Below are positions 1-64,000 of a DNA stretch of 64,000 bases, in pieces. Below the pieces are notes generated by a model. It saw nothing but the letters and a program-made list of their open reading frames with translations, was not told the origin of the DNA and did not search any database. The position numbers were made by a program, and so were the translations under genes. The DNA comes from Bacteroidota bacterium (GTDB lineage: Bacteria > Bacteroidota > Bacteroidia > Bacteroidales > SKPS01): contig JAKLII010000011.1 in the NCBI GenBank assembly GCA_022709695.1, forward strand, positions 41,620 through 105,619. Direction: 5' to 3'. Positions within the stretch are counted from its first letter, which is position 1, and every line of letters begins with the position of its first letter.

Positions 1-14
1 AAATATTCAGTATT

Positions 15-3000
15 ATGAAAAGACAATTACTTGTTTTATTTGCAATGTTCTTCGTTGTTACAAGTGCGTGGGCTGCCATATTGCAGGTAGGAACCAGTTA
101 TCCCTACAGCGATGTACAGTCAGCTCTGGCAGTGGCCGCAGATGGTGATGAGATTCATGTGATGACCGCCGGCACCTACCCGGGTTTCGCATTTTCTTCG
201 ACGGGAACCATTAAGGTGAAGAATATGTCTTCCGGCACAGTGGACTTTTATCCCGGAAGCAGCAATCCTACCATTTCAGTTACCTCAGGGAAATTGGTTC
301 TCAGAGGCTGCATGGTTCATGAATCCGGCTCAGCAGCCACAAGCGGAATCATGGTTACTGGTGGTGAACTGGATGCCGGAACAGCGATGGATCATGGTAT
401 GAATTCGTTCGTCGTTCTGGGTACCGGAAAAGGTGTCACAAATGCTGGTGGCATTGCAAATGCTATTGGTAATTTCTGGGGATCGACTGATTTCTGGTAT
501 GTCAGTTCATTCATCAATGGTACTGTGGCTTTCGACCCCTGGTGCAACAGCGATTTTACAGTATGTAATTTCTCAACCTCTGGTGGTCCTGTTACCAGTA
601 TTCCGGATGTAATCGCTTGTGCTCCTTATGCTTATGTTCCAATTCACGTATCAAGTTTTACCAACGTGGATGCCATTTCGCTTACCCTGAATTATGATCC
701 TGCTATCCTGAGTTTTGTGGGATTTACTTCCAATCCGAACTTCCCCGGGATGTTTGCCAACTCTCCTGTTCCGGGTACAGTAATCATAGGATGGTTTGGC
801 CTGGGAACTCCGGTCACCCTTCCAGGCCCTCAGGATCTGATTACTACATTGCAGTTTGCCTATAGTGGCGGATACAGTGCAGTAACTTTCAATGATACAG
901 ATCCAACCTGGTGCGAGTATTCAAACTTCCTGATCAACGGACCTTACAACGACCTGCCCTTTTCCGGCTTTTATGATAATGGCACAGTTACCGAACTTAC
1001 TGCCCCAATCGCCGGGCCGGATGTTACCGAATGCCAGCAAATCCCGACACAGACCCTTACTGCCACCGCAACTCCGGTTGCCCCTGGTAACAGTATAGTA
1101 TGGTATGATGCTCAGGTTGGCGGCAACGTTGTTTCATCTCCAACCCTGAGTGCTCCCGGCACCGTTACCTATTGGGCCGCTAATTCCAATGGTTCCTGTA
1201 TAAGTGTTGGCAGAGTTCCTGTTACCCTCCATATGGATCCGATAAACCTTGCCTCGATTTACTATGATAACGGAATGGGCTATCCCGAGTTCTGCTCCAA
1301 TGGCACGGTTGCCAATGTAATTCATTCAGGTACCCTGAATGGCACCTATTCCGCAGCACCTGCCGGCCTGACCATTAACCCGGCAACAGGACAGGTTGAT
1401 ATTACCACCAGCACCCCTGGTACATATACCGTATCTTACTATATGGCTCCAGTTGGACAGTGCCCAGGTGTTACAACCACCACCTCCATCACCATAACCC
1501 AGATTCCCACCATTACTACTTTCAACTATCCGGGAACACCGTTCTGTTTTGACGGACCTACTGTGATGCCGAATCTGGTGGCTTCGAATATGAATGGATA
1601 TTTCTCTCTTGTTAACCCGATTTCTGGTCTGGCACTGAATTCTTCAAACGGCCAGGTTACGTTGGGTGGTCTCTCCCAGGCCAATACCTATTCCGTTCAG
1701 TATACCATACCTGCTGCTTTTGGTTGTCCTGATGTGGCTATGGTTACCCAGCTAACCGTGCTTCCCGAGCTTCAACTTTCTGTAACTCCCCAGCACGTAA
1801 CCTGTTTTGGCTATAGCAATGGAGCAGTGACAGTATATGCTACCGGTGGTGCCGGTGGATATCAGTATCTCTGGAGCGACCCCGCAGGTCAAACTACAGC
1901 CACTGCAACAGGTTTATATGCAGGAACCTATTCTGTGACCGTTACTGATGCAAATGGATGTACTGCTACAGGTTCTGCTGTGGTTACTGAACCAACACAG
2001 GTTACAGCAACTATAACCGCTTACAGTAATGTTACCTGTTTCGGTTTCAACAATGGTACCGCAACGGTGTATGCAACCGGTGGAACTGTAACTTCCGGAT
2101 ACAGCTATTACTGGACACCTTCGGGACAGACTACTGCCACGGCTGTAAATCTCGGACCTGTTACCCATATGGTTGCTGTATATGATGACAATATGTGTAT
2201 AGCTACAGCTTCGGTTACCCTTACCGAACCTGCAGAAGTGCTGCCCCCGACAAACCCGGGACATATTACTGTATGCGGAACCCTGCCGGTTACCCAAACC
2301 ATCACAGCAACCGCAACAGTTCCTGCCGGACATTCAATTGTATGGTATGACCTGCCGGTGGGAGGCAATGTGGTTCCATCACCAACCCTCAGCACAGTTG
2401 GTTCAGTTACCTATTATGCTGAAGCAGTAAATAACACAACCCAGTGTGCCAGTTTGACAAGGCTCCCTGTGAACCTGCAGATTGATCAGCCTTCTTCAGC
2501 CATTATTGCTTACCTTGGAGATCCTTACTGCTCTATCGATGGTATTGCCACCGTTACCCGTACCGGAACACCGGGTGGTTATCCAGGCGGTACCCCAGGT
2601 GGTACTTACTTTGCTTTCCAGCCTGGTATTGTAATTAACCCTGCTACCGGTGATATCGATCTCGCTGCCAGCGTTCCGGGAACCTATACCATCGGTTACG
2701 TGATGCCCGCTAACGGAACCTGTCCTTCTACTATTACCACAGCTCCGATTACCATCGAGCTGTATCCGAATGCTTCAATCTCCTATGCAACACCTTTCTG
2801 CTTTGCTGCCGGTGTTCAGATGCCGACCATCACAGGTACACAAGGTGGACTTTTCTCCTATTTCCAGTATCCGCTTCTTTCGCTCAATACCGTTACCGGA
2901 GCAATCAATCTTCAGGGCGCAAGCTACCCGGGGAACTACACCGTATTCTATTCCTTCGCTGCTACTGTTGCCTGTCCTCAATACAATACCTCCACACCGG

Positions 3001-6000
3001 TTGTTGTGCTGCCGCCCATGCAGGTGGTTACCAACCAGATCACAAAGGAATCCTGCTTTGGAGCTAACGACGGTGCTATCGATATTACGGTTACGAGTAC
3101 CAATCTGCCTTTGAATTATGTTTGGACTGGTCCCACTACCATTGGTAATGTTGAAGATCCGATTGGCCTGGCACCTGGCACATACAGTGTTACAGTTACT
3201 GACTTCTACGGATGCACAGCAACAGAAACCTTTACAGTACCCGGACCTGCACAGCTTGGTGGTACAGTATCCTATACCAATGTAACCTGTAACGGGGCAA
3301 ATGATGGTACCATAACCGTCTCCAACCCGATTGGCGGATGGGGCACTTATGAATTTACCGTGGATGGTGGTATGTCCTGGTCTTCTTCACCACTCTTTAC
3401 CGGCCTTGCACCCAATATCTATAATGTGATGATCAGAGATGCTGCCAACCCCTGGTGTATCGAAGATCTTGATGGTGTTTCCAATACTACTATTACCGAA
3501 CCATTGCCTGTAACTGCAACCTTTACCTATGTTAATTTAGACTGTTACAATGCTGCCAACGGATCCGTCACTTTCCTGAATCCTACCGGTGGCTATGGCA
3601 CTTATGAGTTCAGCATCGATGGTGGCTACACATGGCAGAGCAATCCTCAGTTTACCCAGCTTGCATCCGGATGGTATCTCCTGATGGTGCGTGATGCGCT
3701 TTATGTAAATTGTGTCACCAATCTCGGCAAAATTGAAATTACCCAGCCAGGCATTCTTAATGCTTTGGTTACCAAGCTGGATGTGACCTGTTTTGGCGCC
3801 GGAGATGGTGTAATCTATATCAATAATCCTACTGGTGGTTTTGGTACCTATGAGTATTCCATCGATGGTGGTGCCAACTGGCAATCTGTCGTTCCTTTCT
3901 TAGGACTCGCACCGGCCACCTATAATGTCCTGATACGTGATGCAGCTGTTACCTGGTGTGTAATTGACCTGGACGGCGTATCCAATACCGTAATTACTGA
4001 ACCAGCTAAACTTACGGCTACCGTTACTCCTACCAATATTACCTGTAATGGTGCCGGGGACGGAATGATCAGTATCACAAATGCTAACGGTGGATATGGC
4101 TCATATGAGTTCTCAATCGATGGTGGACTCACCTGGGGACCTGGAACGATTTATTCAGGGCTTGCTGCCGGTAATTATCAGGTGCAGATTCGTGATGTCG
4201 TTTATACCTATTGCCTCGAAATCCTGGCAAATGTAACGATCATTGATCCTGCCATGGTTACTGCTACTGTGGTTGTTACCAATGTTAGCTGCTACGGCTC
4301 CAATGATGGCATCATCACACTGGCTAACCCAACAGGTGGTTGGGGAACCTATGAATTCAGCAAGGATGGTGGATTGAACTGGCAAACCAGCAATGTATTT
4401 ACAGGTCTGATGCCGGGTAACTACGATATGTGGATCCGCGATGCAGTGAACACCTATTGTAAGGCCGATCTCGACGGAGTAGGTGTAACCACAACCGTTA
4501 CCGAGCCTCAGCCCCTTATGTATGGCATTTCCAGTCCTGTTTATATTGGCGGAACAAATGTTTCCTGCTACGGTGCTGCTGATGGATCCATTCTGGTCAG
4601 CGTAACCGGAGGTACCCAGCCTTACCAGTATGGTTGGACAGGCCCTGTTGCCATCGGCAATACAGGTACGCCTGCAGGTCTTACTGCCGGTTTGTATACA
4701 GTCCTGGTTACAGATGCCAACGGATGTACCGTTACTACCTCTATTACCCTCACAGAACCATATCCTTACCAGATCCAGGGAACTTACTATCCGGTAAGCT
4801 GTCCGGGTGGAAATGATGGAAGTCTTGATATTTATGTAATGGGTAGCACTGCACCATACAATTACAGCTGGTCAGGTCCTACACCCATCGGAAATGTAGC
4901 AATGGCCAATGGATTGACAGCCGGTCTCTATACGGTTGTTGTTACTGATGCCAATGGCTGTTCTGCAACCTACAGTATTACTGTTACCACCATTCCGGAT
5001 GTTACTCCCCCGTCATTTGTATGTCCGCAGCCTATTGCTGTTTACAATAACCCGGGCTACTGCTATGCCACAACCAGCAACCCTGTACCTGTTGCATACG
5101 ACAATTGTGATCCTGCACCCGTTGTAATCGGAGTAAGAAGTGACATGCTGTCACTCACTGATCCTTATCCTGTTGGCCTCACCACAGTGATCTGGACCGC
5201 TTATGATATCAATGGCAATTCTTCTACCTGCTCGCAGACTGTAACGGTTACTGACCTTGAACTACCTGCTATTACATGTCCTCAGGATATCAACACTATC
5301 TATCAGCCGGGTGCCTGCAGTGCTCAGGTGAACGTTGGAACCCCGATTGTTTCTGATAATTGTGCAGTGCTTTCGGTTACCGGTGTAAGAAGTGACCTGC
5401 TGCCTCTGACGGATCCCTATCCTTCCGGCATTACTACCATTACATGGACTGTTACTGACATCCATTTCAATGTAAACAGTTGTATTCAGACTATAACAGT
5501 TACCCCGACGGAGCTCCTGATGCTCTATAACTTCAACTATGCATCTGTTTATCCTATCATGCCGGATTATATTGCTCCGTTCCTCACCGGGTACTGCACA
5601 TCATTTGAGCCTTTCCTGCTTACCCCGACAGGCACAACCACTGGCAATCTTGCCTTCGTAAGTGATATCAATCTCGCTAATAACAACGGGCTGGCAACCG
5701 CACTGTCGAATGGTAATAATGTGAGGTATTTCGAATTCAGGGTAGCTGGAGACAGCCTTTACAAATACCGCGATTACAAACTCTACCTGCAGGGTCGTCG
5801 TCAGGCACAGGCCGCTACGCAGATTGCAGCTTACTACAGTTTCGATAATATAACCTACCATCCGGGCGACAGTATGCAGCTCTCGATAGCCGACACCTGG
5901 TTCCAGGGAATCATTAACCTTTCAACCCTTGATACCATTAACTACAGCAAGGTTCTTTATCTGAGGCTTTATATGAATGGTACCAATGTGGTATCAGGTC

Positions 6001-7151
6001 AGACCCGTCTCGATATCGACAACTTCCAGCTCACTGCTGTGAATGGCCCGCTGGCTCGTCCTGATTTTGCATCTGTTCAGAAGAATGGTACGGTTACCAT
6101 CGATGTACTTGCCAATGACTATTATGGTTGCAATGGCCAGGCTGCCCTTATTCCGATTATAGGTGTTGATGTGGCCCTTAACGGAACTTCGACCCAGAAC
6201 CCCAATGGTACCTTTACCTATACACCAGACCCGAATTATCTCGGCCCTGATTTCTTCACTTACAAGATCTGTGACGGACTTGGCAAATGTGATACGGCAA
6301 TTGTAAGAGTAAATGTAGTTACCGACGATCTTTACCTTATCGGGAAAGTATTCCTGCAGGGTGCTTACAATACAACCACGGGACTTATGAACGACAATCT
6401 CAGAAGTCTGAACTACCTGCCCACAACTGAGCCTTTCTCGTCAGCACCTTATGATGCTTCCTTTACCCACTTTGGTAATGGCGGCGGTGAGACTGTTAAC
6501 CCGGCTGTATTCAATGTAACCGGTAACAATGCCATTGTGGATTGGGTCTTCGTTGAACTTCGTGATAAAACCAACTCTTCACTGGTTGTTTCTACCCGCG
6601 CAGCACTTGTACAGAGCGATGGCGATATCGTGGATGTGGATGGCGTGAGTCCTGTGAAATTCTCGCAGTTGCCCGACAATACCTACTTTGTGGCTGTGCG
6701 TCATCGTAACCACCTTGGTGTGATGGGTGCCAACACTTTTGTCCTGACCAACACCGGTACTGTGGTGAACTTTACCAATGGCTCTGTTCCGGAATACAAC
6801 ATCGGTATCCAGAACAATATCAATTACGCCACACTTGCCCAGAAAGATTTGAACCCGGGCGTAAGAGGTCTGCATGCAGGTAATGCCGCCAACGACCATA
6901 AGGTAAAATACCAGGGTGTGAACAGCGACAGAACCCGCATTCTGTATGAATTGCTGAACTTCCCGGGAAATACCCTGTATGAGTACAACTACAATTTTGC
7001 ACTGGGTTATTTCAGTGGTGACATCAATATGGATGGTCAGGTGAAATACCAGGGTGTTAACAGTGACAACAACTATCTGCTAAGCCTTATCCTGAACTAT
7101 CAACCGGGAACAACATCAGTATTTGACTTTTTCCTGGAACAACTACCGTAA
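15..7151 (+). CDS. Giant secreted adhesin/scaffold-like protein: beta-helix-like stub, cohesin-like domain, Ig-like/PKD-like units, SprB repeats, 2 HYR domains, cadherin-like Big_9 domain, C-terminal KVFLQGAY...EQLP domain with a duplicated dockerin-like motif; no T9SS CTD
   Basis: 2378-aa ORF with a Sec signal peptide. [27 protein letters not shown] is cohesin-like. SprB units read VTCFG..NG...TGG...Y.W...[15 protein letters not shown] units read [10 protein letters not shown]...[14 protein letters not shown]. Big_9 reads DVLAND...[22 protein letters not shown]. The tail has [17 protein letters not shown] and [17 protein letters not shown]. Confidence 0.85.
3258..4508 (+). repeat. Five tandem ~82-86-aa SprB-like repeats within the giant protein
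   Basis: Unit ...VTC.G..DG.I...NP.GG(W/Y/F)G(T/S)YE(F/Y)(S/T).DGG..W...F.GL....Y.V.IRD....C occurs five times. Units 1, 3 and 5 carry DLDGV. Confidence 0.85.
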
Positions 7152-7158
7152 TACAAAT

Positions 7159-7201
7159 AGAACATATCCGGGCAGTCATTGTGCTGCCCGGATAATGTTC
7201 T
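7159..7201 (+). promoter_or_regulatory. Strong intergenic stem-loop (RNA stabiliser, processing site or leaky terminator)
   Basis: AGAACAT-ATCCGGGCAG-tcattgtg-CTGCCCGGAT-a-ATGTTCT, with a T6 tract only after a 5-nt gap. Confidence 0.6.
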
Positions 7202-7282
7202 GAAACTTTTTGATACAGGAAACGTTAAAGAGTTCAACAACAAGACTGAAGAAGAAATTATTAAACCAAATCTTATAGTATC

Positions 7283-8695
7283 ATGAAAAAAACTTTATTG
7301 CTTGTAAGCCTGATGTTCCTGGTGATCGCCGGATTTGCACAGGTTCCCCAAATGCGTACCAATTTGCGGTACAACACTTCACTGTGCCGTTATGAGGTAT
7401 ACGTAAGACCCTCACTGAATTATTCGAACTTTAACATGGGTGGCTCTCAGATTGTGATTGCGGTGCCTCACAACACCATTGTGAACTATACCGTATCACG
7501 AAGAAATGCATTTACCATCCTGTCTGTTGCTCCAAGTGGTGACCAGTGGTCAATTACTGCCTATGCTGACAAGGACCTTATCCCTTCCTACACCGCTTCG
7601 TTTGACTACTATGCAGTTGACCATTCAGGTGGAAATCTCGGGAATGTAACAGCCAATACTGAAATCCTCCTTTTTACCTTTAAACTGGGGAATAACTGTA
7701 TCGACGGGCTCAGACTATGGGAAGGTGTGGGTGTTGCCAACGGTGGTGTTGGCGCAATTCCCAATGCCTTTAACGACCCCAAGTACCCCACAGGTGGTGG
7801 TGACTTTGAGACCAACTTCAGTGAGGCACTGACCCTTACCGAAACATGGGTAGGTAATTACAACAATACAGGTACTGTGTTGCCAAAACCATCTCTGAAC
7901 ATTACCTATGTGTGTGATGCTCCCATTCTTGGATATGCCACAATTACTGCAAATATTACCAGTGGTGCAGCCTGTACCCCTTTAACCTATACATGGTCAG
8001 GTGGTGGCACATGGCTTGTTCCTCCAACTACAACCAACCAGGGTATCGGAATGCCTCCTTATGGCACCTACAGCGTTGCAACTACCGACAATAATGGTTG
8101 TGCTGCCACTACTTCACTTACCCTTAGCCCGAGTTGTTCCCAACCGCTTCCGGTTGAGTTGATTCGTTTCACAGTTAAGAAGGATGGAAGCAATGCACAG
8201 CTCGAATGGGCTACTGCCACGGAAATGAATAACAATTACTTTGATGTGGAGCACTCCGTCAACGGAGAAAATTTCTCAAAGATTGGCAGGGTCTATTCCA
8301 AGAATGGCAACAGCACCTCCGTGCAGAACTACGATTTCATGCACCGGAGCACTGTTAAGGGGATCAACTACTACAGGCTGAAACAGGTGGATTATGACGG
8401 AGCATTTGAATATACCGATATCCGTTCCATCGTTTTTGGCAATGCCAATGGACTTACTATTTATCCGAATCCTACCAGCAGCATCCTGAATGTGAAGATC
8501 CCTGCCGGTATGGATGAGAATTCAGTGATTGAGATCGTTAATGCAGCAGGTCAGGTGGTTCGTTCGCTCAGCAATGCCAACCTCACCTCAAATGTACTCG
8601 AACTCAATGTGAATGATCTGGCCCTTGGGTACTATTTCATTCAGATCAGGACATCTGCAGATCTTTTCCGCGAACAATTCGTGATTACTCGATAA
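7283..8695 (+). CDS. T9SS type A sorting domain protein with an uncharacterised N-terminal beta-rich domain (possibly cohesin-like)
   Basis: 470 aa with a signal peptide, a PLPVELIRF Ig-like module, and the CTD IYPNPTSSILNV...GYYFIQI...FVITR. Confidence 0.85.
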   Translation: MKKTLLLVSLMFLVIAGFAQVPQMRTNLRYNTSLCRYEVYVRPSLNYSNFNMGGSQIVIAVPHNTIVNYTVSRRNAFTILSVAPSGDQWSITAYADKDLIPSYTASFDYYAVDHSGGNLGNVTANTEILLFTFKLGNNCIDGLRLWEGVGVANGGVGAIPNAFNDPKYPTGGGDFETNFSEALTLTETWVGNYNNTGTVLPKPSLNITYVCDAPILGYATITANITSGAACTPLTYTWSGGGTWLVPPTTTNQGIGMPPYGTYSVATTDNNGCAATTSLTLSPSCSQPLPVELIRFTVKKDGSNAQLEWATATEMNNNYFDVEHSVNGENFSKIGRVYSKNGNSTSVQNYDFMHRSTVKGINYYRLKQVDYDGAFEYTDIRSIVFGNANGLTIYPNPTSSILNVKIPAGMDENSVIEIVNAAGQVVRSLSNANLTSNVLELNVNDLALGYYFIQIRTSADLFREQFVITR

Positions 8696-8721
8696 TCAGG
8701 AATTCCGTTTAAAGATACATG

Positions 8722-8755
8722 TAAGGGCTGTTCATCAGAGCAGCCCTTATTTTTT
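8722..8755 (+). terminator. Rho-independent terminator between convergent genes
   Basis: TAAGGGCTG-loop-CAGCCCTTA followed by a T6 tract. Confidence 0.8.
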
Positions 8756-9380
8756 ATGGTTTATCTCTAAGCCATGAACCAATTACTTCCCTGATTAGCG
8801 GATAGGTACTGGGGAGTACCTGTCGGTTTATGAAGTAGCTATCGGCCCATCTGACACAAAGGATATCCTCGGCAGGTTGTGGCATCAGCCATGTTTCATC
8901 TTTCACTGACATTTTATACCATTGGGTTTCTTTATGGCACCATTGGTTGTTTTCGATGTACAGATGATGAGTGATAACAGGCTGGCTGTTGGTAATGCCG
9001 CACAACACCCCGGTTTCCTCATAGGTTTCCCGGACAGCACAATCCGGATATGTTTCCTTTTCCTCTTTTTTCCCCTTTGGCAGATCCCATAACCCCCTCC
9101 TGAAAATCACCAGTATTTCTCTGTTTCGGTTGGAGACAAGACCCCCTGCGGCTGGAACAAAGCGGCAGCTTTGCAGAAGTTCCGAGAATGCTTTTCTGGG
9201 ATCCGCTGTATAAATAAGCAGGTTATTCAGTAACTTATTGCTGCCTGGTATAATGAATTCAGACAATCTTCGTTTGACCTCCCCGGGATCGGCAGAGTTG
9301 AGAACGGCAGCTGAGGGCAGATGGCCTTCGGATGGATCCCTGAATTGAAGCAATGTTTGGTTAACGAAAATCTTATACAT
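8754..9380 (-). CDS. NUDIX hydrolase
   Basis: Nudix box GKKEEKETYPDCAVRETYEETG. Start taken at MYKIFVN (alternative ATG at 9389); the longer ORF-track start lies inside pyrE. Confidence 0.85.
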   Translation of the reverse strand: MYKIFVNQTLLQFRDPSEGHLPSAAVLNSADPGEVKRRLSEFIIPGSNKLLNNLLIYTADPRKAFSELLQSCRFVPAAGGLVSNRNREILVIFRRGLWDLPKGKKEEKETYPDCAVRETYEETGVLCGITNSQPVITHHLYIENNQWCHKETQWYKMSVKDETWLMPQPAEDILCVRWADSYFINRQVLPSTYPLIREVIGSWLRDKP

Positions 9381-9383
9381 TTG
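9376..9383 (+). promoter_or_regulatory. Bacteroidota -7 promoter box for pyrE
   Basis: TACATTTG matches TAnnTTTG and ends 4 nt before the pyrE ATG. Confidence 0.55.
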
Positions 9384-9387
9384 CAAC

Positions 9388-10029
9388 ATGGAACAGATAA
9401 AAGAGAGAGCGCTTAAAACGGCTGGTTTCTTATTGCAAATTAAAGCAATTAAGTTAAATGCTTCAACCCCTTTCACATGGGCTTCTGGCTGGAAATCACC
9501 GATCTACTGTGATAACAGGAAAACCTTGTCGTATCCGCAGATTCGTACCTATTTGCGGCAGGAGATGGTAAAAGTGATTGAGGATGAATTCGGGGATGTG
9601 GATTTAATTGCGGGTGTCGCAACCGGAGGTATTGCCCTCGGAGCTTTGGTGGCGCAGGAATTAGGACTTCCCTTTGCATACGTGCGGGGAGCAGAAAAAA
9701 AGCATGGCCTGGGGAACCAGATAGAGGGTGTTGTGAACCAGGGACAATCGGTTGTGGTGATCGAGGACCTGATCAGTACCGGGGGAAGCAGCCTTTCGGC
9801 CGTTACCGCCCTAAGGAATGCCGGATGTCAGGTGAAGGGGATGGTCGCTATATTCTCCTATGCCTTTCCGCAGGCAGAGAAAGCTTTCAGAGACGCCAAC
9901 TGCAAGCTGTGTACCCTCAGCGATTACCCATCATTAATCGAACAGGCTATTTCCTCAGAATATATTGGAAGCGATCAGCTTGAAACCCTGGAAGCATGGC
10001 GCAAAGCCCCGGAAAAATGGGGAGTCTGA
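9388..10029 (+). CDS. pyrE: Orotate phosphoribosyltransferase
   Basis: FTWASGWKSPIYCDNR and the PRPP loop VVVIEDLISTGGSS. Confidence 0.97.
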   Translation: MEQIKERALKTAGFLLQIKAIKLNASTPFTWASGWKSPIYCDNRKTLSYPQIRTYLRQEMVKVIEDEFGDVDLIAGVATGGIALGALVAQELGLPFAYVRGAEKKHGLGNQIEGVVNQGQSVVVIEDLISTGGSSLSAVTALRNAGCQVKGMVAIFSYAFPQAEKAFRDANCKLCTLSDYPSLIEQAISSEYIGSDQLETLEAWRKAPEKWGV

Positions 10030-10035
10030 TGCCGG

Positions 10036-10452
10036 ATGAAGAAATTTTCCAGTAACCCCTTGCCTTCAAAAGAGTGCCTGAGCAGTCTGACCGACTGGTG
10101 CTCAGATTTTAGGAATATCATTACCCTGTTACCCGACCAGGTTTCAAACCGCACTGCAGACAGGGATTCATGTGCATTTTCAATTCCCGGAATGGCTGAT
10201 CTTGCCTTGCATTATGCTGAACGTAACCCCGGGGGATTGATCAGGATGGTCCCTGATAAATCCCCTTTCCCTTTTGAGCTGCGAATTGAGATTTCTGAAG
10301 CTGGTACACCCGAAGGATCTGCACGGGTACAAACCTTTCTTGAAGCTGATCTGAACCCGATGCTGGCCATGCTGGCCGGCCGCCCCCTGCAGCATCTTGT
10401 GGATGAGATCAACAGAAAACTTGCCGGGCTGAGTATTCACCAGCCAGGGTAA
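10036..10452 (+). CDS. SRPBCC/CoxG-like protein
   Basis: 138 aa directly after pyrE with DFRN...LLP and L.A.LNPMLAM, resembling the Bacteroidota pyrE-linked SRPBCC protein. Confidence 0.6.
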   Translation: MKKFSSNPLPSKECLSSLTDWCSDFRNIITLLPDQVSNRTADRDSCAFSIPGMADLALHYAERNPGGLIRMVPDKSPFPFELRIEISEAGTPEGSARVQTFLEADLNPMLAMLAGRPLQHLVDEINRKLAGLSIHQPG

Positions 10453-11183
10453 ACCACCTCCTTATAGCCGAATTTCAGCTCCTCTGACGATGTTTTGATC
10501 ACCAGCAGGCCTTCGGTCGTTGTTCCGGTAATAGTGCCGGAAATCGGCCCGAATTGGCCTGTAAACCTACTTTCAACCCCTTTCATGTACAAATGCTCAT
10601 CGTACAGTTGATGGATCTTATCAAAACCTGTAATCAGGTCATTGGCAGATCTCTGCAGGCACTCGTGCAACAACCACCGGATTTCGTCCGGAGCATGTGC
10701 TTTTCCGGTTTCCATCAGAAAAGAGGTGGCATTGGTAAGGCTTGACGGGAATTGGTCTTCGTTTATATTGAGCCCTATTCCGATAATACTTTGCAGAATC
10801 CGGGAACCGGCGATTTTGTTCTCAATGAGGATGCCGGCGATCTTTTTATGATTGACCAGCAGGTCATTAGGCCATTTGATCTCAACGATATGTGGCTTTG
10901 GCAGAACTATGCTGACGCATTGCTGCAGGGCGAGGGCAACCATTCGGGAAAGATGGAACTGCAAATCAGGCGCAATATCGGGCTTGTTGATAATCAGGCT
11001 CATGAGCAGGTTGCAACTCCGGTTGCTGTGCCAGCTGTTCCGTCCGTGACCCCTTCCGGCAGTCTGGAAATCCGTTGTAATATAAAGCCCATGCTTCTGA
11101 ATCAGGAAAGAGCGATCCCTGATGAGATCATCAGCGAGCGTATTGGTGGATTTGCATTCCGGGGTGTGCAGCCGGTTCTGCAT
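10437..11183 (-). CDS. birA: Biotin--[acetyl-CoA-carboxylase] ligase (no HTH domain)
   Basis: STN, FQTAGRGHGRNSW and IKWPNDLLVNHKKIAGILIE motifs. Start is uncertain (11183 or 11201). Confidence 0.92.
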   Translation of the reverse strand: MQNRLHTPECKSTNTLADDLIRDRSFLIQKHGLYITTDFQTAGRGHGRNSWHSNRSCNLLMSLIINKPDIAPDLQFHLSRMVALALQQCVSIVLPKPHIVEIKWPNDLLVNHKKIAGILIENKIAGSRILQSIIGIGLNINEDQFPSSLTNATSFLMETGKAHAPDEIRWLLHECLQRSANDLITGFDKIHQLYDEHLYMKGVESRFTGQFGPISGTITGTTTEGLLVIKTSSEELKFGYKEVVYPGW

Positions 11184-11237
11184 TGAAGGGAGATATACCA
11201 TTGGGTTGAAAGATCAGTGCTGGTATGTCAAAATTAG

Positions 11238-11245
11238 TAATTTTG
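11238..11245 (+). promoter_or_regulatory. -7 box for the rsfS-ftsH operon
   Basis: TAATTTTG, 15 nt upstream of the rsfS ATG. Confidence 0.6.
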
Positions 11246-11260
11246 CCGTAAAGTTAAAAG

Positions 11261-11653
11261 ATGCGCAGAAAACAGACCCCACAGATTCCGGAGAAGCCTG
11301 CAGTTACAGCGGAAATGCTCGCTGGCACCATAGCAGAAGCCATGTCGGCAAAAAAAGGCGTAGACATTTTAATCCTGGATATGCGCAGATTGCCGAACAG
11401 AGTAGCTGAGTTTTTTGTTATATGCGGAGCAACATCGGTTACACAGGCAGAGGCATTGGCAGATCATATAGAAGTATTTGCAAGAGCTGAGTGCGGAATG
11501 AAACCGGTACATGTGGAAGGACTTCAGCAGCGGCAGTGGGTATTGCTCGACTATTTCGATGTAGTGGCACATATCTTTACCGGGCCATCCCGCTCCTTTT
11601 TCAGGCTGGAAGAGTTGTGGGCAGATGCTGAAGTAACGAGGATGGAAGCGTAA
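11261..11653 (+). CDS. rsfS: Ribosome silencing factor
   Basis: KKGVDILILDMR...FFVICGATS...WVLLDYFDVVAHIF...RLEELWAD. Confidence 0.95.
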   Translation: MRRKQTPQIPEKPAVTAEMLAGTIAEAMSAKKGVDILILDMRRLPNRVAEFFVICGATSVTQAEALADHIEVFARAECGMKPVHVEGLQQRQWVLLDYFDVVAHIFTGPSRSFFRLEELWADAEVTRMEA

Positions 11654-11667
11654 CAAGAATCATTAAT

Positions 11668-13848
11668 GTGAAAATGGAAAAAAACGGGAATGAAAAGCCG
11701 GATCCCAGATCCGGAAATGGAAATACAACAAAGAACAAGAGATTGTTCTGGATCTATGGTATCATTGTATTTGCACTGCTGATCCTGACCTCCATCAGGT
11801 GGGGCGGAGAACTGAAGGAGATCACATGGCTTGAGTTTGAACGGGAGATGTTGCTGAAGCATCATGTGGAAAAGGTTGTGGTGGTTAACCAGAAAACGGT
11901 GGAGGTATATATCCGGAAAGACAGCCTGAAAAACCCCCTCCATTCGGAGAAATACAAGGTGAATAAGCGTGGATTCAACGATGCTGACAATCCGGGTCCC
12001 CATTATTCACTGCCTGTGGTTACCATTGAGCAGTTTGAAAAACGTTTCGATGCGTTGCAGGAGAAATTGCTGGCACAGGATACCACCGGGCTTTGGCAGC
12101 GGATGCAGCGTGATTCCGCCAGTTTCAGCGAGCAGCTGTACCGCGATTCGGTTGAGCAGGTTCGTTCCAATGTGAACGTTCCGGTTACCATCGAGGAACG
12201 GCGTGACTGGGGAAGGGAGCTGAGCTGGCTGATCCCTCTGGTGCTGGTTGTGGTTGTCTGGATCTTTCTGATGCGGATGATGGGCAGGGGAGGCCCTGGC
12301 GGAGGCCAGATTTTCAACATCGGAAAATCCAAGGCACAGCTGTTCGATCGCGACACGATGGTGAAAGTAAATTTTTCCGATGTGGCAGGGTTGGAAGAAG
12401 CCAAAGTGGAGATCATGGAGATTGTGGATTTTCTGAAAAACCCCAAGCGCTATACCAATCTCGGAGGCAAGATTCCCAAAGGGGCACTTCTGGTGGGCCC
12501 TCCGGGTACAGGAAAAACCCTCCTGGCAAAAGCAGTGGCAGGTGAAGCACAGGTACCCTTCTTTTCCATTTCAGGGTCCGATTTTGTGGAGATGTTTGTG
12601 GGTGTCGGTGCCTCAAGGGTTCGCGACCTGTTCAGGCAGGCAAAGGAAAAATCTCCCTGTATCATCTTTATTGATGAGATTGACGCCATTGGCCGGGCAC
12701 GTGGAAAAAATGCCATCACAGGAGCCAATGATGAACGGGAGAATACCCTGAATCAGCTTCTTACCGAAATGGATGGTTTTTCCACCAATTCCGGTGTGAT
12801 CATTCTGGCTGCCACCAACCGTGCCGACATTCTCGACCGGGCGTTGCTCAGGGCAGGGCGTTTCGACCGGCAGATTCATGTAGAGCTGCCGGACCTGGTA
12901 GAGCGGAATGCCATTTTCAGGGTGCATATGAAGCCTTTAAAAGTGCATGAAGATGTTTCTGTGGATTTCCTGGCCCGTCAGACCCCCGGTTTTTCAGGAG
13001 CAGACATTGCCAATGTGTGCAACGAATCCGCGCTGATTGCAGCCCGTAAAGGGAAGCAGATCATTGAGAAACAGGATTTCATGGATGCCATCGACCGGAT
13101 CATCGGAGGACTGGAGAAGCGCAATAAAATCATTTCAAAAGGCGAAAAGCGGGTGATAGCTTTTCACGAAGCCGGCCATGCGGCAATCAGCTGGCTGGTG
13201 GAACATGCCAATCCGCTCGTTAAGGTCACCATCATTCCGCGTGGCAAAGCGCTGGGTGCTGCCTGGTATCTGCCTGAAGAACGGCAGATCACCACTTTTG
13301 AGCAGATGATCGATGAGATCACTGCAGCGCTGGGTGGCAGGGCTGCGGAGGAGGTTGTATTTGGGAAAGTGTCCACCGGGGCACTCAACGACCTGGAAAA
13401 AGTGACCAAACAGGCCTATGCCATGGTGGCGTGGTTCGGATTAAACCGGGAGATCGGCAATATCTCCTACTACGACAGCACCGGGCAGCAGGAATACAGT
13501 TTTAACCGCCCATACAGTGAAAAAACAGCTGAAGCGATCGACCGTGAAGTGAAGAACCTGGTGGAGTCGGCTTATGCAAGGGCATTGGAAATCCTCAGGG
13601 AAAACCGTGCGAACCTGGAGAAGCTGGCAGAGGTGCTGCTTGAGAAGGAGGTGATTTTCAGTGAAGATCTTGAGCGTATTTTTGGGAAAAGCCGCTATCA
13701 GCGTGAAAAAGAAGAGACCCCGCAGGAAATCAACGGAAACGGAGACAGGCCGGTAAACAACCCCGAAACCGGAGGCATTGAACCTAAAAGTATTACATCC
13801 GCTCCGGAGGATCATGAAAATTCTCCGGAACCGGATAATGGCCAATAA
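11668..13848 (+). CDS. ftsH: ATP-dependent zinc metalloprotease FtsH
   Basis: Two TM helices, Walker A GPPGTGKT, Walker B IIFIDEID and the HEAGH zinc motif. Confidence 0.98.
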
Positions 13849-13857
13849 ACCTTCCTC

Positions 13858-14529
13858 ATGAAAGAGACTACCCCCCGGGAAAAGGTGCTGAAAAACATCA
13901 GGAATGCCCTGATGCATAAAAACGAGAACCCCTTTCTCGATGCACAGATCCATGCCGACATGTATGCACCGGTGGATTCCGTTACGGATGTGGCTTTTGC
14001 CCAGTCATTTACTGCAGCAGGAGGTGTTTTTTTCTATTGTGAGGATGAAAAAGCGATGGTAATGCAGCTCGCTACCCTTGCCCGTGAACGTAACTGGAAA
14101 TCTGTTTTTACCTTTATCCCTGAACTTGTTGATATTCTGAATCTGATAAAGCTGAATCCTGTAAGCGATCCTGCCCTGCCTGACGAATTGCAGGCGGGAA
14201 TCACCTTCTGCGAATCGCTGATCGCCCGTACCGGAACCATCGTTGTGTCGTCCTTTGCCAGCAGCGGCAGGCGTATGGTGGTCCATCCCGAGGCGCATAT
14301 CGTGATCGGATACGCTTCGCAGGTTGTCCAGGATATCCAGCATGCCCTTGATGATCTTAAAAACCGTTACGGGGATGCACTCCCTTCGTTCATCTCCCTG
14401 ATTACCGGACCCAGCCGGACTGCAGATATTGAGAAAACTCTTGTGATGGGTGCACATGGCCCCAGAGAGCTTATGCTGTTTTTTATTGATGATCGCCCTG
14501 ACCGGGAGGAAGAATCCGCCCATCCGTGA
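13858..14529 (+). CDS. LUD domain (LutC/YkgG-like) protein
   Basis: ITGPSRTADIEKTLVMGAHGP. Confidence 0.88.
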   Translation: MKETTPREKVLKNIRNALMHKNENPFLDAQIHADMYAPVDSVTDVAFAQSFTAAGGVFFYCEDEKAMVMQLATLARERNWKSVFTFIPELVDILNLIKLNPVSDPALPDELQAGITFCESLIARTGTIVVSSFASSGRRMVVHPEAHIVIGYASQVVQDIQHALDDLKNRYGDALPSFISLITGPSRTADIEKTLVMGAHGPRELMLFFIDDRPDREEESAHP

Positions 14530-15203
14530 AAACCTTGTTTATCAGATCTCTGAGCGGGTTGGTGTATGTGGCCTCACTGCTGATCCCACTGTTGTTTGTT
14601 TACCCGTTGTGGCCGTGGGTATTGCTGGTGTATGCGGGGTTTATCATGCAGGAGGTTTACAGCCTGAGCCGGAAAGCCGGTTTGCCGTTATCGGGCCTTG
14701 CCGGAAGTGTTACCCTGAGTATCGGGTGGGGTGCTGTTCCGCTGATTCTGCTGGGATTCCTGCCAGATCTTTATGATTCAGGGATTTGTGGGCAAGACGA
14801 TCGGGAATTTGTACTGTCAATGCTGGTACTTGTCTGGACCTCCGACACCTTTGCGTATCTGACAGGAAAGTTCCTGGGAAGGCACAAGCTCGCCCCCAAA
14901 ATCTCCCCTTTGAAAACAATAGAAGGGTTTTTGGGAGGGATGGTATTTTCCTCCCTTGCAGCAATTTTGCTGGCAATGTTTCTGCTGCCTGAGGTACAGG
15001 TTTGGTTTTGGCCGGCAGCTGTGTTGCTGGTTACAGTTGCGGGCACCACGGGTGATCTTTTACAGTCGTGGTTGAAACGCAGGGCAGGGGTTAAGGATTC
15101 CGGCAGGCTCATGCCCGGCCATGGAGGTTTTTTCGATCGCTTCGACAGCCTCCTGCTGGTCATTCCTTTCTGGCTGCTGCTTATGGCATTAACCTGTAGC
15201 TGA
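14526..15203 (+). CDS. cdsA: Phosphatidate cytidylyltransferase
   Basis: SDTFAYLTG...KISPLKTIEG and KDSGRLMPGHGGFFDRFDS. The GTG start overlaps the upstream stop. Confidence 0.93.
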   Translation: MKTLFIRSLSGLVYVASLLIPLLFVYPLWPWVLLVYAGFIMQEVYSLSRKAGLPLSGLAGSVTLSIGWGAVPLILLGFLPDLYDSGICGQDDREFVLSMLVLVWTSDTFAYLTGKFLGRHKLAPKISPLKTIEGFLGGMVFSSLAAILLAMFLLPEVQVWFWPAAVLLVTVAGTTGDLLQSWLKRRAGVKDSGRLMPGHGGFFDRFDSLLLVIPFWLLLMALTCS

Positions 15204-15251
15204 AATCCTTCTGTTTCAGTTGTTTATGTGAGGTGAAATGCCGGTACCCGG

Positions 15252-15782
15252 TTATCTGAAAAATGAGAAATGTACTTTCCCGTAATGCCGCAGTTCCCTG
15301 AAATGTTTGTGGGGGCTGAAATCATATGTGCGGCCGTGTTCCAGGATAAACCATCCGTCAGGTGCAACGATCTGGTGGTCAAAGACCAGATCGGGCAGCG
15401 CAGCTATGCCCGGGTGGTCATAGGGTGGATCTGCAAAAATGATATCTGCTTTATGCATGGTTGATTTCAGAAACCTGAACGCATCTCCCCTGATCACTGA
15501 CAACGTGTTCATCCCCAACTGTTCTGCCGTGTTTTTAATGAACATGACACATCTGGGGTTCTCTTCCACTACAATCACTTTTGAGGCTCCCCTGCTGCAA
15601 AATTCGTAGGAGATGAAACCGGTGCCCCCAAAGAGGTCAATTACGATAGCTCCTTCAGTTTCGGCGCGGGTTTGCAGGAGGTTGAACAGTGCCTCGCGGG
15701 CCATGTCGGTGGTGGGCCTTACAGGCAGGTTTCCCGGCGGAGTTACCCGTCGTCCTCCGAATGTCCCGCCAATGATCCTCAA
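15252..15782 (-). CDS. rsmD: 16S rRNA m2G966 methyltransferase
   Basis: RPTTDMAREALFN, DLFGGTG and DPPY motifs. Confidence 0.93.
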   Translation of the reverse strand: MRIIGGTFGGRRVTPPGNLPVRPTTDMAREALFNLLQTRAETEGAIVIDLFGGTGFISYEFCSRGASKVIVVEENPRCVMFIKNTAEQLGMNTLSVIRGDAFRFLKSTMHKADIIFADPPYDHPGIAALPDLVFDHQIVAPDGWFILEHGRTYDFSPHKHFRELRHYGKVHFSFFR

Positions 15783-16639
15783 AATACAGGCTGTAAGATA
15801 TCGGCAAACAGATTCCGGTTAAAGCCGGCCGGAGCATCAGGCCATTTGTCAGGCGGCAGGGGGACCACAGAGGGGGTAGCCCCGAAGTATGTAAGGGCCC
15901 TGCTGATTTTTTCCATCAGGTCAGGGTCGGTTCCGGCATATACAAACACATGGTTTTTCAGGGCTGCTTCTGCGACCCGGGAAATACCCGCCAGAAAATA
16001 CCTGATCTCTTCAGTGGTCTCCGCCGGGAAAGTGTTGTGCAGCACCAGCGTTCCCGATTTCCATACCCTCACGAACATTTGCCGGTCACTAGGCATCAGA
16101 TCAATAATCGGATCCGGATTTTGGCCGGTGTTGTTGACGGGATCCGGCGTCCTGAAGGAGAACGGGTGGGTGAGTAAAATATCGGATGCAATGGATTGGA
16201 GCCGGTTATACTCCATAAGCGGGAAGGGGAATACCACCCTGTTGCCGGAAATGGCATGAGTTGGGCAAATGAGGGTATGGTGTTCAGGTACAGGGCCAAA
16301 TGTGAGGGAATACCATTTTTCTGCATCCTCATCAGTGGTCATGAGATCGGCCGGGATCAGGGTTGCTTCCTTTTTCCAAACGATGCCTTTGACTGAGGCC
16401 AGGGGAATATTCCTTTGGGATACATTGGAGAGCCAGCGGAAAAAGGTTGCAAGGGAATAAAAACCATCGCGGATGCCCGAAGCTTGCTGTGACAGGAGAA
16501 TTTTCCCACCGGCAACTTCAGAAACCAGGTAATGGAAATGGCTTGGGCCTGCAGAAAAAGCTACTTCAACACCCTCATGCGGGAATTCTGTGAATCCGGG
16601 GTGCAGAAAGGCTTCATCAGCAGGGAAAGGGAGAATCAT
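15779..16639 (-). CDS. DUF3822-like protein
   Basis: TLIPADL and L.LHNTF....EEIRYFL, in the typical position upstream of rsmD in Bacteroidota. Confidence 0.65.
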   Translation of the reverse strand: MILPFPADEAFLHPGFTEFPHEGVEVAFSAGPSHFHYLVSEVAGGKILLSQQASGIRDGFYSLATFFRWLSNVSQRNIPLASVKGIVWKKEATLIPADLMTTDEDAEKWYSLTFGPVPEHHTLICPTHAISGNRVVFPFPLMEYNRLQSIASDILLTHPFSFRTPDPVNNTGQNPDPIIDLMPSDRQMFVRVWKSGTLVLHNTFPAETTEEIRYFLAGISRVAEAALKNHVFVYAGTDPDLMEKISRALTYFGATPSVVPLPPDKWPDAPAGFNRNLFADILQPVF

Positions 16640-16652
16640 TCCGGGTCAGTGA

Positions 16653-17450
16653 TTATTCCCAGTTGCCGTCAATAATGGGCTCAGAAAGGGAGCCAACCTG
16701 CAGGGAAATCACTTTGTCCTGTTTGATATACTCTTCTTTCAGCCCCTGAAGGTAAATATTTTTATCAGCAACCACCTCAAACACAGGCACCATGATCCCG
16801 CTCCGGTTTATCATATCGGCTTTCATTGAGAAAGTAGTTCTCGGATTTGAGTATGGGATATAGGGCAGGTTGGCAGGATTGAAGTTATATACATTCTTAA
16901 AAATCGAATCCTTCACATTCTTATACGTGGTATCAATGATGATATAGCCTCTCCGGATCAGTTCTGTCTCCGGAAGGGAATCACGGAGCAGCAATGGGGT
17001 GTTGTTCACCTTCCTGAGCAGTTTTAGCTTGCCATTGTTGATAAAATTGATCAGTGTATCGAAATCGCCGGTGTATCTCTTGTGTACACTTTTATAGGCT
17101 TCCTGGGCATCACGGATGTGGATCAGCTTCTCTTTAATAAGCTCACTCCGGCGTTTGTATTCGTTTTCGAACTTAATGGGCTCATTGATGGAACTGAAAC
17201 TCAACCAGAACATCACCAGGGTCAGGGGCAGCAAAGCCAGCATCAGAATTTTGTACAACCCCAGCGGAAGGCGGTTGTAACCGATCATAATCAACAGGGT
17301 TATGGTCCCAACCAGAATAAGGCCCAGTCCACCCAGAAGGAAATAGATGGTCTGTGAATTCAGGATACCAAATATAACTACAAGCAATCCCAGGCCAACA
17401 AAAACGGCCGGAAATAAAATCTTGAAAATCAAATCCTTGATGGTATTCAT
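16653..17450 (-). CDS. Conserved Bacteroidota membrane-anchored hypothetical protein
   Basis: Three N-terminal hydrophobic helices, then PIKFE...LIHIRDAQEAYK...YTGDFDTL, ending VGSLSEPIIDGNWE. Confidence 0.75.
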   Translation of the reverse strand: MNTIKDLIFKILFPAVFVGLGLLVVIFGILNSQTIYFLLGGLGLILVGTITLLIMIGYNRLPLGLYKILMLALLPLTLVMFWLSFSSINEPIKFENEYKRRSELIKEKLIHIRDAQEAYKSVHKRYTGDFDTLINFINNGKLKLLRKVNNTPLLLRDSLPETELIRRGYIIIDTTYKNVKDSIFKNVYNFNPANLPYIPYSNPRTTFSMKADMINRSGIMVPVFEVVADKNIYLQGLKEEYIKQDKVISLQVGSLSEPIIDGNWE

Positions 17451-17503
17451 CTTTGTAAGTTTAGATTTATGAACGATTGGACCAGCAGCTTATTACTGTG
17501 CTG

Positions 17504-17511
17504 CAAAAGTA
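17504..17511 (-). promoter_or_regulatory. -7 box for the 16653..17450 operon
   Basis: TACTTTTG(CA) on the minus strand. Confidence 0.55.
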
Positions 17512-17591
17512 AAAAATTATCCACATCCATCATGAAATAAACTTAAAGAACAGGAATGTTTGAAGTGATTGTGATGAACCTGTCTTTTCGG

Positions 17592-18041
17592 TCAGCTTTT
17601 CCATAATGGGAGCGAAGAAATGGTTTTGGTGTTTCCTGTTTCAAAGTCAATGGATGCTGCATAATGGGTAATGCCGTTGGTAACAAAGACTACAGGCACC
17701 CGGAAGGCAAGGTTATACCGTGCTGCCTGTTCAAGAACTTTCATGTCCATTTTCACGGATGGTGCCTTGCATTCCACCAGGATCGCCGGTTTTAAATGGT
17801 GGTCGTACACAACAATATCGGCACGTTTTGCCAGCCGGTTCACTTTCAGGCTGCATTCAATGGCCATATGTGAAAGCGGGTAGCCAAGATTTTCGGAAAG
17901 ATACCGGATTACATGCTGCCTGACCCATTCCTCAGGGGTTGCCACAACCCATTTTTTCCGGACAGGATCAAACAGGTGGGGTTTGTTCCGGAGTTGTACA
18001 ACCTCAGGTTCGTACGGAGGAAAATTCAATACAGGGTACAT
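17592..18041 (-). CDS. Stand-alone HsdR N-terminal (PD-(D/E)XK-like) domain protein
   Basis: FDPVRKKWVVATPEEWVRQH...RADIVVY...LVECKAP...QAARYN. Confidence 0.88.
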   Translation of the reverse strand: MYPVLNFPPYEPEVVQLRNKPHLFDPVRKKWVVATPEEWVRQHVIRYLSENLGYPLSHMAIECSLKVNRLAKRADIVVYDHHLKPAILVECKAPSVKMDMKVLEQAARYNLAFRVPVVFVTNGITHYAASIDFETGNTKTISSLPLWKS

Positions 18042-18045
18042 GTAG

Positions 18046-18053
18046 CGAAAGTA
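18046..18053 (-). promoter_or_regulatory. Variant -7 box, 4 nt before the HsdR_N ATG
   Basis: TACTTTCG-CTAC-ATG on the minus strand. Confidence 0.45.
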
Positions 18054-18176
18054 GGACTTTTTACAATGAACTGAAAAATCCGCTGAAGCTATACAGGGTG
18101 ATTGGCACAGGTAAGGAAAAAATTGGTAGGTTTGCCATGCGGTACATCCTTATGAGGTATCGGGTATCCAGGAAAT

Positions 18177-19181
18177 ATGTCGGACTATTTGCGCATCATA
18201 CAACAAATCAAAAGCCGGGTTTTACGTCCGGTATATCTTCTGTTCGGAGAGGAGCCATACTACATTGATCTGATTGCAGAAGCAGTGGAGGCCAGTGTGC
18301 TTGATGAGAGCGAAAAAGAGTTCAACCAGCAAATCTTCTATGGCTACGATACCGAAGCAAAGCAGGTGATTGCAGCAGCAAAGAGGTACCCGATGATGGC
18401 CAACCACCAGGTGGTAATCGTGAGGGAAGCGCACATGATGAAGGACTTCGAACAGCTGCAGCCCTATTTCGAATCACCTCAGCCGAGTACTGTGCTGGTG
18501 GTTTGCTATAAATACAAGAAAATCGACAAGCGCAAGGCTATCTACAAGGCAGCTGAGCGCACTGGAATAGCCTATGAGTCGGCAAAGCTGCGCGATTATC
18601 AGCTGCCCGGCTGGATTGCCGGTGCAGCCAGGGAGAAGGGATACCGGATTCAGGACCGGGAGGCACTTTTACTTGCAGAAAATCTTGGCAACGACCTGAT
18701 GAAGATCAGCAATGAGCTTGAAAAGCTGTGCCTTTCCATCCCTCAGGGTGCTGTGATTACACCCGATATCATTGAGCGGAATATTGGGATCAGTAAGGAA
18801 TATAATTTTTTCGAGCTGCAATCTGCCATTGCCAGAAAAGATGTAACCAAAGCCACCAGAATCGCACTTCACATGGCTGAAAACCCAAAGGAGAGTCCAC
18901 TCATCGGAATCATTGCCGTGCTGTACGCTTTCTTCAGCAAGCTGCTCAAGCTCCATTTTGCAGACCCCAAAGCCTCTCAGCAGGCTTTGGCATCACAGCT
19001 GGGGGTACATCCCTTTTTTCTGACTGAGTACAAGGAAGCTGCCAGGCATTTCCCGGCCCGGAAAAATGTTGAAATTATTGAACTGCTCAGGACCTATGAT
19101 CTGAAGGCAAAAGGGCTTGATGCGGGCATAGCTTCCCCGTCGGCACTGCTCAGGGAGCTTGTGTTCAGGATCCTGCACTGA
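18177..19181 (+). CDS. holA: DNA polymerase III subunit delta
   Basis: PVYLLFGEEPYYID...EKEFNQQIFYG...GISKEYNFFELQ. Confidence 0.95.
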   Translation: MSDYLRIIQQIKSRVLRPVYLLFGEEPYYIDLIAEAVEASVLDESEKEFNQQIFYGYDTEAKQVIAAAKRYPMMANHQVVIVREAHMMKDFEQLQPYFESPQPSTVLVVCYKYKKIDKRKAIYKAAERTGIAYESAKLRDYQLPGWIAGAAREKGYRIQDREALLLAENLGNDLMKISNELEKLCLSIPQGAVITPDIIERNIGISKEYNFFELQSAIARKDVTKATRIALHMAENPKESPLIGIIAVLYAFFSKLLKLHFADPKASQQALASQLGVHPFFLTEYKEAARHFPARKNVEIIELLRTYDLKAKGLDAGIASPSALLRELVFRILH

Positions 19182-19224
19182 CCGTTACCTGATTCATAAC
19201 CCCCTTTGCTGGGTTTGAACCCCT

Positions 19225-21636
19225 TTGCCTTTTATGAAAAGATTAAACCTGTATCTTTACAGCCATTTTGTGGAGATGCAATTACGATCACAATACAGAC
19301 TGCTTATGTGGATAAAGTGGTGGCGCCTTTCTTTAGCCCTGATGGTGCTTATGACTGCAACGCCTGCCGTTCAGGCTCAGAAATACGGAGACCTCAGGGG
19401 ATTTGTGGTGAACAAGGGATCGGGGGAACCCCTGTTGTATGCCAATGTGGTATTACAAAGCACCGGCACCGGAACCATGACGGATAACAACGGTTACTTT
19501 ATCATTTCAGGACTGAATCCGGGTGAATATACCGTAATGGTTACCTATATCGGTTTTGATTCCGTTCAGCAGAAAGTAACCATAAAACCGGGTGAAATTA
19601 CCACCATCAAGGCCCAGCTCAACCAGATTACCCGACAGCTAGACCGGTTTACAGTATCGGCAGAGCGGCAGAGTGACCTGACCGAAACCAAGACCTCTGT
19701 GATCAAGGTCACCCCGAAACAGATCGAAAAGATTCCTGCTGTTGGCGGCCAGGCCGACCTGGCCCAGTACCTCCAGATTTTACCCGGCGTCGTATCCACC
19801 GGCGACCAGGGGGGAAAACTGTATATCAGGGGAGGATCCCCCATTCAGAATAAAGTGGTGCTCGATGGAATGGTGGTGTATAATCCCTTTCACACCATCG
19901 GGTTGTTCAGCGTGTTCGACAATGATATCCTCAAATCAGCAGATATTTACACGGGAGGCTTTAACGCCGACCATGGCGGGCGGATCTCTTCGGTAATGGA
20001 TATCAAAACCAGGGATGGCAACAAACGGCACCAGTCGGGCGGTCTCAGCGCGAGCACCTTCGGAACCAAACTCCTGCTTGAAGGGCCCATAAAATCTAAG
20101 GAAAAGGCTGAAAGCTCCACCTCCTATATTGTTTCGTTCAAGAACTCCTACCTGGAACAAACCTCGAAGTTTTTATATGATTATGTCAACCAGCAGGATG
20201 GGCTGCCGTTCAATTATTTTGACCTGTACAGTAAGGTAAGCATCCAGGCCGACAATGGCAGCAAAATCAGTTTCTTTGGATTTAATTTCTCAGACAGGGT
20301 CAACTATCAGGCAGTGTCGGAGTACAAATGGGATACATGGGGGTTCGGAACCAATTTCATGCTGATACCGGCTGCATCACCTGTGCTGATCGAGGGTAAT
20401 TTCGCCTACTCCAACTACACCACTTCCCTCGAAGATCAGACCTCCCTCCCGAAATACAGCATGATTGATGGTTTTAACTTCGGCCTTCATTACAGCAGTG
20501 CCCAGGGGAAAAATAAAAACCAGATTGGCATTGAGATGCTGGGCTTCAAGACGGTTTTTGAGCTTACCAACGCCGCCAACCGCACCATCGACCAGACGGA
20601 AAACACCACCGAAATCGCATTTTACTGGAAATACAAACTTACACTCGGAAAATTTATCCTTGAGCCGGGCATCCGTGGCCATTATTACGCCTCCTTGTCG
20701 GAGTTTTCGCCTGAACCCCGCTTCTCCATGAAGTACCGGATCAACGACTTTATCAGGCTGAAGGCTGCTACCGGGCTTTATTCTCAGAATCTCATTGCCG
20801 CCAATTCCGACCGGGATGTCGTAAACCTGTTCTATGGCTTTCTTTCGGGCACTGAAAACCTGCAGGACGAATTCAACGGGAAACCTGTTACCTCTTACCT
20901 CCAGAAGGCACGCCACCTGATCCTGGGCTTTGAAGCAGATTTCAACCGGAATGCTTCCATCAATGTGGAGGCCTACCTGAACCGCTTTACACAGCTTACC
21001 TCTCTGAATCGCAATAAGATCTATGACGACAGGAATCCTGACTATGCCGATTACCCTGACTTTCTGAAAAAGGACTTAATTGTGGAACAGGGATCAGCGC
21101 AGGGGGTGGATGTGGCTTTTCGATATGACCGTGTGAACTTTAACATCTGGGCTGTTTACTCACTTGGATTTATCAGCAGGGAAGAGGACCTGAACGGGTT
21201 CCTGTTCTCCTATACCCCGCATTACGACAGGCGGCACAATGTGAATCTGGTGGGATCCTACAGCTTCGGAAAAACCCTGCAATACGAGGCAAGCATGCGA
21301 TGGAACTACGGTTCGGGATTTCCTTTTACCCCTACCGCTGGTTTCTACGAAGCCCTTTCGTTTCAAACCGGTATCAACACCGATTACATCCACCAGAACG
21401 GGCAACTCGGGTATTACTATGGTGAGCTCAACAGCAGGCGGCTTCCGGATTACCATCGGATGGATGTGACAATTAAGCGCAGCTTCGTGTTTTCTGCACG
21501 CAACCTGCTCGATGTGGTCTTATCTGTCACCAATGTATATAGCCGGAAGAACATTTTCTACTTCGACAGGATTAAATACGAGCGTGTAAATCAGTTGCCC
21601 TTCCTTCCGAGCCTCGGGTTGAACTGGAAATTCTGA
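19225..21636 (+). CDS. TonB-dependent receptor with an N-terminal CarboxypepD_reg-like domain
   Basis: GEPLLYANV...TDNNGYF, plug LYIRGGSPIQN...LDG, GGRISSVMDI, and C-terminal ...SLGLNWKF. Exact start is uncertain. Confidence 0.9.
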   Translation: MPFMKRLNLYLYSHFVEMQLRSQYRLLMWIKWWRLSLALMVLMTATPAVQAQKYGDLRGFVVNKGSGEPLLYANVVLQSTGTGTMTDNNGYFIISGLNPGEYTVMVTYIGFDSVQQKVTIKPGEITTIKAQLNQITRQLDRFTVSAERQSDLTETKTSVIKVTPKQIEKIPAVGGQADLAQYLQILPGVVSTGDQGGKLYIRGGSPIQNKVVLDGMVVYNPFHTIGLFSVFDNDILKSADIYTGGFNADHGGRISSVMDIKTRDGNKRHQSGGLSASTFGTKLLLEGPIKSKEKAESSTSYIVSFKNSYLEQTSKFLYDYVNQQDGLPFNYFDLYSKVSIQADNGSKISFFGFNFSDRVNYQAVSEYKWDTWGFGTNFMLIPAASPVLIEGNFAYSNYTTSLEDQTSLPKYSMIDGFNFGLHYSSAQGKNKNQIGIEMLGFKTVFELTNAANRTIDQTENTTEIAFYWKYKLTLGKFILEPGIRGHYYASLSEFSPEPRFSMKYRINDFIRLKAATGLYSQNLIAANSDRDVVNLFYGFLSGTENLQDEFNGKPVTSYLQKARHLILGFEADFNRNASINVEAYLNRFTQLTSLNRNKIYDDRNPDYADYPDFLKKDLIVEQGSAQGVDVAFRYDRVNFNIWAVYSLGFISREEDLNGFLFSYTPHYDRRHNVNLVGSYSFGKTLQYEASMRWNYGSGFPFTPTAGFYEALSFQTGINTDYIHQNGQLGYYYGELNSRRLPDYHRMDVTIKRSFVFSARNLLDVVLSVTNVYSRKNIFYFDRIKYERVNQLPFLPSLGLNWKF

Positions 21637-21676
21637 GTACATTCTGTCAGGCAGATTCCCCGGCAGGTGCCAGCCG

Positions 21677-23098
21677 TCATTCTTTCTTTCCGGTAAATTC
21701 CTCAAACCATTCCCTGAACTGATTTGAAGGGGTACGTGCCCCGTAGGTGTGGATCTTTCCTTTAGGATCAATCAGGATGAAGAATGGGTAATTCCTGATC
21801 TGGTACCGGTCGGTCAGGTCAAAATCATGGTTGAAATGCAGGGTAACCCACGGGAACCGGTAACCATTCAGGTTCCTGGCCATTTTTCCGCTGTCGGGGT
21901 CCAGCCCCACTGCCAGCACCTGAAGGGAGTCGCTCAGATCCTGATAATAGCTTTCCAGCATTTTCATCTCCGACAAGCAGGGAACGCAATTGCTGGTAAA
22001 GAATACCAGCAGGAGATATTTGCCGCTGTACCGGCCGATGGTGACCTTGATTCCGGCTGAATCTATGAGGTTCAGTTCCGGGGCTGTACTGCCCGGTTCG
22101 AACCGCGTGAATGACACCAGCAGGTTCCTGGCAATGGTACGGTGTTCGGGAAACTTGCTTCCGGAAGCGATGTAGCTCAGGATTTTCTGAATGTTCTCCC
22201 TGCTGAAATCACGGTCATAGTATATCTCCCCCAGTCCTTTCAGCATCACCGCTTCTCTGAGCTGTTCGTTCCGGAGGATGGTATCCCGCCCGATCATCTC
22301 CGAAAGTGCAAAATAACTCCCTTTCTCATTGATGACATCCCTGAGCTCAGTGTAGCTGTAATTTTTGAGCCTCGTGGTGAGGTAATTGTCAAAAACCTGG
22401 TTGAAGAACTCCATGTAATCAGGATGGTGATAGAGGATATCCCGGTCTTTCAGCCATAGCTCCCAGGTCTGTTCGGGAGTGATTTTGTAGCTGCCCAGCT
22501 TCAGCATGGCGATTTTATAATCCACCATCTCACGGATGAAAGGGTGGCTGATGGATCCGTATTTCAGGAAAAAGCTGTCGATAAAACCATTGACGACATC
22601 TGTTCTCTTTTTGTACACATCCATGTAGTGTTTAGCCAGAAAATGGCTGTAGTCCCTGTTGATCTGCTGCATCAGGATATTGGGGTCCCCGTCTGCGTTT
22701 TCTTCGTTCAGCGTGTATGTAAGCGGCTCATTCTGAAGGAAGAGATTCCTGGTTTCAAGCCACTGAAGTGGAGGATAATCGTTGAATCTGAGGGTATATT
22801 GTTTCCCCGGCTCGAGCAGAATGGTGGCTCTGGCATTTCCGATATCGATCATCGCGAAGGTTTGCAATCCGGGCTGGAAAATCAGGTTAAACCTGCCGGC
22901 ACTGTCGATCACTCCTGAAGCTACTTTCTTTTCTGTATAGCTGATCTGATCATCCCATACGATAAGCCGGGCTGGGTACCCGGATGCCCCCTGAATGGTT
23001 CCCTGTATGGCTGCCGGTTTCTGGGCCATCACCATCAGGCTGGAAAGGCAGAGGAACAGGGTGGCCGCAACAGGTGATTTCACGAACGGGTAACGCAT
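21677..23098 (-). CDS. Exported protein with a C-terminal TlpA/thioredoxin-like domain
   Basis: Signal peptide, G..APEL.L, the CxxC motif CVPC, and YQIRNYPFFILIDPKGKI. Confidence 0.8.
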   Translation of the reverse strand: MRYPFVKSPVAATLFLCLSSLMVMAQKPAAIQGTIQGASGYPARLIVWDDQISYTEKKVASGVIDSAGRFNLIFQPGLQTFAMIDIGNARATILLEPGKQYTLRFNDYPPLQWLETRNLFLQNEPLTYTLNEENADGDPNILMQQINRDYSHFLAKHYMDVYKKRTDVVNGFIDSFFLKYGSISHPFIREMVDYKIAMLKLGSYKITPEQTWELWLKDRDILYHHPDYMEFFNQVFDNYLTTRLKNYSYTELRDVINEKGSYFALSEMIGRDTILRNEQLREAVMLKGLGEIYYDRDFSRENIQKILSYIASGSKFPEHRTIARNLLVSFTRFEPGSTAPELNLIDSAGIKVTIGRYSGKYLLLVFFTSNCVPCLSEMKMLESYYQDLSDSLQVLAVGLDPDSGKMARNLNGYRFPWVTLHFNHDFDLTDRYQIRNYPFFILIDPKGKIHTYGARTPSNQFREWFEEFTGKKE

Positions 23099-23130
23099 AA
23101 ATCCGGGCAGGTATTTTCTGGATGCAGGTT

Positions 23131-23604
23131 CTATAGGGTCATTAAGCCTTTCAGTGCTTCGGGCACAAAGGGATCAGGGTTGCCGCCATGTTTGATGATG
23201 TCTCTGACAATGGAGGAGTTGAGTGCAGTAAATTCCGGCGTGGAGAGGAAAAACAGGGTTTCTATCTCAGGGAATAAAATCTTGTTGATCTGTCCGATGC
23301 TCCGTTCAAACTCAAAATCAGCAGAAGTCCGGATACCCCTGAGGATATACCGTGCCCTGATAGACTTGCAGAAATCAACGGTAAGGCCGCTGTAACGCTC
23401 CACCACGACCTTCGGTTCACCTGCGAAAGTTTTTCTGATCCACTCCATTCTGAGGTCAGATGGAAACATCGATCGCTTTTCGGCATTTTCTCCTATGGCC
23501 ACCACGATACGGTCGAACAGTGGGAGCGCCCGCTGTATCACATTCTCGTGCCCGCGGGTGACAGGGTCAAATGACCCCGGGAATACTGCAGTTTTCAGTT
23601 CCAT
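23131..23604 (-). CDS. coaD: Phosphopantetheine adenylyltransferase
   Basis: AVFPGSFDPVTRGH and RGIRTSADFEFE. Start taken at MELKT because the TTG at 23628 lies within the promoter. Confidence 0.96.
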   Translation of the reverse strand: MELKTAVFPGSFDPVTRGHENVIQRALPLFDRIVVAIGENAEKRSMFPSDLRMEWIRKTFAGEPKVVVERYSGLTVDFCKSIRARYILRGIRTSADFEFERSIGQINKILFPEIETLFFLSTPEFTALNSSIVRDIIKHGGNPDPFVPEALKGLMTL

Positions 23605-23625
23605 ATGGCAGGATTGGATGATCAG

Positions 23626-23633
23626 CAAATGTA
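23626..23633 (-). promoter_or_regulatory. -7 box for coaD
   Basis: TACATTTG on the minus strand. Confidence 0.6.
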
Positions 23634-23742
23634 AGGGATAATTTCAAACTACCTTTCCTCAGGGTTCTCATTTCCAAAAATTGACGTTCAGTTTGCAATA
23701 GTAATGATCATAAAGGGATTTTTATACCTTTATACCCCTTTT

Positions 23743-23750
23743 TACATTTG
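23743..23750 (+). promoter_or_regulatory. -7 box for the M16 peptidase
   Basis: TACATTTG. Confidence 0.55.
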
Positions 23751-23791
23751 ATCATTATCCGTTGTTATTCTCATAAAATCAATTATTTATC

Positions 23792-26707
23792 ATGAAAAAC
23801 CTTTTGGCTCTGATCGCCCTGATGCTATTCATGTCGCTTCCTTTGGCGACTGTTGCACAATATGATGAAGAAGGGAATGCAATACAGTTCACATCCGATA
23901 CAGGGCTGCCACTGGTGTATAAACTCCAGAACGGACTAACGGTTATCCTGTATCCCGATCGCTCCCTGCCGCAGGTAACAGGTATGGTGGTTACCCTGGC
24001 CGGAGGGAAGAATGACCTCCCGGATGCCACCGGTATGGCCCATTACATGGAGCATATGCTCTTCAAGGGAACCACCAAGATCGGCACAACCGACTGGGCG
24101 CGGGAATCGGTACACATCGAGAATATTTACCATCTGTACGACAGCCTTTCCCTTGTGAAGGACCCGGAACAGCGCAAGGCCATCCAGAAGCTGATCAATG
24201 AGGAGTCGCTCAAGGCCAATGAATATGCCATCCCCAATGAGCTTGACAGGATCCTGAAAGAGATGGGCTCTACCAATATCAATGCTGGTACCGGTCCCGA
24301 TCATACGGTGTATTACAATGTTTTTCCGCCCCATCAGATGGCAAAATGGCTCGAGGTCTACAGCCACAGGTTTATGAGCCCTGTGTTCAGATCCTTTCAG
24401 TCGGAACTGGAAGTGGTATATGAAGAGAAGAATATGTATTCCGACATGTTCTTTATGAATCTGTTTGAGGAGTTTAACAAGAGCTTTTATAAAGTCCATC
24501 CCTATGGGCAGCAACCTCTGATTGGTACGATGGAACATCTTAAAAACCCGTCACTTACCAAGATGCAGGCATTCTATGACCAGTGGTATGTTGCCAACAA
24601 TATGGGGCTCATTCTTGCCGGCGATTTCGATGTGGTGGAGGTAATGCCAATGATTCAGAACACATTCGGTAACCTCCGGCAGAAACCGATTCCCGATAAG
24701 ATCACCTGGGTGGAAAATCCCTTCAGCGGCAGGGAATTCAAAGAGGTGAAAATGTCTCCTGTGAAAATCGGATTGCTGGGTTTCAGGGTTCCTCCCAAAG
24801 GGCATCCCGACGAACTGATCCTGGAGGTTGCAGGACAAATCCTCTCAAATGGCAACAGCACCGGATTGCTTGATAAACTCTCCATCGACAATAAGCTTCT
24901 GCAGGCTGCCTGCCAGAATATGCATTATCTGGATTACGGTACAGGCATGATCATCTTTATCCCCAAAATTGCAGGACAGTCGCTGGAGGATGCCGAGAAA
25001 CTGGTGCTTGACCAGCTCGCCCTCCTGAAAAGGGGAGAGTTTAGTGACACTCTGCTGGAATCCATCAAACTGAATCTTTATAAGGATAAAGTGATGGCAC
25101 TGGAATCTGCTTCCAGTATCGCCTATAAACTGCTGGATGTTTTTGCCGGCAGCGGCGATTATGCAACCATCTGGCAGGAGCCTTTCAGGGTAAGGGATAT
25201 CACTCGCGAAGAAATCATACGGGTGGCCAATGAATACTATGGCGATAATTTCCTCGCATTTTACTCAAAGATGGGCTTCCCGAAAAAGCCAAAAATTGAA
25301 AAACCGGGCTTTGAACCTGTTAAGCAGAAGCAGGAAGCAGTTTCTGAGTACTACAAAAGGATCAGCGAAATGGAAACCGGTGAACCTGCCTATAAGTTTG
25401 TGAATTTCAGGGAGGATATCCTTCGTTATACCAAAGATAACGGAGTGCAGGTGTTTGCTGTGAAGAATACCAAAAACGACATCTTCTCGATGACCATCCG
25501 GTATGGGATCGGTACCGGTAAGATGCCGGTGCTGAAGTACGCTGCCAGTATGATGAATTATGCAGGAACTAAAGAAATGCCTGTGGATCAGTTTAAGCTG
25601 CGGATGGCCATGCTCGGCTGTGCCTACAGCTTCTCAGCCGATGACAGTTATATGAACCTCTATATCGACGGACCCGAAGAGAACTTTGGAAGTGCCCTCG
25701 GTTTGATGAGCCAGATGATGCAGAACCCGGTTCTTGACCAGAAGAAGCTGGCTACCCTGTACGACGGTGAGAAGGCAGGAAGAAAGATGGAGCGATCTGA
25801 ACCTGATATGCTGGCTGATGCACTGGTGGAGTATGTGTTGTATGGCGAAAAATCCAGCTACCTCGACCGGCTTACCATGAAGCAGATCAAAGCATTGAAA
25901 TCCGATACCCTGGTCGCTGCATTTTCCCGGGCAATTACCTACGCACCTGAGATTCATTATGTGGGTGTGCGCTCCCTGGATGACCTGATACGGCTTACGG
26001 ATCAGTATAAAATTGCAGCTGATTTCCCGGTTCAGTCAACAGCCCCTTTCTATCGCGCACCCAAGCTCTTTCTGGCCAATGAGGTGTATGTGGCCCACAA
26101 GAAAAAAGCCACACAGAGCAAAATATTCTTCCATGCTGCACCCAATGAGTACAATCCGATGGATATTGCACTCTACAGGGCATTCAATACCTATTTTGGC
26201 GGTGATTTCTCCGGAATCGTGCTCCAGGAGATCCGCGAGTACCGCTCCATGGCATACTCTGCCGGTGGCTCTCTGGTGCAACCTCCTGTAAAGGGGAATC
26301 GCCTGTTGCTGAAAGGATTTGTGGGTACCCAGTCGGATAAGACCAATGAGGCGGTGGATGTGTTTATGGATCTGGTGAGGAATATGCCCCAGAAACCCGA
26401 ACGCATGGTCATGATAAACCGCTATATTGTCTCCTCAACCGTAACGGCCCAGCCCAACTTCAGAAGCCTGTCACAGAATTATGTATCCTGGGTTCATAGA
26501 GGATTTGACCGTGATCCCTCTGAAATCATCCTGAAAGGAATTCAGAATATGGATCACAGCGCTGTATTTGACTACCAGAAGCAGAACCTGCGGGATACCC
26601 CCGTTACCATTATGATTGCAGGTAATTCAAAAAGGTTTGATACCAAGGCGCTTACGAAATACGGGAAGGTGACGGTTGTGAAAGAAAAATCGTTATTTTC
26701 CAGATAA
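23792..26707 (+). CDS. M16 family zinc protease (insulinase-like), exported
   Basis: Signal peptide, inverted zinc motif HYMEH in GMAHYMEHMLFKGT, and two-lobed length of 971 aa. Confidence 0.92.
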   Translation: MKNLLALIALMLFMSLPLATVAQYDEEGNAIQFTSDTGLPLVYKLQNGLTVILYPDRSLPQVTGMVVTLAGGKNDLPDATGMAHYMEHMLFKGTTKIGTTDWARESVHIENIYHLYDSLSLVKDPEQRKAIQKLINEESLKANEYAIPNELDRILKEMGSTNINAGTGPDHTVYYNVFPPHQMAKWLEVYSHRFMSPVFRSFQSELEVVYEEKNMYSDMFFMNLFEEFNKSFYKVHPYGQQPLIGTMEHLKNPSLTKMQAFYDQWYVANNMGLILAGDFDVVEVMPMIQNTFGNLRQKPIPDKITWVENPFSGREFKEVKMSPVKIGLLGFRVPPKGHPDELILEVAGQILSNGNSTGLLDKLSIDNKLLQAACQNMHYLDYGTGMIIFIPKIAGQSLEDAEKLVLDQLALLKRGEFSDTLLESIKLNLYKDKVMALESASSIAYKLLDVFAGSGDYATIWQEPFRVRDITREEIIRVANEYYGDNFLAFYSKMGFPKKPKIEKPGFEPVKQKQEAVSEYYKRISEMETGEPAYKFVNFREDILRYTKDNGVQVFAVKNTKNDIFSMTIRYGIGTGKMPVLKYAASMMNYAGTKEMPVDQFKLRMAMLGCAYSFSADDSYMNLYIDGPEENFGSALGLMSQMMQNPVLDQKKLATLYDGEKAGRKMERSEPDMLADALVEYVLYGEKSSYLDRLTMKQIKALKSDTLVAAFSRAITYAPEIHYVGVRSLDDLIRLTDQYKIAADFPVQSTAPFYRAPKLFLANEVYVAHKKKATQSKIFFHAAPNEYNPMDIALYRAFNTYFGGDFSGIVLQEIREYRSMAYSAGGSLVQPPVKGNRLLLKGFVGTQSDKTNEAVDVFMDLVRNMPQKPERMVMINRYIVSSTVTAQPNFRSLSQNYVSWVHRGFDRDPSEIILKGIQNMDHSAVFDYQKQNLRDTPVTIMIAGNSKRFDTKALTKYGKVTVVKEKSLFSR

Positions 26708-26808
26708 TGGATTTTTCCCGGGCATCGCTGGCCTGAGAAGATCGTCCTAAAAATCTGTTCATGAAGCAGGTTTTATGTATGGCAAATTGATGAACGAAGA
26801 AGAACAGT

Positions 26809-27531
26809 ATGCAGGTTGAAATCTTTATCCCCTGTTTTGTAGACCAGATCTATCCCGGAACTGCGAAAAATCTGGTGCGGCTGCTTGAAAAGATCGGGCT
26901 TGAGGTGCTGTACAACCCTGAACAGACCTGTTGCGGCCAGATGGCATTCAATAGCGGCTATTGGGATGAGTCGCGCGTGCTCGCTGAAAAACTGGTAAAG
27001 GAACTCTCCGCCTCCGGGAAACCGGTTATTGCCCCTTCAGCATCCTGCATGGGCATGATCAGGAACTATTATCCCGGGTTCTTCCATAACTCCTCACTCC
27101 ATCTTCAGTATAAAAATCTGCATCCCAATTTGTTTGAGGTCACCGATTATCTGGTCAATGTGATGAATATCACCGATGTGGGAGCTGTATTTCCGCATCG
27201 CGTAACTTATCATGATGCCTGCGCAGCCCTGCGGGAATATGGGATCAGGGAAGAGCCCAGAAAACTGCTGGCGAACGTGGAGGGCCTGACCCTGATTGAA
27301 ATGGAAGAGTCAGATACCTGCTGTGGTTTCGGGGGTACCTTTGCGGTGAAAAATGAACCGATATCTGTGGCTATGGGACAGCAGAAAGTTGAGTTTGCCA
27401 TGGCCACCGGAGCCGAGTATATTGTTTCCACAGAAGCCTCCTGCCTGATGCACCTCCAGGGGATCATCGACAAACAGAACCTTCCGATTAAAACCATCCA
27501 CATCGTGGATGTGCTGACTTCTGGCTGGTAA
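26809..27531 (+). CDS. CCG-domain (Fe-S)-binding protein, LutA/YkgE-like
   Basis: IFIPCFVD, QTCCGQ, SASC, YHDAC and TCCGFGGTFAVK. Confidence 0.88.
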   Translation: MQVEIFIPCFVDQIYPGTAKNLVRLLEKIGLEVLYNPEQTCCGQMAFNSGYWDESRVLAEKLVKELSASGKPVIAPSASCMGMIRNYYPGFFHNSSLHLQYKNLHPNLFEVTDYLVNVMNITDVGAVFPHRVTYHDACAALREYGIREEPRKLLANVEGLTLIEMEESDTCCGFGGTFAVKNEPISVAMGQQKVEFAMATGAEYIVSTEASCLMHLQGIIDKQNLPIKTIHIVDVLTSGW

Positions 27532-27641
27532 CCGGTTTTACAATCATTTACAACTTTTTTACAACCCTTTTTCCTCTCCGGGGCTGAGAGGCATTGTCTT
27601 TGGCATTGCTTCACCGAACACTTAATATGGAGGACAGTACC

Positions 27642-28382
27642 ATGAAAACAAGACTTTTACTCCTGGCCGCAGCCCTGATCTTTTCCGGGCGCCTTTTCGG
27701 ATCCGGCGAATTCCATCTCTCGATGAAAGACCGTTCCGAATTTTATGTTTTTTTCGATGGGGAGATCTTTGATCCCAATGGCTCTGTGCTTCGCCTCTAT
27801 GATGTGATACCCGGTCTCCATACGGTGGATGTGTACCGGTATATCCGCAATGCCAAGGGGTATGCCACCAAATATGCCGAGCTGGTGTACAGGGGCACCT
27901 ACCGCACTGAGGCTAAAGCCGGTGTTGAAGTCGTGATCACCCCCGATGGCCGGCTGATTACCAAAAGCAGATGGGCCCTGACACCGCCACCTCCCAAAGG
28001 GCATAATGGTGCCGGCAAAGGTAACAACAGTTATCATGGAACAGGTGGGAAAGGCAGTGGCAGCACAGGTTACAACAGCCATTACGGCGCAAAGGCGATG
28101 AGTACCCATGAGTTCGGCAGCCTCGTGGCGACCATCCGCTCCGCTTCGTTCGAGCAGACAAAGCTCACCATCGCCAAAGATGCCATCGCCCGGTCCCTGG
28201 TCACTTCCGATATGGTTTATCAGATCATGATGCTCTTCAGTTTCGAAGCCACCAAGCTCGAGTTTGCCAAATGGGCTTACGCCTACACGACAGATCCCCA
28301 CCTGTACTATCTGGTAAACAGGGCTTTCAGTTTCGATTCAAGCAAAACAGAACTTTCAAGGTGGATCTCATTAAATGGCTAA
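27642..28382 (+). CDS. DUF4476-like exported protein
   Basis: Signal peptide, G/K/N/S-rich linker, and C-terminal FEATKLEFAKWAY..TTDP..Y..V...FSFDSSK.EL. Confidence 0.75.
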   Translation: MKTRLLLLAAALIFSGRLFGSGEFHLSMKDRSEFYVFFDGEIFDPNGSVLRLYDVIPGLHTVDVYRYIRNAKGYATKYAELVYRGTYRTEAKAGVEVVITPDGRLITKSRWALTPPPPKGHNGAGKGNNSYHGTGGKGSGSTGYNSHYGAKAMSTHEFGSLVATIRSASFEQTKLTIAKDAIARSLVTSDMVYQIMMLFSFEATKLEFAKWAYAYTTDPHLYYLVNRAFSFDSSKTELSRWISLNG

Positions 28383-28407
28383 GCCGGAAGACAGATTAAG
28401 CAAAAGG

Positions 28408-28435
28408 AGCGCCCATACCGGGGCGCTTTTTTATT
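28408..28435 (+). terminator. Rho-independent terminator
   Basis: AGCGCCC-ataccg-GGGCGCT followed by a T tract. Confidence 0.75.
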
Positions 28436-28460
28436 TGCCGGGGTTTTCCGATGATTCTGT

Positions 28461-28468
28461 TATTTTTG
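28461..28468 (+). promoter_or_regulatory. -7 box for tex
   Basis: TATTTTTG, 13 nt before the ATG. Confidence 0.55.
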
Positions 28469-28481
28469 TCGTTGAAACGAT

Positions 28482-30614
28482 ATGTCAAACCACGATTTTT
28501 CAGGGAGGATTGCCGGTGAGCTGAACCTCACCGTGCACCATGTGGCAAATGTGCTGAAGTTGTTTGCTGAAGGTGCAACAGTTCCCTTCATTGCACGCTA
28601 CCGCAAGGAGATGACCGGATCGATGGACGAAGAATCTGTGATCCGCATCCGCGATCTGAATGAGCGCTACCAGGAGCTCGAAAAGCGCAGGGAGGTGGTG
28701 CTGAAGAGCCTGGAAGGGCAGGGCGTACTTACCGAAGCATTGCGCCAGTCGGTACTGGGATGCAACACCCTGGCGGACCTGGAAGACGTGTATCTTCCGT
28801 ACAGGCCCAAAAGGGTTACCCGTGCTGAGATTGCCCGCGGGCGGGGACTGCTGCCCCTGGCAAAAACCCTGATGGAGCAGGGGCTGATACCCCTTCAGGC
28901 CGAGGCTGCCAAATATGTAAATGCGGAGCGTGGGGTTGCCACGGTTGAGGAGGCGCTGGCAGGTGCCCGTGACATCATTGCAGCATGGATCAATGAAAAC
29001 AAGGTATGCAGGGCAAAAATCCGCAGGCTCTTTGAGACGGAATCCCGGATCTTCTCGGCAGTGGTGAAGGGAAAAGAGCAGGAAGGGGATAAATACCGCG
29101 ATTATTTCCGGTGGGATGAGTTGCTGCACAAGGCCCCTTCGCACCGGTTGCTGGCGATGTTCAGGGGGGAGCAGGAGGGCTTTCTGAAACTTGTGATTGC
29201 ACCACCGGAGGAAGCAGCAAAGCGGATTCTCGAAGGGGTGGTGGTGAAGAATGATTTCGATGCAGGGCAGCAGGTTGCCCTGGCGGCGGCCGACAGCTAC
29301 AAAAGGCTGATAGCCCCTTCGATGGAGACCGAGATGCGGGCTGCAGCCCGGGAGAGGGCAGATGCCTATGCCATCAGGGTTTTTGCCGACAATGTACGGC
29401 AGTTGCTGATGGCCCCGCCGCTGGGACAGAAGCGGGTGCTGGCAATTGACCCGGGGTTTCGCACCGGTTGCAAGGTGGTGTGCCTGGATGCACAGGGGAA
29501 CCTGCTGCATAACACTACCATCTATCCCCATCTGCCACAGAGGGAACACGCACTGGCCGCGGCAAAAATCAAGGCGCTGGTGAGCCAGTATAAGATTGAA
29601 GCCATCGCCGTTGGGAACGGAACGGCCGGACGGGAGACCGAGTCGCTGGTGCGGGGTATCCGTTTCGACCGGGAGGTGGTGCTGATTATGGTAAACGAGA
29701 GCGGTGCATCGGTGTACTCCGCCTCCAAAGTGGCACGTGCCGAATTTCCAACCTACGATATCACGGTACGGGGAGCGGTTTCCATCGGCCGGCGGTTGCA
29801 GGATCCCCTGGCTGAGCTGGTGAAAATCGAGCCCAAATCGATCGGTGTGGGGCAGTACCAGCATGATGTAAACCAGAAACTGCTGGAACGGTCGCTCGAA
29901 GATACCGTGGTGAGCTGTGTGAACCAGGTGGGGGTGGATGTGAACACCGCCAGTATGCAGCTCCTTACCTATGTGTCGGGAGTGGGCCCGGTGCTGGCAG
30001 GCAACATTGTGGAGCACCGGAAAAAAATCGGGACATTCAGCTCACGTGAGCAACTGAAGGAGGTACCACGCCTGGGGCCGAAAGCCTTCGAGCAGGCGGC
30101 CGGCTTTCTGAGGATCCGGAGCGGAGCCAACCCCCTCGACAACACCGCAGTACACCCCGAAGCCTATCCGGTGGTATTGCGTATGGCACAGCAGAGCGGG
30201 CTTGACCCGGCAGGACTGATCGCTGACCGCGATGCCCGAAAATCCATTGTGGCGGAATCATTTGTGAATACACGGTTCGGACTGCCTACCATCATAGATA
30301 TCCTGAAAGAACTCGACAAGCCCGGAAGGGACCCCAGAATGCATTTTGAACTGGTGGAGTTTAATCCCGATGTGAAAACCATCCACGACCTCAAACCCGG
30401 CATGGTGCTCACGGGCATCGTTACCAATATCGCAGCATTCGGGGCATTTGTGGATATCGGGGTGCATCAGGACGGGCTGATCCACATATCACAGGTAGCC
30501 GATGAATTCGTGAGTGATATCGGGAAGTACCTGCACCTCCACCAAAAGGTCACGGTAAAGGTGCTCCAGGTGGAGCCTGAAAGGAAGAGAATTCAGCTTA
30601 CCCTTAAAGCCTGA
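28482..30614 (+). CDS. tex: Tex family RNA-binding protein (YqgF-like, HhH and S1 domains)
   Basis: ATVPFIARYRKE.TG, DPGFRTGCK, GNGTAGRETE, IGVGQYQHDV and a C-terminal S1 domain. Confidence 0.96.
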   Translation: MSNHDFSGRIAGELNLTVHHVANVLKLFAEGATVPFIARYRKEMTGSMDEESVIRIRDLNERYQELEKRREVVLKSLEGQGVLTEALRQSVLGCNTLADLEDVYLPYRPKRVTRAEIARGRGLLPLAKTLMEQGLIPLQAEAAKYVNAERGVATVEEALAGARDIIAAWINENKVCRAKIRRLFETESRIFSAVVKGKEQEGDKYRDYFRWDELLHKAPSHRLLAMFRGEQEGFLKLVIAPPEEAAKRILEGVVVKNDFDAGQQVALAAADSYKRLIAPSMETEMRAAARERADAYAIRVFADNVRQLLMAPPLGQKRVLAIDPGFRTGCKVVCLDAQGNLLHNTTIYPHLPQREHALAAAKIKALVSQYKIEAIAVGNGTAGRETESLVRGIRFDREVVLIMVNESGASVYSASKVARAEFPTYDITVRGAVSIGRRLQDPLAELVKIEPKSIGVGQYQHDVNQKLLERSLEDTVVSCVNQVGVDVNTASMQLLTYVSGVGPVLAGNIVEHRKKIGTFSSREQLKEVPRLGPKAFEQAAGFLRIRSGANPLDNTAVHPEAYPVVLRMAQQSGLDPAGLIADRDARKSIVAESFVNTRFGLPTIIDILKELDKPGRDPRMHFELVEFNPDVKTIHDLKPGMVLTGIVTNIAAFGAFVDIGVHQDGLIHISQVADEFVSDIGKYLHLHQKVTVKVLQVEPERKRIQLTLKA

Positions 30615-30699
30615 TCATAATGCGGGGGTTTTGTATCTTTATCCCCCCAATGATACTGCAACCGTTCAGGATGCGTTACCATTGTTAAACCCATATTGC

Positions 30700-31353
30700 A
30701 TGCGAAAAGTCACATTCTGTCTGCTGCTTTTGATCCTTCTGGTATCGGGCCTGCACGCATCCGGACAGAAGATCAGAGGGGGCTTCGTGTTCGGCTTCAA
30801 TGTGTCGCAGGTGGATGGGGATGAGATTTACGGTTACAGGAAATATGGGTTCCACGGGGGAGCTGCCGGCACGGTGCCCCTGAAAAAGAACTTCCTGCTT
30901 ACCCTCGAAACCCTCTACGCACAGAAAGGGGCAAACCAGCCCCGGAACATTTCGAGCTACAGGAAGTACCGCCTGGAGCTTGAGTACGTGGAGGTTCCTT
31001 TTTATCTGCAATACAACGACCGGGACATTTTTACCGTGGGAGCCGGATTTGCTTTTGCTAAACTGGTGGGGGTTAAAGAGTGGGAGAAAGGGATTCGTAC
31101 CTCTGCCACCCTTCTGGGGTCTGGTGCGGTATATGATCGCAACGATTATCTGGCCCTTGTCGACGTGAAATTCAGGATCTGGCAGAGGCTGAGTATGAAT
31201 GTGAGATTCCAGTATTCGATGGATAAAATCAGGGTTGCCACCTTTACCGATGATTTCAGCCAGCGTGAATGGCAGAGGAAACAATACAACAATCTGGTTA
31301 CCTTCAGATTGGCGTATATGTTCAATGAGCCGCTTCCCCCGAAGGAAGGATAA
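30700..31353 (+). CDS. Outer-membrane beta-barrel (PorT-like / OMP_b-brl_2) protein
   Basis: Signal peptide, GFN.SQVDGD, Y.L.LEYVEVP, and a terminal beta-strand. Confidence 0.75.
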   Translation: MRKVTFCLLLLILLVSGLHASGQKIRGGFVFGFNVSQVDGDEIYGYRKYGFHGGAAGTVPLKKNFLLTLETLYAQKGANQPRNISSYRKYRLELEYVEVPFYLQYNDRDIFTVGAGFAFAKLVGVKEWEKGIRTSATLLGSGAVYDRNDYLALVDVKFRIWQRLSMNVRFQYSMDKIRVATFTDDFSQREWQRKQYNNLVTFRLAYMFNEPLPPKEG

Positions 31354-31384
31354 AGGCAAAAGGCAAAAGTAAAAAGTAAAAAGT
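31354..31384 (+). repeat. Heptamer tandem AGGCAAA x2 + AGTAAAA x2
   Basis: Starts immediately after the OMP stop codon, between convergent genes. Confidence 0.8.
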
Positions 31385-31388
31385 GGGG

Positions 31389-32201
31389 TTACTTCTGCTT
31401 TATTTGTTCGGCGTAAAAGGCATGTACCTCTTCCACAAACTTTCTGGCCAGCGGACCCGACATCGGGTGGTTGAGGCCGAGCCGTTCGGGGTGCCATTGC
31501 ACCGCCATCAGAAACGGGAACCCGGAATTTCCGTCGGGTTCGATGGCTTCTATGAGTGAATCGGGCGACCAGCCTGTTGCTTTGAGGCCCGGGGCCAGCA
31601 CTTCGATGCCCTGGTGGTGCACCGAATTCACCTCGTGGGTGGCCTGGCCGGTGAGCAATCGGATGGCAGAACCTTCGGCCAGGGTAACGGGATGGAAATT
31701 TTCGTAGTCTCGTTCTGCATTGCGGTGGGTTACCGTAGTGTCGAACCGGGTGGGGATATCGGGATAGAGAGAGCCGCCATGAAAAACATTGATCACCTGC
31801 AGGCCACGGCAGATGCCGAATACAGGCATTTTCAGCTCCCGGGCCCGTTTCAGCAGGGCCATCTCAAGGGTGTCCCGGTATCCGTCGATTTCGCAAACTA
31901 CCGTGTCTTCAAACTGGTCATAGTAGCCAGGGTGAACGTCAGCACCGCCGTTCATCAGCAGTCCGCTGCATTTCTCCAGCATAATCAGAGCTGAATCCAT
32001 CGGGATGTGGTACATGTCTACCAGTACGATGTTGGAGTCGACACCCTGTAACCACGCTTTGTAGGCGGCGTAATTTTCCGTGTCCCTGTACTTGGCGATG
32101 GCCACGTAAATGCTGGTGTCCTTTTCTGACTGACAGGTCCAGAAGGCCAGGCCGGTGATGACGAGAACTACGGTGATCAGTCGAACAAGGCGTTTGTCCA
32201 T
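31389..32201 (-). CDS. Peptidase C26 / PuuD-like gamma-glutamyl hydrolase (class I glutamine amidotransferase fold), probably exported
   Basis: GGADVHP, nucleophile elbow GICRGLQ, VNSVHHQ and VQWHPE. Confidence 0.9.
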   Translation of the reverse strand: MDKRLVRLITVVLVITGLAFWTCQSEKDTSIYVAIAKYRDTENYAAYKAWLQGVDSNIVLVDMYHIPMDSALIMLEKCSGLLMNGGADVHPGYYDQFEDTVVCEIDGYRDTLEMALLKRARELKMPVFGICRGLQVINVFHGGSLYPDIPTRFDTTVTHRNAERDYENFHPVTLAEGSAIRLLTGQATHEVNSVHHQGIEVLAPGLKATGWSPDSLIEAIEPDGNSGFPFLMAVQWHPERLGLNHPMSGPLARKFVEEVHAFYAEQIKQK

Positions 32202-32221
32202 AAGAGGCTGATTTGGCGGTG

Positions 32222-32229
32222 CAAAGTTA
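32222..32229 (-). promoter_or_regulatory. -7 box for the C26 hydrolase
   Basis: TAACTTTG(CA) on the minus strand. Confidence 0.6.
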
Positions 32230-32246
32230 CAATTCTTTACGGAGTG

Positions 32247-32957
32247 TCAAGCAAAAAGGTAAAAATCACGGGTCAGATCCAGATATTCCTCCGACCAGCT
32301 GTTGTCGGAGCGGCGGATGTTGATGCTGGTTTCACGGGTTTTGCCGGTATGATCCGTGCGGTAACAAGCCATCATTCTAACGGCTGCCGATTCAGATTTA
32401 TGATGTACGGCAACGAGAATTTCGGCATACAGCCCTGCCAACAGGGCCCTTTCGTTGAATACGGGGAAGCTTTCAGCCGGCAGGATCAGGCAGAATTGTC
32501 CGTGGGGAGCGAGAAGTTTTCGGGCCGATTGCGCCAGCTCAGTGAAATTCAGGGAGGTATCGTGGCGGGCATCATTTAGCTTTTTGTCGTTGCTTTTAAG
32601 TGATTCCTGGAAGAAGGGAGGGTTGCTCACAACCAGATGGTATTGCCCCGGGTGTTCGCCGGCAAAGGTTCTTACGTCGGCATGCACCACCTGAACCCCG
32701 GAGGCAAAGGGGCTTTGAAGCACGTTTGTTTGTGCCTGTGCTGCTGCCTCCGCATCGATCTCCACGCCGGTGATGTGCAGGCTGGGATGGCGCTGTGCAA
32801 GCATGAGGCTGATGATGCCCGATCCACATCCGATGTCAAGCACCCGACCGGAGTGGGGCAGGGGAGCCCATGCACCGAGCAGCACAGCATCGGTGCCGGT
32901 TTTCATGCCACAGCCGGTGTCGTCGACGGCAAATTGCTTAAAGCGGAAAACCCCCAT
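32247..32957 (-). CDS. tRNA1(Val) (adenine(37)-N6)-methyltransferase
   Basis: FRFKQF...MKTGTDAVLLG, LDIGCGSG and VSNPPFF. Confidence 0.92.
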   Translation of the reverse strand: MGVFRFKQFAVDDTGCGMKTGTDAVLLGAWAPLPHSGRVLDIGCGSGIISLMLAQRHPSLHITGVEIDAEAAAQAQTNVLQSPFASGVQVVHADVRTFAGEHPGQYHLVVSNPPFFQESLKSNDKKLNDARHDTSLNFTELAQSARKLLAPHGQFCLILPAESFPVFNERALLAGLYAEILVAVHHKSESAAVRMMACYRTDHTGKTRETSINIRRSDNSWSEEYLDLTRDFYLFA

Positions 32958-32962
32958 GGTCA

Positions 32963-33493
32963 CTAAGGGTTGAGGTACATATCTATCAGCCCTTCAGGGG
33001 CTTCGATGTGGATCCGCCGTTTTTTATGATCGGTCCTGCGGATGATTCCGGGGTCCATGGGGATCAGGATCTCTTTCCCGTGAGAGGTTACCACCAGCAG
33101 GGGTTGTTCTTCACGGCTCCACACCTCCTTCACGGTGCCAATGGTTCCATGGGTTTTGTCCACAACTTCGTATCCTTCCGGATCTTCAGCGGTGTAAGCA
33201 GCTTTTTTCGCGGCAGCAAGGTCTTTCCGCAGCAGCCACACCGTGGCCTGGAGCAGCCGTTCCAGCACCGGCGGGGCTGAGTCGGCCAGCAGCACCACAA
33301 AGGCACCCGCGCCCTGCCTTCTGGCTGAGAGAACCAAAAAAGGAACCAGTCTCCCTTGTATTTCAACGAAGACTGATTCCGGTAACTTTTTCAGATGTGC
33401 AAATTCTTCTGCTGATTTCAGCAACACTTCACCTTCGAAGCCCCATTTGCGGGTTATGGTACCTGCCTCAACGGCCTGGTCGCGGGGGATCAT
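32963..33493 (-). CDS. rimM: Ribosome maturation factor RimM
   Basis: GTITRKWGFEGEV...VPF...KEILIP...PEGLIDMY, downstream of rpsP. Confidence 0.93.
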   Translation of the reverse strand: MIPRDQAVEAGTITRKWGFEGEVLLKSAEEFAHLKKLPESVFVEIQGRLVPFLVLSARRQGAGAFVVLLADSAPPVLERLLQATVWLLRKDLAAAKKAAYTAEDPEGYEVVDKTHGTIGTVKEVWSREEQPLLVVTSHGKEILIPMDPGIIRRTDHKKRRIHIEAPEGLIDMYLNP

Positions 33494-33514
33494 CGCGGGA
33501 AGTTGCAGAGAAGA

Positions 33515-34069
33515 TTATTCTGCCGGCTCTTCAGCAGGGGCATCAGCAGCTTCCTGTGGTTCGGCAGGAGCTTCTTCTGCGGGGGCAGGTGCCGTTTCGG
33601 CCATGATTTTGGCAGCGCGCTTCTCGGCTACCCTGGCCGCAATGGCTTCGTTCACCTTGATTTCGCTTTCCAGCGCTTTCTTCTTCTTGTTCTTTTTGTC
33701 GAGCTCTTCCTGTTTCACCTTCTGCAGGATGGTCTCCTCCTTGGTTTTGAGCCAGGTCTGGAATTTCTCTTCAGCCTGCTCCGGCGTCATGGCACCCTTC
33801 TGCACACCCTTCAGCAGGTGGTTTTTATGCATCACCCCCTTGTACGAAAGGATTGCACGGGCGGTGTCGGTGGGCTGGGCTCCGTTCTGTAACCACTGCA
33901 GGGCCTTGTCGAAATCGATTTCGATGGTGGCCGGTTTGGTCAGTGGATTGTAACTGCCAATCTTTTCAATAAACTTTCCGTCTCGTGGTGCACGACCATC
34001 CGCAATAATAATGTGGTAAAAGGGCTGTCCCTTCTTACCTCTTCTCTGTAACCTGATTTTTGTTGGCAT
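33515..34069 (-). CDS. rpsP: 30S ribosomal protein S16 (long Bacteroidota form with an Ala/Glu/Pro tail)
   Basis: [39 protein letters not shown]. Confidence 0.98.
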
Positions 34070-34115
34070 ACCGGTTTGTGTTAGTTGGTATTAATTCTCC
34101 CATCAAATGGGGGTG

Positions 34116-34123
34116 CAAAGGTA
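34116..34123 (-). promoter_or_regulatory. -7 box for the rpsP operon
   Basis: TACCTTTG(CA) on the minus strand. Confidence 0.6.
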
Positions 34124-34158
34124 GGGATTCTTTTTTTGATTACCAAGGTTTTTCTTTA

Positions 34159-34532
34159 ACCACAAAGGCACTAAGGGCACGGAGGAACACGGAGAGAGTT
34201 CTTTCGTGATTTTTAAAATCAGTGAAAATCAAAAAAAAATCCGCGTTACTTATACTGAGCGCAGCCGAAGTATCTGCGTTCTTTTTTTACCCGCTGATTC
34301 CGCAGATATTAAAACCAAATAAGACATATAAGAAAATATTAGGTTTCATATAAGCTTATATGCCTTCGTAAATAATCTTATATGTTAAAATTCAACACAT
34401 TTACACATTTACATCCCGGATCGCTTCGCTCCCGGGACTTCGCTTTGCTCAGCATTTTCACATTGGTCCCTGACCCGCAGATCCCACGGATTTTCTCAGC
34501 TTTTTCACTTTTTCCTTTTTCCTTTTGCCCTT
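34159..34532. repeat. Modular intergenic repeat element, copy 1, plus extra arms
   Basis: ACCACAAAGGCAC... core at 34159 (near-identical to 56816); AAAATCAGTGAAAATC arm at 34215; 24-nt hairpin at 34249-34272; CATATAAG palindrome at 34308-34414 (matches 44656-44772); inverted hairpin relative ACTTCGCTTTGCTCAG at 34437-34452; heptamer arm at 34506-34532. Confidence 0.85.
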
Positions 34533-34624
34533 AGTCTTTCATAAGTTATCAACATTCACCCCCGGCAGCGAGAAACCTTTTATTTTTAGCCTTGCAAATA
34601 TCCCACGGAAAAACACCTTACTGC

Positions 34625-37600
34625 ATGTCTCAATTTGTTCATCTGCACGTTCATACACAATATTCGCTCCTCGACGGGGCCTCCGGGATTTCCTCGCTGG
34701 TTTCCCGTGCAAAGGAGTTGGGGATGCCGGCGCTCGCCATCACCGACCATGGCAATATGTTTGGCGCCATCCATTTTCTGAGCGAGGCAATAAAGCAGGA
34801 AATAAAGCCTATTCTTGGCTGCGAAGTCTACGTAGCCGAGGGTGATCGTACCCGCCGGGGGGGCAGGGACGACCGCAGCGGTCACCACCTGATTCTGCTC
34901 GCCAAAAACAAGGAAGGATACCACAACCTGGCAAAGCTGGTCTCAAAGGGGTATCTGGAGGGATTTTACTACACCCCGCGTGTCGACAAGCAGCTGATCC
35001 GTGAGCATTCTGAAGGGCTTATCGCCCTGTCGGCCTGCCTGGGGGGAGAGCTTCCGCAAGCCATCATGAAGTCGGGATACGAAGCCGGGCTGGCCATCGC
35101 CCGCGAGTTTCAGGAGATTTTCGGGGAGGACTATTACCTCGAGCTCCAGAACCACGGGATCCCCGAACAGCAGGAGGTGAACCCTGTGATTGACGCCATT
35201 GCCGCCGAAACCGGAATCCGCATGGTGGCTACCAACGACGTGCATTTTATCAGGGCCGAAGACTACGATGCCCATAAAATCCTCATCTGCCTCAACACCG
35301 GTAAGGATTATGACGATGCCGACGCACTCCACTACACCGGGCAGGAGTACCTGAAGTCGGCCGGTGAGATCGAAAAGCTGTTCCCCGGAATGCCGGAGGT
35401 GCTGGAGAACACCCTGGAGATTGCCAATAAGGTTGAAGTGTTCGATCTGAAAAGGGATGTGATCCTGCCGGTATTTCCGCTGCCGGAGGGTTTTGCGGAT
35501 GCCGATGCCTACCTCAGTCACCTCACCTACGAAGGGGCTGCAGCGAAATATGGTGCTTTAAACGAAGAGGTCAAGCAGCGGCTGGTTTATGAGCTGGATG
35601 TGATCCGGGGGATGGGGTATGCCGGCTATTTCCTGATTGTACAGGATTTTATTGCAGAGGCCCGCCGCAGGGGAACCCTGGTGGGACCCGGCAGGGGTTC
35701 TGCAGCAGGCTCTGCCGTGGCCTACTGCATCGGCATCACCAATATCGACCCCATAAAATACAGGCTGCTCTTCGAGCGGTTCCTGAACCCGGAGCGTATG
35801 TCGATGCCCGATATCGATGTGGATTTTGATGATTACGGCCGCGATGATATCATCCGCTATGTACAGGACAAATACGGCGAAGACCATGTGGCACAGATTG
35901 TTACATTTGGAAGGATGGCAGCCAAATCGGCCATCCGCGATGTGGCCCGGGTGCTGAAGCTCCCACTGCCCGAGGCAGACCGCCTGGCGAAAATGGTGCC
36001 CGATGGCCCGAAAGTCACCCTGGAGTCGGCCCTGCGCGATTCGCCCGACCTGATGCAGGAACTGAAGGAGGGGGAGGAGAAGGTGCAGAAAACCCTCCGG
36101 TTTGCCCAGACCCTCGAAGGCTCCGTGCGGCAGACCGGCACCCATGCCTGTGGCGTGATCATCGGCCCCGAACCCCTGATTGAACACATCCCCCTCTGCA
36201 CCCAGAAGGAGTCAAGCATCATGGTTACCCAGTACGACGGGAAGCTGATTGAAGGGGTGGGGATGCTGAAAATGGACTTCCTGGGCCTCAGCACCCTGTC
36301 TATGATCAAGGACGCGCTGGTGGCCATCGAGGAGCGGCATGGGATAAAAATCGACATCGATACCATCCCGCTGGATGACGAAAAGACCTTTGCCCTCTTC
36401 AGAAGGGGCGATACCATGGGGCTTTTCCAGTTTGAATCGGAGGGGATGCAGATGTACCTCAAAGACCTTCAGCCCGAAGGGATCGAAGACCTGATCGCCA
36501 TGAATGCCCTCTACCGCCCGGGCCCGATGGATTACATCCCGGTGTATATCGACCGGAAGCACGGAAAGGCGAAAGTGGAATACCCCCACGAGATGCTGAG
36601 CGGGATCCTTGACTATACCTACGGCATTATGGTGTACCAGGAACAGATCATGCAGGCGGCCCAGATTATGGGGGGGTTCTCGCCCGGGAAAGCCGATAAT
36701 CTGCGGAAAGCCATGGGGAAAAAGGAGATTCAGATCATGCTTCAGCAGAGGTTGGATTTTATTGAAGGGGCTGAAGCCAGGGGAATTGACCGGAACAAGG
36801 CCACAGAGGTCTTCGACACCATGGCCAAATTTGCAGAATATGGCTTCAACAGATCCCATTCTGCCGCTTACTCATTGCTGGCTTACCAGACAGGCTATCT
36901 GAAAGCCCACTACCCCTCTGAGTACATGGCCGCCGTGCTCACGCACCACCTGAGCGACATCAAAAAAATCACCCTTTACATCGATGCCTGCCGGCAAAGC
37001 GGCATCAATGTGCTGGGGCCCGACGTCAACCACAGTGGCATCCGGTTCTCCACCAACGAAAAGGGGGAGATCCTGTTCGGCCTCGGAGCGGTGAAGGGTG
37101 TGGGTGAAATCGCTGCACAGGCGATCATACAGGAACGCCGGAGCCGGGGAGCCTTCGCCTCGGTGTTCGACTTCATCAAGCGTGTGCCCCTGAAGACCGT
37201 GAACAAACGATGCCTCGAGGCGATGGCCATGGCCGGGGTTTTCGACAGCCTGGGAACCCACCGCGCCCAGTTTTTCCATTCCGAAGGGGTGGATGGCACC
37301 ACCTTCATCGAAAAACTCATCCGTTTCGGGGGGCTGGCCCAGCAGCACAGGGAAACGGCACAGCAATCCCTTTTCGGCGACGATGAAGCGGCTGCAATCC
37401 CCGATCCGTTGCTCCCCAGCTGCAACCCCTGGTCCCCCCTCCAGCAACTCAGTAACGAAAAGGAGGTGATCGGATTCTATGTGTCCGGACACCCCCTCGA
37501 CCAGTATAAGCTGGAAATCAGGACCTTTGTGCGGAATAACACCGATGAGGTGAAAAACGACATGAAACGCTTCATGCAGCGTGAGTTCACCCTCGGGGTG

Positions 37601-38086
37601 ATCGTGAATGAGGTGGCCCACCGGTATTCGAAAACCGGAAGACCCTTTGGAAACCTTACCCTCGAAGACTATCAGGGTACATTTTCCCTGAGCCTGTATG
37701 GCGAGGATTACCTGAAATGGAAACATCTGATGGTGAAGGGTGAGTTCCTCTTTATCAAAGGGGATGTGACACAGCGCCATGCAGGATCTGAAGAGTACTT
37801 TTACCGGATCAGGGATGTGAAGCTCCTGTCGGAGGTGCTGAATCATTACGTAAAAGGGATCATTTTGTCGGTGGATTTGAAGCAAACCACTGCAGATGAA
37901 CATCTTGCTGCTCAATTGCTGAAACTCATCCGGGCGCACCCGGGCAACTGCAAAATCAAGATGTTTGTGAGAAATGAAGAGGAAACGATGATGTTTTTCC
38001 TTCCGAAACGGTATGTGAATCCCTTTGATTTCCTGCGGAATATCAAGGATGTTCCTGGGGTCGTTTATGCATTGGAGGATAAATAA
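34625..38086 (+). CDS. dnaE: DNA polymerase III subunit alpha
   Basis: PHP motif HLHVHTQYSLLDG, GRGSAAGS, PDIDVDF and KMDFLGL. Start taken at MSQF. Confidence 0.98.
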   Translation: MSQFVHLHVHTQYSLLDGASGISSLVSRAKELGMPALAITDHGNMFGAIHFLSEAIKQEIKPILGCEVYVAEGDRTRRGGRDDRSGHHLILLAKNKEGYHNLAKLVSKGYLEGFYYTPRVDKQLIREHSEGLIALSACLGGELPQAIMKSGYEAGLAIAREFQEIFGEDYYLELQNHGIPEQQEVNPVIDAIAAETGIRMVATNDVHFIRAEDYDAHKILICLNTGKDYDDADALHYTGQEYLKSAGEIEKLFPGMPEVLENTLEIANKVEVFDLKRDVILPVFPLPEGFADADAYLSHLTYEGAAAKYGALNEEVKQRLVYELDVIRGMGYAGYFLIVQDFIAEARRRGTLVGPGRGSAAGSAVAYCIGITNIDPIKYRLLFERFLNPERMSMPDIDVDFDDYGRDDIIRYVQDKYGEDHVAQIVTFGRMAAKSAIRDVARVLKLPLPEADRLAKMVPDGPKVTLESALRDSPDLMQELKEGEEKVQKTLRFAQTLEGSVRQTGTHACGVIIGPEPLIEHIPLCTQKESSIMVTQYDGKLIEGVGMLKMDFLGLSTLSMIKDALVAIEERHGIKIDIDTIPLDDEKTFALFRRGDTMGLFQFESEGMQMYLKDLQPEGIEDLIAMNALYRPGPMDYIPVYIDRKHGKAKVEYPHEMLSGILDYTYGIMVYQEQIMQAAQIMGGFSPGKADNLRKAMGKKEIQIMLQQRLDFIEGAEARGIDRNKATEVFDTMAKFAEYGFNRSHSAAYSLLAYQTGYLKAHYPSEYMAAVLTHHLSDIKKITLYIDACRQSGINVLGPDVNHSGIRFSTNEKGEILFGLGAVKGVGEIAAQAIIQERRSRGAFASVFDFIKRVPLKTVNKRCLEAMAMAGVFDSLGTHRAQFFHSEGVDGTTFIEKLIRFGGLAQQHRETAQQSLFGDDEAAAIPDPLLPSCNPWSPLQQLSNEKEVIGFYVSGHPLDQYKLEIRTFVRNNTDEVKNDMKRFMQREFTLGVIVNEVAHRYSKTGRPFGNLTLEDYQGTFSLSLYGEDYLKWKHLMVKGEFLFIKGDVTQRHAGSEEYFYRIRDVKLLSEVLNHYVKGIILSVDLKQTTADEHLAAQLLKLIRAHPGNCKIKMFVRNEEETMMFFLPKRYVNPFDFLRNIKDVPGVVYALEDK

Positions 38087-38132
38087 CCAAAGTTTATCCT
38101 TTCAGCCGTGAACAAAATGTTCTGAAAAATTG

Positions 38133-38140
38133 TAAGTTTG
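38133..38140 (+). promoter_or_regulatory. -7 box for trxA
   Basis: TAAGTTTG(CA). Confidence 0.6.
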
Positions 38141-38164
38141 CAGAAACCTATAATTACACGCATA

Positions 38165-38482
38165 ATGGCATTAGAAATCAACGATGCGAATTTTGAAGAA
38201 CTGGTGGTAAAATCGGATAAACCGGTAATAATCGACTTCTGGGCAGTCTGGTGCGGCCCATGCCGTATGATTGCACCCCTGATTGAAGAGATGGCCAGGG
38301 AGTATGAAGGGAAAGCGGTGATCGGGAAGCTTGACGTTGACAGCAACCCCAACGTGACCACGAAATTTGGCGTCCGCAATATCCCCACAGTGCTCTTCCT
38401 GAAAAACGGTCAGGTAGTCGACAAGCAGGTGGGCGCCGTACCCAAATCGGTACTGGTGCAAAAGCTGGAAGCACTTCTCTGA
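38165..38482 (+). CDS. trxA: Thioredoxin
   Basis: WCGPC active site. Start taken at MALEIND. Confidence 0.97.
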   Translation: MALEINDANFEELVVKSDKPVIIDFWAVWCGPCRMIAPLIEEMAREYEGKAVIGKLDVDSNPNVTTKFGVRNIPTVLFLKNGQVVDKQVGAVPKSVLVQKLEALL

Positions 38483-38556
38483 TTGATGTGAATACTGTAA
38501 CTATTTCAGGATGAGCCGGATTATTCCATCAGGAACCGGTATCACGCTATTTCCTT

Positions 38557-39495
38557 TTGTCTATGCCTATTGTTGAACAAAAGTATATCGACCCGTTCAG
38601 CCCGCTGGAGATTCTTGCACGGCAGGTGGTGGAGGGGTTTATAACGGGGCTGCACAAGAGCCCGTTTCATGGATTCTCTGTTGAATTTGCCGAGCACAGG
38701 CTTTACAATCCCGGTGAATCCACACGTCATATCGACTGGAAGCTTTACGGCAAAACCGAAAAGCTGTTTGTGAAGCGGTACGAAGAGGAGACCAACCTCC
38801 GGTGCCAGTTGATCATCGACAACAGCTCTTCGATGTATTTTCCGGTAATTGATAAGGTTACCGTTGAGAATCCCAATAAAGCCACCTTCTCGGTGTATTG
38901 TGCTGCTGCCATCATGCACATGCTCCGGCAGCAGCGGGATGCCGCCGGGCTCTCCCTTTTCAGCAGTGGAATTGAACTGCAAACCCGTTGCCGGTCGAGC
39001 AACGTGCACTATAAATTCCTCTATTCGGAGCTGGAGAAGCTGTTGGATCAGTATCAGCCGGAACAGAAACGGTTAACCTCTGCCGCAAAGGCGCTCCATG
39101 AGATCGCCGAGGCCATTCACCGCAGGTCGCTGGTGGTGCTGTTCAGTGATATGTTTGATACGGAGGCAGATCCCGCAGAACTTTTCGATGCCCTGCAGCA
39201 CCTGCGGTACAACAAACACGAGGTGATTTTCTTCCATGTGGTGGATCAGCCCGGAGAAATAGAGTTTGATTACGACAACCGCCCCCACCGGTTCATCGAC
39301 ATGGAGAGCGGGGAGGTGGTGCGGCTCAATCCCAATGAAATCAGAGAAGAATACAAGGCACGTCTCACCTCATTCCAGAAGGAGCTGAAGGTACGGTGCG
39401 ACCAGTACCACATTGATTTCGTGGAGGCCAATATCCGTATGGGCTTCCGGCAGGTGCTGCTGCCTTACCTCGTGAAGAGGCAAAAGATGAAGTAG
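38557..39495 (+). CDS. DUF58 domain protein (MoxR-associated vWA-like)
   Basis: GLHKSPFHGFSVEFAEHRLYNPGE..RHIDWK and VKRYEEETN. Confidence 0.92.
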   Translation: MSMPIVEQKYIDPFSPLEILARQVVEGFITGLHKSPFHGFSVEFAEHRLYNPGESTRHIDWKLYGKTEKLFVKRYEEETNLRCQLIIDNSSSMYFPVIDKVTVENPNKATFSVYCAAAIMHMLRQQRDAAGLSLFSSGIELQTRCRSSNVHYKFLYSELEKLLDQYQPEQKRLTSAAKALHEIAEAIHRRSLVVLFSDMFDTEADPAELFDALQHLRYNKHEVIFFHVVDQPGEIEFDYDNRPHRFIDMESGEVVRLNPNEIREEYKARLTSFQKELKVRCDQYHIDFVEANIRMGFRQVLLPYLVKRQKMK

Positions 39496-39569
39496 GTACC
39501 CGGCATTTCAGTTCCGGGTGATCAAACTTTAGGAGGTTTTTATTGTTCATTTGAAAAAACAATTGAACC

Positions 39570-40262
39570 ATGAAAACACTTCTTGCTCTTTTAGCGACTA
39601 TTTTATTGCCATATACCCTTTTGGCACAACCGTTTAAGCTAGACTCCCTGCCCTATGCCTACGATGCGCTGGCACCCCATCTGGATGCCCGTACGATGGA
39701 GATCCACCATACGAAGCATCACCAGGCGTATGTGAACAACCTGAACAAAGCAATTGCCGGTACCCCTCTGGAGAAGATGACCCTGACCGAACTGATGCTG
39801 AATATCAGCAGGATGGGAGATGCCATCCGGAACAACGGGGGCGGGCATTACAACCACGACCTGTTCTGGAAGATCCTTTCGCCGAAACCAGCATTGATGC
39901 CGAAAGGTGATCTTATGTCCGCAATCACTGCCCAGTACGGCACCCTTGATTCCCTGAAGCGTGAAATCAACCGGGCAGCGATGGGGCAGTTCGGCTCGGG
40001 TTGGGCATGGCTTGTGCTTACCCCCGATCGTCGCCTGGCGGTGGTATCAACACCAAACCAGGACAATCCGCTGATGGATGTGGCGAAAGTGCATGGCATC
40101 CCGATCCTCGGGATTGACGTGTGGGAGCATGCGTACTACCTGAATTATCAGAACCGCAGGGCAGATTACCTCACAGCTGTGTGGAATGTGATCGACTGGT
40201 CGGTGGTGGCAGAGAACTATGCAAAAGCACTCAAATCACCTATTCTGGACATGCTGAAATAG
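39570..40262 (+). CDS. sodA: Superoxide dismutase, Mn-type signature, with a signal peptide
   Basis: HHTKHHQAY, NNGGGHYNH, NQDNP and DVWEHAYY, preceded by a ~19-aa hydrophobic leader. Confidence 0.93.
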   Translation: MKTLLALLATILLPYTLLAQPFKLDSLPYAYDALAPHLDARTMEIHHTKHHQAYVNNLNKAIAGTPLEKMTLTELMLNISRMGDAIRNNGGGHYNHDLFWKILSPKPALMPKGDLMSAITAQYGTLDSLKREINRAAMGQFGSGWAWLVLTPDRRLAVVSTPNQDNPLMDVAKVHGIPILGIDVWEHAYYLNYQNRRADYLTAVWNVIDWSVVAENYAKALKSPILDMLK

Positions 40263-40271
40263 CAGGAGCCT

Positions 40272-41495
40272 CTACCGTAAAACCTTGTACTGAAGCCCTT
40301 TCTCATCGAGCTTTTGTTTGATGGTTTCGAGCTGACTGGTATCCTGCAGGTTAAAAGTGATGGTGGCCAGCACATACCCCACCGGTACCGATGTCATTGA
40401 CCGGTCGTGGGAGATGTCGTGGATGTTGGCCCTCAGTTTTTCGAGGATCGAGATGATGGATTTGAGCTCCCCGGCCAGGTCCGGGATTAATACGGCGATG
40501 CGGGCCCTGAGCTGTTCGTCCATCATCCCCTTTTCCATCACCTGCTGCAGCAATCCCATGTTGATGTTTCCACCGCTGATGATGGGAACCACATTTCCTT
40601 CGAGATATTTTGATTTCTTGTAGATTACAGCGGCCAGTGAGGCTGCGCCTGAGGGTTCTGCCAGCATTTTGGCCCGCTGCAGCAGCAGGTAGGAGGTGCG
40701 GGCGATTTCGGCGTCGTTCACCACAACCACTTCATCCACATACTTTTTTACAGCCTCGAAGGTTAGGGTGCCCGGGGTCTTCACCGCGATGCCATCGGCA
40801 ATGGTGTGCAGATGCTTCATGGTGGTGATCGCCTTCTTCTCCAGCGAAAGGCTCATCGACTGGCTCCCGTCGGCTTCCACTCCGATGATCCTGATATCGG
40901 GGTTGAGCTGCCGGATGGCAATGGCGATGCCCGCGATAAGGCCACCCCCTCCGATCGGAACTACGATGGCATGGATGTCTTCGAGCTGTGAAAATACCTC
41001 CAGGCCGATGGTTCCCTGCCCTGCGATGATGAGCGGGTCGTTGAAGGGGTGAACAAACGTTCCGCCATTTTTTTCGATGTCCTCCATGGCAGCAGAAAAA
41101 GCGTCATCAAATGTTTCCCCTGTTAGGATCACCTCAGCGCCGTAGGCCCGGGTGGCAATCACCTTGAGGGGCGGGGTGAAAACCGGCATGAACACTTTGC
41201 TTTTTACACCGAATTTCGAGGCAGCATAGGCCACACCCTGTGCGTGGTTACCTGCAGAGGCACAAACCACACCCCGCAGCATCTCATCCTCCGTAAGGCT
41301 GCTGACCCTGTTCAGTGCCCCCCGTACTTTGAAGGAACCGGTCGACTGCAGGTTCTCGAGTTTCATATACACATTGGCCCCCGACATGGCCGAGAAAGTC
41401 TTGCTGTGCTCGAGGGGTGTGGCTTTGATATAGCTTTTCAGCACGGTCTGTGCCCTGATCATATCCGATAGGTGGGGAAGTTCTTGTGCGGTCAT
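40272..41495 (-). CDS. ilvA: Threonine ammonia-lyase with a C-terminal ACT domain
   Basis: KLENLQSTGSFKVRGA (PLP lysine), SAGNHAQG, IGGGGLI and AEPSGA. Confidence 0.92.
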   Translation of the reverse strand: MTAQELPHLSDMIRAQTVLKSYIKATPLEHSKTFSAMSGANVYMKLENLQSTGSFKVRGALNRVSSLTEDEMLRGVVCASAGNHAQGVAYAASKFGVKSKVFMPVFTPPLKVIATRAYGAEVILTGETFDDAFSAAMEDIEKNGGTFVHPFNDPLIIAGQGTIGLEVFSQLEDIHAIVVPIGGGGLIAGIAIAIRQLNPDIRIIGVEADGSQSMSLSLEKKAITTMKHLHTIADGIAVKTPGTLTFEAVKKYVDEVVVVNDAEIARTSYLLLQRAKMLAEPSGAASLAAVIYKKSKYLEGNVVPIISGGNINMGLLQQVMEKGMMDEQLRARIAVLIPDLAGELKSIISILEKLRANIHDISHDRSMTSVPVGYVLATITFNLQDTSQLETIKQKLDEKGLQYKVLR

Positions 41496-41641
41496 GGGTC
41501 TGGTTATTTAGAATGGTACAAAATTACGGTTTAATGATGATCATTGTGTTGCCGGTCGAACAGAATGCTGATTTCTTTGGTATTTTTAACACTGACAAAA
41601 AATCGAAATTATTCATACAAACACACAGAAAATCAATCACT

Positions 41642-42220
41642 ATGGAAAATTCATTGAAAGGAACACGCACAGAGCAGAACCTGCTGAAGGCATTTGCAGG
41701 GGAATCCCAGGCCCGCAACCGGTACGAGATGTTTGCCAAAGCAGCCCGCAAAGAGGGGTACGAGCAGATCGCCAACCTATTTCAGGAGACCGCCAACCAG
41801 GAGAAAGAACACGCCAAGCGCTTCTTCGGCTTTCTCGAAGGGGGCATGGTAGAGTTTACCGCCATGTTTCCTGCCGGTATCGTGGGTACTACAGCAGAAA
41901 ACCTGAAGGCTGCCGCTGAAGGGGAAAACGAGGAGTGGACCGATCTGTATCCCCATTTTGCCGAGATCGCAGCAGAAGAGGGATTTAAAGCCGTAGCCAC
42001 CGCCTTTAAACTCATTGCGAAGGTGGAGGAGGAGCATGAGAAGCGTTATCTGAAGCTATTGCAGAACATCTCAGAGGACAAGGTATTTATGCGTGATGGC
42101 AAGGTATGGTGGCAGTGCATCAACTGCGGCTATGTGTATGAATCGGCAAAGGCACTGGAGAACTGCCCTGCCTGCCTCCATCCGAAGGCCTTCATGCAGC
42201 TCAAACCGGAGAATTATTAG
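41642..42220 (+). CDS. rbr: Rubrerythrin
   Basis: AFAGESQARNRY, EKEHA, ENEEWTDLY, and C-terminal CINCGY...CPAC. Confidence 0.96.
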   Translation: MENSLKGTRTEQNLLKAFAGESQARNRYEMFAKAARKEGYEQIANLFQETANQEKEHAKRFFGFLEGGMVEFTAMFPAGIVGTTAENLKAAAEGENEEWTDLYPHFAEIAAEEGFKAVATAFKLIAKVEEEHEKRYLKLLQNISEDKVFMRDGKVWWQCINCGYVYESAKALENCPACLHPKAFMQLKPENY

Positions 42221-42307
42221 CCGGCATAATCCGTGTTCTGTTTCTTTGAGCTCGCTGACTTTCAATCTGTCATTTATTCTCAGATTGCATTCTGGGATGA
42301 ATAGTTG

Positions 42308-42315
42308 TATTTTTG
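42308..42315 (+). promoter_or_regulatory. -7 box for the SBBP-repeat gene
   Basis: TATTTTTG. Confidence 0.5.
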
Positions 42316-42344
42316 TGCGGTAGTAAGAAATTAATGCAATTCTC

Positions 42345-44032
42345 ATGAAACACATCATATTGTGGGTTTTTGTGTTGATTGCCATGCCTTTGTCCTCCCA
42401 GAAACCTGTTTGGGAATGGGCAAGAACCACCGGTGGGCCAGGGAAATCCTTCTTTAATGGTGTCAATGCAAGCCCTGATGGGTATATCTATGTAACAGGC
42501 GGTTATGGTGATGGATTTATCACCTTTGGTGCTGATACTTTGCAACCATGCGGTGTTCAGTGGGCAGATGTATTCTTAGCTAAGATAAACTCTTCGGGCA
42601 ATGTGTTGTGGGTAAAGACTTTTTGTGGATATGGACATGAATTTGGTAACCAGCTTGCTTTCGACAAGGGGGGCAATTTGTATCTTACCGGGGTGTTCGC
42701 AAGCCCTTATCTGGTTTTTGGTAGTGATACTTTGATTAATTTGCCGGGTACTTCATCACCTGACTATGGTTACCAGTTCATTGTTAAGCTGGATTCTGCA
42801 GGCAACTATCAATGGGGAAAGGTTATCGGAGGGATGCGTCTCATGGGATATTACATTGATGTAGCAGAAGATCATGAGGATAATCTATTGGTTAGTGGAA
42901 TATTCTCTACCCCTTAGTTGTGTTTGGGAGCGACACCCTGATCAATATGGGAAACACAGACCTTTTTCTGGCCAAGTATGATACCAATGGTAATCTGCTG
43001 TGGGCCAGATCTGTCGGAGGAGCAGGTTACGAGGGCTCAAAATCGATTGATATCGATGAAACAGGTCATGTGTTGATTGTGGGCTTTTTTACAAGCAGCC
43101 CTGCCTGGTTCGATACGGTGGCTTTGTTTAATCCGGCAACCACTGGATTGGGAATTTTACAATCTTTCTTTTTGGCCAAATACGATCCGGCCGGCAACTT
43201 GGTATGGGTAAAAGCAGAGGGTGGCCCTGGCAGCTCAGGCGGGGCACAGGTCGCGGCTCATCCTTCCGGAGGCTCAGTGGTTGCCGGTGGGATCCTTGCC
43301 CCTTCCGGTTTAGTTGGAAATGTGGTGTTAGCACCAGTGGGGGAGTCTTGTGCCTTTTTTGCAAAACATGATCTCTCGGGGAATGTGCAATGGGTGCAAT
43401 CGGTTGGAGGTACACTGAGCATCAGTAAAGACGGGGGAACCAATGTTGCGGTTGATCAGAACGGTGATATCATTGCTACAGGTTCGTATTACGGGCCTGC
43501 TTTGATCATTGGCATGGATACTTTGCAAAACGCCAACTACTTACAAGGTTATGATATTTTCATCGTAAAATACAATGCTTCCGGTATTCCCCAGTGGGCG
43601 GCTTCTGTTGCGGGCAGTGGAAATGAACATATTGAAGATCTTTGTGTTGACTTTTCGATGAGCACTTACATAGCAGGATTATATGGTTGTCAGATGCTTA
43701 TAATAGGGCAAGACACCCTTGTGAACAACCAGCAGCACAAGGGGTATATTGCAAGACTAAGCGAAACCACAGATATTACCGATCCAAAAATAGAATTGTC
43801 TGAAATTCAGGTATATCCCAATCCTTTTACCGAACAGGTTTTTGTAGTACTGCCCAAAGGGTTGCCTGAGGTTGTTTGGGAACTGTACGATCTGCATGGA
43901 AGGTTATTGTTTCATGGGAGACTCCTGGAAACAAACCGCATTTTTCTGCATGATTTACCAGCAGGGGTTTATGTGTTATCGTTGGCCGATCAAAAAATGG
44001 CAGTGACCCAAAAGCTGATCAAAACCAGATAA
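42345..44032 (+). pseudogene. Frameshifted T9SS type A cargo with SBBP-like beta-propeller repeats (~562 aa if repaired)
   Basis: ORFs 42345-42917 (signal peptide) and 42920-44032 (CTD VYPNPF) join if one C is added to the C4 run at 42910-42913, giving FSTPLVVFGSDTLIN. This parallels the earlier repeat FASPYLVFGSDTLIN. Confidence 0.85.
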
Positions 44033-44042
44033 GGATAATAGA

Positions 44043-44107
44043 AAAGCCCGCCCTTAAAGTTACTTTCTGTTGGTTTGCCTATGCATGTTTCCTTAGGGGC
44101 GGGCTTT
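44043..44107. terminator. Long-loop inverted repeat, probable bidirectional terminator
   Basis: AAAGCCCGCCCTTAA ... TTAGGGGCGGGCTTT between convergent genes. Confidence 0.7.
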
Positions 44108-44146
44108 CACCGTTGTTTAAATTGCCGGAAGCAAAAAAGGAGTGGT

Positions 44147-44470
44147 TTATTGAATGATCAGTTTGCCCGATTTCAAGGTTTTATTTTGATCCACCACCCT
44201 GTAGAAGTAAAATCCTTTATCCAACAGATTAACGGGAAGCTCGGTAATGGTATTGCTGTTAACAGCACTTCTGCCCATCAGCTTGCCGGTATAAGCATAG
44301 ATTTCAATGAAACATCCCGATGGCATCGCTGTTCCTTCTGTTACCACAAATAGCATGTCAGTAGCTGGGTTCGGATACACATAAATCGTAGATTCCGGGT
44401 TTTCTTTCAGATCGGAAGTGCTCATCTGCTTTATGGTGGCATTTGCACTGCTTACCTGTATCAATGAGTC
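44147..44470 (-). pseudogene. Orphan C-terminal fragment of a T9SS cargo gene (linker plus CTD only)
   Basis: ...STIYVYPNPATDML...IYAYTGKL...GFYFYRV...GKLIIQ. There is no signal peptide, and the ORF's first residues derive from the repeat beginning at 44471. Confidence 0.75.
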
Positions 44471-44772
44471 GATGAGGTAAATGCCAAGCATGCTTCTGGG
44501 GCTCTGTCGTTTACTGAACCACATAGCAACATAGGAATCATAGCCACATAGAAAAAGCTATGATCCTATGTTGCCTATGATGCAATGTGGTAAAAGAAAA
44601 TCAGTGCAAATCTTAATGAATCCGCGTCATCGGTGTTTTATTTTAACATTCAGACATTAAAACCATATAAGACATATAAGAAAATATAAGGTTTCATATA
44701 AGCTTAAATGTCTTAAATGACTTCTTAAATGATCTTATAGGTTAAAAATCAACACATTTACACATTTCCACA
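44471..44772. repeat. Modular intergenic repeat element, copy 2; left ~160-bp direct repeat (44471-44629)
   Basis: Aligns with 49778-49937. Contains a CATAG-type palindrome at 44518-44591, the constant arm with an empty hairpin site, and the CATATAAG palindrome plus (ACACATTT)n at 44656-44772. Confidence 0.9.
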
Positions 44773-46476
44773 TCATTCCTTCACCACTTTTTTGGTGATT
44801 ACAATTCCTTTTTCTGTGGTGACTTTTAGGATATACATTCCTGGTTTCAAGTCCGAAACATCCAAAGTAACGAGTTGGATTTCGGGTCTGAGAGTTGCCA
44901 TGAGTTTTCCCTGCAGGTTATACATTTCGGCCTTTGAAATCCTATCGTGCAGGAGGTTTAAGCTCAGATAAAGAACCTCATGTGCAGGATTTGGATATAC
45001 GATCATTGGCTCGTATTTCAACAGATTCAACTCCTCCATACCAATATGCATCAGGGTATCGATACAGCCGGGCATTACACAGCCAATGCTGTCGGTTTTT
45101 GCCAGCCAGGCACCGGCACCAACACCCGTAATCAGAAAACCCTCCGATTCGGCTTTCCTTAGATTGTATAAAAATTCACCCCAATACGGAACCCAACGGC
45201 TCCAAATTTCATTGCCCAAAGTGTCGGAGCAAAACAGGTACACTCCCGAAAAACCATTGACCTGAGAGGCAATTACAATATTCCCGGCTTCATCTTCAAC
45301 AATCCCCATGGGTGCTGCTGATGCCAGATATAAGCCATTAGGATGCAGGTATTTTCCATGATATGCCTGCAAAACAATATTTCCATTTAAATCCATTCTT
45401 CCGAAGTGGATATAACCCCATCCCACCGGATAGGTGGAATCACCATCGGTAGTAGCAAACAGAAAACCGCCATTTTTACTTTGGTTAACACAAAGCTTAT
45501 TGATAATGAAATCAAGAGTCTTGTCAAATATCTGAGTCCAGGATAAATCCAAACTGCTGTCAAGCTTGAGTAAATAGTATTTTCTGTTAAAGTGGGCAGA
45601 CCAGGTTGGGTCATTCTTAAACTCATTATGACCTGCAAGCAAATACCCCCCATCCTCGGTTTTCACAATGCCACTGCACATTACAGCGGTTTTATGTCCT
45701 CCTCCTACAAAGAATCGCTTCATGTTAATAATGTTGGCATTGCTTTCGAATTGCACAATGGTTACAAAAGTGGTGTCCCCATAATACAGGCTGTCATAAC
45801 CAAAATGTCGGCTTTCGGAAACAGTATAGGCCTGGGTGGTAAACCGGCCGTCGGCCTCAGGCAGCAGGTCCACAGACCAGATCAGTCCGCCAAGGGAGTC
45901 GGGCAGTTCCACAATCTTACTCCAGATGAGGTTTCCTGCGGTATCGAGCTTGATAAAAAAAGTTTTTTCATCTAAAAAAATCTGAGTACTGTCAAATGAG
46001 ACATATTCACCCATTGAAAGCAAATTTCCGTCTGAAAGCATGATCAGGTTATGCATATAGGTCCGGAATTGGTTGAATTCTCCTAAAGAATCTTTCCGAA
46101 CCCACACTTGATTCCCAGTTTGGTCGAGTTTCATGATAAAAGGTTTCCAGATGCTGGTTTTCACCGCACCGGGCAGCTTGTCGCGGTACTCACCGTTCAG
46201 GTAAATGTACCCATCCATCTCCAGGGCATCCGTGCCATACACATTTACGTCGTAATTCGACAGGGTAAAATATTTATGGATGACGTAGGAGATCTGCAAG
46301 GTTTGTTTTCCGGAGCCCGGCGCGAAGAAAGGAATTTTTTGCGATGGCAGTTGTTGTGGGTATCCATCGCCCTGGCTTAGCTTACCAGGCTGAATATAGG
46401 GTGAAGGCACCCGGACCTGTGCGTGTAAACCTATGGAAATCAAAAAGAAGAACAGAGTAAAGAGTATCTTTTGCAT
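44773..46476 (-). CDS. T9SS type A sorting domain protein with a probable beta-propeller; function unknown
   Basis: 567 aa with a signal peptide, repeated ..K(L/T)D..GN..W motifs, and the CTD VYPNPAHEVL...GMYILKV...KKVVKE. Confidence 0.85.
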   Translation of the reverse strand: MQKILFTLFFFLISIGLHAQVRVPSPYIQPGKLSQGDGYPQQLPSQKIPFFAPGSGKQTLQISYVIHKYFTLSNYDVNVYGTDALEMDGYIYLNGEYRDKLPGAVKTSIWKPFIMKLDQTGNQVWVRKDSLGEFNQFRTYMHNLIMLSDGNLLSMGEYVSFDSTQIFLDEKTFFIKLDTAGNLIWSKIVELPDSLGGLIWSVDLLPEADGRFTTQAYTVSESRHFGYDSLYYGDTTFVTIVQFESNANIINMKRFFVGGGHKTAVMCSGIVKTEDGGYLLAGHNEFKNDPTWSAHFNRKYYLLKLDSSLDLSWTQIFDKTLDFIINKLCVNQSKNGGFLFATTDGDSTYPVGWGYIHFGRMDLNGNIVLQAYHGKYLHPNGLYLASAAPMGIVEDEAGNIVIASQVNGFSGVYLFCSDTLGNEIWSRWVPYWGEFLYNLRKAESEGFLITGVGAGAWLAKTDSIGCVMPGCIDTLMHIGMEELNLLKYEPMIVYPNPAHEVLYLSLNLLHDRISKAEMYNLQGKLMATLRPEIQLVTLDVSDLKPGMYILKVTTEKGIVITKKVVKE

Positions 46477-46491
46477 GGTAAAAAGTATAAG

Positions 46492-46518
46492 GGCGGGGAC
46501 TGTTCCACAGCCCCCGCC
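46492..46518 (-). promoter_or_regulatory. GC-rich intergenic stem-loop between tandem T9SS genes
   Basis: GGCGGGG-a-CTG-ttcca-CAG-c-CCCCGCC. Confidence 0.55.
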
Positions 46519-46528
46519 GGAGGAATGT

Positions 46529-49236
46529 TTATTTGCGTATTACAAGTTTTTCGATGCCAACCGGTTTTCCCTGATTGAATATGGTAATCAGGTAAACTCC
46601 ATTGGCAAGGCTGTTTACATCCAGTTCAGTACTGGTTCCCTGAATAGATTGCCGGATCAGTATCCTTCCGGTGAGAGATCCCTCACAGAAATTTCAGTTC
46701 CGGGTACATCGGTAATTATGGAGACTATGGGGGTTGTACCTGCTGGGTTGGGAAAAACAGTTGGCTTGCTCAGGATTGGTTCCTTCGGTGTTTTCCCGAT
46801 TCTTGGCAAATAAGAAGTAAGATCGGATGAAATCAGACCAAAGGAGTACCCCAGATAGGCCTCCAGGATTGACAATGCCACACTGGATGCCACGGTGGTT
46901 CCAAATGCCATGTCGATCAGCTGGTTGATATCATCCTGTTGCAATTGGGTGAAATCTCCTCCGTAGGTGAAGTACACCAGATCAAGGAGTTCGAAAAGGA
47001 TATCACAGGCATCTGTTTCAAAAGTATCGGTGGCTATCTGGTACAGCACCTGTTTGTAGGTATCCACATTCGATGGATCCAATACTTCATAATAGTGCAA
47101 TATCAGTGAAAAGATGCTTTGAAAATCACCATCACTATCAAGAGCACCGATGATACCATTCACATCAATCAGGGTGGTGTCGGCATCAAGATAATAGTTG
47201 TGCAGCTCATTTCTGGCCTTTCTCAGCTCTTTTTTATTATAGGCTACCTCCATTTCATACATTTCGTATTGGGTAAGGGAATCGGCTGCCAGAAAGATGG
47301 CATTCAGGCTCTGTTGCGAAAGGGTGTCGGTTCGGTTTGCCAGTGCATCCCTTACGGCACCGTTTTTAATACCATAGGGGTTTTGAAGCAGGATATCGGC
47401 CACAAAAACAGCCGGCATGGCCTCTTTTGCCGCCATAATGGCAAGTACATCATAGCTTGGGTTTTGCGACATAAACTCAGCATAGGCATAGATGTAATTG
47501 GTTGAATCGAACGTGTTGGCAATATTCAGCATATAGGCATGATTGCTACCGTTTGCGTAATTCTAAAAATCTCCAAGGGCTGCCACATAATCTGAGGCAG
47601 TACTGAAAATGTTCCCCACAATGGCAGGCAATTCTGGGTATTGGGATGGAATTCTCGATTCGCAGTGGGGGTAGAGGTCCTGATCATCTGTAATCCAAGA
47701 ATGCTGAGTAGGTTGCACATGGTTAGGTATCCCGAAATTGTTCTGGTTTCCGGTGTAGTATTCGATATAATACCAGGGAGAGCCTGAGGTAAATTTGGGT
47801 TCCATGTATACGATATCGCTAAGGTTCCATGGATTTTGCCCCTGGTGGTTGTTAAAGAAGTCCCGTTCAGAGCCGGTGGCCAGAGGGTAGGGTCTTTCAA
47901 TGATATTAAATGCCGGAGAGGTGGAATACCCGGTCATGGACCCACCCTGCATTCTTGCCACACCATACACCGGATCATTTAGCCCGGCCGGTTCCACAGA
48001 GGCGCTCAGGGCAAAAAAGTCATCGGTTTTTATTGGGACCAGAGTGTTGCAAAAGCATCGAAGGCCGTCATCATCAGGTTGGGTAGGGTGTTCTATTCCT
48101 CTGTTTTTGTTTAGGGCCTGGATACTGTAGTAACAATCGGTAACTGTATTGCGATACAGTTCGTTTGATTGGCTACCGGAGTTCACTACAACGATACCGT
48201 AAGTATTTTCAAAGTTACCTTTATTGTTGCTTACTTCGATCTCATTCCCTTCTACCTGAAAACCAGAGCATCCGTTAAGATGTATACCATACTGTTTAGG
48301 AGAGGTGCAAGGTGAGCTTTGGCAGTCAATTGCCAATTGAATCTGATTGTTGAAAAGATCCAGGTTTCTTGCAGCAATAGCCTGAATGCCAACTCTTTCT
48401 ATTTGCGGGTAATATACATTCTGAAAGATACCATCTCTTACGGTTACTTTAATTGTGGGCAGGTACCCATTGTCGATATAGACCCCTTTGGTGCAATCTA
48501 AAAATTGGTTTTTAATAGGTGTATAGGGGGGAGTAGTATTGGGACTGCTTTTTATGATGGCAGAAGAGCCAATAATATGGATTCCGGTGAAAAAATAGTC
48601 AGGATAGGCAACGTTATCGAATGTACATCCCAATACCTGAATGTTGTTAACCCGGTACATATATACTCCGATAGTACTGGCATTATATCCGCCAATGAAT
48701 TCAGTCTCTATGATACGGCTTTTATCGTTTACATAATTTCCGGTAAGGTCTGTAGGTCGGTAATTCGAGAACCAGACACCTGTCTCGAAGCCTTCGATTA
48801 CACATCTGTCCAGAATAATATAACCACCGGTTCGGGTATAAGGATTGCTGTACCAGTTATTCACAGGATAACTGGCATTCAGAATATAGCATTCTGTTAA
48901 TCTGAGTTTAGGTTGGGCGGGTGATCCAAGCTGGGGATAGGCATCCCCCAAGCCATCCATGGAAATACCATACCACAGACCTGTTGAACTGATGAAATTC
49001 ACCCCTCCTGCCCGAAGGGACCCATCGGGTCGAATAATGATTCTGTTTGTGCCTGAATTCACAAAATCGACGGTTACGCCAGGATCAATACGTAATTCGG
49101 CACCATTCCAAATCCAGAGATTTCCATTAATCGTCTGGTCTGAACTCCATGTGGTATTTGAATAAATGTATACATCCTGTGCATTGACAAATATAACAGA
49201 AAAGAGAAGAAATATCAACAAATTTAGTTTTTTCAT
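46529..49236 (-). pseudogene. Doubly disrupted T9SS cargo: right-handed beta-helix-like N-terminus, acidic helical region, CTD (~901 aa if repaired)
   Basis: An in-frame TAG at 47563-47565 gives ALGDF*NYANGSNHAYMLNI with both ORFs in the same frame. An extra TC in (TC)3 at 46673-46678 shifts the frame; removing it restores VRDLTGRILIRQSIQGTSTELDVNSLANGVYLITIFNQGKPVGIEKLVIRK* ending at 46529. Confidence 0.88.
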
Positions 49237-49741
49237 TTGATTTGAGTTTGCGTTTGTTTTTACAAGAACAGAATGATTATCAAGAAATTTGTTTAAGAGG
49301 CCACCCTGGGTTTTGGGTGGCTATTTCGCTCCCAGTCATTCTTCCCCAGCCAAAAGATGGAAATCGGATAAAGACATTGAACCCCGGTCAGCCTGTTAGC
49401 TTGTTGGGTTACGTTCATTTGTTCAAACCCACTTATTACGACAACAATAGATCTGCAGAAATGCATTAAACATGTATTGAAAAGCATCTGAAATTAAAGC
49501 GCCATTTTCAATCCCGGGAATGAGTTTCAACCAACAAATGATCGGGAATGATTCCTGTGACCTCAAAATATTAAAATCGTGTGTATAATTGAAAAGGTAA
49601 AGATAATATAAAATTAACTCATTCCGACATAAAAATGAAAATATAGTTGAAATATGTTATGCGATTAGAAAAGAACATATTAATTCGACAGAAATACCCT
49701 CATTCGTGTATTGCTGGCAATGAGGAGAATAGAAAGCGGAT

Positions 49742-49971
49742 AACGCTGATTCTTATGATCTTATATGATTATTTCTGGATGAATTAAAATGCCAGGATGT
49801 TTTCTGGGCTCTGTCGTTTTCTGAACCACATAGCAACATAGGAATCATAGCCACATAGAAGAAAACTATGATCCTATGTTGCCTATGATCCAATGTGGTA
49901 AAAGAAAATCAGTGCAAATCTTAATGAATCCGCGTCACTTGTACTGAGCGCAGTCGAAGTATCCGCGTTCT
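49742..49971. repeat. Modular intergenic repeat element, copy 3; right ~160-bp direct repeat (49778-49937)
   Basis: CATAG palindrome at 49825-49899, constant arm, and 24-nt hairpin at 49938-49961. An additional (ATGATCTT)-like arm lies at about 49742-49770. Confidence 0.9.
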
Positions 49972-49995
49972 ATATCTCAGCCCGCAAATAGCCCT

Positions 49996-51540
49996 TCAGA
50001 ATGCCGTAACCTTCCCGAACCGGTAGGTTCCGCGGTCGAGACGGTCCGCCACCCGGAAGTCGATATACAGCCTTCCCTCCGGGTCTTTCCCCGTTTCCAG
50101 CCGGAAGGTGCCCCACCTTGAAGGGGAGTGAACGCACAGGAAACTCCCGTCTCTCATGGGTTTCAGCACGGAACGCATCCCCGGGTGATGTTCATAGGTA
50201 ACCTGCAGCCCCTCCTGTGTGGCTGTAATCTCAATCTTGCCGTACAGGTCATTGCTCCAGGTTCCTGAATACTCCTTTGCGGTTAATCCTCCGGGAAAGG
50301 TGTCGGTTGTGGCCTCCAGCCACCTGCTTTCGGTGAGCGCTTTGGCGTCGGCCCTGTTCCTGAAGATTTTCAGGTATTCGCCGGAGTAGTTGCGGTAGGG
50401 CAGTCCCAGGAAGGCATCGGTAATTTCCCATTTCAGGGCTTCGTAAAACCAGTTTTCGTCGGTGTTGGTCAGGATCACGATCCCCAGTCCGAGCTCCGGC
50501 ATAAAGGAAACGCTGCTCACAAAGCCCCAGATGCCGCCACTGTGCGACACCACCTCTTTCCCCTCATAGTCTTCGAGGCTCCACCCCAGTCCATACAGCT
50601 CGTAATGGGTGGAATTGTAGATGTGCTGGTTCCTGCCGATGAGGGTAACCGGGGTTCTGGTTTTTTCGATCACTGCTGCAGGAATCACCCGGGCACCCCC
50701 GAAGGTGCCTTCGTTCAGCTGTGCGATGAGCCAGTGCGACAGGTCGTTTGCCGTGGATGACATCCCGGCTGCCGCGCCGATCAGGTCGATGTTGGTATGG
50801 GGAAATTTTTTCATCGCTCCGTTTTCCAGGGTATGCCCCCAGGCAACATTTCGCTGGCTGGCAAGATCTTTCGAGGTCAGCAGGGTGCGATCCATCTCCA
50901 GGGGATCCAGGATTTTGCGCTGCAGACAGGTTTCCCAACCCATTCCGCTGATGTTGCGAATGCATTCACCTGCAAAGAAGTAGCCGATGTTGGAGTAGCC
51001 GTATTTCTCGCGGATCCCATACGGAGGCTTCATCAAGGCGTAAGAGGCATAGATATCTTCCGGCCTGAGGGTGGAATAGAAATAGAGCCAGTCGCCCTGG
51101 AAGGTGGAATAACCCAGGTTATGAGCCAGCAAATCCCTCAGGGTGGCCTGTCGTGTGGTTGCCGGATCGTACAGGCTGAACTCCGGAAGCCATTTCGTTA
51201 CCTTGTCGCTGAGGCTGCAGAGGCTGTCGTATTCCAGCATGGCCATGGTGGTGCCTGTGAAGGCTTTCACGTTGGAGGCAATCATGAACAGGGTGTGTGC
51301 GTCAACCGGTTGTGTGCCACCAGCTTCGGTAACACCATACCCTTTGCTTACCACTACGTGGTCGCCCTTCACAATGGCAACTGCTGCCCCGGGGATGTTC
51401 CACTCAACCAGAGCGCGGTTGATATAGCCATCGAGGCTGTCGGTGATAAAGGCTGGAAGGGTGGAAGACTGTGCTGCAGAGAATTGGGGAACAACAGCTA
51501 ATGCTGCGAGGCAAATGAACGGAAGCAGTTTATTTCGCAT
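49996..51540 (-). CDS. Serine hydrolase, beta-lactamase/AmpC-like family, with a C-terminal DUF3471-like domain
   Basis: Signal peptide, SxxK (ASNVK), YxN (YSN) and HSGG. Confidence 0.88.
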   Translation of the reverse strand: MRNKLLPFICLAALAVVPQFSAAQSSTLPAFITDSLDGYINRALVEWNIPGAAVAIVKGDHVVVSKGYGVTEAGGTQPVDAHTLFMIASNVKAFTGTTMAMLEYDSLCSLSDKVTKWLPEFSLYDPATTRQATLRDLLAHNLGYSTFQGDWLYFYSTLRPEDIYASYALMKPPYGIREKYGYSNIGYFFAGECIRNISGMGWETCLQRKILDPLEMDRTLLTSKDLASQRNVAWGHTLENGAMKKFPHTNIDLIGAAAGMSSTANDLSHWLIAQLNEGTFGGARVIPAAVIEKTRTPVTLIGRNQHIYNSTHYELYGLGWSLEDYEGKEVVSHSGGIWGFVSSVSFMPELGLGIVILTNTDENWFYEALKWEITDAFLGLPYRNYSGEYLKIFRNRADAKALTESRWLEATTDTFPGGLTAKEYSGTWSNDLYGKIEITATQEGLQVTYEHHPGMRSVLKPMRDGSFLCVHSPSRWGTFRLETGKDPEGRLYIDFRVADRLDRGTYRFGKVTAF

Positions 51541-53197
51541 GGTGTTTCGGTTTTTCCAGTTCGCCGGCCATCTTCATGGCTTTTTCCACTGCAAAGTCGA
51601 AGTGGCTGAAAATATTTGCTTTACCCACCATAAATGCCAGCCGGCTCTTCTCCAGTTCCTCCAGCACCTCGGGTCGTACCCCTGAGAGCAGCACCTTCTT
51701 CCCGGAGGATTGCAGGTCGCGGATGATCTCCCTGAAGTTCTGGATGCCAGTGGTATCGATAAACGACACATGGCGCATGCGAATGATGATGATTTTTGAG
51801 GATTCGCGGGTATTTTTCAGCACCTCGCGGTATTTGCGGGCGGCAGCAAAGAAAAACGGCCCGCTGATTTCGTACACCTCGATGCTGTCGGGGACGAAGG
51901 AGTAGTTCTCGATCATGTCGGCGTCGGTATCCGCCTTGATCACTTCGCTCGATGTCGACATCCGCTGCATGAACAGCAGGGCAGAGATCACGATGCCCAC
52001 CTGGATGGCAACCGACAGGTCCACCAGTACGGTGAGGAAAAACGTGGTGAGCAGGATGGCGATGTCGTATTTTGAACCGCGGAGGATGGCCCTGAAGCTG
52101 CGCCATTCGCTCATGTCGTAGGATATCACGATCAGGATGCCGGCCAGACAGGGCATAGGGATGAGTTTGGCGTAGTTTCCCAGGAACAGCATGATCATCA
52201 ATATGGTGATGGCGTGTGTTATACCGGCAATGGGGCTTCTGCCGCCTGTTTTAATGTTGGTAACGGTACGTGCGATGGCCCCGGTGGCGGGGATCCCTCC
52301 GGCAATGGGAGAGATGATGTTGGCGATACCCTGGGCGATGAGCTCGGTGTTGGAGCGGTGGTTGGCGCCTATCATCCCGTCGGCCACCACGGCCGAAAGC
52401 AACGATTCGATGGCTCCCAGGAACGCGATGGTAAATGCCGGGGCGAAGTATTTCGGGATATTGGAAGGATCGATTGCCGGAATTTCAAAGGAAAAATCAG
52501 AAGGGATGGATCCGAAAACGGTTTCGATGGTGGCTACCGGCAGTTTCATGAGGCTTACCAGCAGTGTGGTGACAATCAGGGCGATAAAGGCTCCGGGGAT
52601 TTTTCCGGTGAAGCGTTTTGCCAGCATAACGATCAGAATGGTCAGGGCAGTAATTCCAAGGGACCAGAGGTTTACCGGCCCCTGATGGCTGAAATAGACC
52701 CCCCATTTCTCCAGAAATCCTGCCGGCATCCCGGTGATGCCTAATCCGAGGGCATCGTTCACCTGGGTTGAGAAAATGATCAAGGCAATGCCACTGGTAA
52801 AGCCCACAATCAGCGGAAAAGGGATGAATTTCAGCACAGAACCGAGCCGCAGCAATCAGAATCCGATCAGGATTACCCCTGCCAGCAGGGTCGATATCAG
52901 CAGCCCCTCCATGCCATATTGTGCCACCACGCCGTACACCACCACAATGAACGCACCGGTGGGGCCACCGACCTGCACCCGGCTCCCCCCCAGGAAGGAG
53001 ATGATAAAACCTGCCACCACGGCCGTGATGAGCCCTTTTTCGGGCGACACCCCAGAGGCAACGGCAAATGCGATGGCCAGCGGAAGGGCCACAATACCCA
53101 CCACCACGCCGGCAATCAGGTCATTGCGCAGCTGGTCACGGCTGTAGTCATGCCTGAGTACTGTGAAAAATTTGGGAAGAAATACCGGATCTTTCAT
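51530..53197 (-). pseudogene. SulP/SLC26 anion permease with a STAS domain, interrupted by an in-frame TGA
   Basis: [20 protein letters not shown] in the first ORF. The junction reads ILIGF*LLRLGSVLKFIP with TGA at 52856-52858 in frame where Gly is expected. A STAS domain follows (GPFFF...IDTTG). Confidence 0.88.
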
Positions 53198-53208
53198 AAC
53201 CTGAACTA

Positions 53209-54078
53209 TTAATGAGGCACCCCTTCGGGTTCAATATGAATGGTAGAGGTGATATGAAGTTGTTCTTTGAGCGATGTTTCCACCGATGTGGCAAGGCAAT
53301 GGGCTGTTTTTACATCGGATGCAGGATGTACCCTGATGTGAAAGGTGAGTTCACGGTGTGTGCCGTAGTTGTGAATGTGAAAATGATGGGGTTGAAGGTC
53401 GCTGCCGGCGGTTTCGTTGGCGATGCGCGTGATCTCCCGGATGAGCTCTTCCCCGGGCTCTTCTCCCAGAAGGTTGCTGATGGCATCGCGGATGATGTCG
53501 AAAGTGGTGTAAAAGAGCATCAGGGCGATAATGGCACCGGCTACACTGTCGATCCACCAGAACTGGTGGCGGAACATCAGTCCGATCAGCAGCACCACCG
53601 AGGAAAGGGCATCGCTGCGGTGGTGCCAGCCATCGGCCCGGATGGCCACATTGCTGGTTTTCCGGGCATAGTAAAATGCCAGTTGTGCCAGACCCTCCTT
53701 CACTACCACCGAAATGATGGTAACCACAATGGCAATGGTGCCGAAGTGCGCTACCTCACGTGCCATAAACCTTTCATACGATGCCACCAGAAAGCTCCAG
53801 GCAATGATGCCAAGAATAAATCCGATAAGGATTGCCGTCACCTGTTCCCACCTTCTATGACCAAAAGGATGTTCCTTGTCAGGTTTGCGGGATGAAAGCC
53901 TGATGCCGAACAGGAGTACAACAGAGCTGATGGTGTCTGAAAGGGTATGCCAGGCATCCGCAATCAGGGCTATGGATCCGGAGATTATACCTGCCCAGTA
54001 TTTGATGACAAACAGCAGTGTATTTACCACTATTGAAATAATACCTTCCAGATATCCGTACCGGGTTCTTTGGTCCAT
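53209..54078 (-). CDS. Cation diffusion facilitator family transporter
   Basis: [27 protein letters not shown] and IHIEP. Start taken at MDQRTRY. Confidence 0.93.
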
Positions 54079-54097
54079 CGGGAACAGATTTAATGGG

Positions 54098-54156
54098 CAA
54101 AGATAGGGGATAATCCCCGTAAGCCCCCTCCGTTCCCCGATCTTTTTGTAATTTCG
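54098..54156. promoter_or_regulatory. Divergent -7 boxes for the CDF gene (minus, 54098-54105) and valS (plus, 54149-54156)
   Basis: TATCTTTG on the minus strand and TAATTTCG on the plus strand. Confidence 0.55.
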
Positions 54157-54181
54157 CGGGCTGTAAAAACGAAAATATTTC

Positions 54182-56800
54182 ATGGATATCCCTGCCAAAT
54201 ACAACCCTACCGATATTGAAGACCGATGGTATTCCTATTGGAACACAATGGGCTACTTCAGATCTGTTCCCGATCACCGGGAGCCCTATACCATTGTGAT
54301 TCCTCCACCCAATGTAACCGGGGTGCTGCACATGGGGCACATGCTCAACAACACCATTCAGGACATCCTCGTGCGCCGCGCCAGGATGCAGGGTTACAAC
54401 ACCTGCTGGGTGCCGGGCACCGATCATGCCTCCATCGCTACGGAGGCCAAGGTGGTGGCTAAGCTCAGGGATGAGGGGATCGATAAGGCAACCCTTACCC
54501 GGGAGCAGTTCCTGGAGCATGCATGGGAGTGGAAGGAAAAACATGGCGGTATCATCCTCGAGCAGCTCAAAAAGCTGGGAGCCTCCTGCGACTGGGAACG
54601 CACGAATTTTACCATGGACCCCCATTACTACGAATCGGTATTGGACGTGTTCATCGATCTTTTTGAGAAGGGTTTGATATACAGAGGCGTACGCATGGTA
54701 AACTGGGATCCGAAAGCCCTTACCGCAGTGTCTGACGAGGAGGTGATCTATAAGGAGGTGCAGTCGAAGCTGTGGTATGTACGCTACCCGGTTCAAAATA
54801 CGGATAACGAATGGATTACCATAGCCACCACCCGTCCCGAAACGATCCTGGGCGATACCGCAGTGTGCGTGCACCCTGAGGACCCGCGCTACACCCACCT
54901 GGTGGGGAAAACGGTGCTGGTGCCACTGGTAAACCGGCCGGTGCCGGTAATTGCCGATCCTTATGTAGACCGTGAATTTGGCACCGGATGCCTCAAGATC
55001 ACTCCTGCCCACGACATCAACGACTATGAGATCGGCATTAAGCATCACCTGCCGGTAATCGATATCTTTAATCCCGATGGAACCCTGTGCGAAAAAGCAG
55101 AGCTCTTTATCGGGATGGATCGTTTTGAAGCGCGGCGCGCAGTGGCTGATGCACTGGAAAAAGCCGGTCATCTGGTGAATGTGGAGGATTACCTCAACAA
55201 GGTGGGCTGCTCGGAGCGCACCGATGAGGTGATTGAGCCCAAGCTTTCGATGCAGTGGTTCTTCCGGATGGGAGAGATCTCAAAACCGGCCCTCACCGCT
55301 GTGATGGACGATCTGGTGCAGTTTCATCCGGCAAAGTTTAAAAACATCTACCGCCACTGGATGGAGAACATCCGCGACTGGTGCATCTCCAGGCAGTTGT
55401 GGTGGGGGCAGCGCATTCCGGTGTTCTACGCCCCTGACGGGACGATGGTGGCAGCCAAAACGGCAGAAGAGGCGGTGCAGAAAGCCGAAACCCTTCTGGG
55501 TAGGAAAGTGGAGCTCTCTGAGCTGGAACAGGATCCCGACGTGCTGGACACCTGGTTCTCGTCGTGGCTCTGGCCCATCGCCGTGTTCGATGGCATCAGG
55601 AAGCCCGATAATGCCGATATCCGGTACTATTACCCCACCAACGACCTGATCACCGCCCCGGAAATCCTGTTCTTCTGGGTGGCCCGTATGATCATGGCCG
55701 GCTATCTGTACCGGGATGATATCCCTTTTAAAAACGTGTACCTCACGGGGATTGTCCGCGACAAACTGGGGCGGAAGATGTCGAAGCAGCTGGGTAACTC
55801 ACCGGATCCGATCCTGCTGATGGAAAAATACGGGGCCGACGGTGTGCGGGCCGGTATGCTGTTCACCTCCCCGGCAGGTAACGACCTCCCCTTCGATGAA
55901 GGGTTATGCGAACAGGGGCGCAACTTCTGCAACAAGATCTGGAATGCCCTCCGCCTGGTAAATGGCTGGACGGAGGACCCCTCGCTTTCCCAACCCGGTT
56001 ATGCCGCAGCGGCGGTACAGTGGTTTGAAGCCCGCCTATCGCAGGCAATGGCTTCCATCGAAGACCTGTATGGCAAATACAGGCTTTCGGAGGCTTTGAT
56101 GACGGTGTACAAACTCATCTGGGACGACTTCTGCTCGTGGTACCTCGAGATGGTGAAACCCGCCTACCAGCAGCCCACCGACTCCGTAACCCTCAGCGCA
56201 ACGACCCGCTTTTTCGGGGAGCTGATGAAGATACTGCATCCGTTCATGCCCTTCATCTCCGAGGAGATCTGGCACCGCCTTGCTGAGCGTAACGCCGGGG
56301 AGGACCTGATCATCACCCCGATGCCGGAAGCCGGGCCCTTCGATGAACAGCTGCTGGCCGGGTTCAGCCTGGCATCTGAGGTCATTATGGCCATCCGCAC
56401 CTACCGGCAGGATAAAGGGATTCCGCAGAAGGATGCCCTGGCCATGTACGTTACCGGTGAGCTTCCTGAAATGTTTGTGCCCGTCATCCGGAAGATGGGG
56501 AACCTCTCGCTGCTGGAAACGGTTGCTCAAAAGCCTGCCGGAACCCTGGCAGTGATGGTGGGCACCCTCGAATGTGCATTTCCGCTGGGTGATGGGGTGG
56601 ATGCCGCAGAAGAGATTGACCGCCTCGAAAAGGAGCTGGAGTACAACCTTGGATTTCTGAAATCGGTGGAGGGGAAGCTGAAGAACGAAAAGTTCATGGC
56701 TTCGGCCCCGCAGAAGGTGATCGACACCGAACTGAAAAAACAGGCCGATACTCTCGAGAAAATCAAAGCCCTGCGGGCGCAGATCGATCTGCTGAGGTAG
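54182..56800 (+). CDS. valS: Valine--tRNA ligase
   Basis: [29 protein letters not shown] and a C-terminal coiled coil. Confidence 0.98.
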
Positions 56801-56815
56801 TTTTTGATTTTTTTT

Positions 56816-57017
56816 ACCACAAAGGCACTGAGGACACGGAGGAACACTGAGAAGAGGTCAGAAAACCCAGGTTCCTATGTGGTAAAGAAATCAGTGAAAA
56901 TCTTAATAAATCCGAGTCATCGGTGTTCTCTTGTCAAAGCGAAGTGCTTTTCAACCTTCTGCTACTCTATGACAGCAATCCAAACAACTAAACAACTCAA
57001 CAACTCAACCAATAAAC
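56816..57017. repeat. Modular intergenic repeat element, copy 4
   Basis: Hybrid core ACCACAAAGGCAC...CCTATGTGGT at 56816-56883, constant arm with an empty hairpin site, and octamer tail (A/C)AACAACT x3-4 at 56982-57017. Confidence 0.85.
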
Positions 57018-57025
57018 ATATTCCC

Positions 57026-57033
57026 TATCTTTG
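57026..57033 (+). promoter_or_regulatory. -7 box for the OMP gene
   Basis: TATCTTTG. Confidence 0.55.
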
Positions 57034-57086
57034 GCACAATGATTGCCAAGTCGGCGCCTTCATTATTAACCCTAAACTCTCATTTT

Positions 57087-57731
57087 ATGAAAGCAAAAAT
57101 TACAATGATGGCTGTGGTTGCAGCCTTGATTCTTTGTGTTTCGGTTCCTGCCAAAGCACAGTTTTCCGACGGGAAAGCCACAGCTGGTATCAATGTGGGC
57201 GCCAGTCTCATCAGCATGCTCTTCAGGGCAGTGGATCTTTCAGAAACAGGGACCTTTGAAACCAGTGCTACACCACCTGTTCAGCTATCATTTGACTATA
57301 AAGTCGGCAGAAAATTCAGCGTAGGTGCTGCTTTTTCCTTCTCCCACATCAGCGCCGATTACAATGACCCAACCCTGACACCTGTTACCGACACCATGCT
57401 GCAGAATTTCAGCCTGACACTGAACCGCATCAGTTTTGCCGCAAGAGGGCTCTGGTATTACACCGACAATGACAAACTTGATCTCTATTCAGGGCTGAGA
57501 GTTGGCTTGAATATGTGGCCCCTGAAGCTGTCATCAACCGATCCTGATATTGATGTTGCCGATGCAAATCCTTTCTCAGAAGGATTGTTTGCAAATCCGG
57601 TTTACCCGGCATTCCAGTTCATCGTTTTCGGTGGTACGGCATTCGTTACCGACAATATCGGTATCAACTGGGAGCTGTGCGCAGGCCAGCCTTACTTTGC
57701 CGCTATTGGCGCCAGGTATCGCTTTAATTAG
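57087..57731 (+). CDS. Small outer-membrane beta-barrel protein
   Basis: Signal peptide from MKAKIT, alternating amphipathic strands, and C-terminal IGARYRFN. Confidence 0.8.
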   Translation: MKAKITMMAVVAALILCVSVPAKAQFSDGKATAGINVGASLISMLFRAVDLSETGTFETSATPPVQLSFDYKVGRKFSVGAAFSFSHISADYNDPTLTPVTDTMLQNFSLTLNRISFAARGLWYYTDNDKLDLYSGLRVGLNMWPLKLSSTDPDIDVADANPFSEGLFANPVYPAFQFIVFGGTAFVTDNIGINWELCAGQPYFAAIGARYRFN

Positions 57732-57734
57732 CCG

Positions 57735-59414
57735 TCAGAGGGCATAGGTAATCCCCAGCATACCATTAAAACGCTGTGCCGGGTAATACTGCCAGCGGTA
57801 GTATTTTGAGGCCGACAGATTGTTGAGCCTGATAAACCCTGAAAGAAGTTTCGAATACCGGTACTCTGCACCGAGGCTGATATCGAAAAGGTCTTTCAGG
57901 GTTTCTGTTTTTTCCACGCCGTTTTCGAATTCCTGTACCCGTATCCCGCTCAGGTATTGCATCGAAACGTAGGCAATGATCTTGTCCTGCAGGTTGTAAC
58001 GGGCATCGAGCCCGGTGGTGAGGGCAGGTTTATGCCAGGCATACCCGGTGGTAACCATATTGTAATCCTGGAACTTCACCAGCCCCGTGATCATCAGCTT
58101 CTCTGCTACCTTGACCCCCAGTTCGGCTTTAAGGGTGAGGATGGTACCATCATCGTACACCACTGCGAAGCGGTTTCTGAAGGGGAAGGTGGTATCGGCA
58201 GTGAACATCGGCATATTCTTCACGCTTTCTGACGAGACCAGAGCATTGAAATTCACCCTTGGGCCAATGGCGGTATTGATCCCCCCGAAAGCGCGGAGGG
58301 TGGTGGTCTTGTTCAGCAGCAGAGGATTGCTCACTACGAACGGATTTTCAGTGGCCAGTGTTCTGAAGCTTATATGTTCAATTCCCCCGTCAAGTCCGCC
58401 GGTGATCAGAAACTGTTGCTCTTTCAGCGAAATCTTCAGGAGTATATCCGGAAATACCCTGAGCTTACCGTTGTTATCACTCTCATACGCTGCCGTTAAA
58501 CCGGCTTTCAGCTCCATCTCTTTTACCCGGGTGCTCATGAACGGATTAACGGTCACCAGGTAAGTCTGTGCCGGCCATAACACGGTATCTTCACCTGCTG
58601 TGGCATGGTAGAATGCTCCTGACAGGTTTACCCCTGCCACCTGAAAAGGGCTGAATTTGAACCACTCCACCTCTTTGTTGAGATTCCCGGTGAGTCCGGC
58701 ACCATGCTCAGTGGTTGGGTACAGGTCGTTGATCATCTGCCAAGAAAGGCCGAAGGCATGGTTCAGACGGCTGCTGCCGCGGTAGTTGCTGCGAAGGGAC
58801 GCACTGAAGGAGGCTGTATGAAACCGCTGACGGATCGAATCGCGGCTCATGGTGTCGTTTACCAGGGTGTCGGGACGGCCGTAGTAATGCACCACATCGC
58901 GCCCGTAGCTTCCCCTGAAATCGTAAATATGCTCATCCCCGAACAATGAGGCATTTGCATCCACCCCGTTCTCGCTGTATCCCTGATATGCGTAATCTTT
59001 GATGTTCCCCAGCGACGAAAGGTGCTTGTAATGGATGCCGTAGCTGTGCTGCCTCGACCTGAGGCTGTTGTAAAACACTTCGAAATAGGGGGTTGTATAG
59101 TTCCCGAAACCGGTTTTCATAAAGAACCGGTAGAGCTGTTCCTGGGGCATTCCGCTCATCTTTGCCGCCTTGATGGGCGCCACTTCGATGTCGGTTTCCA
59201 GTTTTACCGGTGAGATTTCATACCTGAGCACCTCTTTTGTGGTGAGGCCGGTATCTGTTACCGCCGGATTGAGGTTGATCTTGTTCGCATCATCCACCAT
59301 GGGATTGTAGCTTTTGATGACCTTCACCTCCTCCCGGTGAATGTCCCCCTGCCCCATGACCGCCACGGGGATTGCGAACAGGGTCATGATCAGTGCAGTT
59401 ATCGTATTTTTCAT
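57735..59414 (-). CDS. Outer-membrane barrel protein of the family usually labelled TonB-dependent receptor; no evident plug
   Basis: Signal peptide, EEVKVIKSYNPMVDDANKI, GFGNY, and terminal YRYSKLLSGFIRLNNL...GITYAL. Confidence 0.7.
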   Translation of the reverse strand: MKNTITALIMTLFAIPVAVMGQGDIHREEVKVIKSYNPMVDDANKINLNPAVTDTGLTTKEVLRYEISPVKLETDIEVAPIKAAKMSGMPQEQLYRFFMKTGFGNYTTPYFEVFYNSLRSRQHSYGIHYKHLSSLGNIKDYAYQGYSENGVDANASLFGDEHIYDFRGSYGRDVVHYYGRPDTLVNDTMSRDSIRQRFHTASFSASLRSNYRGSSRLNHAFGLSWQMINDLYPTTEHGAGLTGNLNKEVEWFKFSPFQVAGVNLSGAFYHATAGEDTVLWPAQTYLVTVNPFMSTRVKEMELKAGLTAAYESDNNGKLRVFPDILLKISLKEQQFLITGGLDGGIEHISFRTLATENPFVVSNPLLLNKTTTLRAFGGINTAIGPRVNFNALVSSESVKNMPMFTADTTFPFRNRFAVVYDDGTILTLKAELGVKVAEKLMITGLVKFQDYNMVTTGYAWHKPALTTGLDARYNLQDKIIAYVSMQYLSGIRVQEFENGVEKTETLKDLFDISLGAEYRYSKLLSGFIRLNNLSASKYYRWQYYPAQRFNGMLGITYAL

Positions 59415-59452
59415 AGGAGTGACTTTATCGGTGGCTGTTGTTGATTCGGGGA

Positions 59453-62400
59453 TTATAATCCTGGGTTTTGGGTGTCCGGCTCTTCTATCTTCAGTTCAAT
59501 TTCCTCTTCAGCCTTTTTCTGCTCCATCAGTTTTTCCTGTTCGGCAATGGACTTCAGGCGGGCTTTGGCATCATTCACAAGATCTTCCCCTTCGTAGTTG
59601 TCGATGATGCTTTGCAGGGTATGCTTGGCCTGGAAGGTATTGTCCGTTTTTACATAGATGTCGGCGAGCAGGATAAAGGCTCTGGCGATCCAGTAGTCGT
59701 AGGAGGAGAAGTCGTTGATCAGCTCAAAGATCTCCTTCTCGGCAGTTTCATAATTCTGCATTTCAAAATGGATCAGGGCAATCTGGTATTTCGCTTCGGC
59801 AGCCATCTCATTTCGGGTCCTTTTCAGTACGGTTTCGAAGCAGTTCAGTGCTTCAATCATACTGTCAACGGCCATGAGGGACTTCCCCTGGATGAGCCAG
59901 GCTTCGGTGGTAACCTCCTCGGTATGCTGTTTCTCTTTGATGATGCGTGCGGTGATGGCAGCCGCTCTGGCATGTTTGCCCTGCTGGTGGTAGCAGCGCA
60001 TCTGTCCGATACGGGCCTGCTGCAGGTAATTCGGGTTTTCGGCATTCTGTTCCAGCCTCACGTAGTTTTCCAGAGCCCCCTGACAATTGTTGTTCATCAG
60101 ATGGATGGAGGCCGCTCTGAGGAGGGCAATTTCGGTGAACTTGGTGCGGTGCTGGCTGGTAACGAAGTTGTAATCCTCAAGCGCTGTATTATAATTTTTG
60201 GCAGCCAGCTCAATCTCGGCACGGTAAAACCGGGCGTCGATGACAAACACCCCTTCGGGGAACTGTTTGATGTAATTGTTGAATGCGGGCAGGGCCTTTT
60301 CATTGTTGCCATCGAGGTAATATCTTTCGGCCGGCCGGTAGGCGAGGGTGTCTTTCTCGGTATCGGTTACGGAATAAGAGGTCCCCTTTACGTATTCATA
60401 GAAGATGTCGACCTGGTCGTTTTCGGTGTAGATATCCCTGATCAGCAGCAGGGCTTCCTTCGATTCCGGGGTGCCACGGTACTCCTTGAATACCCGGTCG
60501 AGGTTTTTCAGGGCCAGCTCCTCTTTCCCCATGTTGTTGTAAATCTGTCCTATTTTCAGCAGCACCTCCCGTTCGTAACTGCTTTTCGGATATTCGGAAA
60601 GGAGCCGGTTGTATGCTTCCAGCCCTTTCGGCAGGTTATCCAGGATCACATAGGTATTGCCGAGCTCATACAGGGCATCATCGCGGTAGGGGGAACTCTT
60701 GTGCTGCCCCGCAAACGATTCGAGCAATGAGGCTTTTTGCTGGAATTTCCCCATGGCGCCAAAGGAGAGGGCTTCCTGGTAGGCCGGATAGTCGCTGCTG
60801 GCTCCCTTGATTTCACCGGCCTGCTGATAGAAGGCCGAAGCATTGGTGAAATCCTTCTTCATGAAATAGCAGTCGGCAGCCCGCATGGTCGCATCCTGCA
60901 CGATATCAGGCCTGTTCCCCTCTGGTTTAATCAGGAAGCGCCTAAAGGCAATCAGGGCGGCATCATACTCTTTCACCTTGAAGTGGGTGTATCCGATGCT
61001 GTAATTGGCCATATTGAATTCCGGCATGTCGAAAGCCCCAGGAGCTGCCTGGAAGCGGTTGAAATAATCGCGGGCATTTTCCCACGATTCCAGGCGGTAC
61101 CATGCCTCGCCCATCCAGTACAGGGTCAGGGCGGTAATATTTTTATTGATGCGGTAGTCGAGGGATTTGGTAAAGATGTCGATCGCATCCGCATAGTTGT
61201 TGTCGTTGAAGAGCTCAACCCCGCGCAGCCAGGTGATTTTCTGGTATGCCTCCTTCATCTTCGGGTTACTGTCCCTGATCTTTTCCACGGAAGCGAGGGC
61301 GCTCTTGTAGTTCCTCGTGGAGAGGTACAGGTTCACCAGCATCGACTGGGCTTCCGGCACTTTAGGGCTGGAGGGGTAATCCCCGAGAAACTGTTCAAAG
61401 GCTTTGATGGCCTGGTTATAAGGGTTGATGGCCAGATCGTACGAGAGCTTGGCGTAATTGAACAGGGCATCTTCGGTTACTTTGGGATCGAGCCCGATCT
61501 TGTATGCCTCATAAAAGGCGTTCATGGCAAAGCGCTTCTCCTGCGTCTGGATGTAGCAGTCGGCCAGGTGGTAGAAGGCGTTTTGCGCCAGGGTGTCTTT
61601 GGCTGTGGCCGCTTTCTGGAACATCTCCCCGGCGCTTGCAAAATCTTCTGTTTTATAATACACATAGCCGATCTGGTAGGCATCGGTCCGGTCGATGTTC
61701 CCCTGGTTCTCCTTCAGGTAAATTTCGATGTATCCCAGCGCCTCTTCGTAGCGGTTGAGCTTGTAGTAGGCGTCTGCCATCAGGCGGGCGATGGTGCCCA
61801 GCCGTTTGGTGGTTTTGCGGTCGATGAGCGGGGTGATCTTCGCCGGCATCTCGGCATAGCGTTTCTGGGCGTAGAGGATCTGAGCCATGTAATAGGGGAT
61901 CAGGGGTTTGAAGTCGGGGTGCTCCCTGATCGCCTCAAAATGTTTCAGAGCTTCATTGTAGTCCCCGTCGAGATAGCACACGTGGGCATAGTAATAGGTG
62001 GCATAGCTCTTAAACTTCGAATCCCGCTCCTTGAGCACCTTAAAGGCCTGTTTTGCCTGATCGTATTTCCCTGTTTCGAACCACGAATAGCCTGCAGCAA
62101 AGTAGTACTCGTCCTGTTGTTTCTGCGAGAGGATGGCCGGGTTCACCCGTGTAAATGCCTCGGAGGCTTTTTTGTACGATTTCCGGTCGTAATACATCTT
62201 CCCCAGGTGGTACCAGGCGGCGGGTACCCGGGCATGTCCGGGCTGACTTTCGATAAAGGAGATCAGTCGGTCTTCGGCATCGGGATGTTTAAGCTCAAAG
62301 GCAGATGCACCGGCGTAGTATTCGGCGTCGGCACGCAGCAGCGACTGGCGGTCGGGGATCTGGTCTATCACCTGCACAAACAGCTCCTTGGCGGCTGCAT

Positions 62401-62569
62401 ATTTCTGTTTCTCAAAGAGCTCGACCCCAAGCCTGAAAGTATTGGCGGGATCGTCGTAGAACAGGGTGCGCTGGGCGGCCAGCGGACTTGCGGCCAGGGC
62501 CGTCAGGCACCACAGGATCAGGAGGTTCCTGATCAGAAGGGGTATAGGTTTCATGAGGCTGGATTTCAT
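59453..62569 (-). CDS. Large periplasmic tetratricopeptide-repeat protein
   Basis: Signal peptide and more than 20 TPR-like units (A.Y..G..Y...KY..A...F). Confidence 0.9.
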   Translation of the reverse strand: MKSSLMKPIPLLIRNLLILWCLTALAASPLAAQRTLFYDDPANTFRLGVELFEKQKYAAAKELFVQVIDQIPDRQSLLRADAEYYAGASAFELKHPDAEDRLISFIESQPGHARVPAAWYHLGKMYYDRKSYKKASEAFTRVNPAILSQKQQDEYYFAAGYSWFETGKYDQAKQAFKVLKERDSKFKSYATYYYAHVCYLDGDYNEALKHFEAIREHPDFKPLIPYYMAQILYAQKRYAEMPAKITPLIDRKTTKRLGTIARLMADAYYKLNRYEEALGYIEIYLKENQGNIDRTDAYQIGYVYYKTEDFASAGEMFQKAATAKDTLAQNAFYHLADCYIQTQEKRFAMNAFYEAYKIGLDPKVTEDALFNYAKLSYDLAINPYNQAIKAFEQFLGDYPSSPKVPEAQSMLVNLYLSTRNYKSALASVEKIRDSNPKMKEAYQKITWLRGVELFNDNNYADAIDIFTKSLDYRINKNITALTLYWMGEAWYRLESWENARDYFNRFQAAPGAFDMPEFNMANYSIGYTHFKVKEYDAALIAFRRFLIKPEGNRPDIVQDATMRAADCYFMKKDFTNASAFYQQAGEIKGASSDYPAYQEALSFGAMGKFQQKASLLESFAGQHKSSPYRDDALYELGNTYVILDNLPKGLEAYNRLLSEYPKSSYEREVLLKIGQIYNNMGKEELALKNLDRVFKEYRGTPESKEALLLIRDIYTENDQVDIFYEYVKGTSYSVTDTEKDTLAYRPAERYYLDGNNEKALPAFNNYIKQFPEGVFVIDARFYRAEIELAAKNYNTALEDYNFVTSQHRTKFTEIALLRAASIHLMNNNCQGALENYVRLEQNAENPNYLQQARIGQMRCYHQQGKHARAAAITARIIKEKQHTEEVTTEAWLIQGKSLMAVDSMIEALNCFETVLKRTRNEMAAEAKYQIALIHFEMQNYETAEKEIFELINDFSSYDYWIARAFILLADIYVKTDNTFQAKHTLQSIIDNYEGEDLVNDAKARLKSIAEQEKLMEQKKAEEEIELKIEEPDTQNPGL

Positions 62570-62703
62570 GGCTTTTTACATGTTACAGGACATTTTGCCC
62601 GTGCAGATACGTTCCGTCGGTATTAAACGGATAAAGTTAATCCGGATTGTACGATGCGGGATGCCCCGGTTCGCCGTTTTTTCAACACCGGATATTTAAC
62701 AAT

Positions 62704-62726
62704 AAAAAAGCCGGGACGAGCCCGGC
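62704..62726 (-). terminator. rnpB terminator
   Basis: GCCGGG-ctcgt-CCCGGC-TTTTTT on the minus strand. Confidence 0.8.
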
Positions 62727-62727
62727 A

Positions 62728-63106
62728 GCCTGTTGCTGTAAGCAGGATTCTGTTCCCCGCACATGCGGGGTTTCTGTCATTTCTCTGGGACCCGGATCAC
62801 TCCGGGCCTCAAGCAGCCTACCCACCGGAGTCGGACGAGCAGCCCTTATGCGGTGCCGAAGCAACGCAGTTCCGGTATATTTGGCCTTGCAACCCATAAG
62901 GTTTACCCGCCCCGGTGGTCACCCGCCGGGGCCGTGAGCTCTTACCTCACGTTTTCACCCTTACCCCACCGAAGTGTGGCGGTAATTTTCTGTGGCACTG
63001 GCTGTAACCCTGTTTCCGGGGCCCCTTCCCGTTAGGAAGTATGGTGCTCTGTGTTGTCCCGACTTTCCTCTGCCGGCTTTACGGCAGCGACAGAACGCAA
63101 CAAGCC
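62728..63106 (-). ncRNA. rnpB: RNase P RNA (bacterial type A)
   Basis: The minus strand has GAGGAAAGTC near the 5' end and AACAGAATCCTGCTTA near the 3' end. P1 pairs GCTTGTTGC with GCAACAGGC. Confidence 0.97.
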
Positions 63107-63110
63107 GTTG

Positions 63111-63118
63111 CAAAGATA
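63111..63118 (-). promoter_or_regulatory. -7 box for rnpB
   Basis: TATCTTTG(CA) directly upstream of P1. Confidence 0.75.
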
Positions 63119-63137
63119 CGACAATACGGCGGGGTTG

Positions 63138-64000
63138 TTACCTGAGTACGAACTTGCGGGTGTGGATTTTCCCGCCGGCGGTGGTGAGCTTCAGCACATA
63201 CACCCCTGCCGGCAGCGCCTGCACGTCGATTTGTCCCTGCATGGAGGCTGCACGGGATTGGATGATCTCCCGGCCCGAAAGGTCGAACAGCGTGAGCCCG
63301 GTGGGTTCCTGCTCACCTGCGAGGCTGTAATGGAGGGTATGGCTGCCATCGCCCCACACTGTGAACTGCCGGTCGTCCATGGGCAGCTCCACGCCAATGG
63401 ATCCGTAGTGGAGGGTGAGGCTGTCGATATGCATCTTGCTGCCCACCACAGCCACCTCATTTCCTACCGCCGAGCAGGAGATGATGATGTTCATCGAATC
63501 GGGGTTCTGGGCAGTGCTCCACTGGATGGGAACAGAAAACGGCTGCCATGTGGTGTCGGTGTCGGGGAACCATTTCAGCCCTGCACCGATGGTGTCGCGC
63601 GTGGTACCATTCCACTTCGAGAAGCCCAGGGCTACCATCCCGCTGTCGCCCGCGGCAGGCTCCGTTTTGATGAATCCACTCAGGGCCGATGGCATACCGG
63701 TGAAAGGGATGCCTCCTTCAACGGATCCGGTATAGGTGGTGGTATTCATTACCACGGTACCCAGGGTAAGGATGCCCGGGATGGTGGGCGTTGCCACCAG
63801 CAGGTTGAAAAGTTTCGTCTCGAGCAGCGGATTGTAGATTCCCGATTTGGGGGCCACAGAGTCTTTGAATACCGTTTGGATGATAAAAATTGAAACCTGA
63901 AAGTTGGTACCATCCCAGCTGGTGGGCTTGTTGCCGGTCCATTGTTCGAAATTGCTGTTGGGAAGCTGTGACTGTCCGAAGACCGTGGTCTGCATGCCTG
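63138..64000 (-). CDS. T9SS type A cargo with a PCMD-like (putative carbohydrate metabolism) domain; 5' end outside the window
   Basis: LPNSNFEQW...SWDGTN, GGIPFTGMPSALSG, and C-terminal LFDLSGREI...LPAGVYVLKL...TRKFVLR. The frame stays open to the window edge. Confidence 0.75.
   Translation of the reverse strand, partial: GMQTTVFGQSQLPNSNFEQWTGNKPTSWDGTNFQVSIFIIQTVFKDSVAPKSGIYNPLLETKLFNLLVATPTIPGILTLGTVVMNTTTYTGSVEGGIPFTGMPSALSGFIKTEPAAGDSGMVALGFSKWNGTTRDTIGAGLKWFPDTDTTWQPFSVPIQWSTAQNPDSMNIIISCSAVGNEVAVVGSKMHIDSLTLHYGSIGVELPMDDRQFTVWGDGSHTLHYSLAGEQEPTGLTLFDLSGREIIQSRAASMQGQIDVQALPAGVYVLKLTTAGGKIHTRKFVLR

Follow-up and report, generated by a model that had tools for sequence, protein, structure and literature searches.

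Intergenic patchworks of tandem-unit arrays as probable gene-less relatives of hairpin gene cassettes

The four repeats described here lie in a 64,000-nucleotide stretch of DNA (the window) and are patchworks of separate 7–10-nt tandem-unit arrays together with two small inserts; they probably spread and recombine as non-autonomous, gene-less relatives of hairpin gene cassettes. The first-pass annotation of this DNA had described a single element with a swappable core, but what varies is not a 255-bp element: the arrays and hairpins are independent of one another and can be nested or strung together. Its broader proposal, a non-autonomous mobile or recombining family with interchangeable modules, is supported, while movement itself and its driver are things that we infer.

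All four copies are on the forward strand, with ACCAC starting at 34159, 44518, 49825, and 56816, respectively; in copies 2, 3, and 4 GTGGT ends at 44591, 49899, and 56883. They have the box AAATCAGTG..AATCCGNGT in common, and downstream of the core every copy reads AAATCAGTG(A/C)AAATC..AATCCG(C/A)GT. The coordinates, the orientation, the ACCAC/GTGGT motifs, and the following box had all been given correctly, and copies 1 and 2 do continue into a palindrome of CATATAAG units and then a (ACACATTT)n tail, just as copy 4 terminates in (AAACAACT)n. The boundaries had been drawn too narrowly, as copies 1, 2, and 3 extend further: copy 1 sits within a block of ~390 bp (34150–34540), and copies 2 and 3 share ~47 extra left-hand bases (from 44471 and 49778). 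Similarity between copies is far above chance (E values of 1e-10 to 1e-56, blastn-short, 3.39-Mb genome). The arrays have a period of 8–10 with 2.4–4.6 units per array (TRF), and the arms of the copies consist of ~4 units each. Modules A, B, and C are AT-rich and built of tandem units, and the units CACGGAG, CATAG, CATATAAG, ATCCGCG, and ACACATTT contain no G-tracts. Copy 1 is made up of the following parts:

34126..34158, + strand: left flank motif L0 (TTTTTGATTACCAAGGTTTTTCTTTA), where the profile match begins
34159..34195, + strand: module A, ACCAC and four 8–10-nt units (CACAAAGG, CACTAAGGG, CACGGAGGAA, CACGGAGA)
34215..34282, + strand: module B (AAAATCAGTGAAAATC..AATCCGCGTTA, then TCTGCGTTCT)
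34289..34308, + strand: CGCTGAT/CGCAGAT box
34315..34386, + strand: module C hairpin, ~four CATATAAG-type units per arm (z −2.3)
34394..34464, + strand: (ACACATTT)n array
34465..34540, + strand: right end, CGCAGAT/CACGGAT units, then (TTTTCA/TTTTCC/TTTGCC)n..GCCCTTAGTCTTTC

The profile match, C3:75745–75867 (nhmmer, R1), corresponds to 34126–34248 of the window. Its first motif, L0, overlaps the likely rpsP upstream region, is kept in 9 composite copies, and has a counterpart without an arm in the orthologous spacer of genome G005, where homology to the copy 1 region picks up again at CATAAGTTATCAACA. Module A of copy 1 is effectively a left arm only; the local stem at 34178–34208 has 11 bp and is weak (DNA fold z −2.25), and in an RNA fold it is the right end of the copy that pairs with module A, G-U pairs included. 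Two inserts interrupt the copy: the 24-nt insert D (34249–34272) splits module B, and a 40-nt REP-like piece (TCCCGGATCGCTTCGCTCCCGGGACTTCGCTTTGCTCAGC) at 34414–34453 breaks the (ACACATTT)n array. This array and the 40-nt piece also flank the four-helix-bundle gene at C17:44863 and are present at C20:98178, and the CGCTGAT/CGCAGAT box also follows module B at C17:34297, C12:311327, C3:106918, and C2:106777. The parts of the other three copies are as follows:

44471..44517, + strand: copy 2, 47-nt loop segment, common to copy 3 and C1:435437
44518..44591, + strand: copy 2, inner hairpin ACCAC..GTGGT with CATAG units (−19.8 kcal/mol, z −7.9)
44597..44639, + strand: copy 2, module B without insert D
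44663..44743, + strand: copy 2, module C hairpin with CATATAAG units (z −4.5)
44752..44772, + strand: copy 2, (ACACATTT)n tail that runs up to the stop codon of the − strand T9SS gene 44773..46476
49731..49772, + strand: copy 3, outer left arm B' (AGAAAGCGGATAACGCTGATTCTTATGATCTTATATGATT), module B in reverse complement
49778..49824, + strand: copy 3, loop segment homologous to 44471–44517
49825..49899, + strand: copy 3, inner CATAG hairpin, nested in the B'/B loop (z −6.5)
49906..49971, + strand: copy 3, module B (49906–49937 and 49962–49971)
56816..56883, + strand: copy 4, chimeric core joining a CACGGAG-type left arm to a CATAG-type right end (GGTTCCTATGTGGT) (z −1.1)
56888..56929, + strand: copy 4, module B without insert D
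56982..57011, + strand: copy 4, (AAACAACT)n array

The outer left arm B' of copy 3, which the first-pass annotation had missed, pairs with the conserved box, and insert D (49938–49961) again splits module B. Copy 2 has no B', and a truncated T9SS CTD fragment adjoins in its place. A unit similar to the AAACAACT of copy 4 occurs in arrays near the four-helix-bundle gene C1:267826.

Paired arms match each other, and the unit types vary by hairpin (CATAG/CTATG, CATATAAG/CTTATATG, CGCGGAT/ATCCGCG). Inverted pairs of tandem-unit arrays make up the cores of copies 2 and 3, the outer B'/B of copy 3, and the C hairpins; copies 1 and 4 retain only single arms. A palindromic core had been claimed for all four copies. 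It is strong in copies 2 and 3 alone, where 0 of 200 shuffles folded as well (DNA fold), but it is weak in copy 1 and absent from copy 4, whose core folds no better than shuffled sequence (29 of 200 as good). The description of copy 4 as a hybrid was right about the two unit types, but its arms do not pair, and this core is a recombinant joint rather than a palindrome. Copy 3 is a hairpin within a hairpin, with 49728–49975 folding at −45.1 kcal/mol (z −7.7). For the L0-A-B composite it is the sequence that is conserved and not the fold, and its spread as a block may therefore have nothing to do with hairpins.

One might take such hairpins for selected RNA or DNA structural signals, that is, terminators, mRNA-stabilizing 3' structures, or sites for RNase III or other binding proteins. 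BIMEs, for example, bind IHF and gyrase. The hairpins are strong, three window copies adjoin stop codons, copy 1 has one terminator-like stem with a T-run (34188–34208), and the stems of 23S rRNA intervening sequences (IVS) are RNase III substrates (PMC4990558). However, terminator-like sites are no commoner than in shuffles and there are none at copies 2–4; the hairpin ends TTTTTACCAC..GTGGTAAAAA put the T-run before the stem, not after it, on both strands. The earlier observation that three copies adjoin gene 3' ends stands for the window but does not generalize, as the family is found genome-wide in divergent, convergent, and tandem spacers alike, in mixed orientation relative to the neighbouring genes and at five loci between divergent genes. 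At the same spacers, other genomes of the genus do without the modules, and Rfam returned no match to the modules at E≤1. We therefore regard selected structural signals as distinctly unlikely.

The composite profile gave 50 matches in the source genome, ~19 of them near full length, so the modules reach well beyond the four copies in the window; in six genomes of the same genus the counts were 35, 29, 13, 1, 0, and 0. Copies on different contigs are 85–97% identical, and genes of G000 and G001 share only 75–85% nucleotide identity. Composite blocks of 130–250 bp recur on different contigs with their non-repetitive parts included, namely L0, a 20-nt linker between A and B, and the 47-nt loop segment. 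Insert D occupies one exact site at five filled loci, and solo arms are common. The copies have demonstrably multiplied in this lineage, and they differ in which whole arrays have been gained, lost, or exchanged and in their site-specific mini-inserts. The family had been called undescribed, which agrees with the Rfam result and with full-text literature searches that returned no match. The conserved box is found across many bacterial and archaeal phyla, nearly always gene-less (a GxxExxY gene adjoins only 1 of 37 cross-phylum module B matches), and the arm type AAATCAGTG.AAATC......AATCCG.GT recurs with hardly any change in Bacteroidota, Planctomycetota, Firmicutes, Spirochaetes, Deltaproteobacteria, and several archaeal lineages.

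Relatives with and without the modules can be compared directly at several spacers. They are absent from the valS spacers of G005 and G004, and G006 has a different empty hairpin directly after the valS stop codon. The rpsP-dnaE spacer measures 275 bp without modules in G005 versus ~550 bp in the source genome. With the genus counts, these spacers provide the presence/absence polymorphism expected by the first-pass annotation. In the G001 spacer orthologous to C12:311365, the first composite is absent, the flanks align perfectly, and the B module that both genomes have is without the 24-nt insert in G001, which gives one orthologous empty site; no target-site duplication is visible at this insert site. 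The G001 orthologue of the element on C16 has module A and the tail without B and C. Orthologous spacers thus differ in module content, although the empty-site relatives, at 55–74% amino-acid identity, are too diverged to place exact insertion points of large blocks.

Could arrays that never move produce the same picture? Immobile arrays may slip at hairpin-prone spacers, with gene conversion homogenizing them until they look like a dispersed family. At C7:6129 both orthologous spacers carry arrays of differing unit types, (GTTAGGA)n versus (TTAGAAA)n in G000 and G001, and at C1:534096 the A-B composite is strongly diverged; the other empty hairpin after valS in G006 and the frequency of solo arms fit such turnover as well. 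Slippage, however, cannot produce 130–250-bp blocks with non-repetitive linkers at 85–97% identity, counts of 0 versus 50 inside one genus suit invasion better than a general mutational process, and the 24-nt insert lies at a single exact site in five loci. We consider in-situ turnover unlikely.

Rearrangement is apparent near copies 2 and 3. G002 is without the whole 42345–49990 island, which copy 3 bounds, and the orphan CTD gene is cut at the edge of copy 2. Copies 2 and 3 form ~160-bp direct repeats around a 5.1-kb T9SS segment that is absent from G002, as if the hairpins acted like integron attC sites and the genes between them were cassettes exchanged by a putative recombinase. Two 82-nt hairpins around a RhuM-like gene between wzt and wzm, three A-type arms that each lie by the 3' end of a large ATPase gene (C12:19.9–23.2 kb), and constant ACCAC/GTGGT ends with a variable centre, which resemble attC architecture, would also suit this reading. 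Against it, the majority of copies bracket nothing. Integron attC core sites are RYYYAAC and GTTRRRY, which by eye the ACCAC/GTGGT ends do not resemble. On balance, boundary sites of this kind are very improbable.

The reading of the copies as relatives of gene cassettes rests on genes located elsewhere. The first-pass annotation had suggested that similar arms flank GxxExxY and four-helix-bundle genes, and this link, when tested, holds: inverted arrays flank all five GxxExxY genes of the source genome and 9 of its 11 four-helix-bundle (TIGR02436) genes. One GxxExxY gene is enclosed by ACCACGGAG..CTCCGTGGT arms, one four-helix-bundle gene lies between (GAAAATGT)n and (ACACATTT)n, and the GxxExxY gene C12:32307–32801 is enclosed by the same ends as the window hairpins. 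The layout recurs in most of a set of 30 GxxExxY loci taken from the same order, which includes one locus of the source genome, with locus L066 ending in ACCACATAG..CTATGTGGT. Arm unit type, labelled by eye for loci from this one order, tracks the GxxExxY tree with 8 changes versus 16.6 expected, and 0 of 200 shuffles were as low. CACGGAG and CACATAG arms belong to the clade of the source genome's C12:32400 and of L066; GAT-type arms (module B) belong to that of its C19:180885 and C1:65619. Each of the seven genus genomes has 2–5 GxxExxY genes, whether it has 0 or 50 composite matches, so gene presence does not predict family abundance. Genome-wide searches placed no GxxExxY or four-helix-bundle match on C3, the contig of the window, and the window hairpin loops hold no ORF of at least 80 aa. 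We found no publication on tandem-unit hairpin cassettes of these genes.

No transposase was identified among the nine real genes flanking the copies or the one orphan gene fragment scanned with them. The genome does have seven Y1-transposase (Y1_Tnp) matches, on contigs other than that of the window, so one could propose that the repeats are REP doublets moved by a Y1 (RAYT) transposase; REPINs are doublets that form hairpins, occur in clusters, and nest (PMC3116915), and the 40-nt piece at 34414–34453 resembles the REP beside the RAYT at C1:635781. A Y1 mobilizer, raised earlier for this family, is not supported: five of the seven matches have GC-rich REPs of their own (e.g., GCTGCGTAGCAGCGCC, CACCCCTTCGGGGT, CAACCCACTTCGTGGGTTG). 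These RAYT-flanking REPs share nothing with modules A, B, and C, and A-, B-, or C-type arrays are found beside none of the seven. The modules themselves are AT-rich, of tandem units, and without the terminal GTAG or CGTC tag (PMC3733652). That the repeats are REPINs is, in our view, extremely improbable.

Returning to gene cassettes, we propose that the building block of a class of small selfish DNA would be an arm of ~four tandem 7–10-nt units, two of which, inverted, would form a hairpin. Full versions would hold one small gene in the loop, for a protein of one of two kinds: GxxExxY, with a PD-(D/E)XK nuclease fold, or four-helix-bundle, from the family of the ORF in 23S rRNA intervening sequences; the loops in the window would be empty or filled by another hairpin. 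Module B (ATCAGTG/ATCCGCG units) would be the right arm of the outer hairpin, the ACCAC..GTGGT core (CACNGAG or CATAG units) a separate hairpin in or beside the outer loop, and module C (CATATAAG units) a third, with the ACACATTT and AAACAACT tails representing the kind of arm that flanks four-helix-bundle genes. Nesting and recombination of arrays could then generate the seemingly swappable core and chimeric joints such as that of copy 4. Nearby rearrangements, including the T9SS island and its truncated CTD gene, could have the same origin. A trans-acting factor would move the elements, most plausibly the matching GxxExxY nuclease, which may bind or cut its own unit array on a hairpin or single-stranded DNA.

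A wider reading, possible but doubtful, is that the GxxExxY proteins and, in parallel, the four-helix-bundle proteins are dedicated factors of a transposase-less mobile class, with iteron-like 7–10-nt arrays read unit by unit. The window patchworks would then be its non-autonomous majority, which nest in loops, take 24–40-nt mini-inserts at fixed sites, and seed rearrangements.

We found no published explanation for tandem 7–9-nt intergenic repeats in bacteria or for two large protein families, PDDEXK_3/GxxExxY and the 23S-IVS four-helix-bundle family, and the window locus seems to be the non-coding side of one system that joins the repeats and both protein families. The arrays behave as separable modules: they nest in and recombine with one another, they vary among close species, and their unit type tracks the tree of the small protein that they enclose elsewhere. 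If the proteins recognize their own arrays, this would be a new mode of DNA movement without a known transposase and would offer a defined protein-DNA pair that can be tested at the bench. The almost unchanged arm type across phyla would, if the wider reading is true, mean either spread between domains of life or a shared and very constrained protein-DNA code. Those who annotate and assemble genomes from metagenomes should keep these patchworks in mind, as they flag hot spots where genes come and go (here, a T9SS cargo island) and inflate the spacers beside core genes (rpsP-dnaE, valS).

Among known systems, MITEs, which derive from insertion sequences and are non-autonomous, are similar in that gene-less copies outnumber gene-bearing relatives with the same ends and are patchy among close relatives. 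They differ in that the window family has neither a transposase-encoding parent nor a visible target-site duplication, and its ends are arrays that vary by sub-family; no IS with the ends of the window hairpins was seen in the source genome.

BIMEs are mosaics of enterobacteria, and they and REP/REPINs are, like the window family, few-motif mosaics presumed to have moved in trans. A REP is a palindrome of 20–40 bp that is tagged at one end with the tetranucleotide GTAG or CGTC (PMC3733652). REPINs, too, are short, non-coding, hairpin-forming intergenic repeats in many copies that insert in or next to each other (PMC3116915). The window hairpins, in contrast, lack the GTAG/CGTC tag and end in TTTTTACCAC..GTGGTAAAAA, and their arms are 30–40-nt tandem-unit arrays rather than single GC-rich palindromes. 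The REPs cognate to the genome's RAYTs are different ones, and where relatives carry a gene, its product has a PD-(D/E)XK fold or is a four-helix bundle and is not a Y1 transposase.

Cyanobacterial STRR are heptamer repeats. Heptameric intergenic repeats of Xanthomonas and Nostoc have the unit GGGNATC with four units preferred, which has been explained by G-quadruplex formation from four G-tracts (PMC4692102). The likeness lies in mostly non-coding tandem units of the 7-nt class, ~four per array, with variable copy number, whereas the window units have no G-tracts and occur in complementary inverted pairs. The small dispersed repeats (SDR) of Nostoc are reportedly (Elhai and co-workers, 2008) inserts of 21–27 nt at defined positions in tandem heptamer arrays or hairpins. 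The 24-nt insert D in module B, with five filled sites and one orthologous empty one, resembles SDR, although phylum and sequence are different.

The last comparison is with ORF-bearing IVS of 23S rRNA, such as the 428-nt IVS in helix 45 of Coxiella burnetii, which carries an S23p ORF (PMC4990558). The window copies differ from these in that all four lie between protein-coding genes rather than in helix 25 or 45 (Rfam found no rRNA in the window), in having loops without an ORF, and in having arms that are nested and concatenated periodic arrays of 7–10-nt units. The likeness lies in the IVS being a small element, held to be selfish and horizontally acquired, in which inverted ends form a stem around a gene of the S23p four-helix-bundle family: nine of the source genome's 11 S23p-family genes lie between inverted arrays, and arms of this kind are also present as the ACACATTT tails of copies 1 and 2.

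In four repeat elements, all on the plus strand, ACCAC starts at the sites where the first-pass annotation had placed it; the window belongs to contig C3 of a draft genome of 21 contigs (C1 to C21 below) with about 49.5% G+C.

Repeat elements of the window
34159, plus strand: copy 1, with the 5' ends of rpsP (minus) and dnaE (plus) on either side
44518, plus strand, GTGGT end at 44591: copy 2, flanked by a truncated type IX secretion C-terminal-domain (T9SS CTD) fragment and the 3' end of a T9SS gene
49825, plus strand, GTGGT end at 49899: copy 3, flanked by a 557-aa gene and the 3' end of a beta-lactamase-family gene
56816, plus strand, GTGGT end at 56883: copy 4, flanked by valS and an outer-membrane beta-barrel gene

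We call ACCAC with its tandem-unit arm module A. As had been described, every core (4/4) is followed by a conserved box, AAATCAGTG(A/C)AAATC..AATCCG(C/A)GT (module B), copies 1 and 2 carry beyond it a further palindrome, built of CATATAAG-type units (module C), with an (ACACATTT)n tail, and copy 4 ends in (AAACAACT)n. Matches between modules within the 3.39-Mb genome reach blastn-short E values of 1e-10 to 1e-56, which excludes chance.

The core had been read as a palindrome throughout; this stands for copies 2 and 3, whose single-stranded DNA folds are significant (-19.8 kcal/mol, z -7.9, and -17.4 kcal/mol, z -6.5, respectively), but not for copy 1, with a weak 11-bp stem (z -2.25), or copy 4, which folds no better than shuffled sequence (z -1.1). 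With a CACGGAG-type left arm and a CATAG-type right end, copy 4 is the joint of two different hairpins rather than a hybrid palindrome. The ACCAC starts were correctly placed, but copies 1, 2, and 3 are larger than claimed. Copies 2 and 3 have an extra 47 nt on the left side in common, and copy 1 belongs to a block of ~390 bp (34150-34540); the right end of this block, (TTTTCC/TTTGCC)n..GCCCTTAGTCTTTC, is able to pair with module A. A reverse-complemented module B (B') forms the outer left arm of copy 3 (49731-49772) and gives 49728-49975 a nested fold, one hairpin inside another (-45.1 kcal/mol, z -7.7), the outer stem being split by a 24-nt mini-hairpin at 49938-49961 (insert D). The window also holds a solo array, (AAAGGCA)2.6(AAAAGTA)2.9 at 31346-31385, which corresponds, in reverse complement, to the (TTTTGCC/TTTTAC)n arrays with which several composites end.

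The modules are not confined to the window. Nine copies of the best-conserved composite (a left flank motif L0, A, a 20-nt linker, and B; 78% mean column identity) served to build a profile, and blast and profile searches together gave 50 matches in the genome, ~19 covering most of the composite, ~15 the A arm only, and ~10 the B arm only. Arrays and hairpins are separable modules, found in several combinations.

Combinations of modules
A-B, then a CGCAGAT box and (TTTTCC)n
A-B, then C and the tail
B'-loop-CATAG hairpin-B
C by itself
C17:5241, C17:6574, and C3:660: complete A-type hairpins of 82-135 nt with short loops

Family copies occupy divergent, convergent, and tandem spacers, and composites are co-oriented within each contig (C3, 5/5 plus; C18, 4/4 minus; C16, 4/4 minus; C17, 2/2; C2, 2/2). 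Replication-linked orientation was rejected, as neither local GC skew nor gene-strand bias tracks this pattern. So was an outer L0/B hairpin as a general feature: by eye L0 resembles a decayed left arm, but RNAalifold on the nine copies gives only a 6-bp CACTGA/TCAGTG pairing with zero covariation, and the hairpin is valid just where a full B' arm is present (copy 3 and C1:435437). Since the composite has no conserved fold, it would spread as a sequence block. That the copies are structural signals maintained by selection is rather unlikely. Neither terminator-like nor sigma-70 promoter-like sites exceed those in shuffled sequence, none lies within copies 2-4, and the hairpin ends read, on either strand, T-run, stem, A-run, which is the reverse of an intrinsic terminator. 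Rfam at gathering scores returned only RNase P (bacterial class A RNA, 62723-63106, minus strand, 253.9 bits), and nothing at E<=1 over 34000-57200.

Within the genus, profile matches number 50 (this genome), 35, 29, 13, 1, 0, and 0, and in other genera of the order 0-26; the modules have multiplied in some lineages of one genus. Presence/absence differences at orthologous spacers, which the first-pass reading of a mobile family implied, do occur: the valS spacer is without modules in two same-genus genomes, G005 (86 bp) and G004 (175 bp). In a third, G006, an empty hairpin of another kind, with (TTAATTGT)8 and then (AACCATTA/AACAATTA)n, lies just past the valS stop (on its contig C10), where our genome has copy 4. 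The rpsP-dnaE spacer measures 275 bp in G005 versus ~550 bp here, homology ending at GATTACCAAGGTT and restarting at TTATCAACA, and the segment 42345-49990, with copies 2 and 3 inside, is wholly absent from the same-genus genome G002; for such large blocks, the relatives are too diverged to fix exact junctions.

The segment 42345-49990 is itself a T9SS cargo island with four CTD-bearing ORFs, one of which, an orphan CTD, is truncated near 44470 at the edge of copy 2; G002 has a different gene in the syntenic region. Copies 2 and 3 form direct repeats of ~160 bp, 85-97% identical, around the right part of this island.

Genes of the relative G001 are 75-85% identical to those of our genome. At C12:311365, the first A-B composite is missing from G001 and a second B module is common to both, and the G001 element at C16:153124 comprises L0, A, and the tail without B and C. 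Other orthologous spacers hold arrays in both genomes, with different unit types. Slippage in situ combined with gene conversion is an unlikely explanation of the family.

Insert D (ACTTGTACTGAGCGCAGTCGAAGT) occupies one exact position inside module B at five loci, and a 40-nt piece (TCCCGGATCGCTTCGCTCCCGGGACTTCGCTTTGCTCAGC) is inserted within (ACACATTT)n arrays.

Sites of the inserted pieces
34249-34272 and 49938-49961 (window); C17:154903; C12:311624; C18:95859: insert D
34414-34453 (window); C20:98178 region; upstream of C17:44863; C16:81871: 40-nt piece

In the C12:311365 region, insert D is present in our genome only, between ..AATCCGCGTC and ATCCGCGTTCT; G001 has the orthologous B module without it, the flanks align perfectly, and this alignment reveals no target duplication. 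Differences between orthologous sites involve entire modules as well as a site-specific insert of 24 nt.

The 40-nt piece resembles the REP beside a RAYT gene (the Y1 transposase of REP elements) at C1:635781. The genome has seven RAYT-like matches (C21:78717, C20:28611, C8:21654, C1:635682, C1:485363, C1:219872, and C21:77816), of which five show the classical REP/RAYT layout, with their own cluster of GC-rich REP hairpins; one match is a truncated duplicate. The Y1-transposase link that the first-pass annotation had raised was not borne out, 0/7 being adjoined by modules A, B, or C, and with five flanked by REPs of their own, we rejected RAYT as the mobiliser. As no RAYT adjoins these modules, a REPIN/RAYT origin fails its defining test (PMC3116915, PMC3733652) and is highly improbable.

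Arms of these kinds surround genes elsewhere in the genome. The genome encodes five GxxExxY proteins (TIGR04256; Pfam PDDEXK_3, a family of unknown function listed among the PD-(D/E)XK families, PMC3424549) and 11 four-helix-bundle proteins (TIGR02436, the 23S-IVS protein family). Similar arms had been said to flank such genes, and inverted short-unit arrays indeed surround 5/5 and 9/11 of them, with a tandem unit that varies from gene to gene. The arms of the GxxExxY gene C12:32400, TTTTACCACGGAGACATAGAGAACACGGAG.. and ..CTCCGTGTCCTCCATGCCTCCGTGGTAAAA, have ends identical to the window cores; two further GxxExxY genes lie between CACTGAT/CACGGAT arrays and AATCCGTG arrays of module B type; and the four-helix-bundle gene C17:44863 has (GAAAATGT)n on one side and (ACACATTT)n on the other, with the 40-nt piece as at 34414-34453. 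A TRF census gave 20 inverted array pairs, six around genes of the two families and the others empty; because TRF misses imperfect units, it was not used for counts.

The same layout recurs in most of 30 same-order GxxExxY loci (C12:32400 included), with units of the form CRCNNNK (CACAAAG, CACAGAG, CGCAAAG, CACGAAT, CACAGAT, and CACATAG); one locus, L066, ends in ACCACATAG..CTATGTGGT. Arm type, labelled by eye, follows the tree of 34 GxxExxY proteins, with eight changes against a shuffled mean of 16.6 (0/200 shuffles as low), which shows that gene and arms are inherited or transferred together. GAT-type arms accompany one clade (SH-aLRT 99), including our C19:180885 and C1:65619, and CACATAG and CACGGAG arms the clade of L066 and C12:32400; the clustering also points to candidate protein partners of modules A and B. 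Across the genus, GxxExxY gene number is unrelated to element number and was rejected as its predictor. That the arms are attC-like cassette boundaries is quite improbable.

Further arrangements of repeats and genes were seen. A four-helix-bundle gene next to a tRNA gene (C12:306190-306723) has ~80-nt flanking repeats that are direct, not inverted. Near-identical 82-nt A-type hairpins (C17:5241-5322 and 6574-6655) lie on either side of a 284-aa RhuM-like gene, itself situated between wzt and wzm of an ABC transporter, with a four-helix-bundle cassette (C17:7600-7965) as neighbour. In C12:19950-23210, a 379-aa gene and two out of three large ATPase genes (403-488 aa), which by their sequences look to be of the AAA_14/DUF4143 type, have A-type arms (19991, 21504, and 23200) next to their 3' ends; another such gene, C3:1793 (region C3:1536-3040), is preceded by a CCACAGAGTT/AACTCTGTGT hairpin.

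One arm type extends far beyond the order. The pattern AAATCAGTGNAAATCN6AATCCGNGT (22 fixed bases) occurs in 37 stretches of a species-level genome collection, against ~0.07 expected in 596 Gb at equal base frequencies by our own calculation. Its hosts are Bacteroidota, Pirellulales, Phycisphaerales, Verrucomicrobia, Deltaproteobacteria, Syntrophomonadaceae, Butyrivibrio, Spirochaetes, Ignavibacteriaceae, and several archaea, among them Methanophagales, Syntrophoarchaeum, and Halobacteriota. Many of the 37 have a complementary left arm within 130 nt upstream; a tie to adjacent GxxExxY genes was rejected, being true of only 1/37. A GTGGT-ended arm joined to a B-type array is recurrent in Pirellulales, Aminicenantes, and Chitinophagaceae.

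The window copies are probably non-autonomous, gene-less relatives of the GxxExxY/four-helix-bundle cassettes. Modules that nest within or next to hairpin loops, and arrays that recombine with one another, would account for the "swappable core" and the chimeric copy 4, for the loss of the left arm of copy 2 and the CTD truncation, and for the T9SS segment having 160-bp direct repeats around it. The matching GxxExxY protein, acting in trans, would be the best candidate for the mobiliser.

A full-text literature search found no description of the cassettes or of their gene-less forms, which agrees, as does the Rfam result, with the family having been called undescribed. The closest described system for the gene-bearing form is the ORF-bearing 23S rRNA intervening sequence (PMC4990558), and REPIN and BIME mosaics come closest in behaviour to the gene-less form. 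For arrays and mini-inserts, the nearest are heptamer repeats (PMC4692102) and the small dispersed repeats of Nostoc, like which insert D behaves. The heptamers of Xanthomonas and Nostoc have the four-unit habit and intergenic location in common with our arrays but are quadruplex-forming, whereas the window units are without G-tracts (PMC4692102). None of these systems has its defining tests passed by the window elements: as miniature non-autonomous intergenic repeats they are known in kind, and it is their architecture and gene association that are undescribed.

Follow-up and report, generated by a model that had tools for sequence, protein, structure and literature searches.

The closest described systems are the SDR repeats of cyanobacteria. 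SDR1-8 of Nostoc punctiforme and its relatives were reportedly presented by Elhai et al. (2008) as dispersed, non-coding sequences of 21-27 nt; they are said to form hairpins with compensatory changes, to lie in tandem heptamer-type repeats and to be nested in copies of themselves. To our knowledge, the movement of SDRs has stayed unexplained since their description in Nostoc. Hirao, Yoshizawa and colleagues reportedly described 'extraordinarily stable' DNA mini-hairpins of the type d(GCGNAGC), with GNA triloops, in the 1990s. SDRs, with a point on SDR5 and HIP1, also figure in the accessible parts of PMC5861425 and PMC3116915, the former of which, in that part, gives none outside Nostocaceae. 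A further group is formed by the CGTC-tagged REPs, short extragenic stem-loops of several phyla including Bacteroidetes and Spirochaetes, for which the accessible text of Di Nocera et al. 2013 (PMC3733652) gives 8-9 bp stems and 4-5 nt loops and mentions a dedicated transposase only as not found.

The window analysed here is a 64,000-nt stretch (contig JAKLII010000011.1, positions 41,620 to 105,619) of a Bacteroidota bacterium genome, hereafter G000, which also encodes T9SS sorting domains, a mark of Bacteroidota. Two copies of a 24-mer, CTTRTACTGAGCGCAGYCGAAGTA, lie in the window at 34249-34272 and 49938-49961. The first-pass annotation had taken them for an insert at one exact site of a repeat arm that is filled twice and empty twice, and direct reading of all four sites confirms both the filled and the empty alleles to the base. 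The filled sites are AATCCGCGTTA[CTTATACTGAGCGCAGCCGAAGTA]TCTGCGTT and AATCCGCGTCA[CTTGTACTGAGCGCAGTCGAAGTA]TCCGCGTT (insert in brackets), and the empty ones are AATCCGCGTCA|TCGGTGTT at 44629|44630 and AATCCGAGTCA|TCGGTGTT at 56919|56920 (the bar marking the junction). The insert boundary is ambiguous by one base because an A stands both before the insert and at its end; target duplication is absent at all four sites. A 17-mer pattern matches twice in the window, where 0.14 matches are expected; at up to 3 mismatches, 2 of 100 shuffles come to this number. The features, read from the sequence, from pattern matches and from comparison within the arm family, are as follows.

34216..34248, plus strand: host arm to the left of copy 1, in ~10-nt ATCnnnnnnA units ending in ...AATCCGCGTTA (read directly; arm family)
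34249..34272, plus strand: copy 1 of the 24-nt mini-element (CTTATACTGAGCGCAGCCGAAGTA), between rpsP (minus) and dnaE (plus) (sequence; pattern match)
34273..34282, plus strand: host arm to the right of copy 1 (TCTGCGTTCT) (sequence)
34415..34452, minus strand: second mini-element, 38 nt (CTGAGCAAAGCGAAGTCCCGGGAGCGAAGCGATCCGGG), inside a ACATTTAC-type tandem array
44597..44639, plus strand: empty arm with junction 44629|44630, nearest relative of the filled arm 49906-49971
49906..49937, plus strand: host arm to the left of copy 2 (AAAATCAGTGCAAATCTTAATGAATCCGCGTCA) (sequence; arm comparison)
49938..49961, plus strand: copy 2 of the 24-nt mini-element (CTTGTACTGAGCGCAGTCGAAGTA) (sequence; pattern match)
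49962..49971, plus strand: host arm to the right of copy 2 (TCCGCGTTCT) (sequence)
56888..56929, plus strand: empty arm with junction 56919|56920, downstream of valS

Copy 2 lies 35 nt past the stop of a minus-strand beta-lactamase-family gene, and over 45 nt its left arm does not differ from the empty arm at 44585-44629. The nearest-arm score between the empty arm 44597..44639 and the filled arm 49906-49971 is 57, and in the arm tree this empty arm falls into a clade of two filled and two empty arms with an SH-aLRT support of 96. The sequence at 34437-34452, initially regarded as an inverted relative of the insert, turned out to be part of the different, 38-nt element on the minus strand, which has eight relatives elsewhere in G000, most of them in other short-period arrays, and one further copy of which adjoins a PF05635 gene.

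Like the SDRs, the 24-mer is a non-coding sequence of 24 nt that is dispersed and multi-copy: the family has 13 members in G000, of which 5 measure 24 nt, 7 belong to a 23-nt variant and 1 is a further variant. Genome-wide, this arm was counted 6 times with the insert and 18 times without it, and for 4 of the 6 filled arms the nearest arm is an empty one. Mapped onto the arm tree, the filled state takes 5 changes over 6 rows (shuffled mean 5.5), and at least two filled/empty changes are forced by the starred branches; the tree is poorly resolved, so that it leaves formal room for repeated precise deletion inside G000. The arm family has probably seen several independent entries, or precise losses, in this genome. 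All copies within the single arm family have one orientation, and all 13 copies in G000 are singletons in one orientation relative to the arm, without inverted REPIN doublets; every 5' half is directly followed by its 3' half, and self-nesting was not seen in this genome. The 7 copies of the 23-nt variant, on one contig (C1), are all filled and lie inside one composite repeat, and the variant has also spread passively, riding on that larger repeat. Neither gain nor loss of the 24-mer was caught in contigs of three public runs (2016, 2016 and 2022), where the filled alleles are unaltered and no 24-nt indel is listed, contigs being prone to hide rare variants; a contig of the 2022 run spans 49534-50042 without difference from the region of copy 2. 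Intergenic sites of the same genus are not comparable because divergence is too great, with a gene identity of 66-86%.

A rule for the target emerges from 127 distinct metagenome and viral copies, in which the base before the element is A in 75, G in 39, T in 8 and C in 5, and the base after it is T in 82, A in 25, G in 16 and C in 4, against a background of ~27% T. Comparison of these copies shows the putative landing site to be a purine|T step, mostly A|T, without target duplication. As with the SDRs, the element lies inside tandem heptamer-type repeats: in 22 of the 127 copies, all at in-phase junctions, the host repeat continues periodically over the junction (match at least 0.85), compared with 0.8% of mispaired controls. 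In G000 the tandem hosts consist of ATCnnnnnnA units with the unit junction ATCCGCGTCA|TCCGCGTT; in cyanobacteria they are TCCAAAA arrays with the junction TCCAAAA|TCCAAAA. Further hosts are hairpin loops, including the GNA loop of the element's own kind, which gives rise to nested copies. This self-nesting, again shared with the SDRs, is seen in related genomes (loci L007, L020, L028, L037 and L236) and in 5 of the 127 metagenome and viral copies, and stacked half-copies and tandem copies occur at L015, L059, L067, L081, L251 and L277. In one cyanobacterial genome (G570) a 24-mer is split by two other inserts of 21 nt, neither of which has a match in G000 at up to 4 mismatches. The excess 5' halves sampled from G570 are copies interrupted by other mini-inserts, except for L395, where the 5' half runs into unrelated sequence; no gene was found in any sampled 5'-half copy.

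Covariation shows that the 24-mer, when single-stranded, folds into a small hairpin, and like the SDR hairpins it bears compensatory changes. The 16-base tip CTGAGCGNAGYCGAAG is invariant across phyla, while the closing stem pairs covary (TACT/AGTA, TGCT/AGCA, CACT/AGTG). Positions 6 and 23 are AT in 61, GT in 37, GC in 34 and AC in 2 of 134 copies, and are thus paired in 132 of 134; the two pairs adjoining the core are formed in 108/118 and 111/118 sequences, with CG, GC, AU and UA all occurring. The covariation score is 0.479 compared with 0.173 after shuffling, a value as high being reached by 0 of 500 shuffles, and slid controls stay at or below 0.21. Among the matches listed for loci L085-L164, 77 of 90 core copies have at least 2 flank pairs; for a scan of the genome-contig collection with the bare 16-mer core ~2000 chance matches are expected by our own arithmetic, and only flank complementarity was used from it, not taxon counts. 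Computed folding of the DNA is weak, at -1.7 and -3.4 kcal/mol (z of -0.4 and -1.6), and not significant. The fold first put forward, ACTT-gt-ACTG-agcg-CAGT-cg-AAGT, is the computed minimum in the second copy only (-3.4 kcal/mol, z -1.6) and relies on freely varying positions (N is A in 60, G in 26, C in 26 and T in 22 of 134); covariation favours YRCT/AGYR over it. The centre of the tip, GCGNAGY with N free, recalls the d(GCGNAGC) mini-hairpins, a structural analogy only, to which nearest-neighbour folding gives no score; the structure proposed for the 24-mer stacks the stem, tandem G.A pairs and a GNA triloop. Hairpin hosts are often cut at C-GA|A-G triloops (L019, L024 and the G029 copies).

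The 24-base insert is not a private REP of G000. The pattern YTTRYRCTGAGCRNAGYCGAAGYA, at no more than 1 mismatch, is present in 51 of 401 genomes of the same order of Bacteroidota, where a genome has up to 27 copies, and in 25 of 201 cyanobacterial genomes, where it has up to 83; the reversed pattern, used as a control, has no match in any of the 401 and 201 genomes. Among the matches listed, the cyanobacterial carriers include Oscillatoriales and Leptolyngbyaceae genomes. The range is thus a point of difference from the SDRs, which are reported from one cyanobacterial subgroup, the heterocystous one, whereas the 24-mer also occurs in Bacteroidota. The flanks change between genomes, and the hosts are quite unrelated. 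Part of the copies are carried by phage contigs; a phage database search with one viral context of the element returned no match. A literature search with 14-mers of the element retrieved no paper that prints the sequence, 10-mers matched primers only, and a search by the SDR name found nothing on Bacteroidetes, PMC4692102 being without mention of it. Taken together, the 24-mer matches the SDR kind, in which it is placed by its described features and not by the letters of SDR1-8.

Other known repeats fit less well. A kinship with the CGTC REPs may be suspected by analogy from wider relatives of the core, which have a 5' (C/T)GTCA tag and a stem foot of A-T pairs (GTCATC-core-GATCTC); measured against the accessible description of those REPs, the 24-mer differs in having a 4 bp stem around a conserved 12-nt tip and in beginning with CTTGT, not CGTC. 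With the REP/REPIN-RAYT systems (REPtrons) it shares the nature of a short intergenic hairpin repeat and a host genome in which Y1 genes have flanking arrays of their own. In those, REPs co-vary with their own RAYT, whereas the 24-mer is near-identical across phyla; it is a singleton with a conserved tip and a variable stem, it flanks no Y1 gene in G000, and the 5' tetranucleotide tag (GTAG or CGTC) is absent from its CTTGT start. The 24-mer also lacks what would mark a MITE or an IS200-IS605 derivative: either terminal inverted repeats or a pair of subterminal hairpins, a target that is duplicated or is a fixed one of 4-5 nt, and a longer coding relative. Its target is only R|T, without duplication. 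Nor is the 24-mer a member of the Flavo-1 RNA motif (Rfam RF01705), hairpins of Flavobacteria-type genomes that meet the core element: at L141 and L116, where Flavo-1-like hairpins score 33.5 and 33.3 bits (gathering score 42), the element is an extra insert in the terminal loop.

The first-pass annotation had further considered the insert a REP hairpin and as such a substrate of RAYT/HUH enzymes. This reading, in which the hairpin would be recognised and cut as single-stranded DNA by a Y1 protein of G000, gains no support from linkage and is in our view unlikely. The genome does carry seven PF01797 (Y1_Tnp) matches, six of them intact genes, but the 1.5 kb around each of the seven loci hold neither the 24-mer nor its 16-base core; next to five of the loci lie arrays of other repeats, of four kinds with two loci sharing one, and at the remaining two no flanking repeat array was found within 260 nt. 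Of 29 Y1 loci in five high-copy genomes, 2 that overlap each other have a single, shared core copy within 1.5 kb, which is about chance; RAYT linkage was not found in G000 or in these five genomes. Phyletic evidence speaks more for a Y1 protein. The profile of the six paralogs (HxH, WQ and Y..Q..HH motifs) resembles 'subclass 1.2' of Quentin et al. 2018 (PMC6006769), described in the accessible part of that paper as mostly restricted to cyanobacteria and Bacteroidetes; it matches in 46 of 51 positive compared with 191 of 350 negative genomes of the order (odds ratio 7.7, p 4e-7), and among cyanobacteria 14 of 25 positive genomes have a strong match (E <= 1e-28), compared with 10 of 176 negative ones. 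Single-stranded targets also exist, in the form of hairpin loops and slipped repeats. Co-occurrence with the Y1 profile, enriched in both phyla, is nevertheless neither necessary nor specific: the cyanobacterial genomes with the most copies (83 and 56) show nothing beyond weak, IS200-like matches, five positive genomes of the order have no profile match, and both genome size and kinship are confounders. REPs, moreover, keep the stem and vary the loop, the reverse of an invariant tip on a variable stem, and the singleton state of the copies, without REPIN doublets, also tells against this reading. Copies along the complete high-copy chromosome of G570 show no significant strand bias (209 of 2000 shuffles match the best two-break split), which gives no support to an IS200-like lagging-strand rule. 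A trans-acting HUH enzyme may still be conceivable. GIY-YIG genes, also named as candidates, have 8 matches in G000, none near a 24-mer copy. Of PF05635 (23S rRNA IVS / Avd-like) there are 11 genes in G000, most with inverted short-period arrays alongside and none with a 24-mer within 1.5 kb, the nearest copy being 5 kb off; the family is present in 21 of 25 positive and 70 of 176 negative cyanobacterial genomes, and in one genome (G144) 2 of 12 matches have a 24-mer within ~150 nt, a proximity that we ascribe to a common preference for arrays. No mobilising enzyme emerged from the Y1, PF05635 and GIY-YIG candidates.

The absence of a linked gene near the 24-mer would also suit a process that needs no dedicated enzyme, in which replication or repair would make the copies by template switching or gene conversion from one repeat array to another, and microhomology (CGAAG, A|TC) would guide where the hairpin goes in. 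Tandem-repeat hosts are prone to slippage, and the stacked half-copies and tandem copies resemble slippage products; near-identical 24-mers nonetheless sit, in two phyla, in hosts alike only in 1-2 junction bases, and the boundaries are base-exact in most copies, for which reasons we hold this process very improbable. The invariant 16-base tip and covarying closing pairs are, in turn, the usual signature of a selected structure, and the hairpin could be a functional, non-mobile site of RNA or DNA binding or processing that moves only with larger repeats, the empty arms then being precise deletions. Many core copies do lie directly 3' of genes, in terminator-like hairpins, and the C1 copies of the 23-nt variant are without exception filled. 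Such a role is quite unlikely, given that position and orientation relative to genes are not fixed in the window (between divergent genes in one case, past an opposite-strand stop in the other), that the 24-mer is nested in itself, stacked as half-copies, found inside tandem arrays at one phase and inserted as an extra piece into the terminal loop of Flavo-1-like hairpins, and that the Rfam covariance models give no match at E <= 1 in window positions 33900-57200.

We therefore propose that the 24 bases are probably a self-contained, non-coding mini-element of the SDR kind, added as a unit and copied in trans. The earlier proposal of a tiny site-specific element nested in another repeat stands in this form: the same junction is filled in arms whose nearest relatives are empty, and the same 24-mer recurs in unrelated hosts, in other genomes and in another phylum. 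Having no coding capacity, the 24-mer would have to be copied by a factor acting in trans. Insertion most likely takes place on single-stranded DNA exposed at replication, and the inserting factor may be an enzyme of the nuclease/ligase type, which here would not be a cognate flanking RAYT. More tentatively, and with somewhat less than even confidence, we suggest that one 24-mer, at most 2 letters apart, is maintained and still spreading in Bacteroidota and cyanobacteria, is present on some phage contigs, and would be inserted at A|T between repeat units by an enzyme other than a cognate RAYT.

The 24-mer is one of the smallest mobile-looking DNA elements known, and elements of 21-27 bases are too small for coding or for the usual transposon ends. 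The 24-mer, along with its choice of target, is shared by a second phylum and is found in part on phage contigs, which speaks against a peculiarity of one lineage. The comparison of copies yields a definite rule for the target, namely purine|T where repeat units meet and in GNA loops, and genome contrast sets from two phyla are now at hand for finding the enzyme. For annotation, the element accounts for presence/absence differences in intergenic repeat mosaics and for some spurious small ORFs. If the more tentative reading is true, this would be the smallest cross-phylum mobile DNA, and its patchy distribution over two phyla would make the mobilising factor findable by phyletic profiling.

The four sites in the window that the first-pass annotation had described as two filled and two empty alleles of a 24-base hairpin insert (the element) proved exact on re-reading, sequence for sequence.

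Element and empty arms in the window (all read directly)
34249-34272, + strand, 24-mer copy 1, CTTATACTGAGCGCAGCCGAAGTA
49938-49961, + strand, 24-mer copy 2, CTTGTACTGAGCGCAGTCGAAGTA
44629/44630, junction of an uninterrupted, empty arm
56919/56920, junction of an uninterrupted, empty arm

Both copies are flanked by ...AATCCGCGTYA on the left and TCYGCGTT on the right. The arm, the short host repeat, consists of consecutive degenerate ATCnnnnnnA units, each ~10 bases long (ATCAGTGCAA, ATCTTAATGA, ATCCGCGTCA and TCCGCGTTCT, read directly), and the insert lies exactly between two units (...A↓TC..., the arrow marking the junction). The filled arm 49906-49971 equals the empty arm 44597-44639 over 45 bases preceding the junction; comparison of filled and empty arms revealed no target duplication at the window insertions, one boundary base being ambiguous because an A precedes the insert and its last base is also A. 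Both copies are intergenic, copy 1 between the divergent rpsP and dnaE and copy 2 at 35 nt beyond the stop of an opposite-strand beta-lactamase-family gene; two neighbouring ORFs carry a T9SS C-terminal sorting domain, which is not known outside Bacteroidota and so places the genome in that group. Other repeat modules (CACAAAGGCACTRAGGRCACGGAGGAACAC.GAG, plus a hairpin CACATAGCAACATAGGAATCATAG...CTATGATCCTATGTTGCCTATG) precede the arms at 34160-34215, 44500-44596, 49800-49905 and 56810-56887, so the window's intergenic regions are mosaics of several short repeat families.

The assembly (3.39 Mb in 21 contigs, here C1-C21) holds 13 copies of the element family, of which five are 24-mers, seven represent a 23-nt variant, CTTGTGCTGAG(C/T)TTGTCGAAGCA, and one reads CCTGTGCTGAGCCTGTCGAAGTA. 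The variants, all on C1, have the tip GAGYTTGTCGA in place of GAGCGNAGYCGA, and all seven lie inside one larger composite repeat of ATTTCAGCG/AAATCCGCAGAA units, of which no empty counterpart was found in the assembly.

23-nt variant in the assembly
C1:84464
C1:88658
C1:88778
C1:88877
C1:88997
C1:621220, - strand
C1:656033, - strand

Arms of the window type number 24 in the assembly, six filled and 18 empty; every filled one has the insert at the identical junction and in a single orientation, and for four of the six the nearest arm by similarity is an empty one. On a maximum likelihood tree of the arms, built with the insert removed beforehand, the filled state needs five changes for six rows; shuffling gives 5.5 on average, and 214 of 500 shuffles require no more than five. 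Its well-supported branches force at least two filled/empty changes, and a clade supported at 96 mixes two filled with two empty arms, so a single clone cannot account for the filled arms; on this weak tree the changes may be either gains or precise losses. On the proposed check for read-level polymorphism, filled alleles were unchanged in three public runs, the data being contigs, which would not retain rare variants.

With up to one mismatch allowed, 51 of 401 sampled genomes of the same order (at most 27 copies per genome) and 25 of 201 sampled cyanobacterial genomes contain the pattern YTTRYRCTGAGCRNAGYCGAAGYA, the richest cyanobacteria having 83, 56, 49 and 49 copies; the reversed-pattern control was found in no genome of either sample. 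Two of three cyanobacterial genomes reached through loci of the collection scans, titled Oscillatoriales and Leptolyngbyaceae, have 14 and 10 copies, and exact-pattern scans returned at least 123 metagenome stretches and 17 viral-contig stretches. Flanks are unrelated between genomes, and this occurrence elsewhere, in unrelated flanks, shows conclusively that the 24 bases form a self-contained unit. The earlier reading as a tiny site-specific element was right, given an exact, repeated junction and an independent unit elsewhere. Eight of the 17 viral stretches (loci L370-L372, L376, L378-L380 and L383) have the common context ...CGGCGGCTGARTAA-element-TGTCCTT..., so related phage-like contigs carry the 24-mer at one site; this context matched no named phage record.

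Tabulation of the flanks for a fixed target, as had been suggested, gave a purine↓T preference, mostly A↓T, among the 127 distinct copies in the metagenome and viral matches listed. The preceding base is A in 75, G in 39, T in 8 and C in 5, and the following base T in 82, A in 25, G in 16 and C in 4 of these listed copies. Among the same matches a short tandem repeat runs in phase across the junction in 22 of 127, against 0.8% with mispaired left and right flanks; such hosts include TCCAAAA↓TCCAAAA, TGGGGAA↓TGGGGAA, TTGGGCA↓TTGGGCA, TTACGAA↓TTAC and TTCACTA↓TTCACTA. The junction ATCCGCGTCA↓TCCGCGTT of the assembly recurs in metagenomes (L279, L295, L316, L343, L355), and in the Oscillatoriales- and Leptolyngbyaceae-titled genomes almost every host reads ...AATCCAAAA↓TCCAAAA.... 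Hairpin tips also serve as hosts (ATCGTCCCA↓TGGGACGAT, ACCGC-GA↓A-GCGGT), stems of 4 bp or more flanking 12 of 127 copies among the matches listed vs 5.4% in controls, as do loops of hairpins of the element's own kind (GGCTGGTGAGCGA↓AGTCGAACCAGC, CCTGTACTGAACGA↓AGTCGAAGTACGG, CCCTGAGCGA↓AGTCGAAGGG), entered by 5 of 127 copies in the listed metagenome set. In a complete cyanobacterial genome (G570) the 24-mer is itself split, at GCG↓AAG and TCG↓AAG (L396-L414), by two different 21-nt mini-inserts (beginning TTCGCGCAGCG... and TTGGCGTAGCC...), both absent from the assembly under study and themselves split by further pieces, a multi-level nesting. Tandem 24-mer arrays and stacked half-copies (L251, L277, L015, L059, L067, L081) we read as slippage following nesting.

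A second mini-element of ~38-45 nt (GCTGAGCGAAGCCGAGCG.AGCGAGTCCCGGGAGCGAAGCGATCCGGG and shorter forms) is a family separate from the 24-mer; it sits in different short-period arrays (AAATGTG, GATTGAG, AAAGTTTGT) and has the motif GAGCGAAGC in common with the 24-mer.

Second mini-element
Window 34415-34452, - strand
Other copies in the assembly: C1:624455, C1:624528, C1:624609, C3:106055, C4:35414, C12:338001, C12:410489 and the C17:44878 region

The conserved part of the element is a 16-base core at its tip, CTGAGCGNAGYCGAAG. One genome of the order holds 127 copies of a looser form, CTGAGYRNWGYCGAAG (control 0), bracketed by stems that pair perfectly yet differ widely (CGGTGG/CCACCG, CCGCTGA/TCAGCGG, CGCACC/GGTGCG). 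Among 118 distinct core copies, drawn from this genome and from the matches listed in a multi-phylum scan, the two pairs adjoining the core are present in 108 and 111, with CG, GC, AU and UA all used, and the covariation score is 0.479 vs 0.173 shuffled (0 of 500 as high; slid partners at most 0.21). Positions 6/23 of the 24-mer are A-T in 61, G-T in 37, G-C in 34 and A-C in 2 copies. This pattern supports a predicted YRCT/AGYR stem closing a 12-base tip; the ACTG/CAGT inner stem proposed earlier is not supported, since it would work only with C at a position, N, that varies freely. The centre of the tip is GCGNAGY, and d(GCGNAGC) reportedly forms unusually stable GNA-triloop mini-hairpins; the flanking GA/GA could be tandem sheared pairs. 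Nearest-neighbour folding, which cannot score a GNA triloop or sheared pairs, gives weak energies (z -0.4 to -1.7), so the fine structure of the tip is our inference. Outside the window, C3:1404-1450 has two tandem copies of GGTCCCTGAGCGCAGTCGAAGGG, the core with a CCCT/AGGG stem. No Rfam family was matched at E <= 1 over 33900-57200 of the window; at two Flavobacteria-type loci, sub-threshold Flavo-1 matches hold the core as an additional insertion in their terminal loop, another case of tip insertion. The wider core family, often (C/T)GTCA-YS-core-SR-TCTC and present in records titled with many phyla among the matches listed, recalls the CGTC-tagged REPs for which no transposase was found according to Di Nocera et al. 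2013 (PMC3733652), and we infer that the two may be linked.

The annotation had regarded the hairpin as a REP-like substrate of HUH (Y1/RAYT) transposases. The assembly has seven Y1_Tnp matches, six of them paralogs whose HxH, WQ and Y..Q..HH motifs resemble 'subclass 1.2' of Quentin et al. (PMC6006769), by their account mostly restricted to cyanobacteria and Bacteroidetes.

Y1 matches in the assembly
With flanking, REPtron-like hairpin-repeat arrays: C21:78729, C21:77804, C20:28734, C1:635781, C1:485459
Without a repeat in 260 nt of flank: C8:21759, C1:220007

The arrays at the five loci consist of four other repeat kinds (GCTGCGTAGCAGCGCCC, CCCCGAAGGGGT, CAACCCACGAAGTGGGTTG, CTGTCGCGCCTCCGGCGCT; both C21 matches share one), and the core lies within 1.5 kb of none of the seven. 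Among 29 Y1 loci of five high-copy genomes, two overlapping loci hold one single copy, ~670 nt from a Y1 gene that comes with different REPs of its own. On these Y1 loci, the reading as a REP paired with an adjacent RAYT is not supported. The suggested search for RAYT or GIY-YIG genes flanked by the element found none linked to it in the assembly. Small GIY-YIG genes do occur there in tandem (C19:61400-62700, C19:161378-162332), each preceded by a repeated stretch resembling the 3' part of a tRNA gene, and may represent a tRNA-adjacent arrangement of the homing-endonuclease type. PF05635 (23S rRNA intervening-sequence/Avd-like four-helix-bundle) has 11 matches in the assembly, one with an internal stop and none with a 24-mer nearby.

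PF05635 matches in the assembly
C17:7639, C15:67869, C1:267814, C1:372932, C12:15278, C5:18925
C15:267348, C12:306309, C17:44878, C15:91020, C1:428620

Inverted tandem arrays with 7-11 nt units, unlike from one locus to the next, lie on both sides of most of these matches, and arrays of this type are the DNA favoured by the mini-elements; among cyanobacteria the family is loosely enriched, in 21 of 25 carriers vs 70 of 176 non-carriers.

Our best guess is that the element would insert into transiently single-stranded purine↓T steps, and that a trans-acting enzyme would perform the insertion. The main rivals are that a Y1 enzyme acting in trans spreads it, that it is a selected structural site, or that template switching generates the copies. 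As to the Y1 rival, a profile of the paralogs is matched in 46 of 51 carriers vs 191 of 350 non-carriers of the order, and strongly in 14 of 25 vs 10 of 176 cyanobacterial genomes, genome size and kinship confounding both comparisons; the two richest cyanobacterial genomes are without a strong match, and five carriers of the order without any. The element has no significant strand bias along a complete chromosome.

Small dispersed repeats (SDRs), families of 21-27 nt of Nostoc punctiforme and its relatives described by Elhai et al. in 2008, are reported to be of unknown mobility, to share in some cases a hairpin with compensatory changes, to occur in tandem heptamers and to be nested in themselves. 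By this description the element is alike in anatomy: size, hairpin, tandem-repeat hosts and nesting. A later paper (PMC5861425) states that SDR5 may insert at HIP1 and that SDRs were not found beyond the Nostocaceae. Unlike the SDRs of that paper, the element is found in Bacteroidota and in non-Nostocacean cyanobacteria, which breaks the Nostocaceae limit. On this likeness the element belongs to the SDR kind, probably as a new member, in a phylum new for SDRs.
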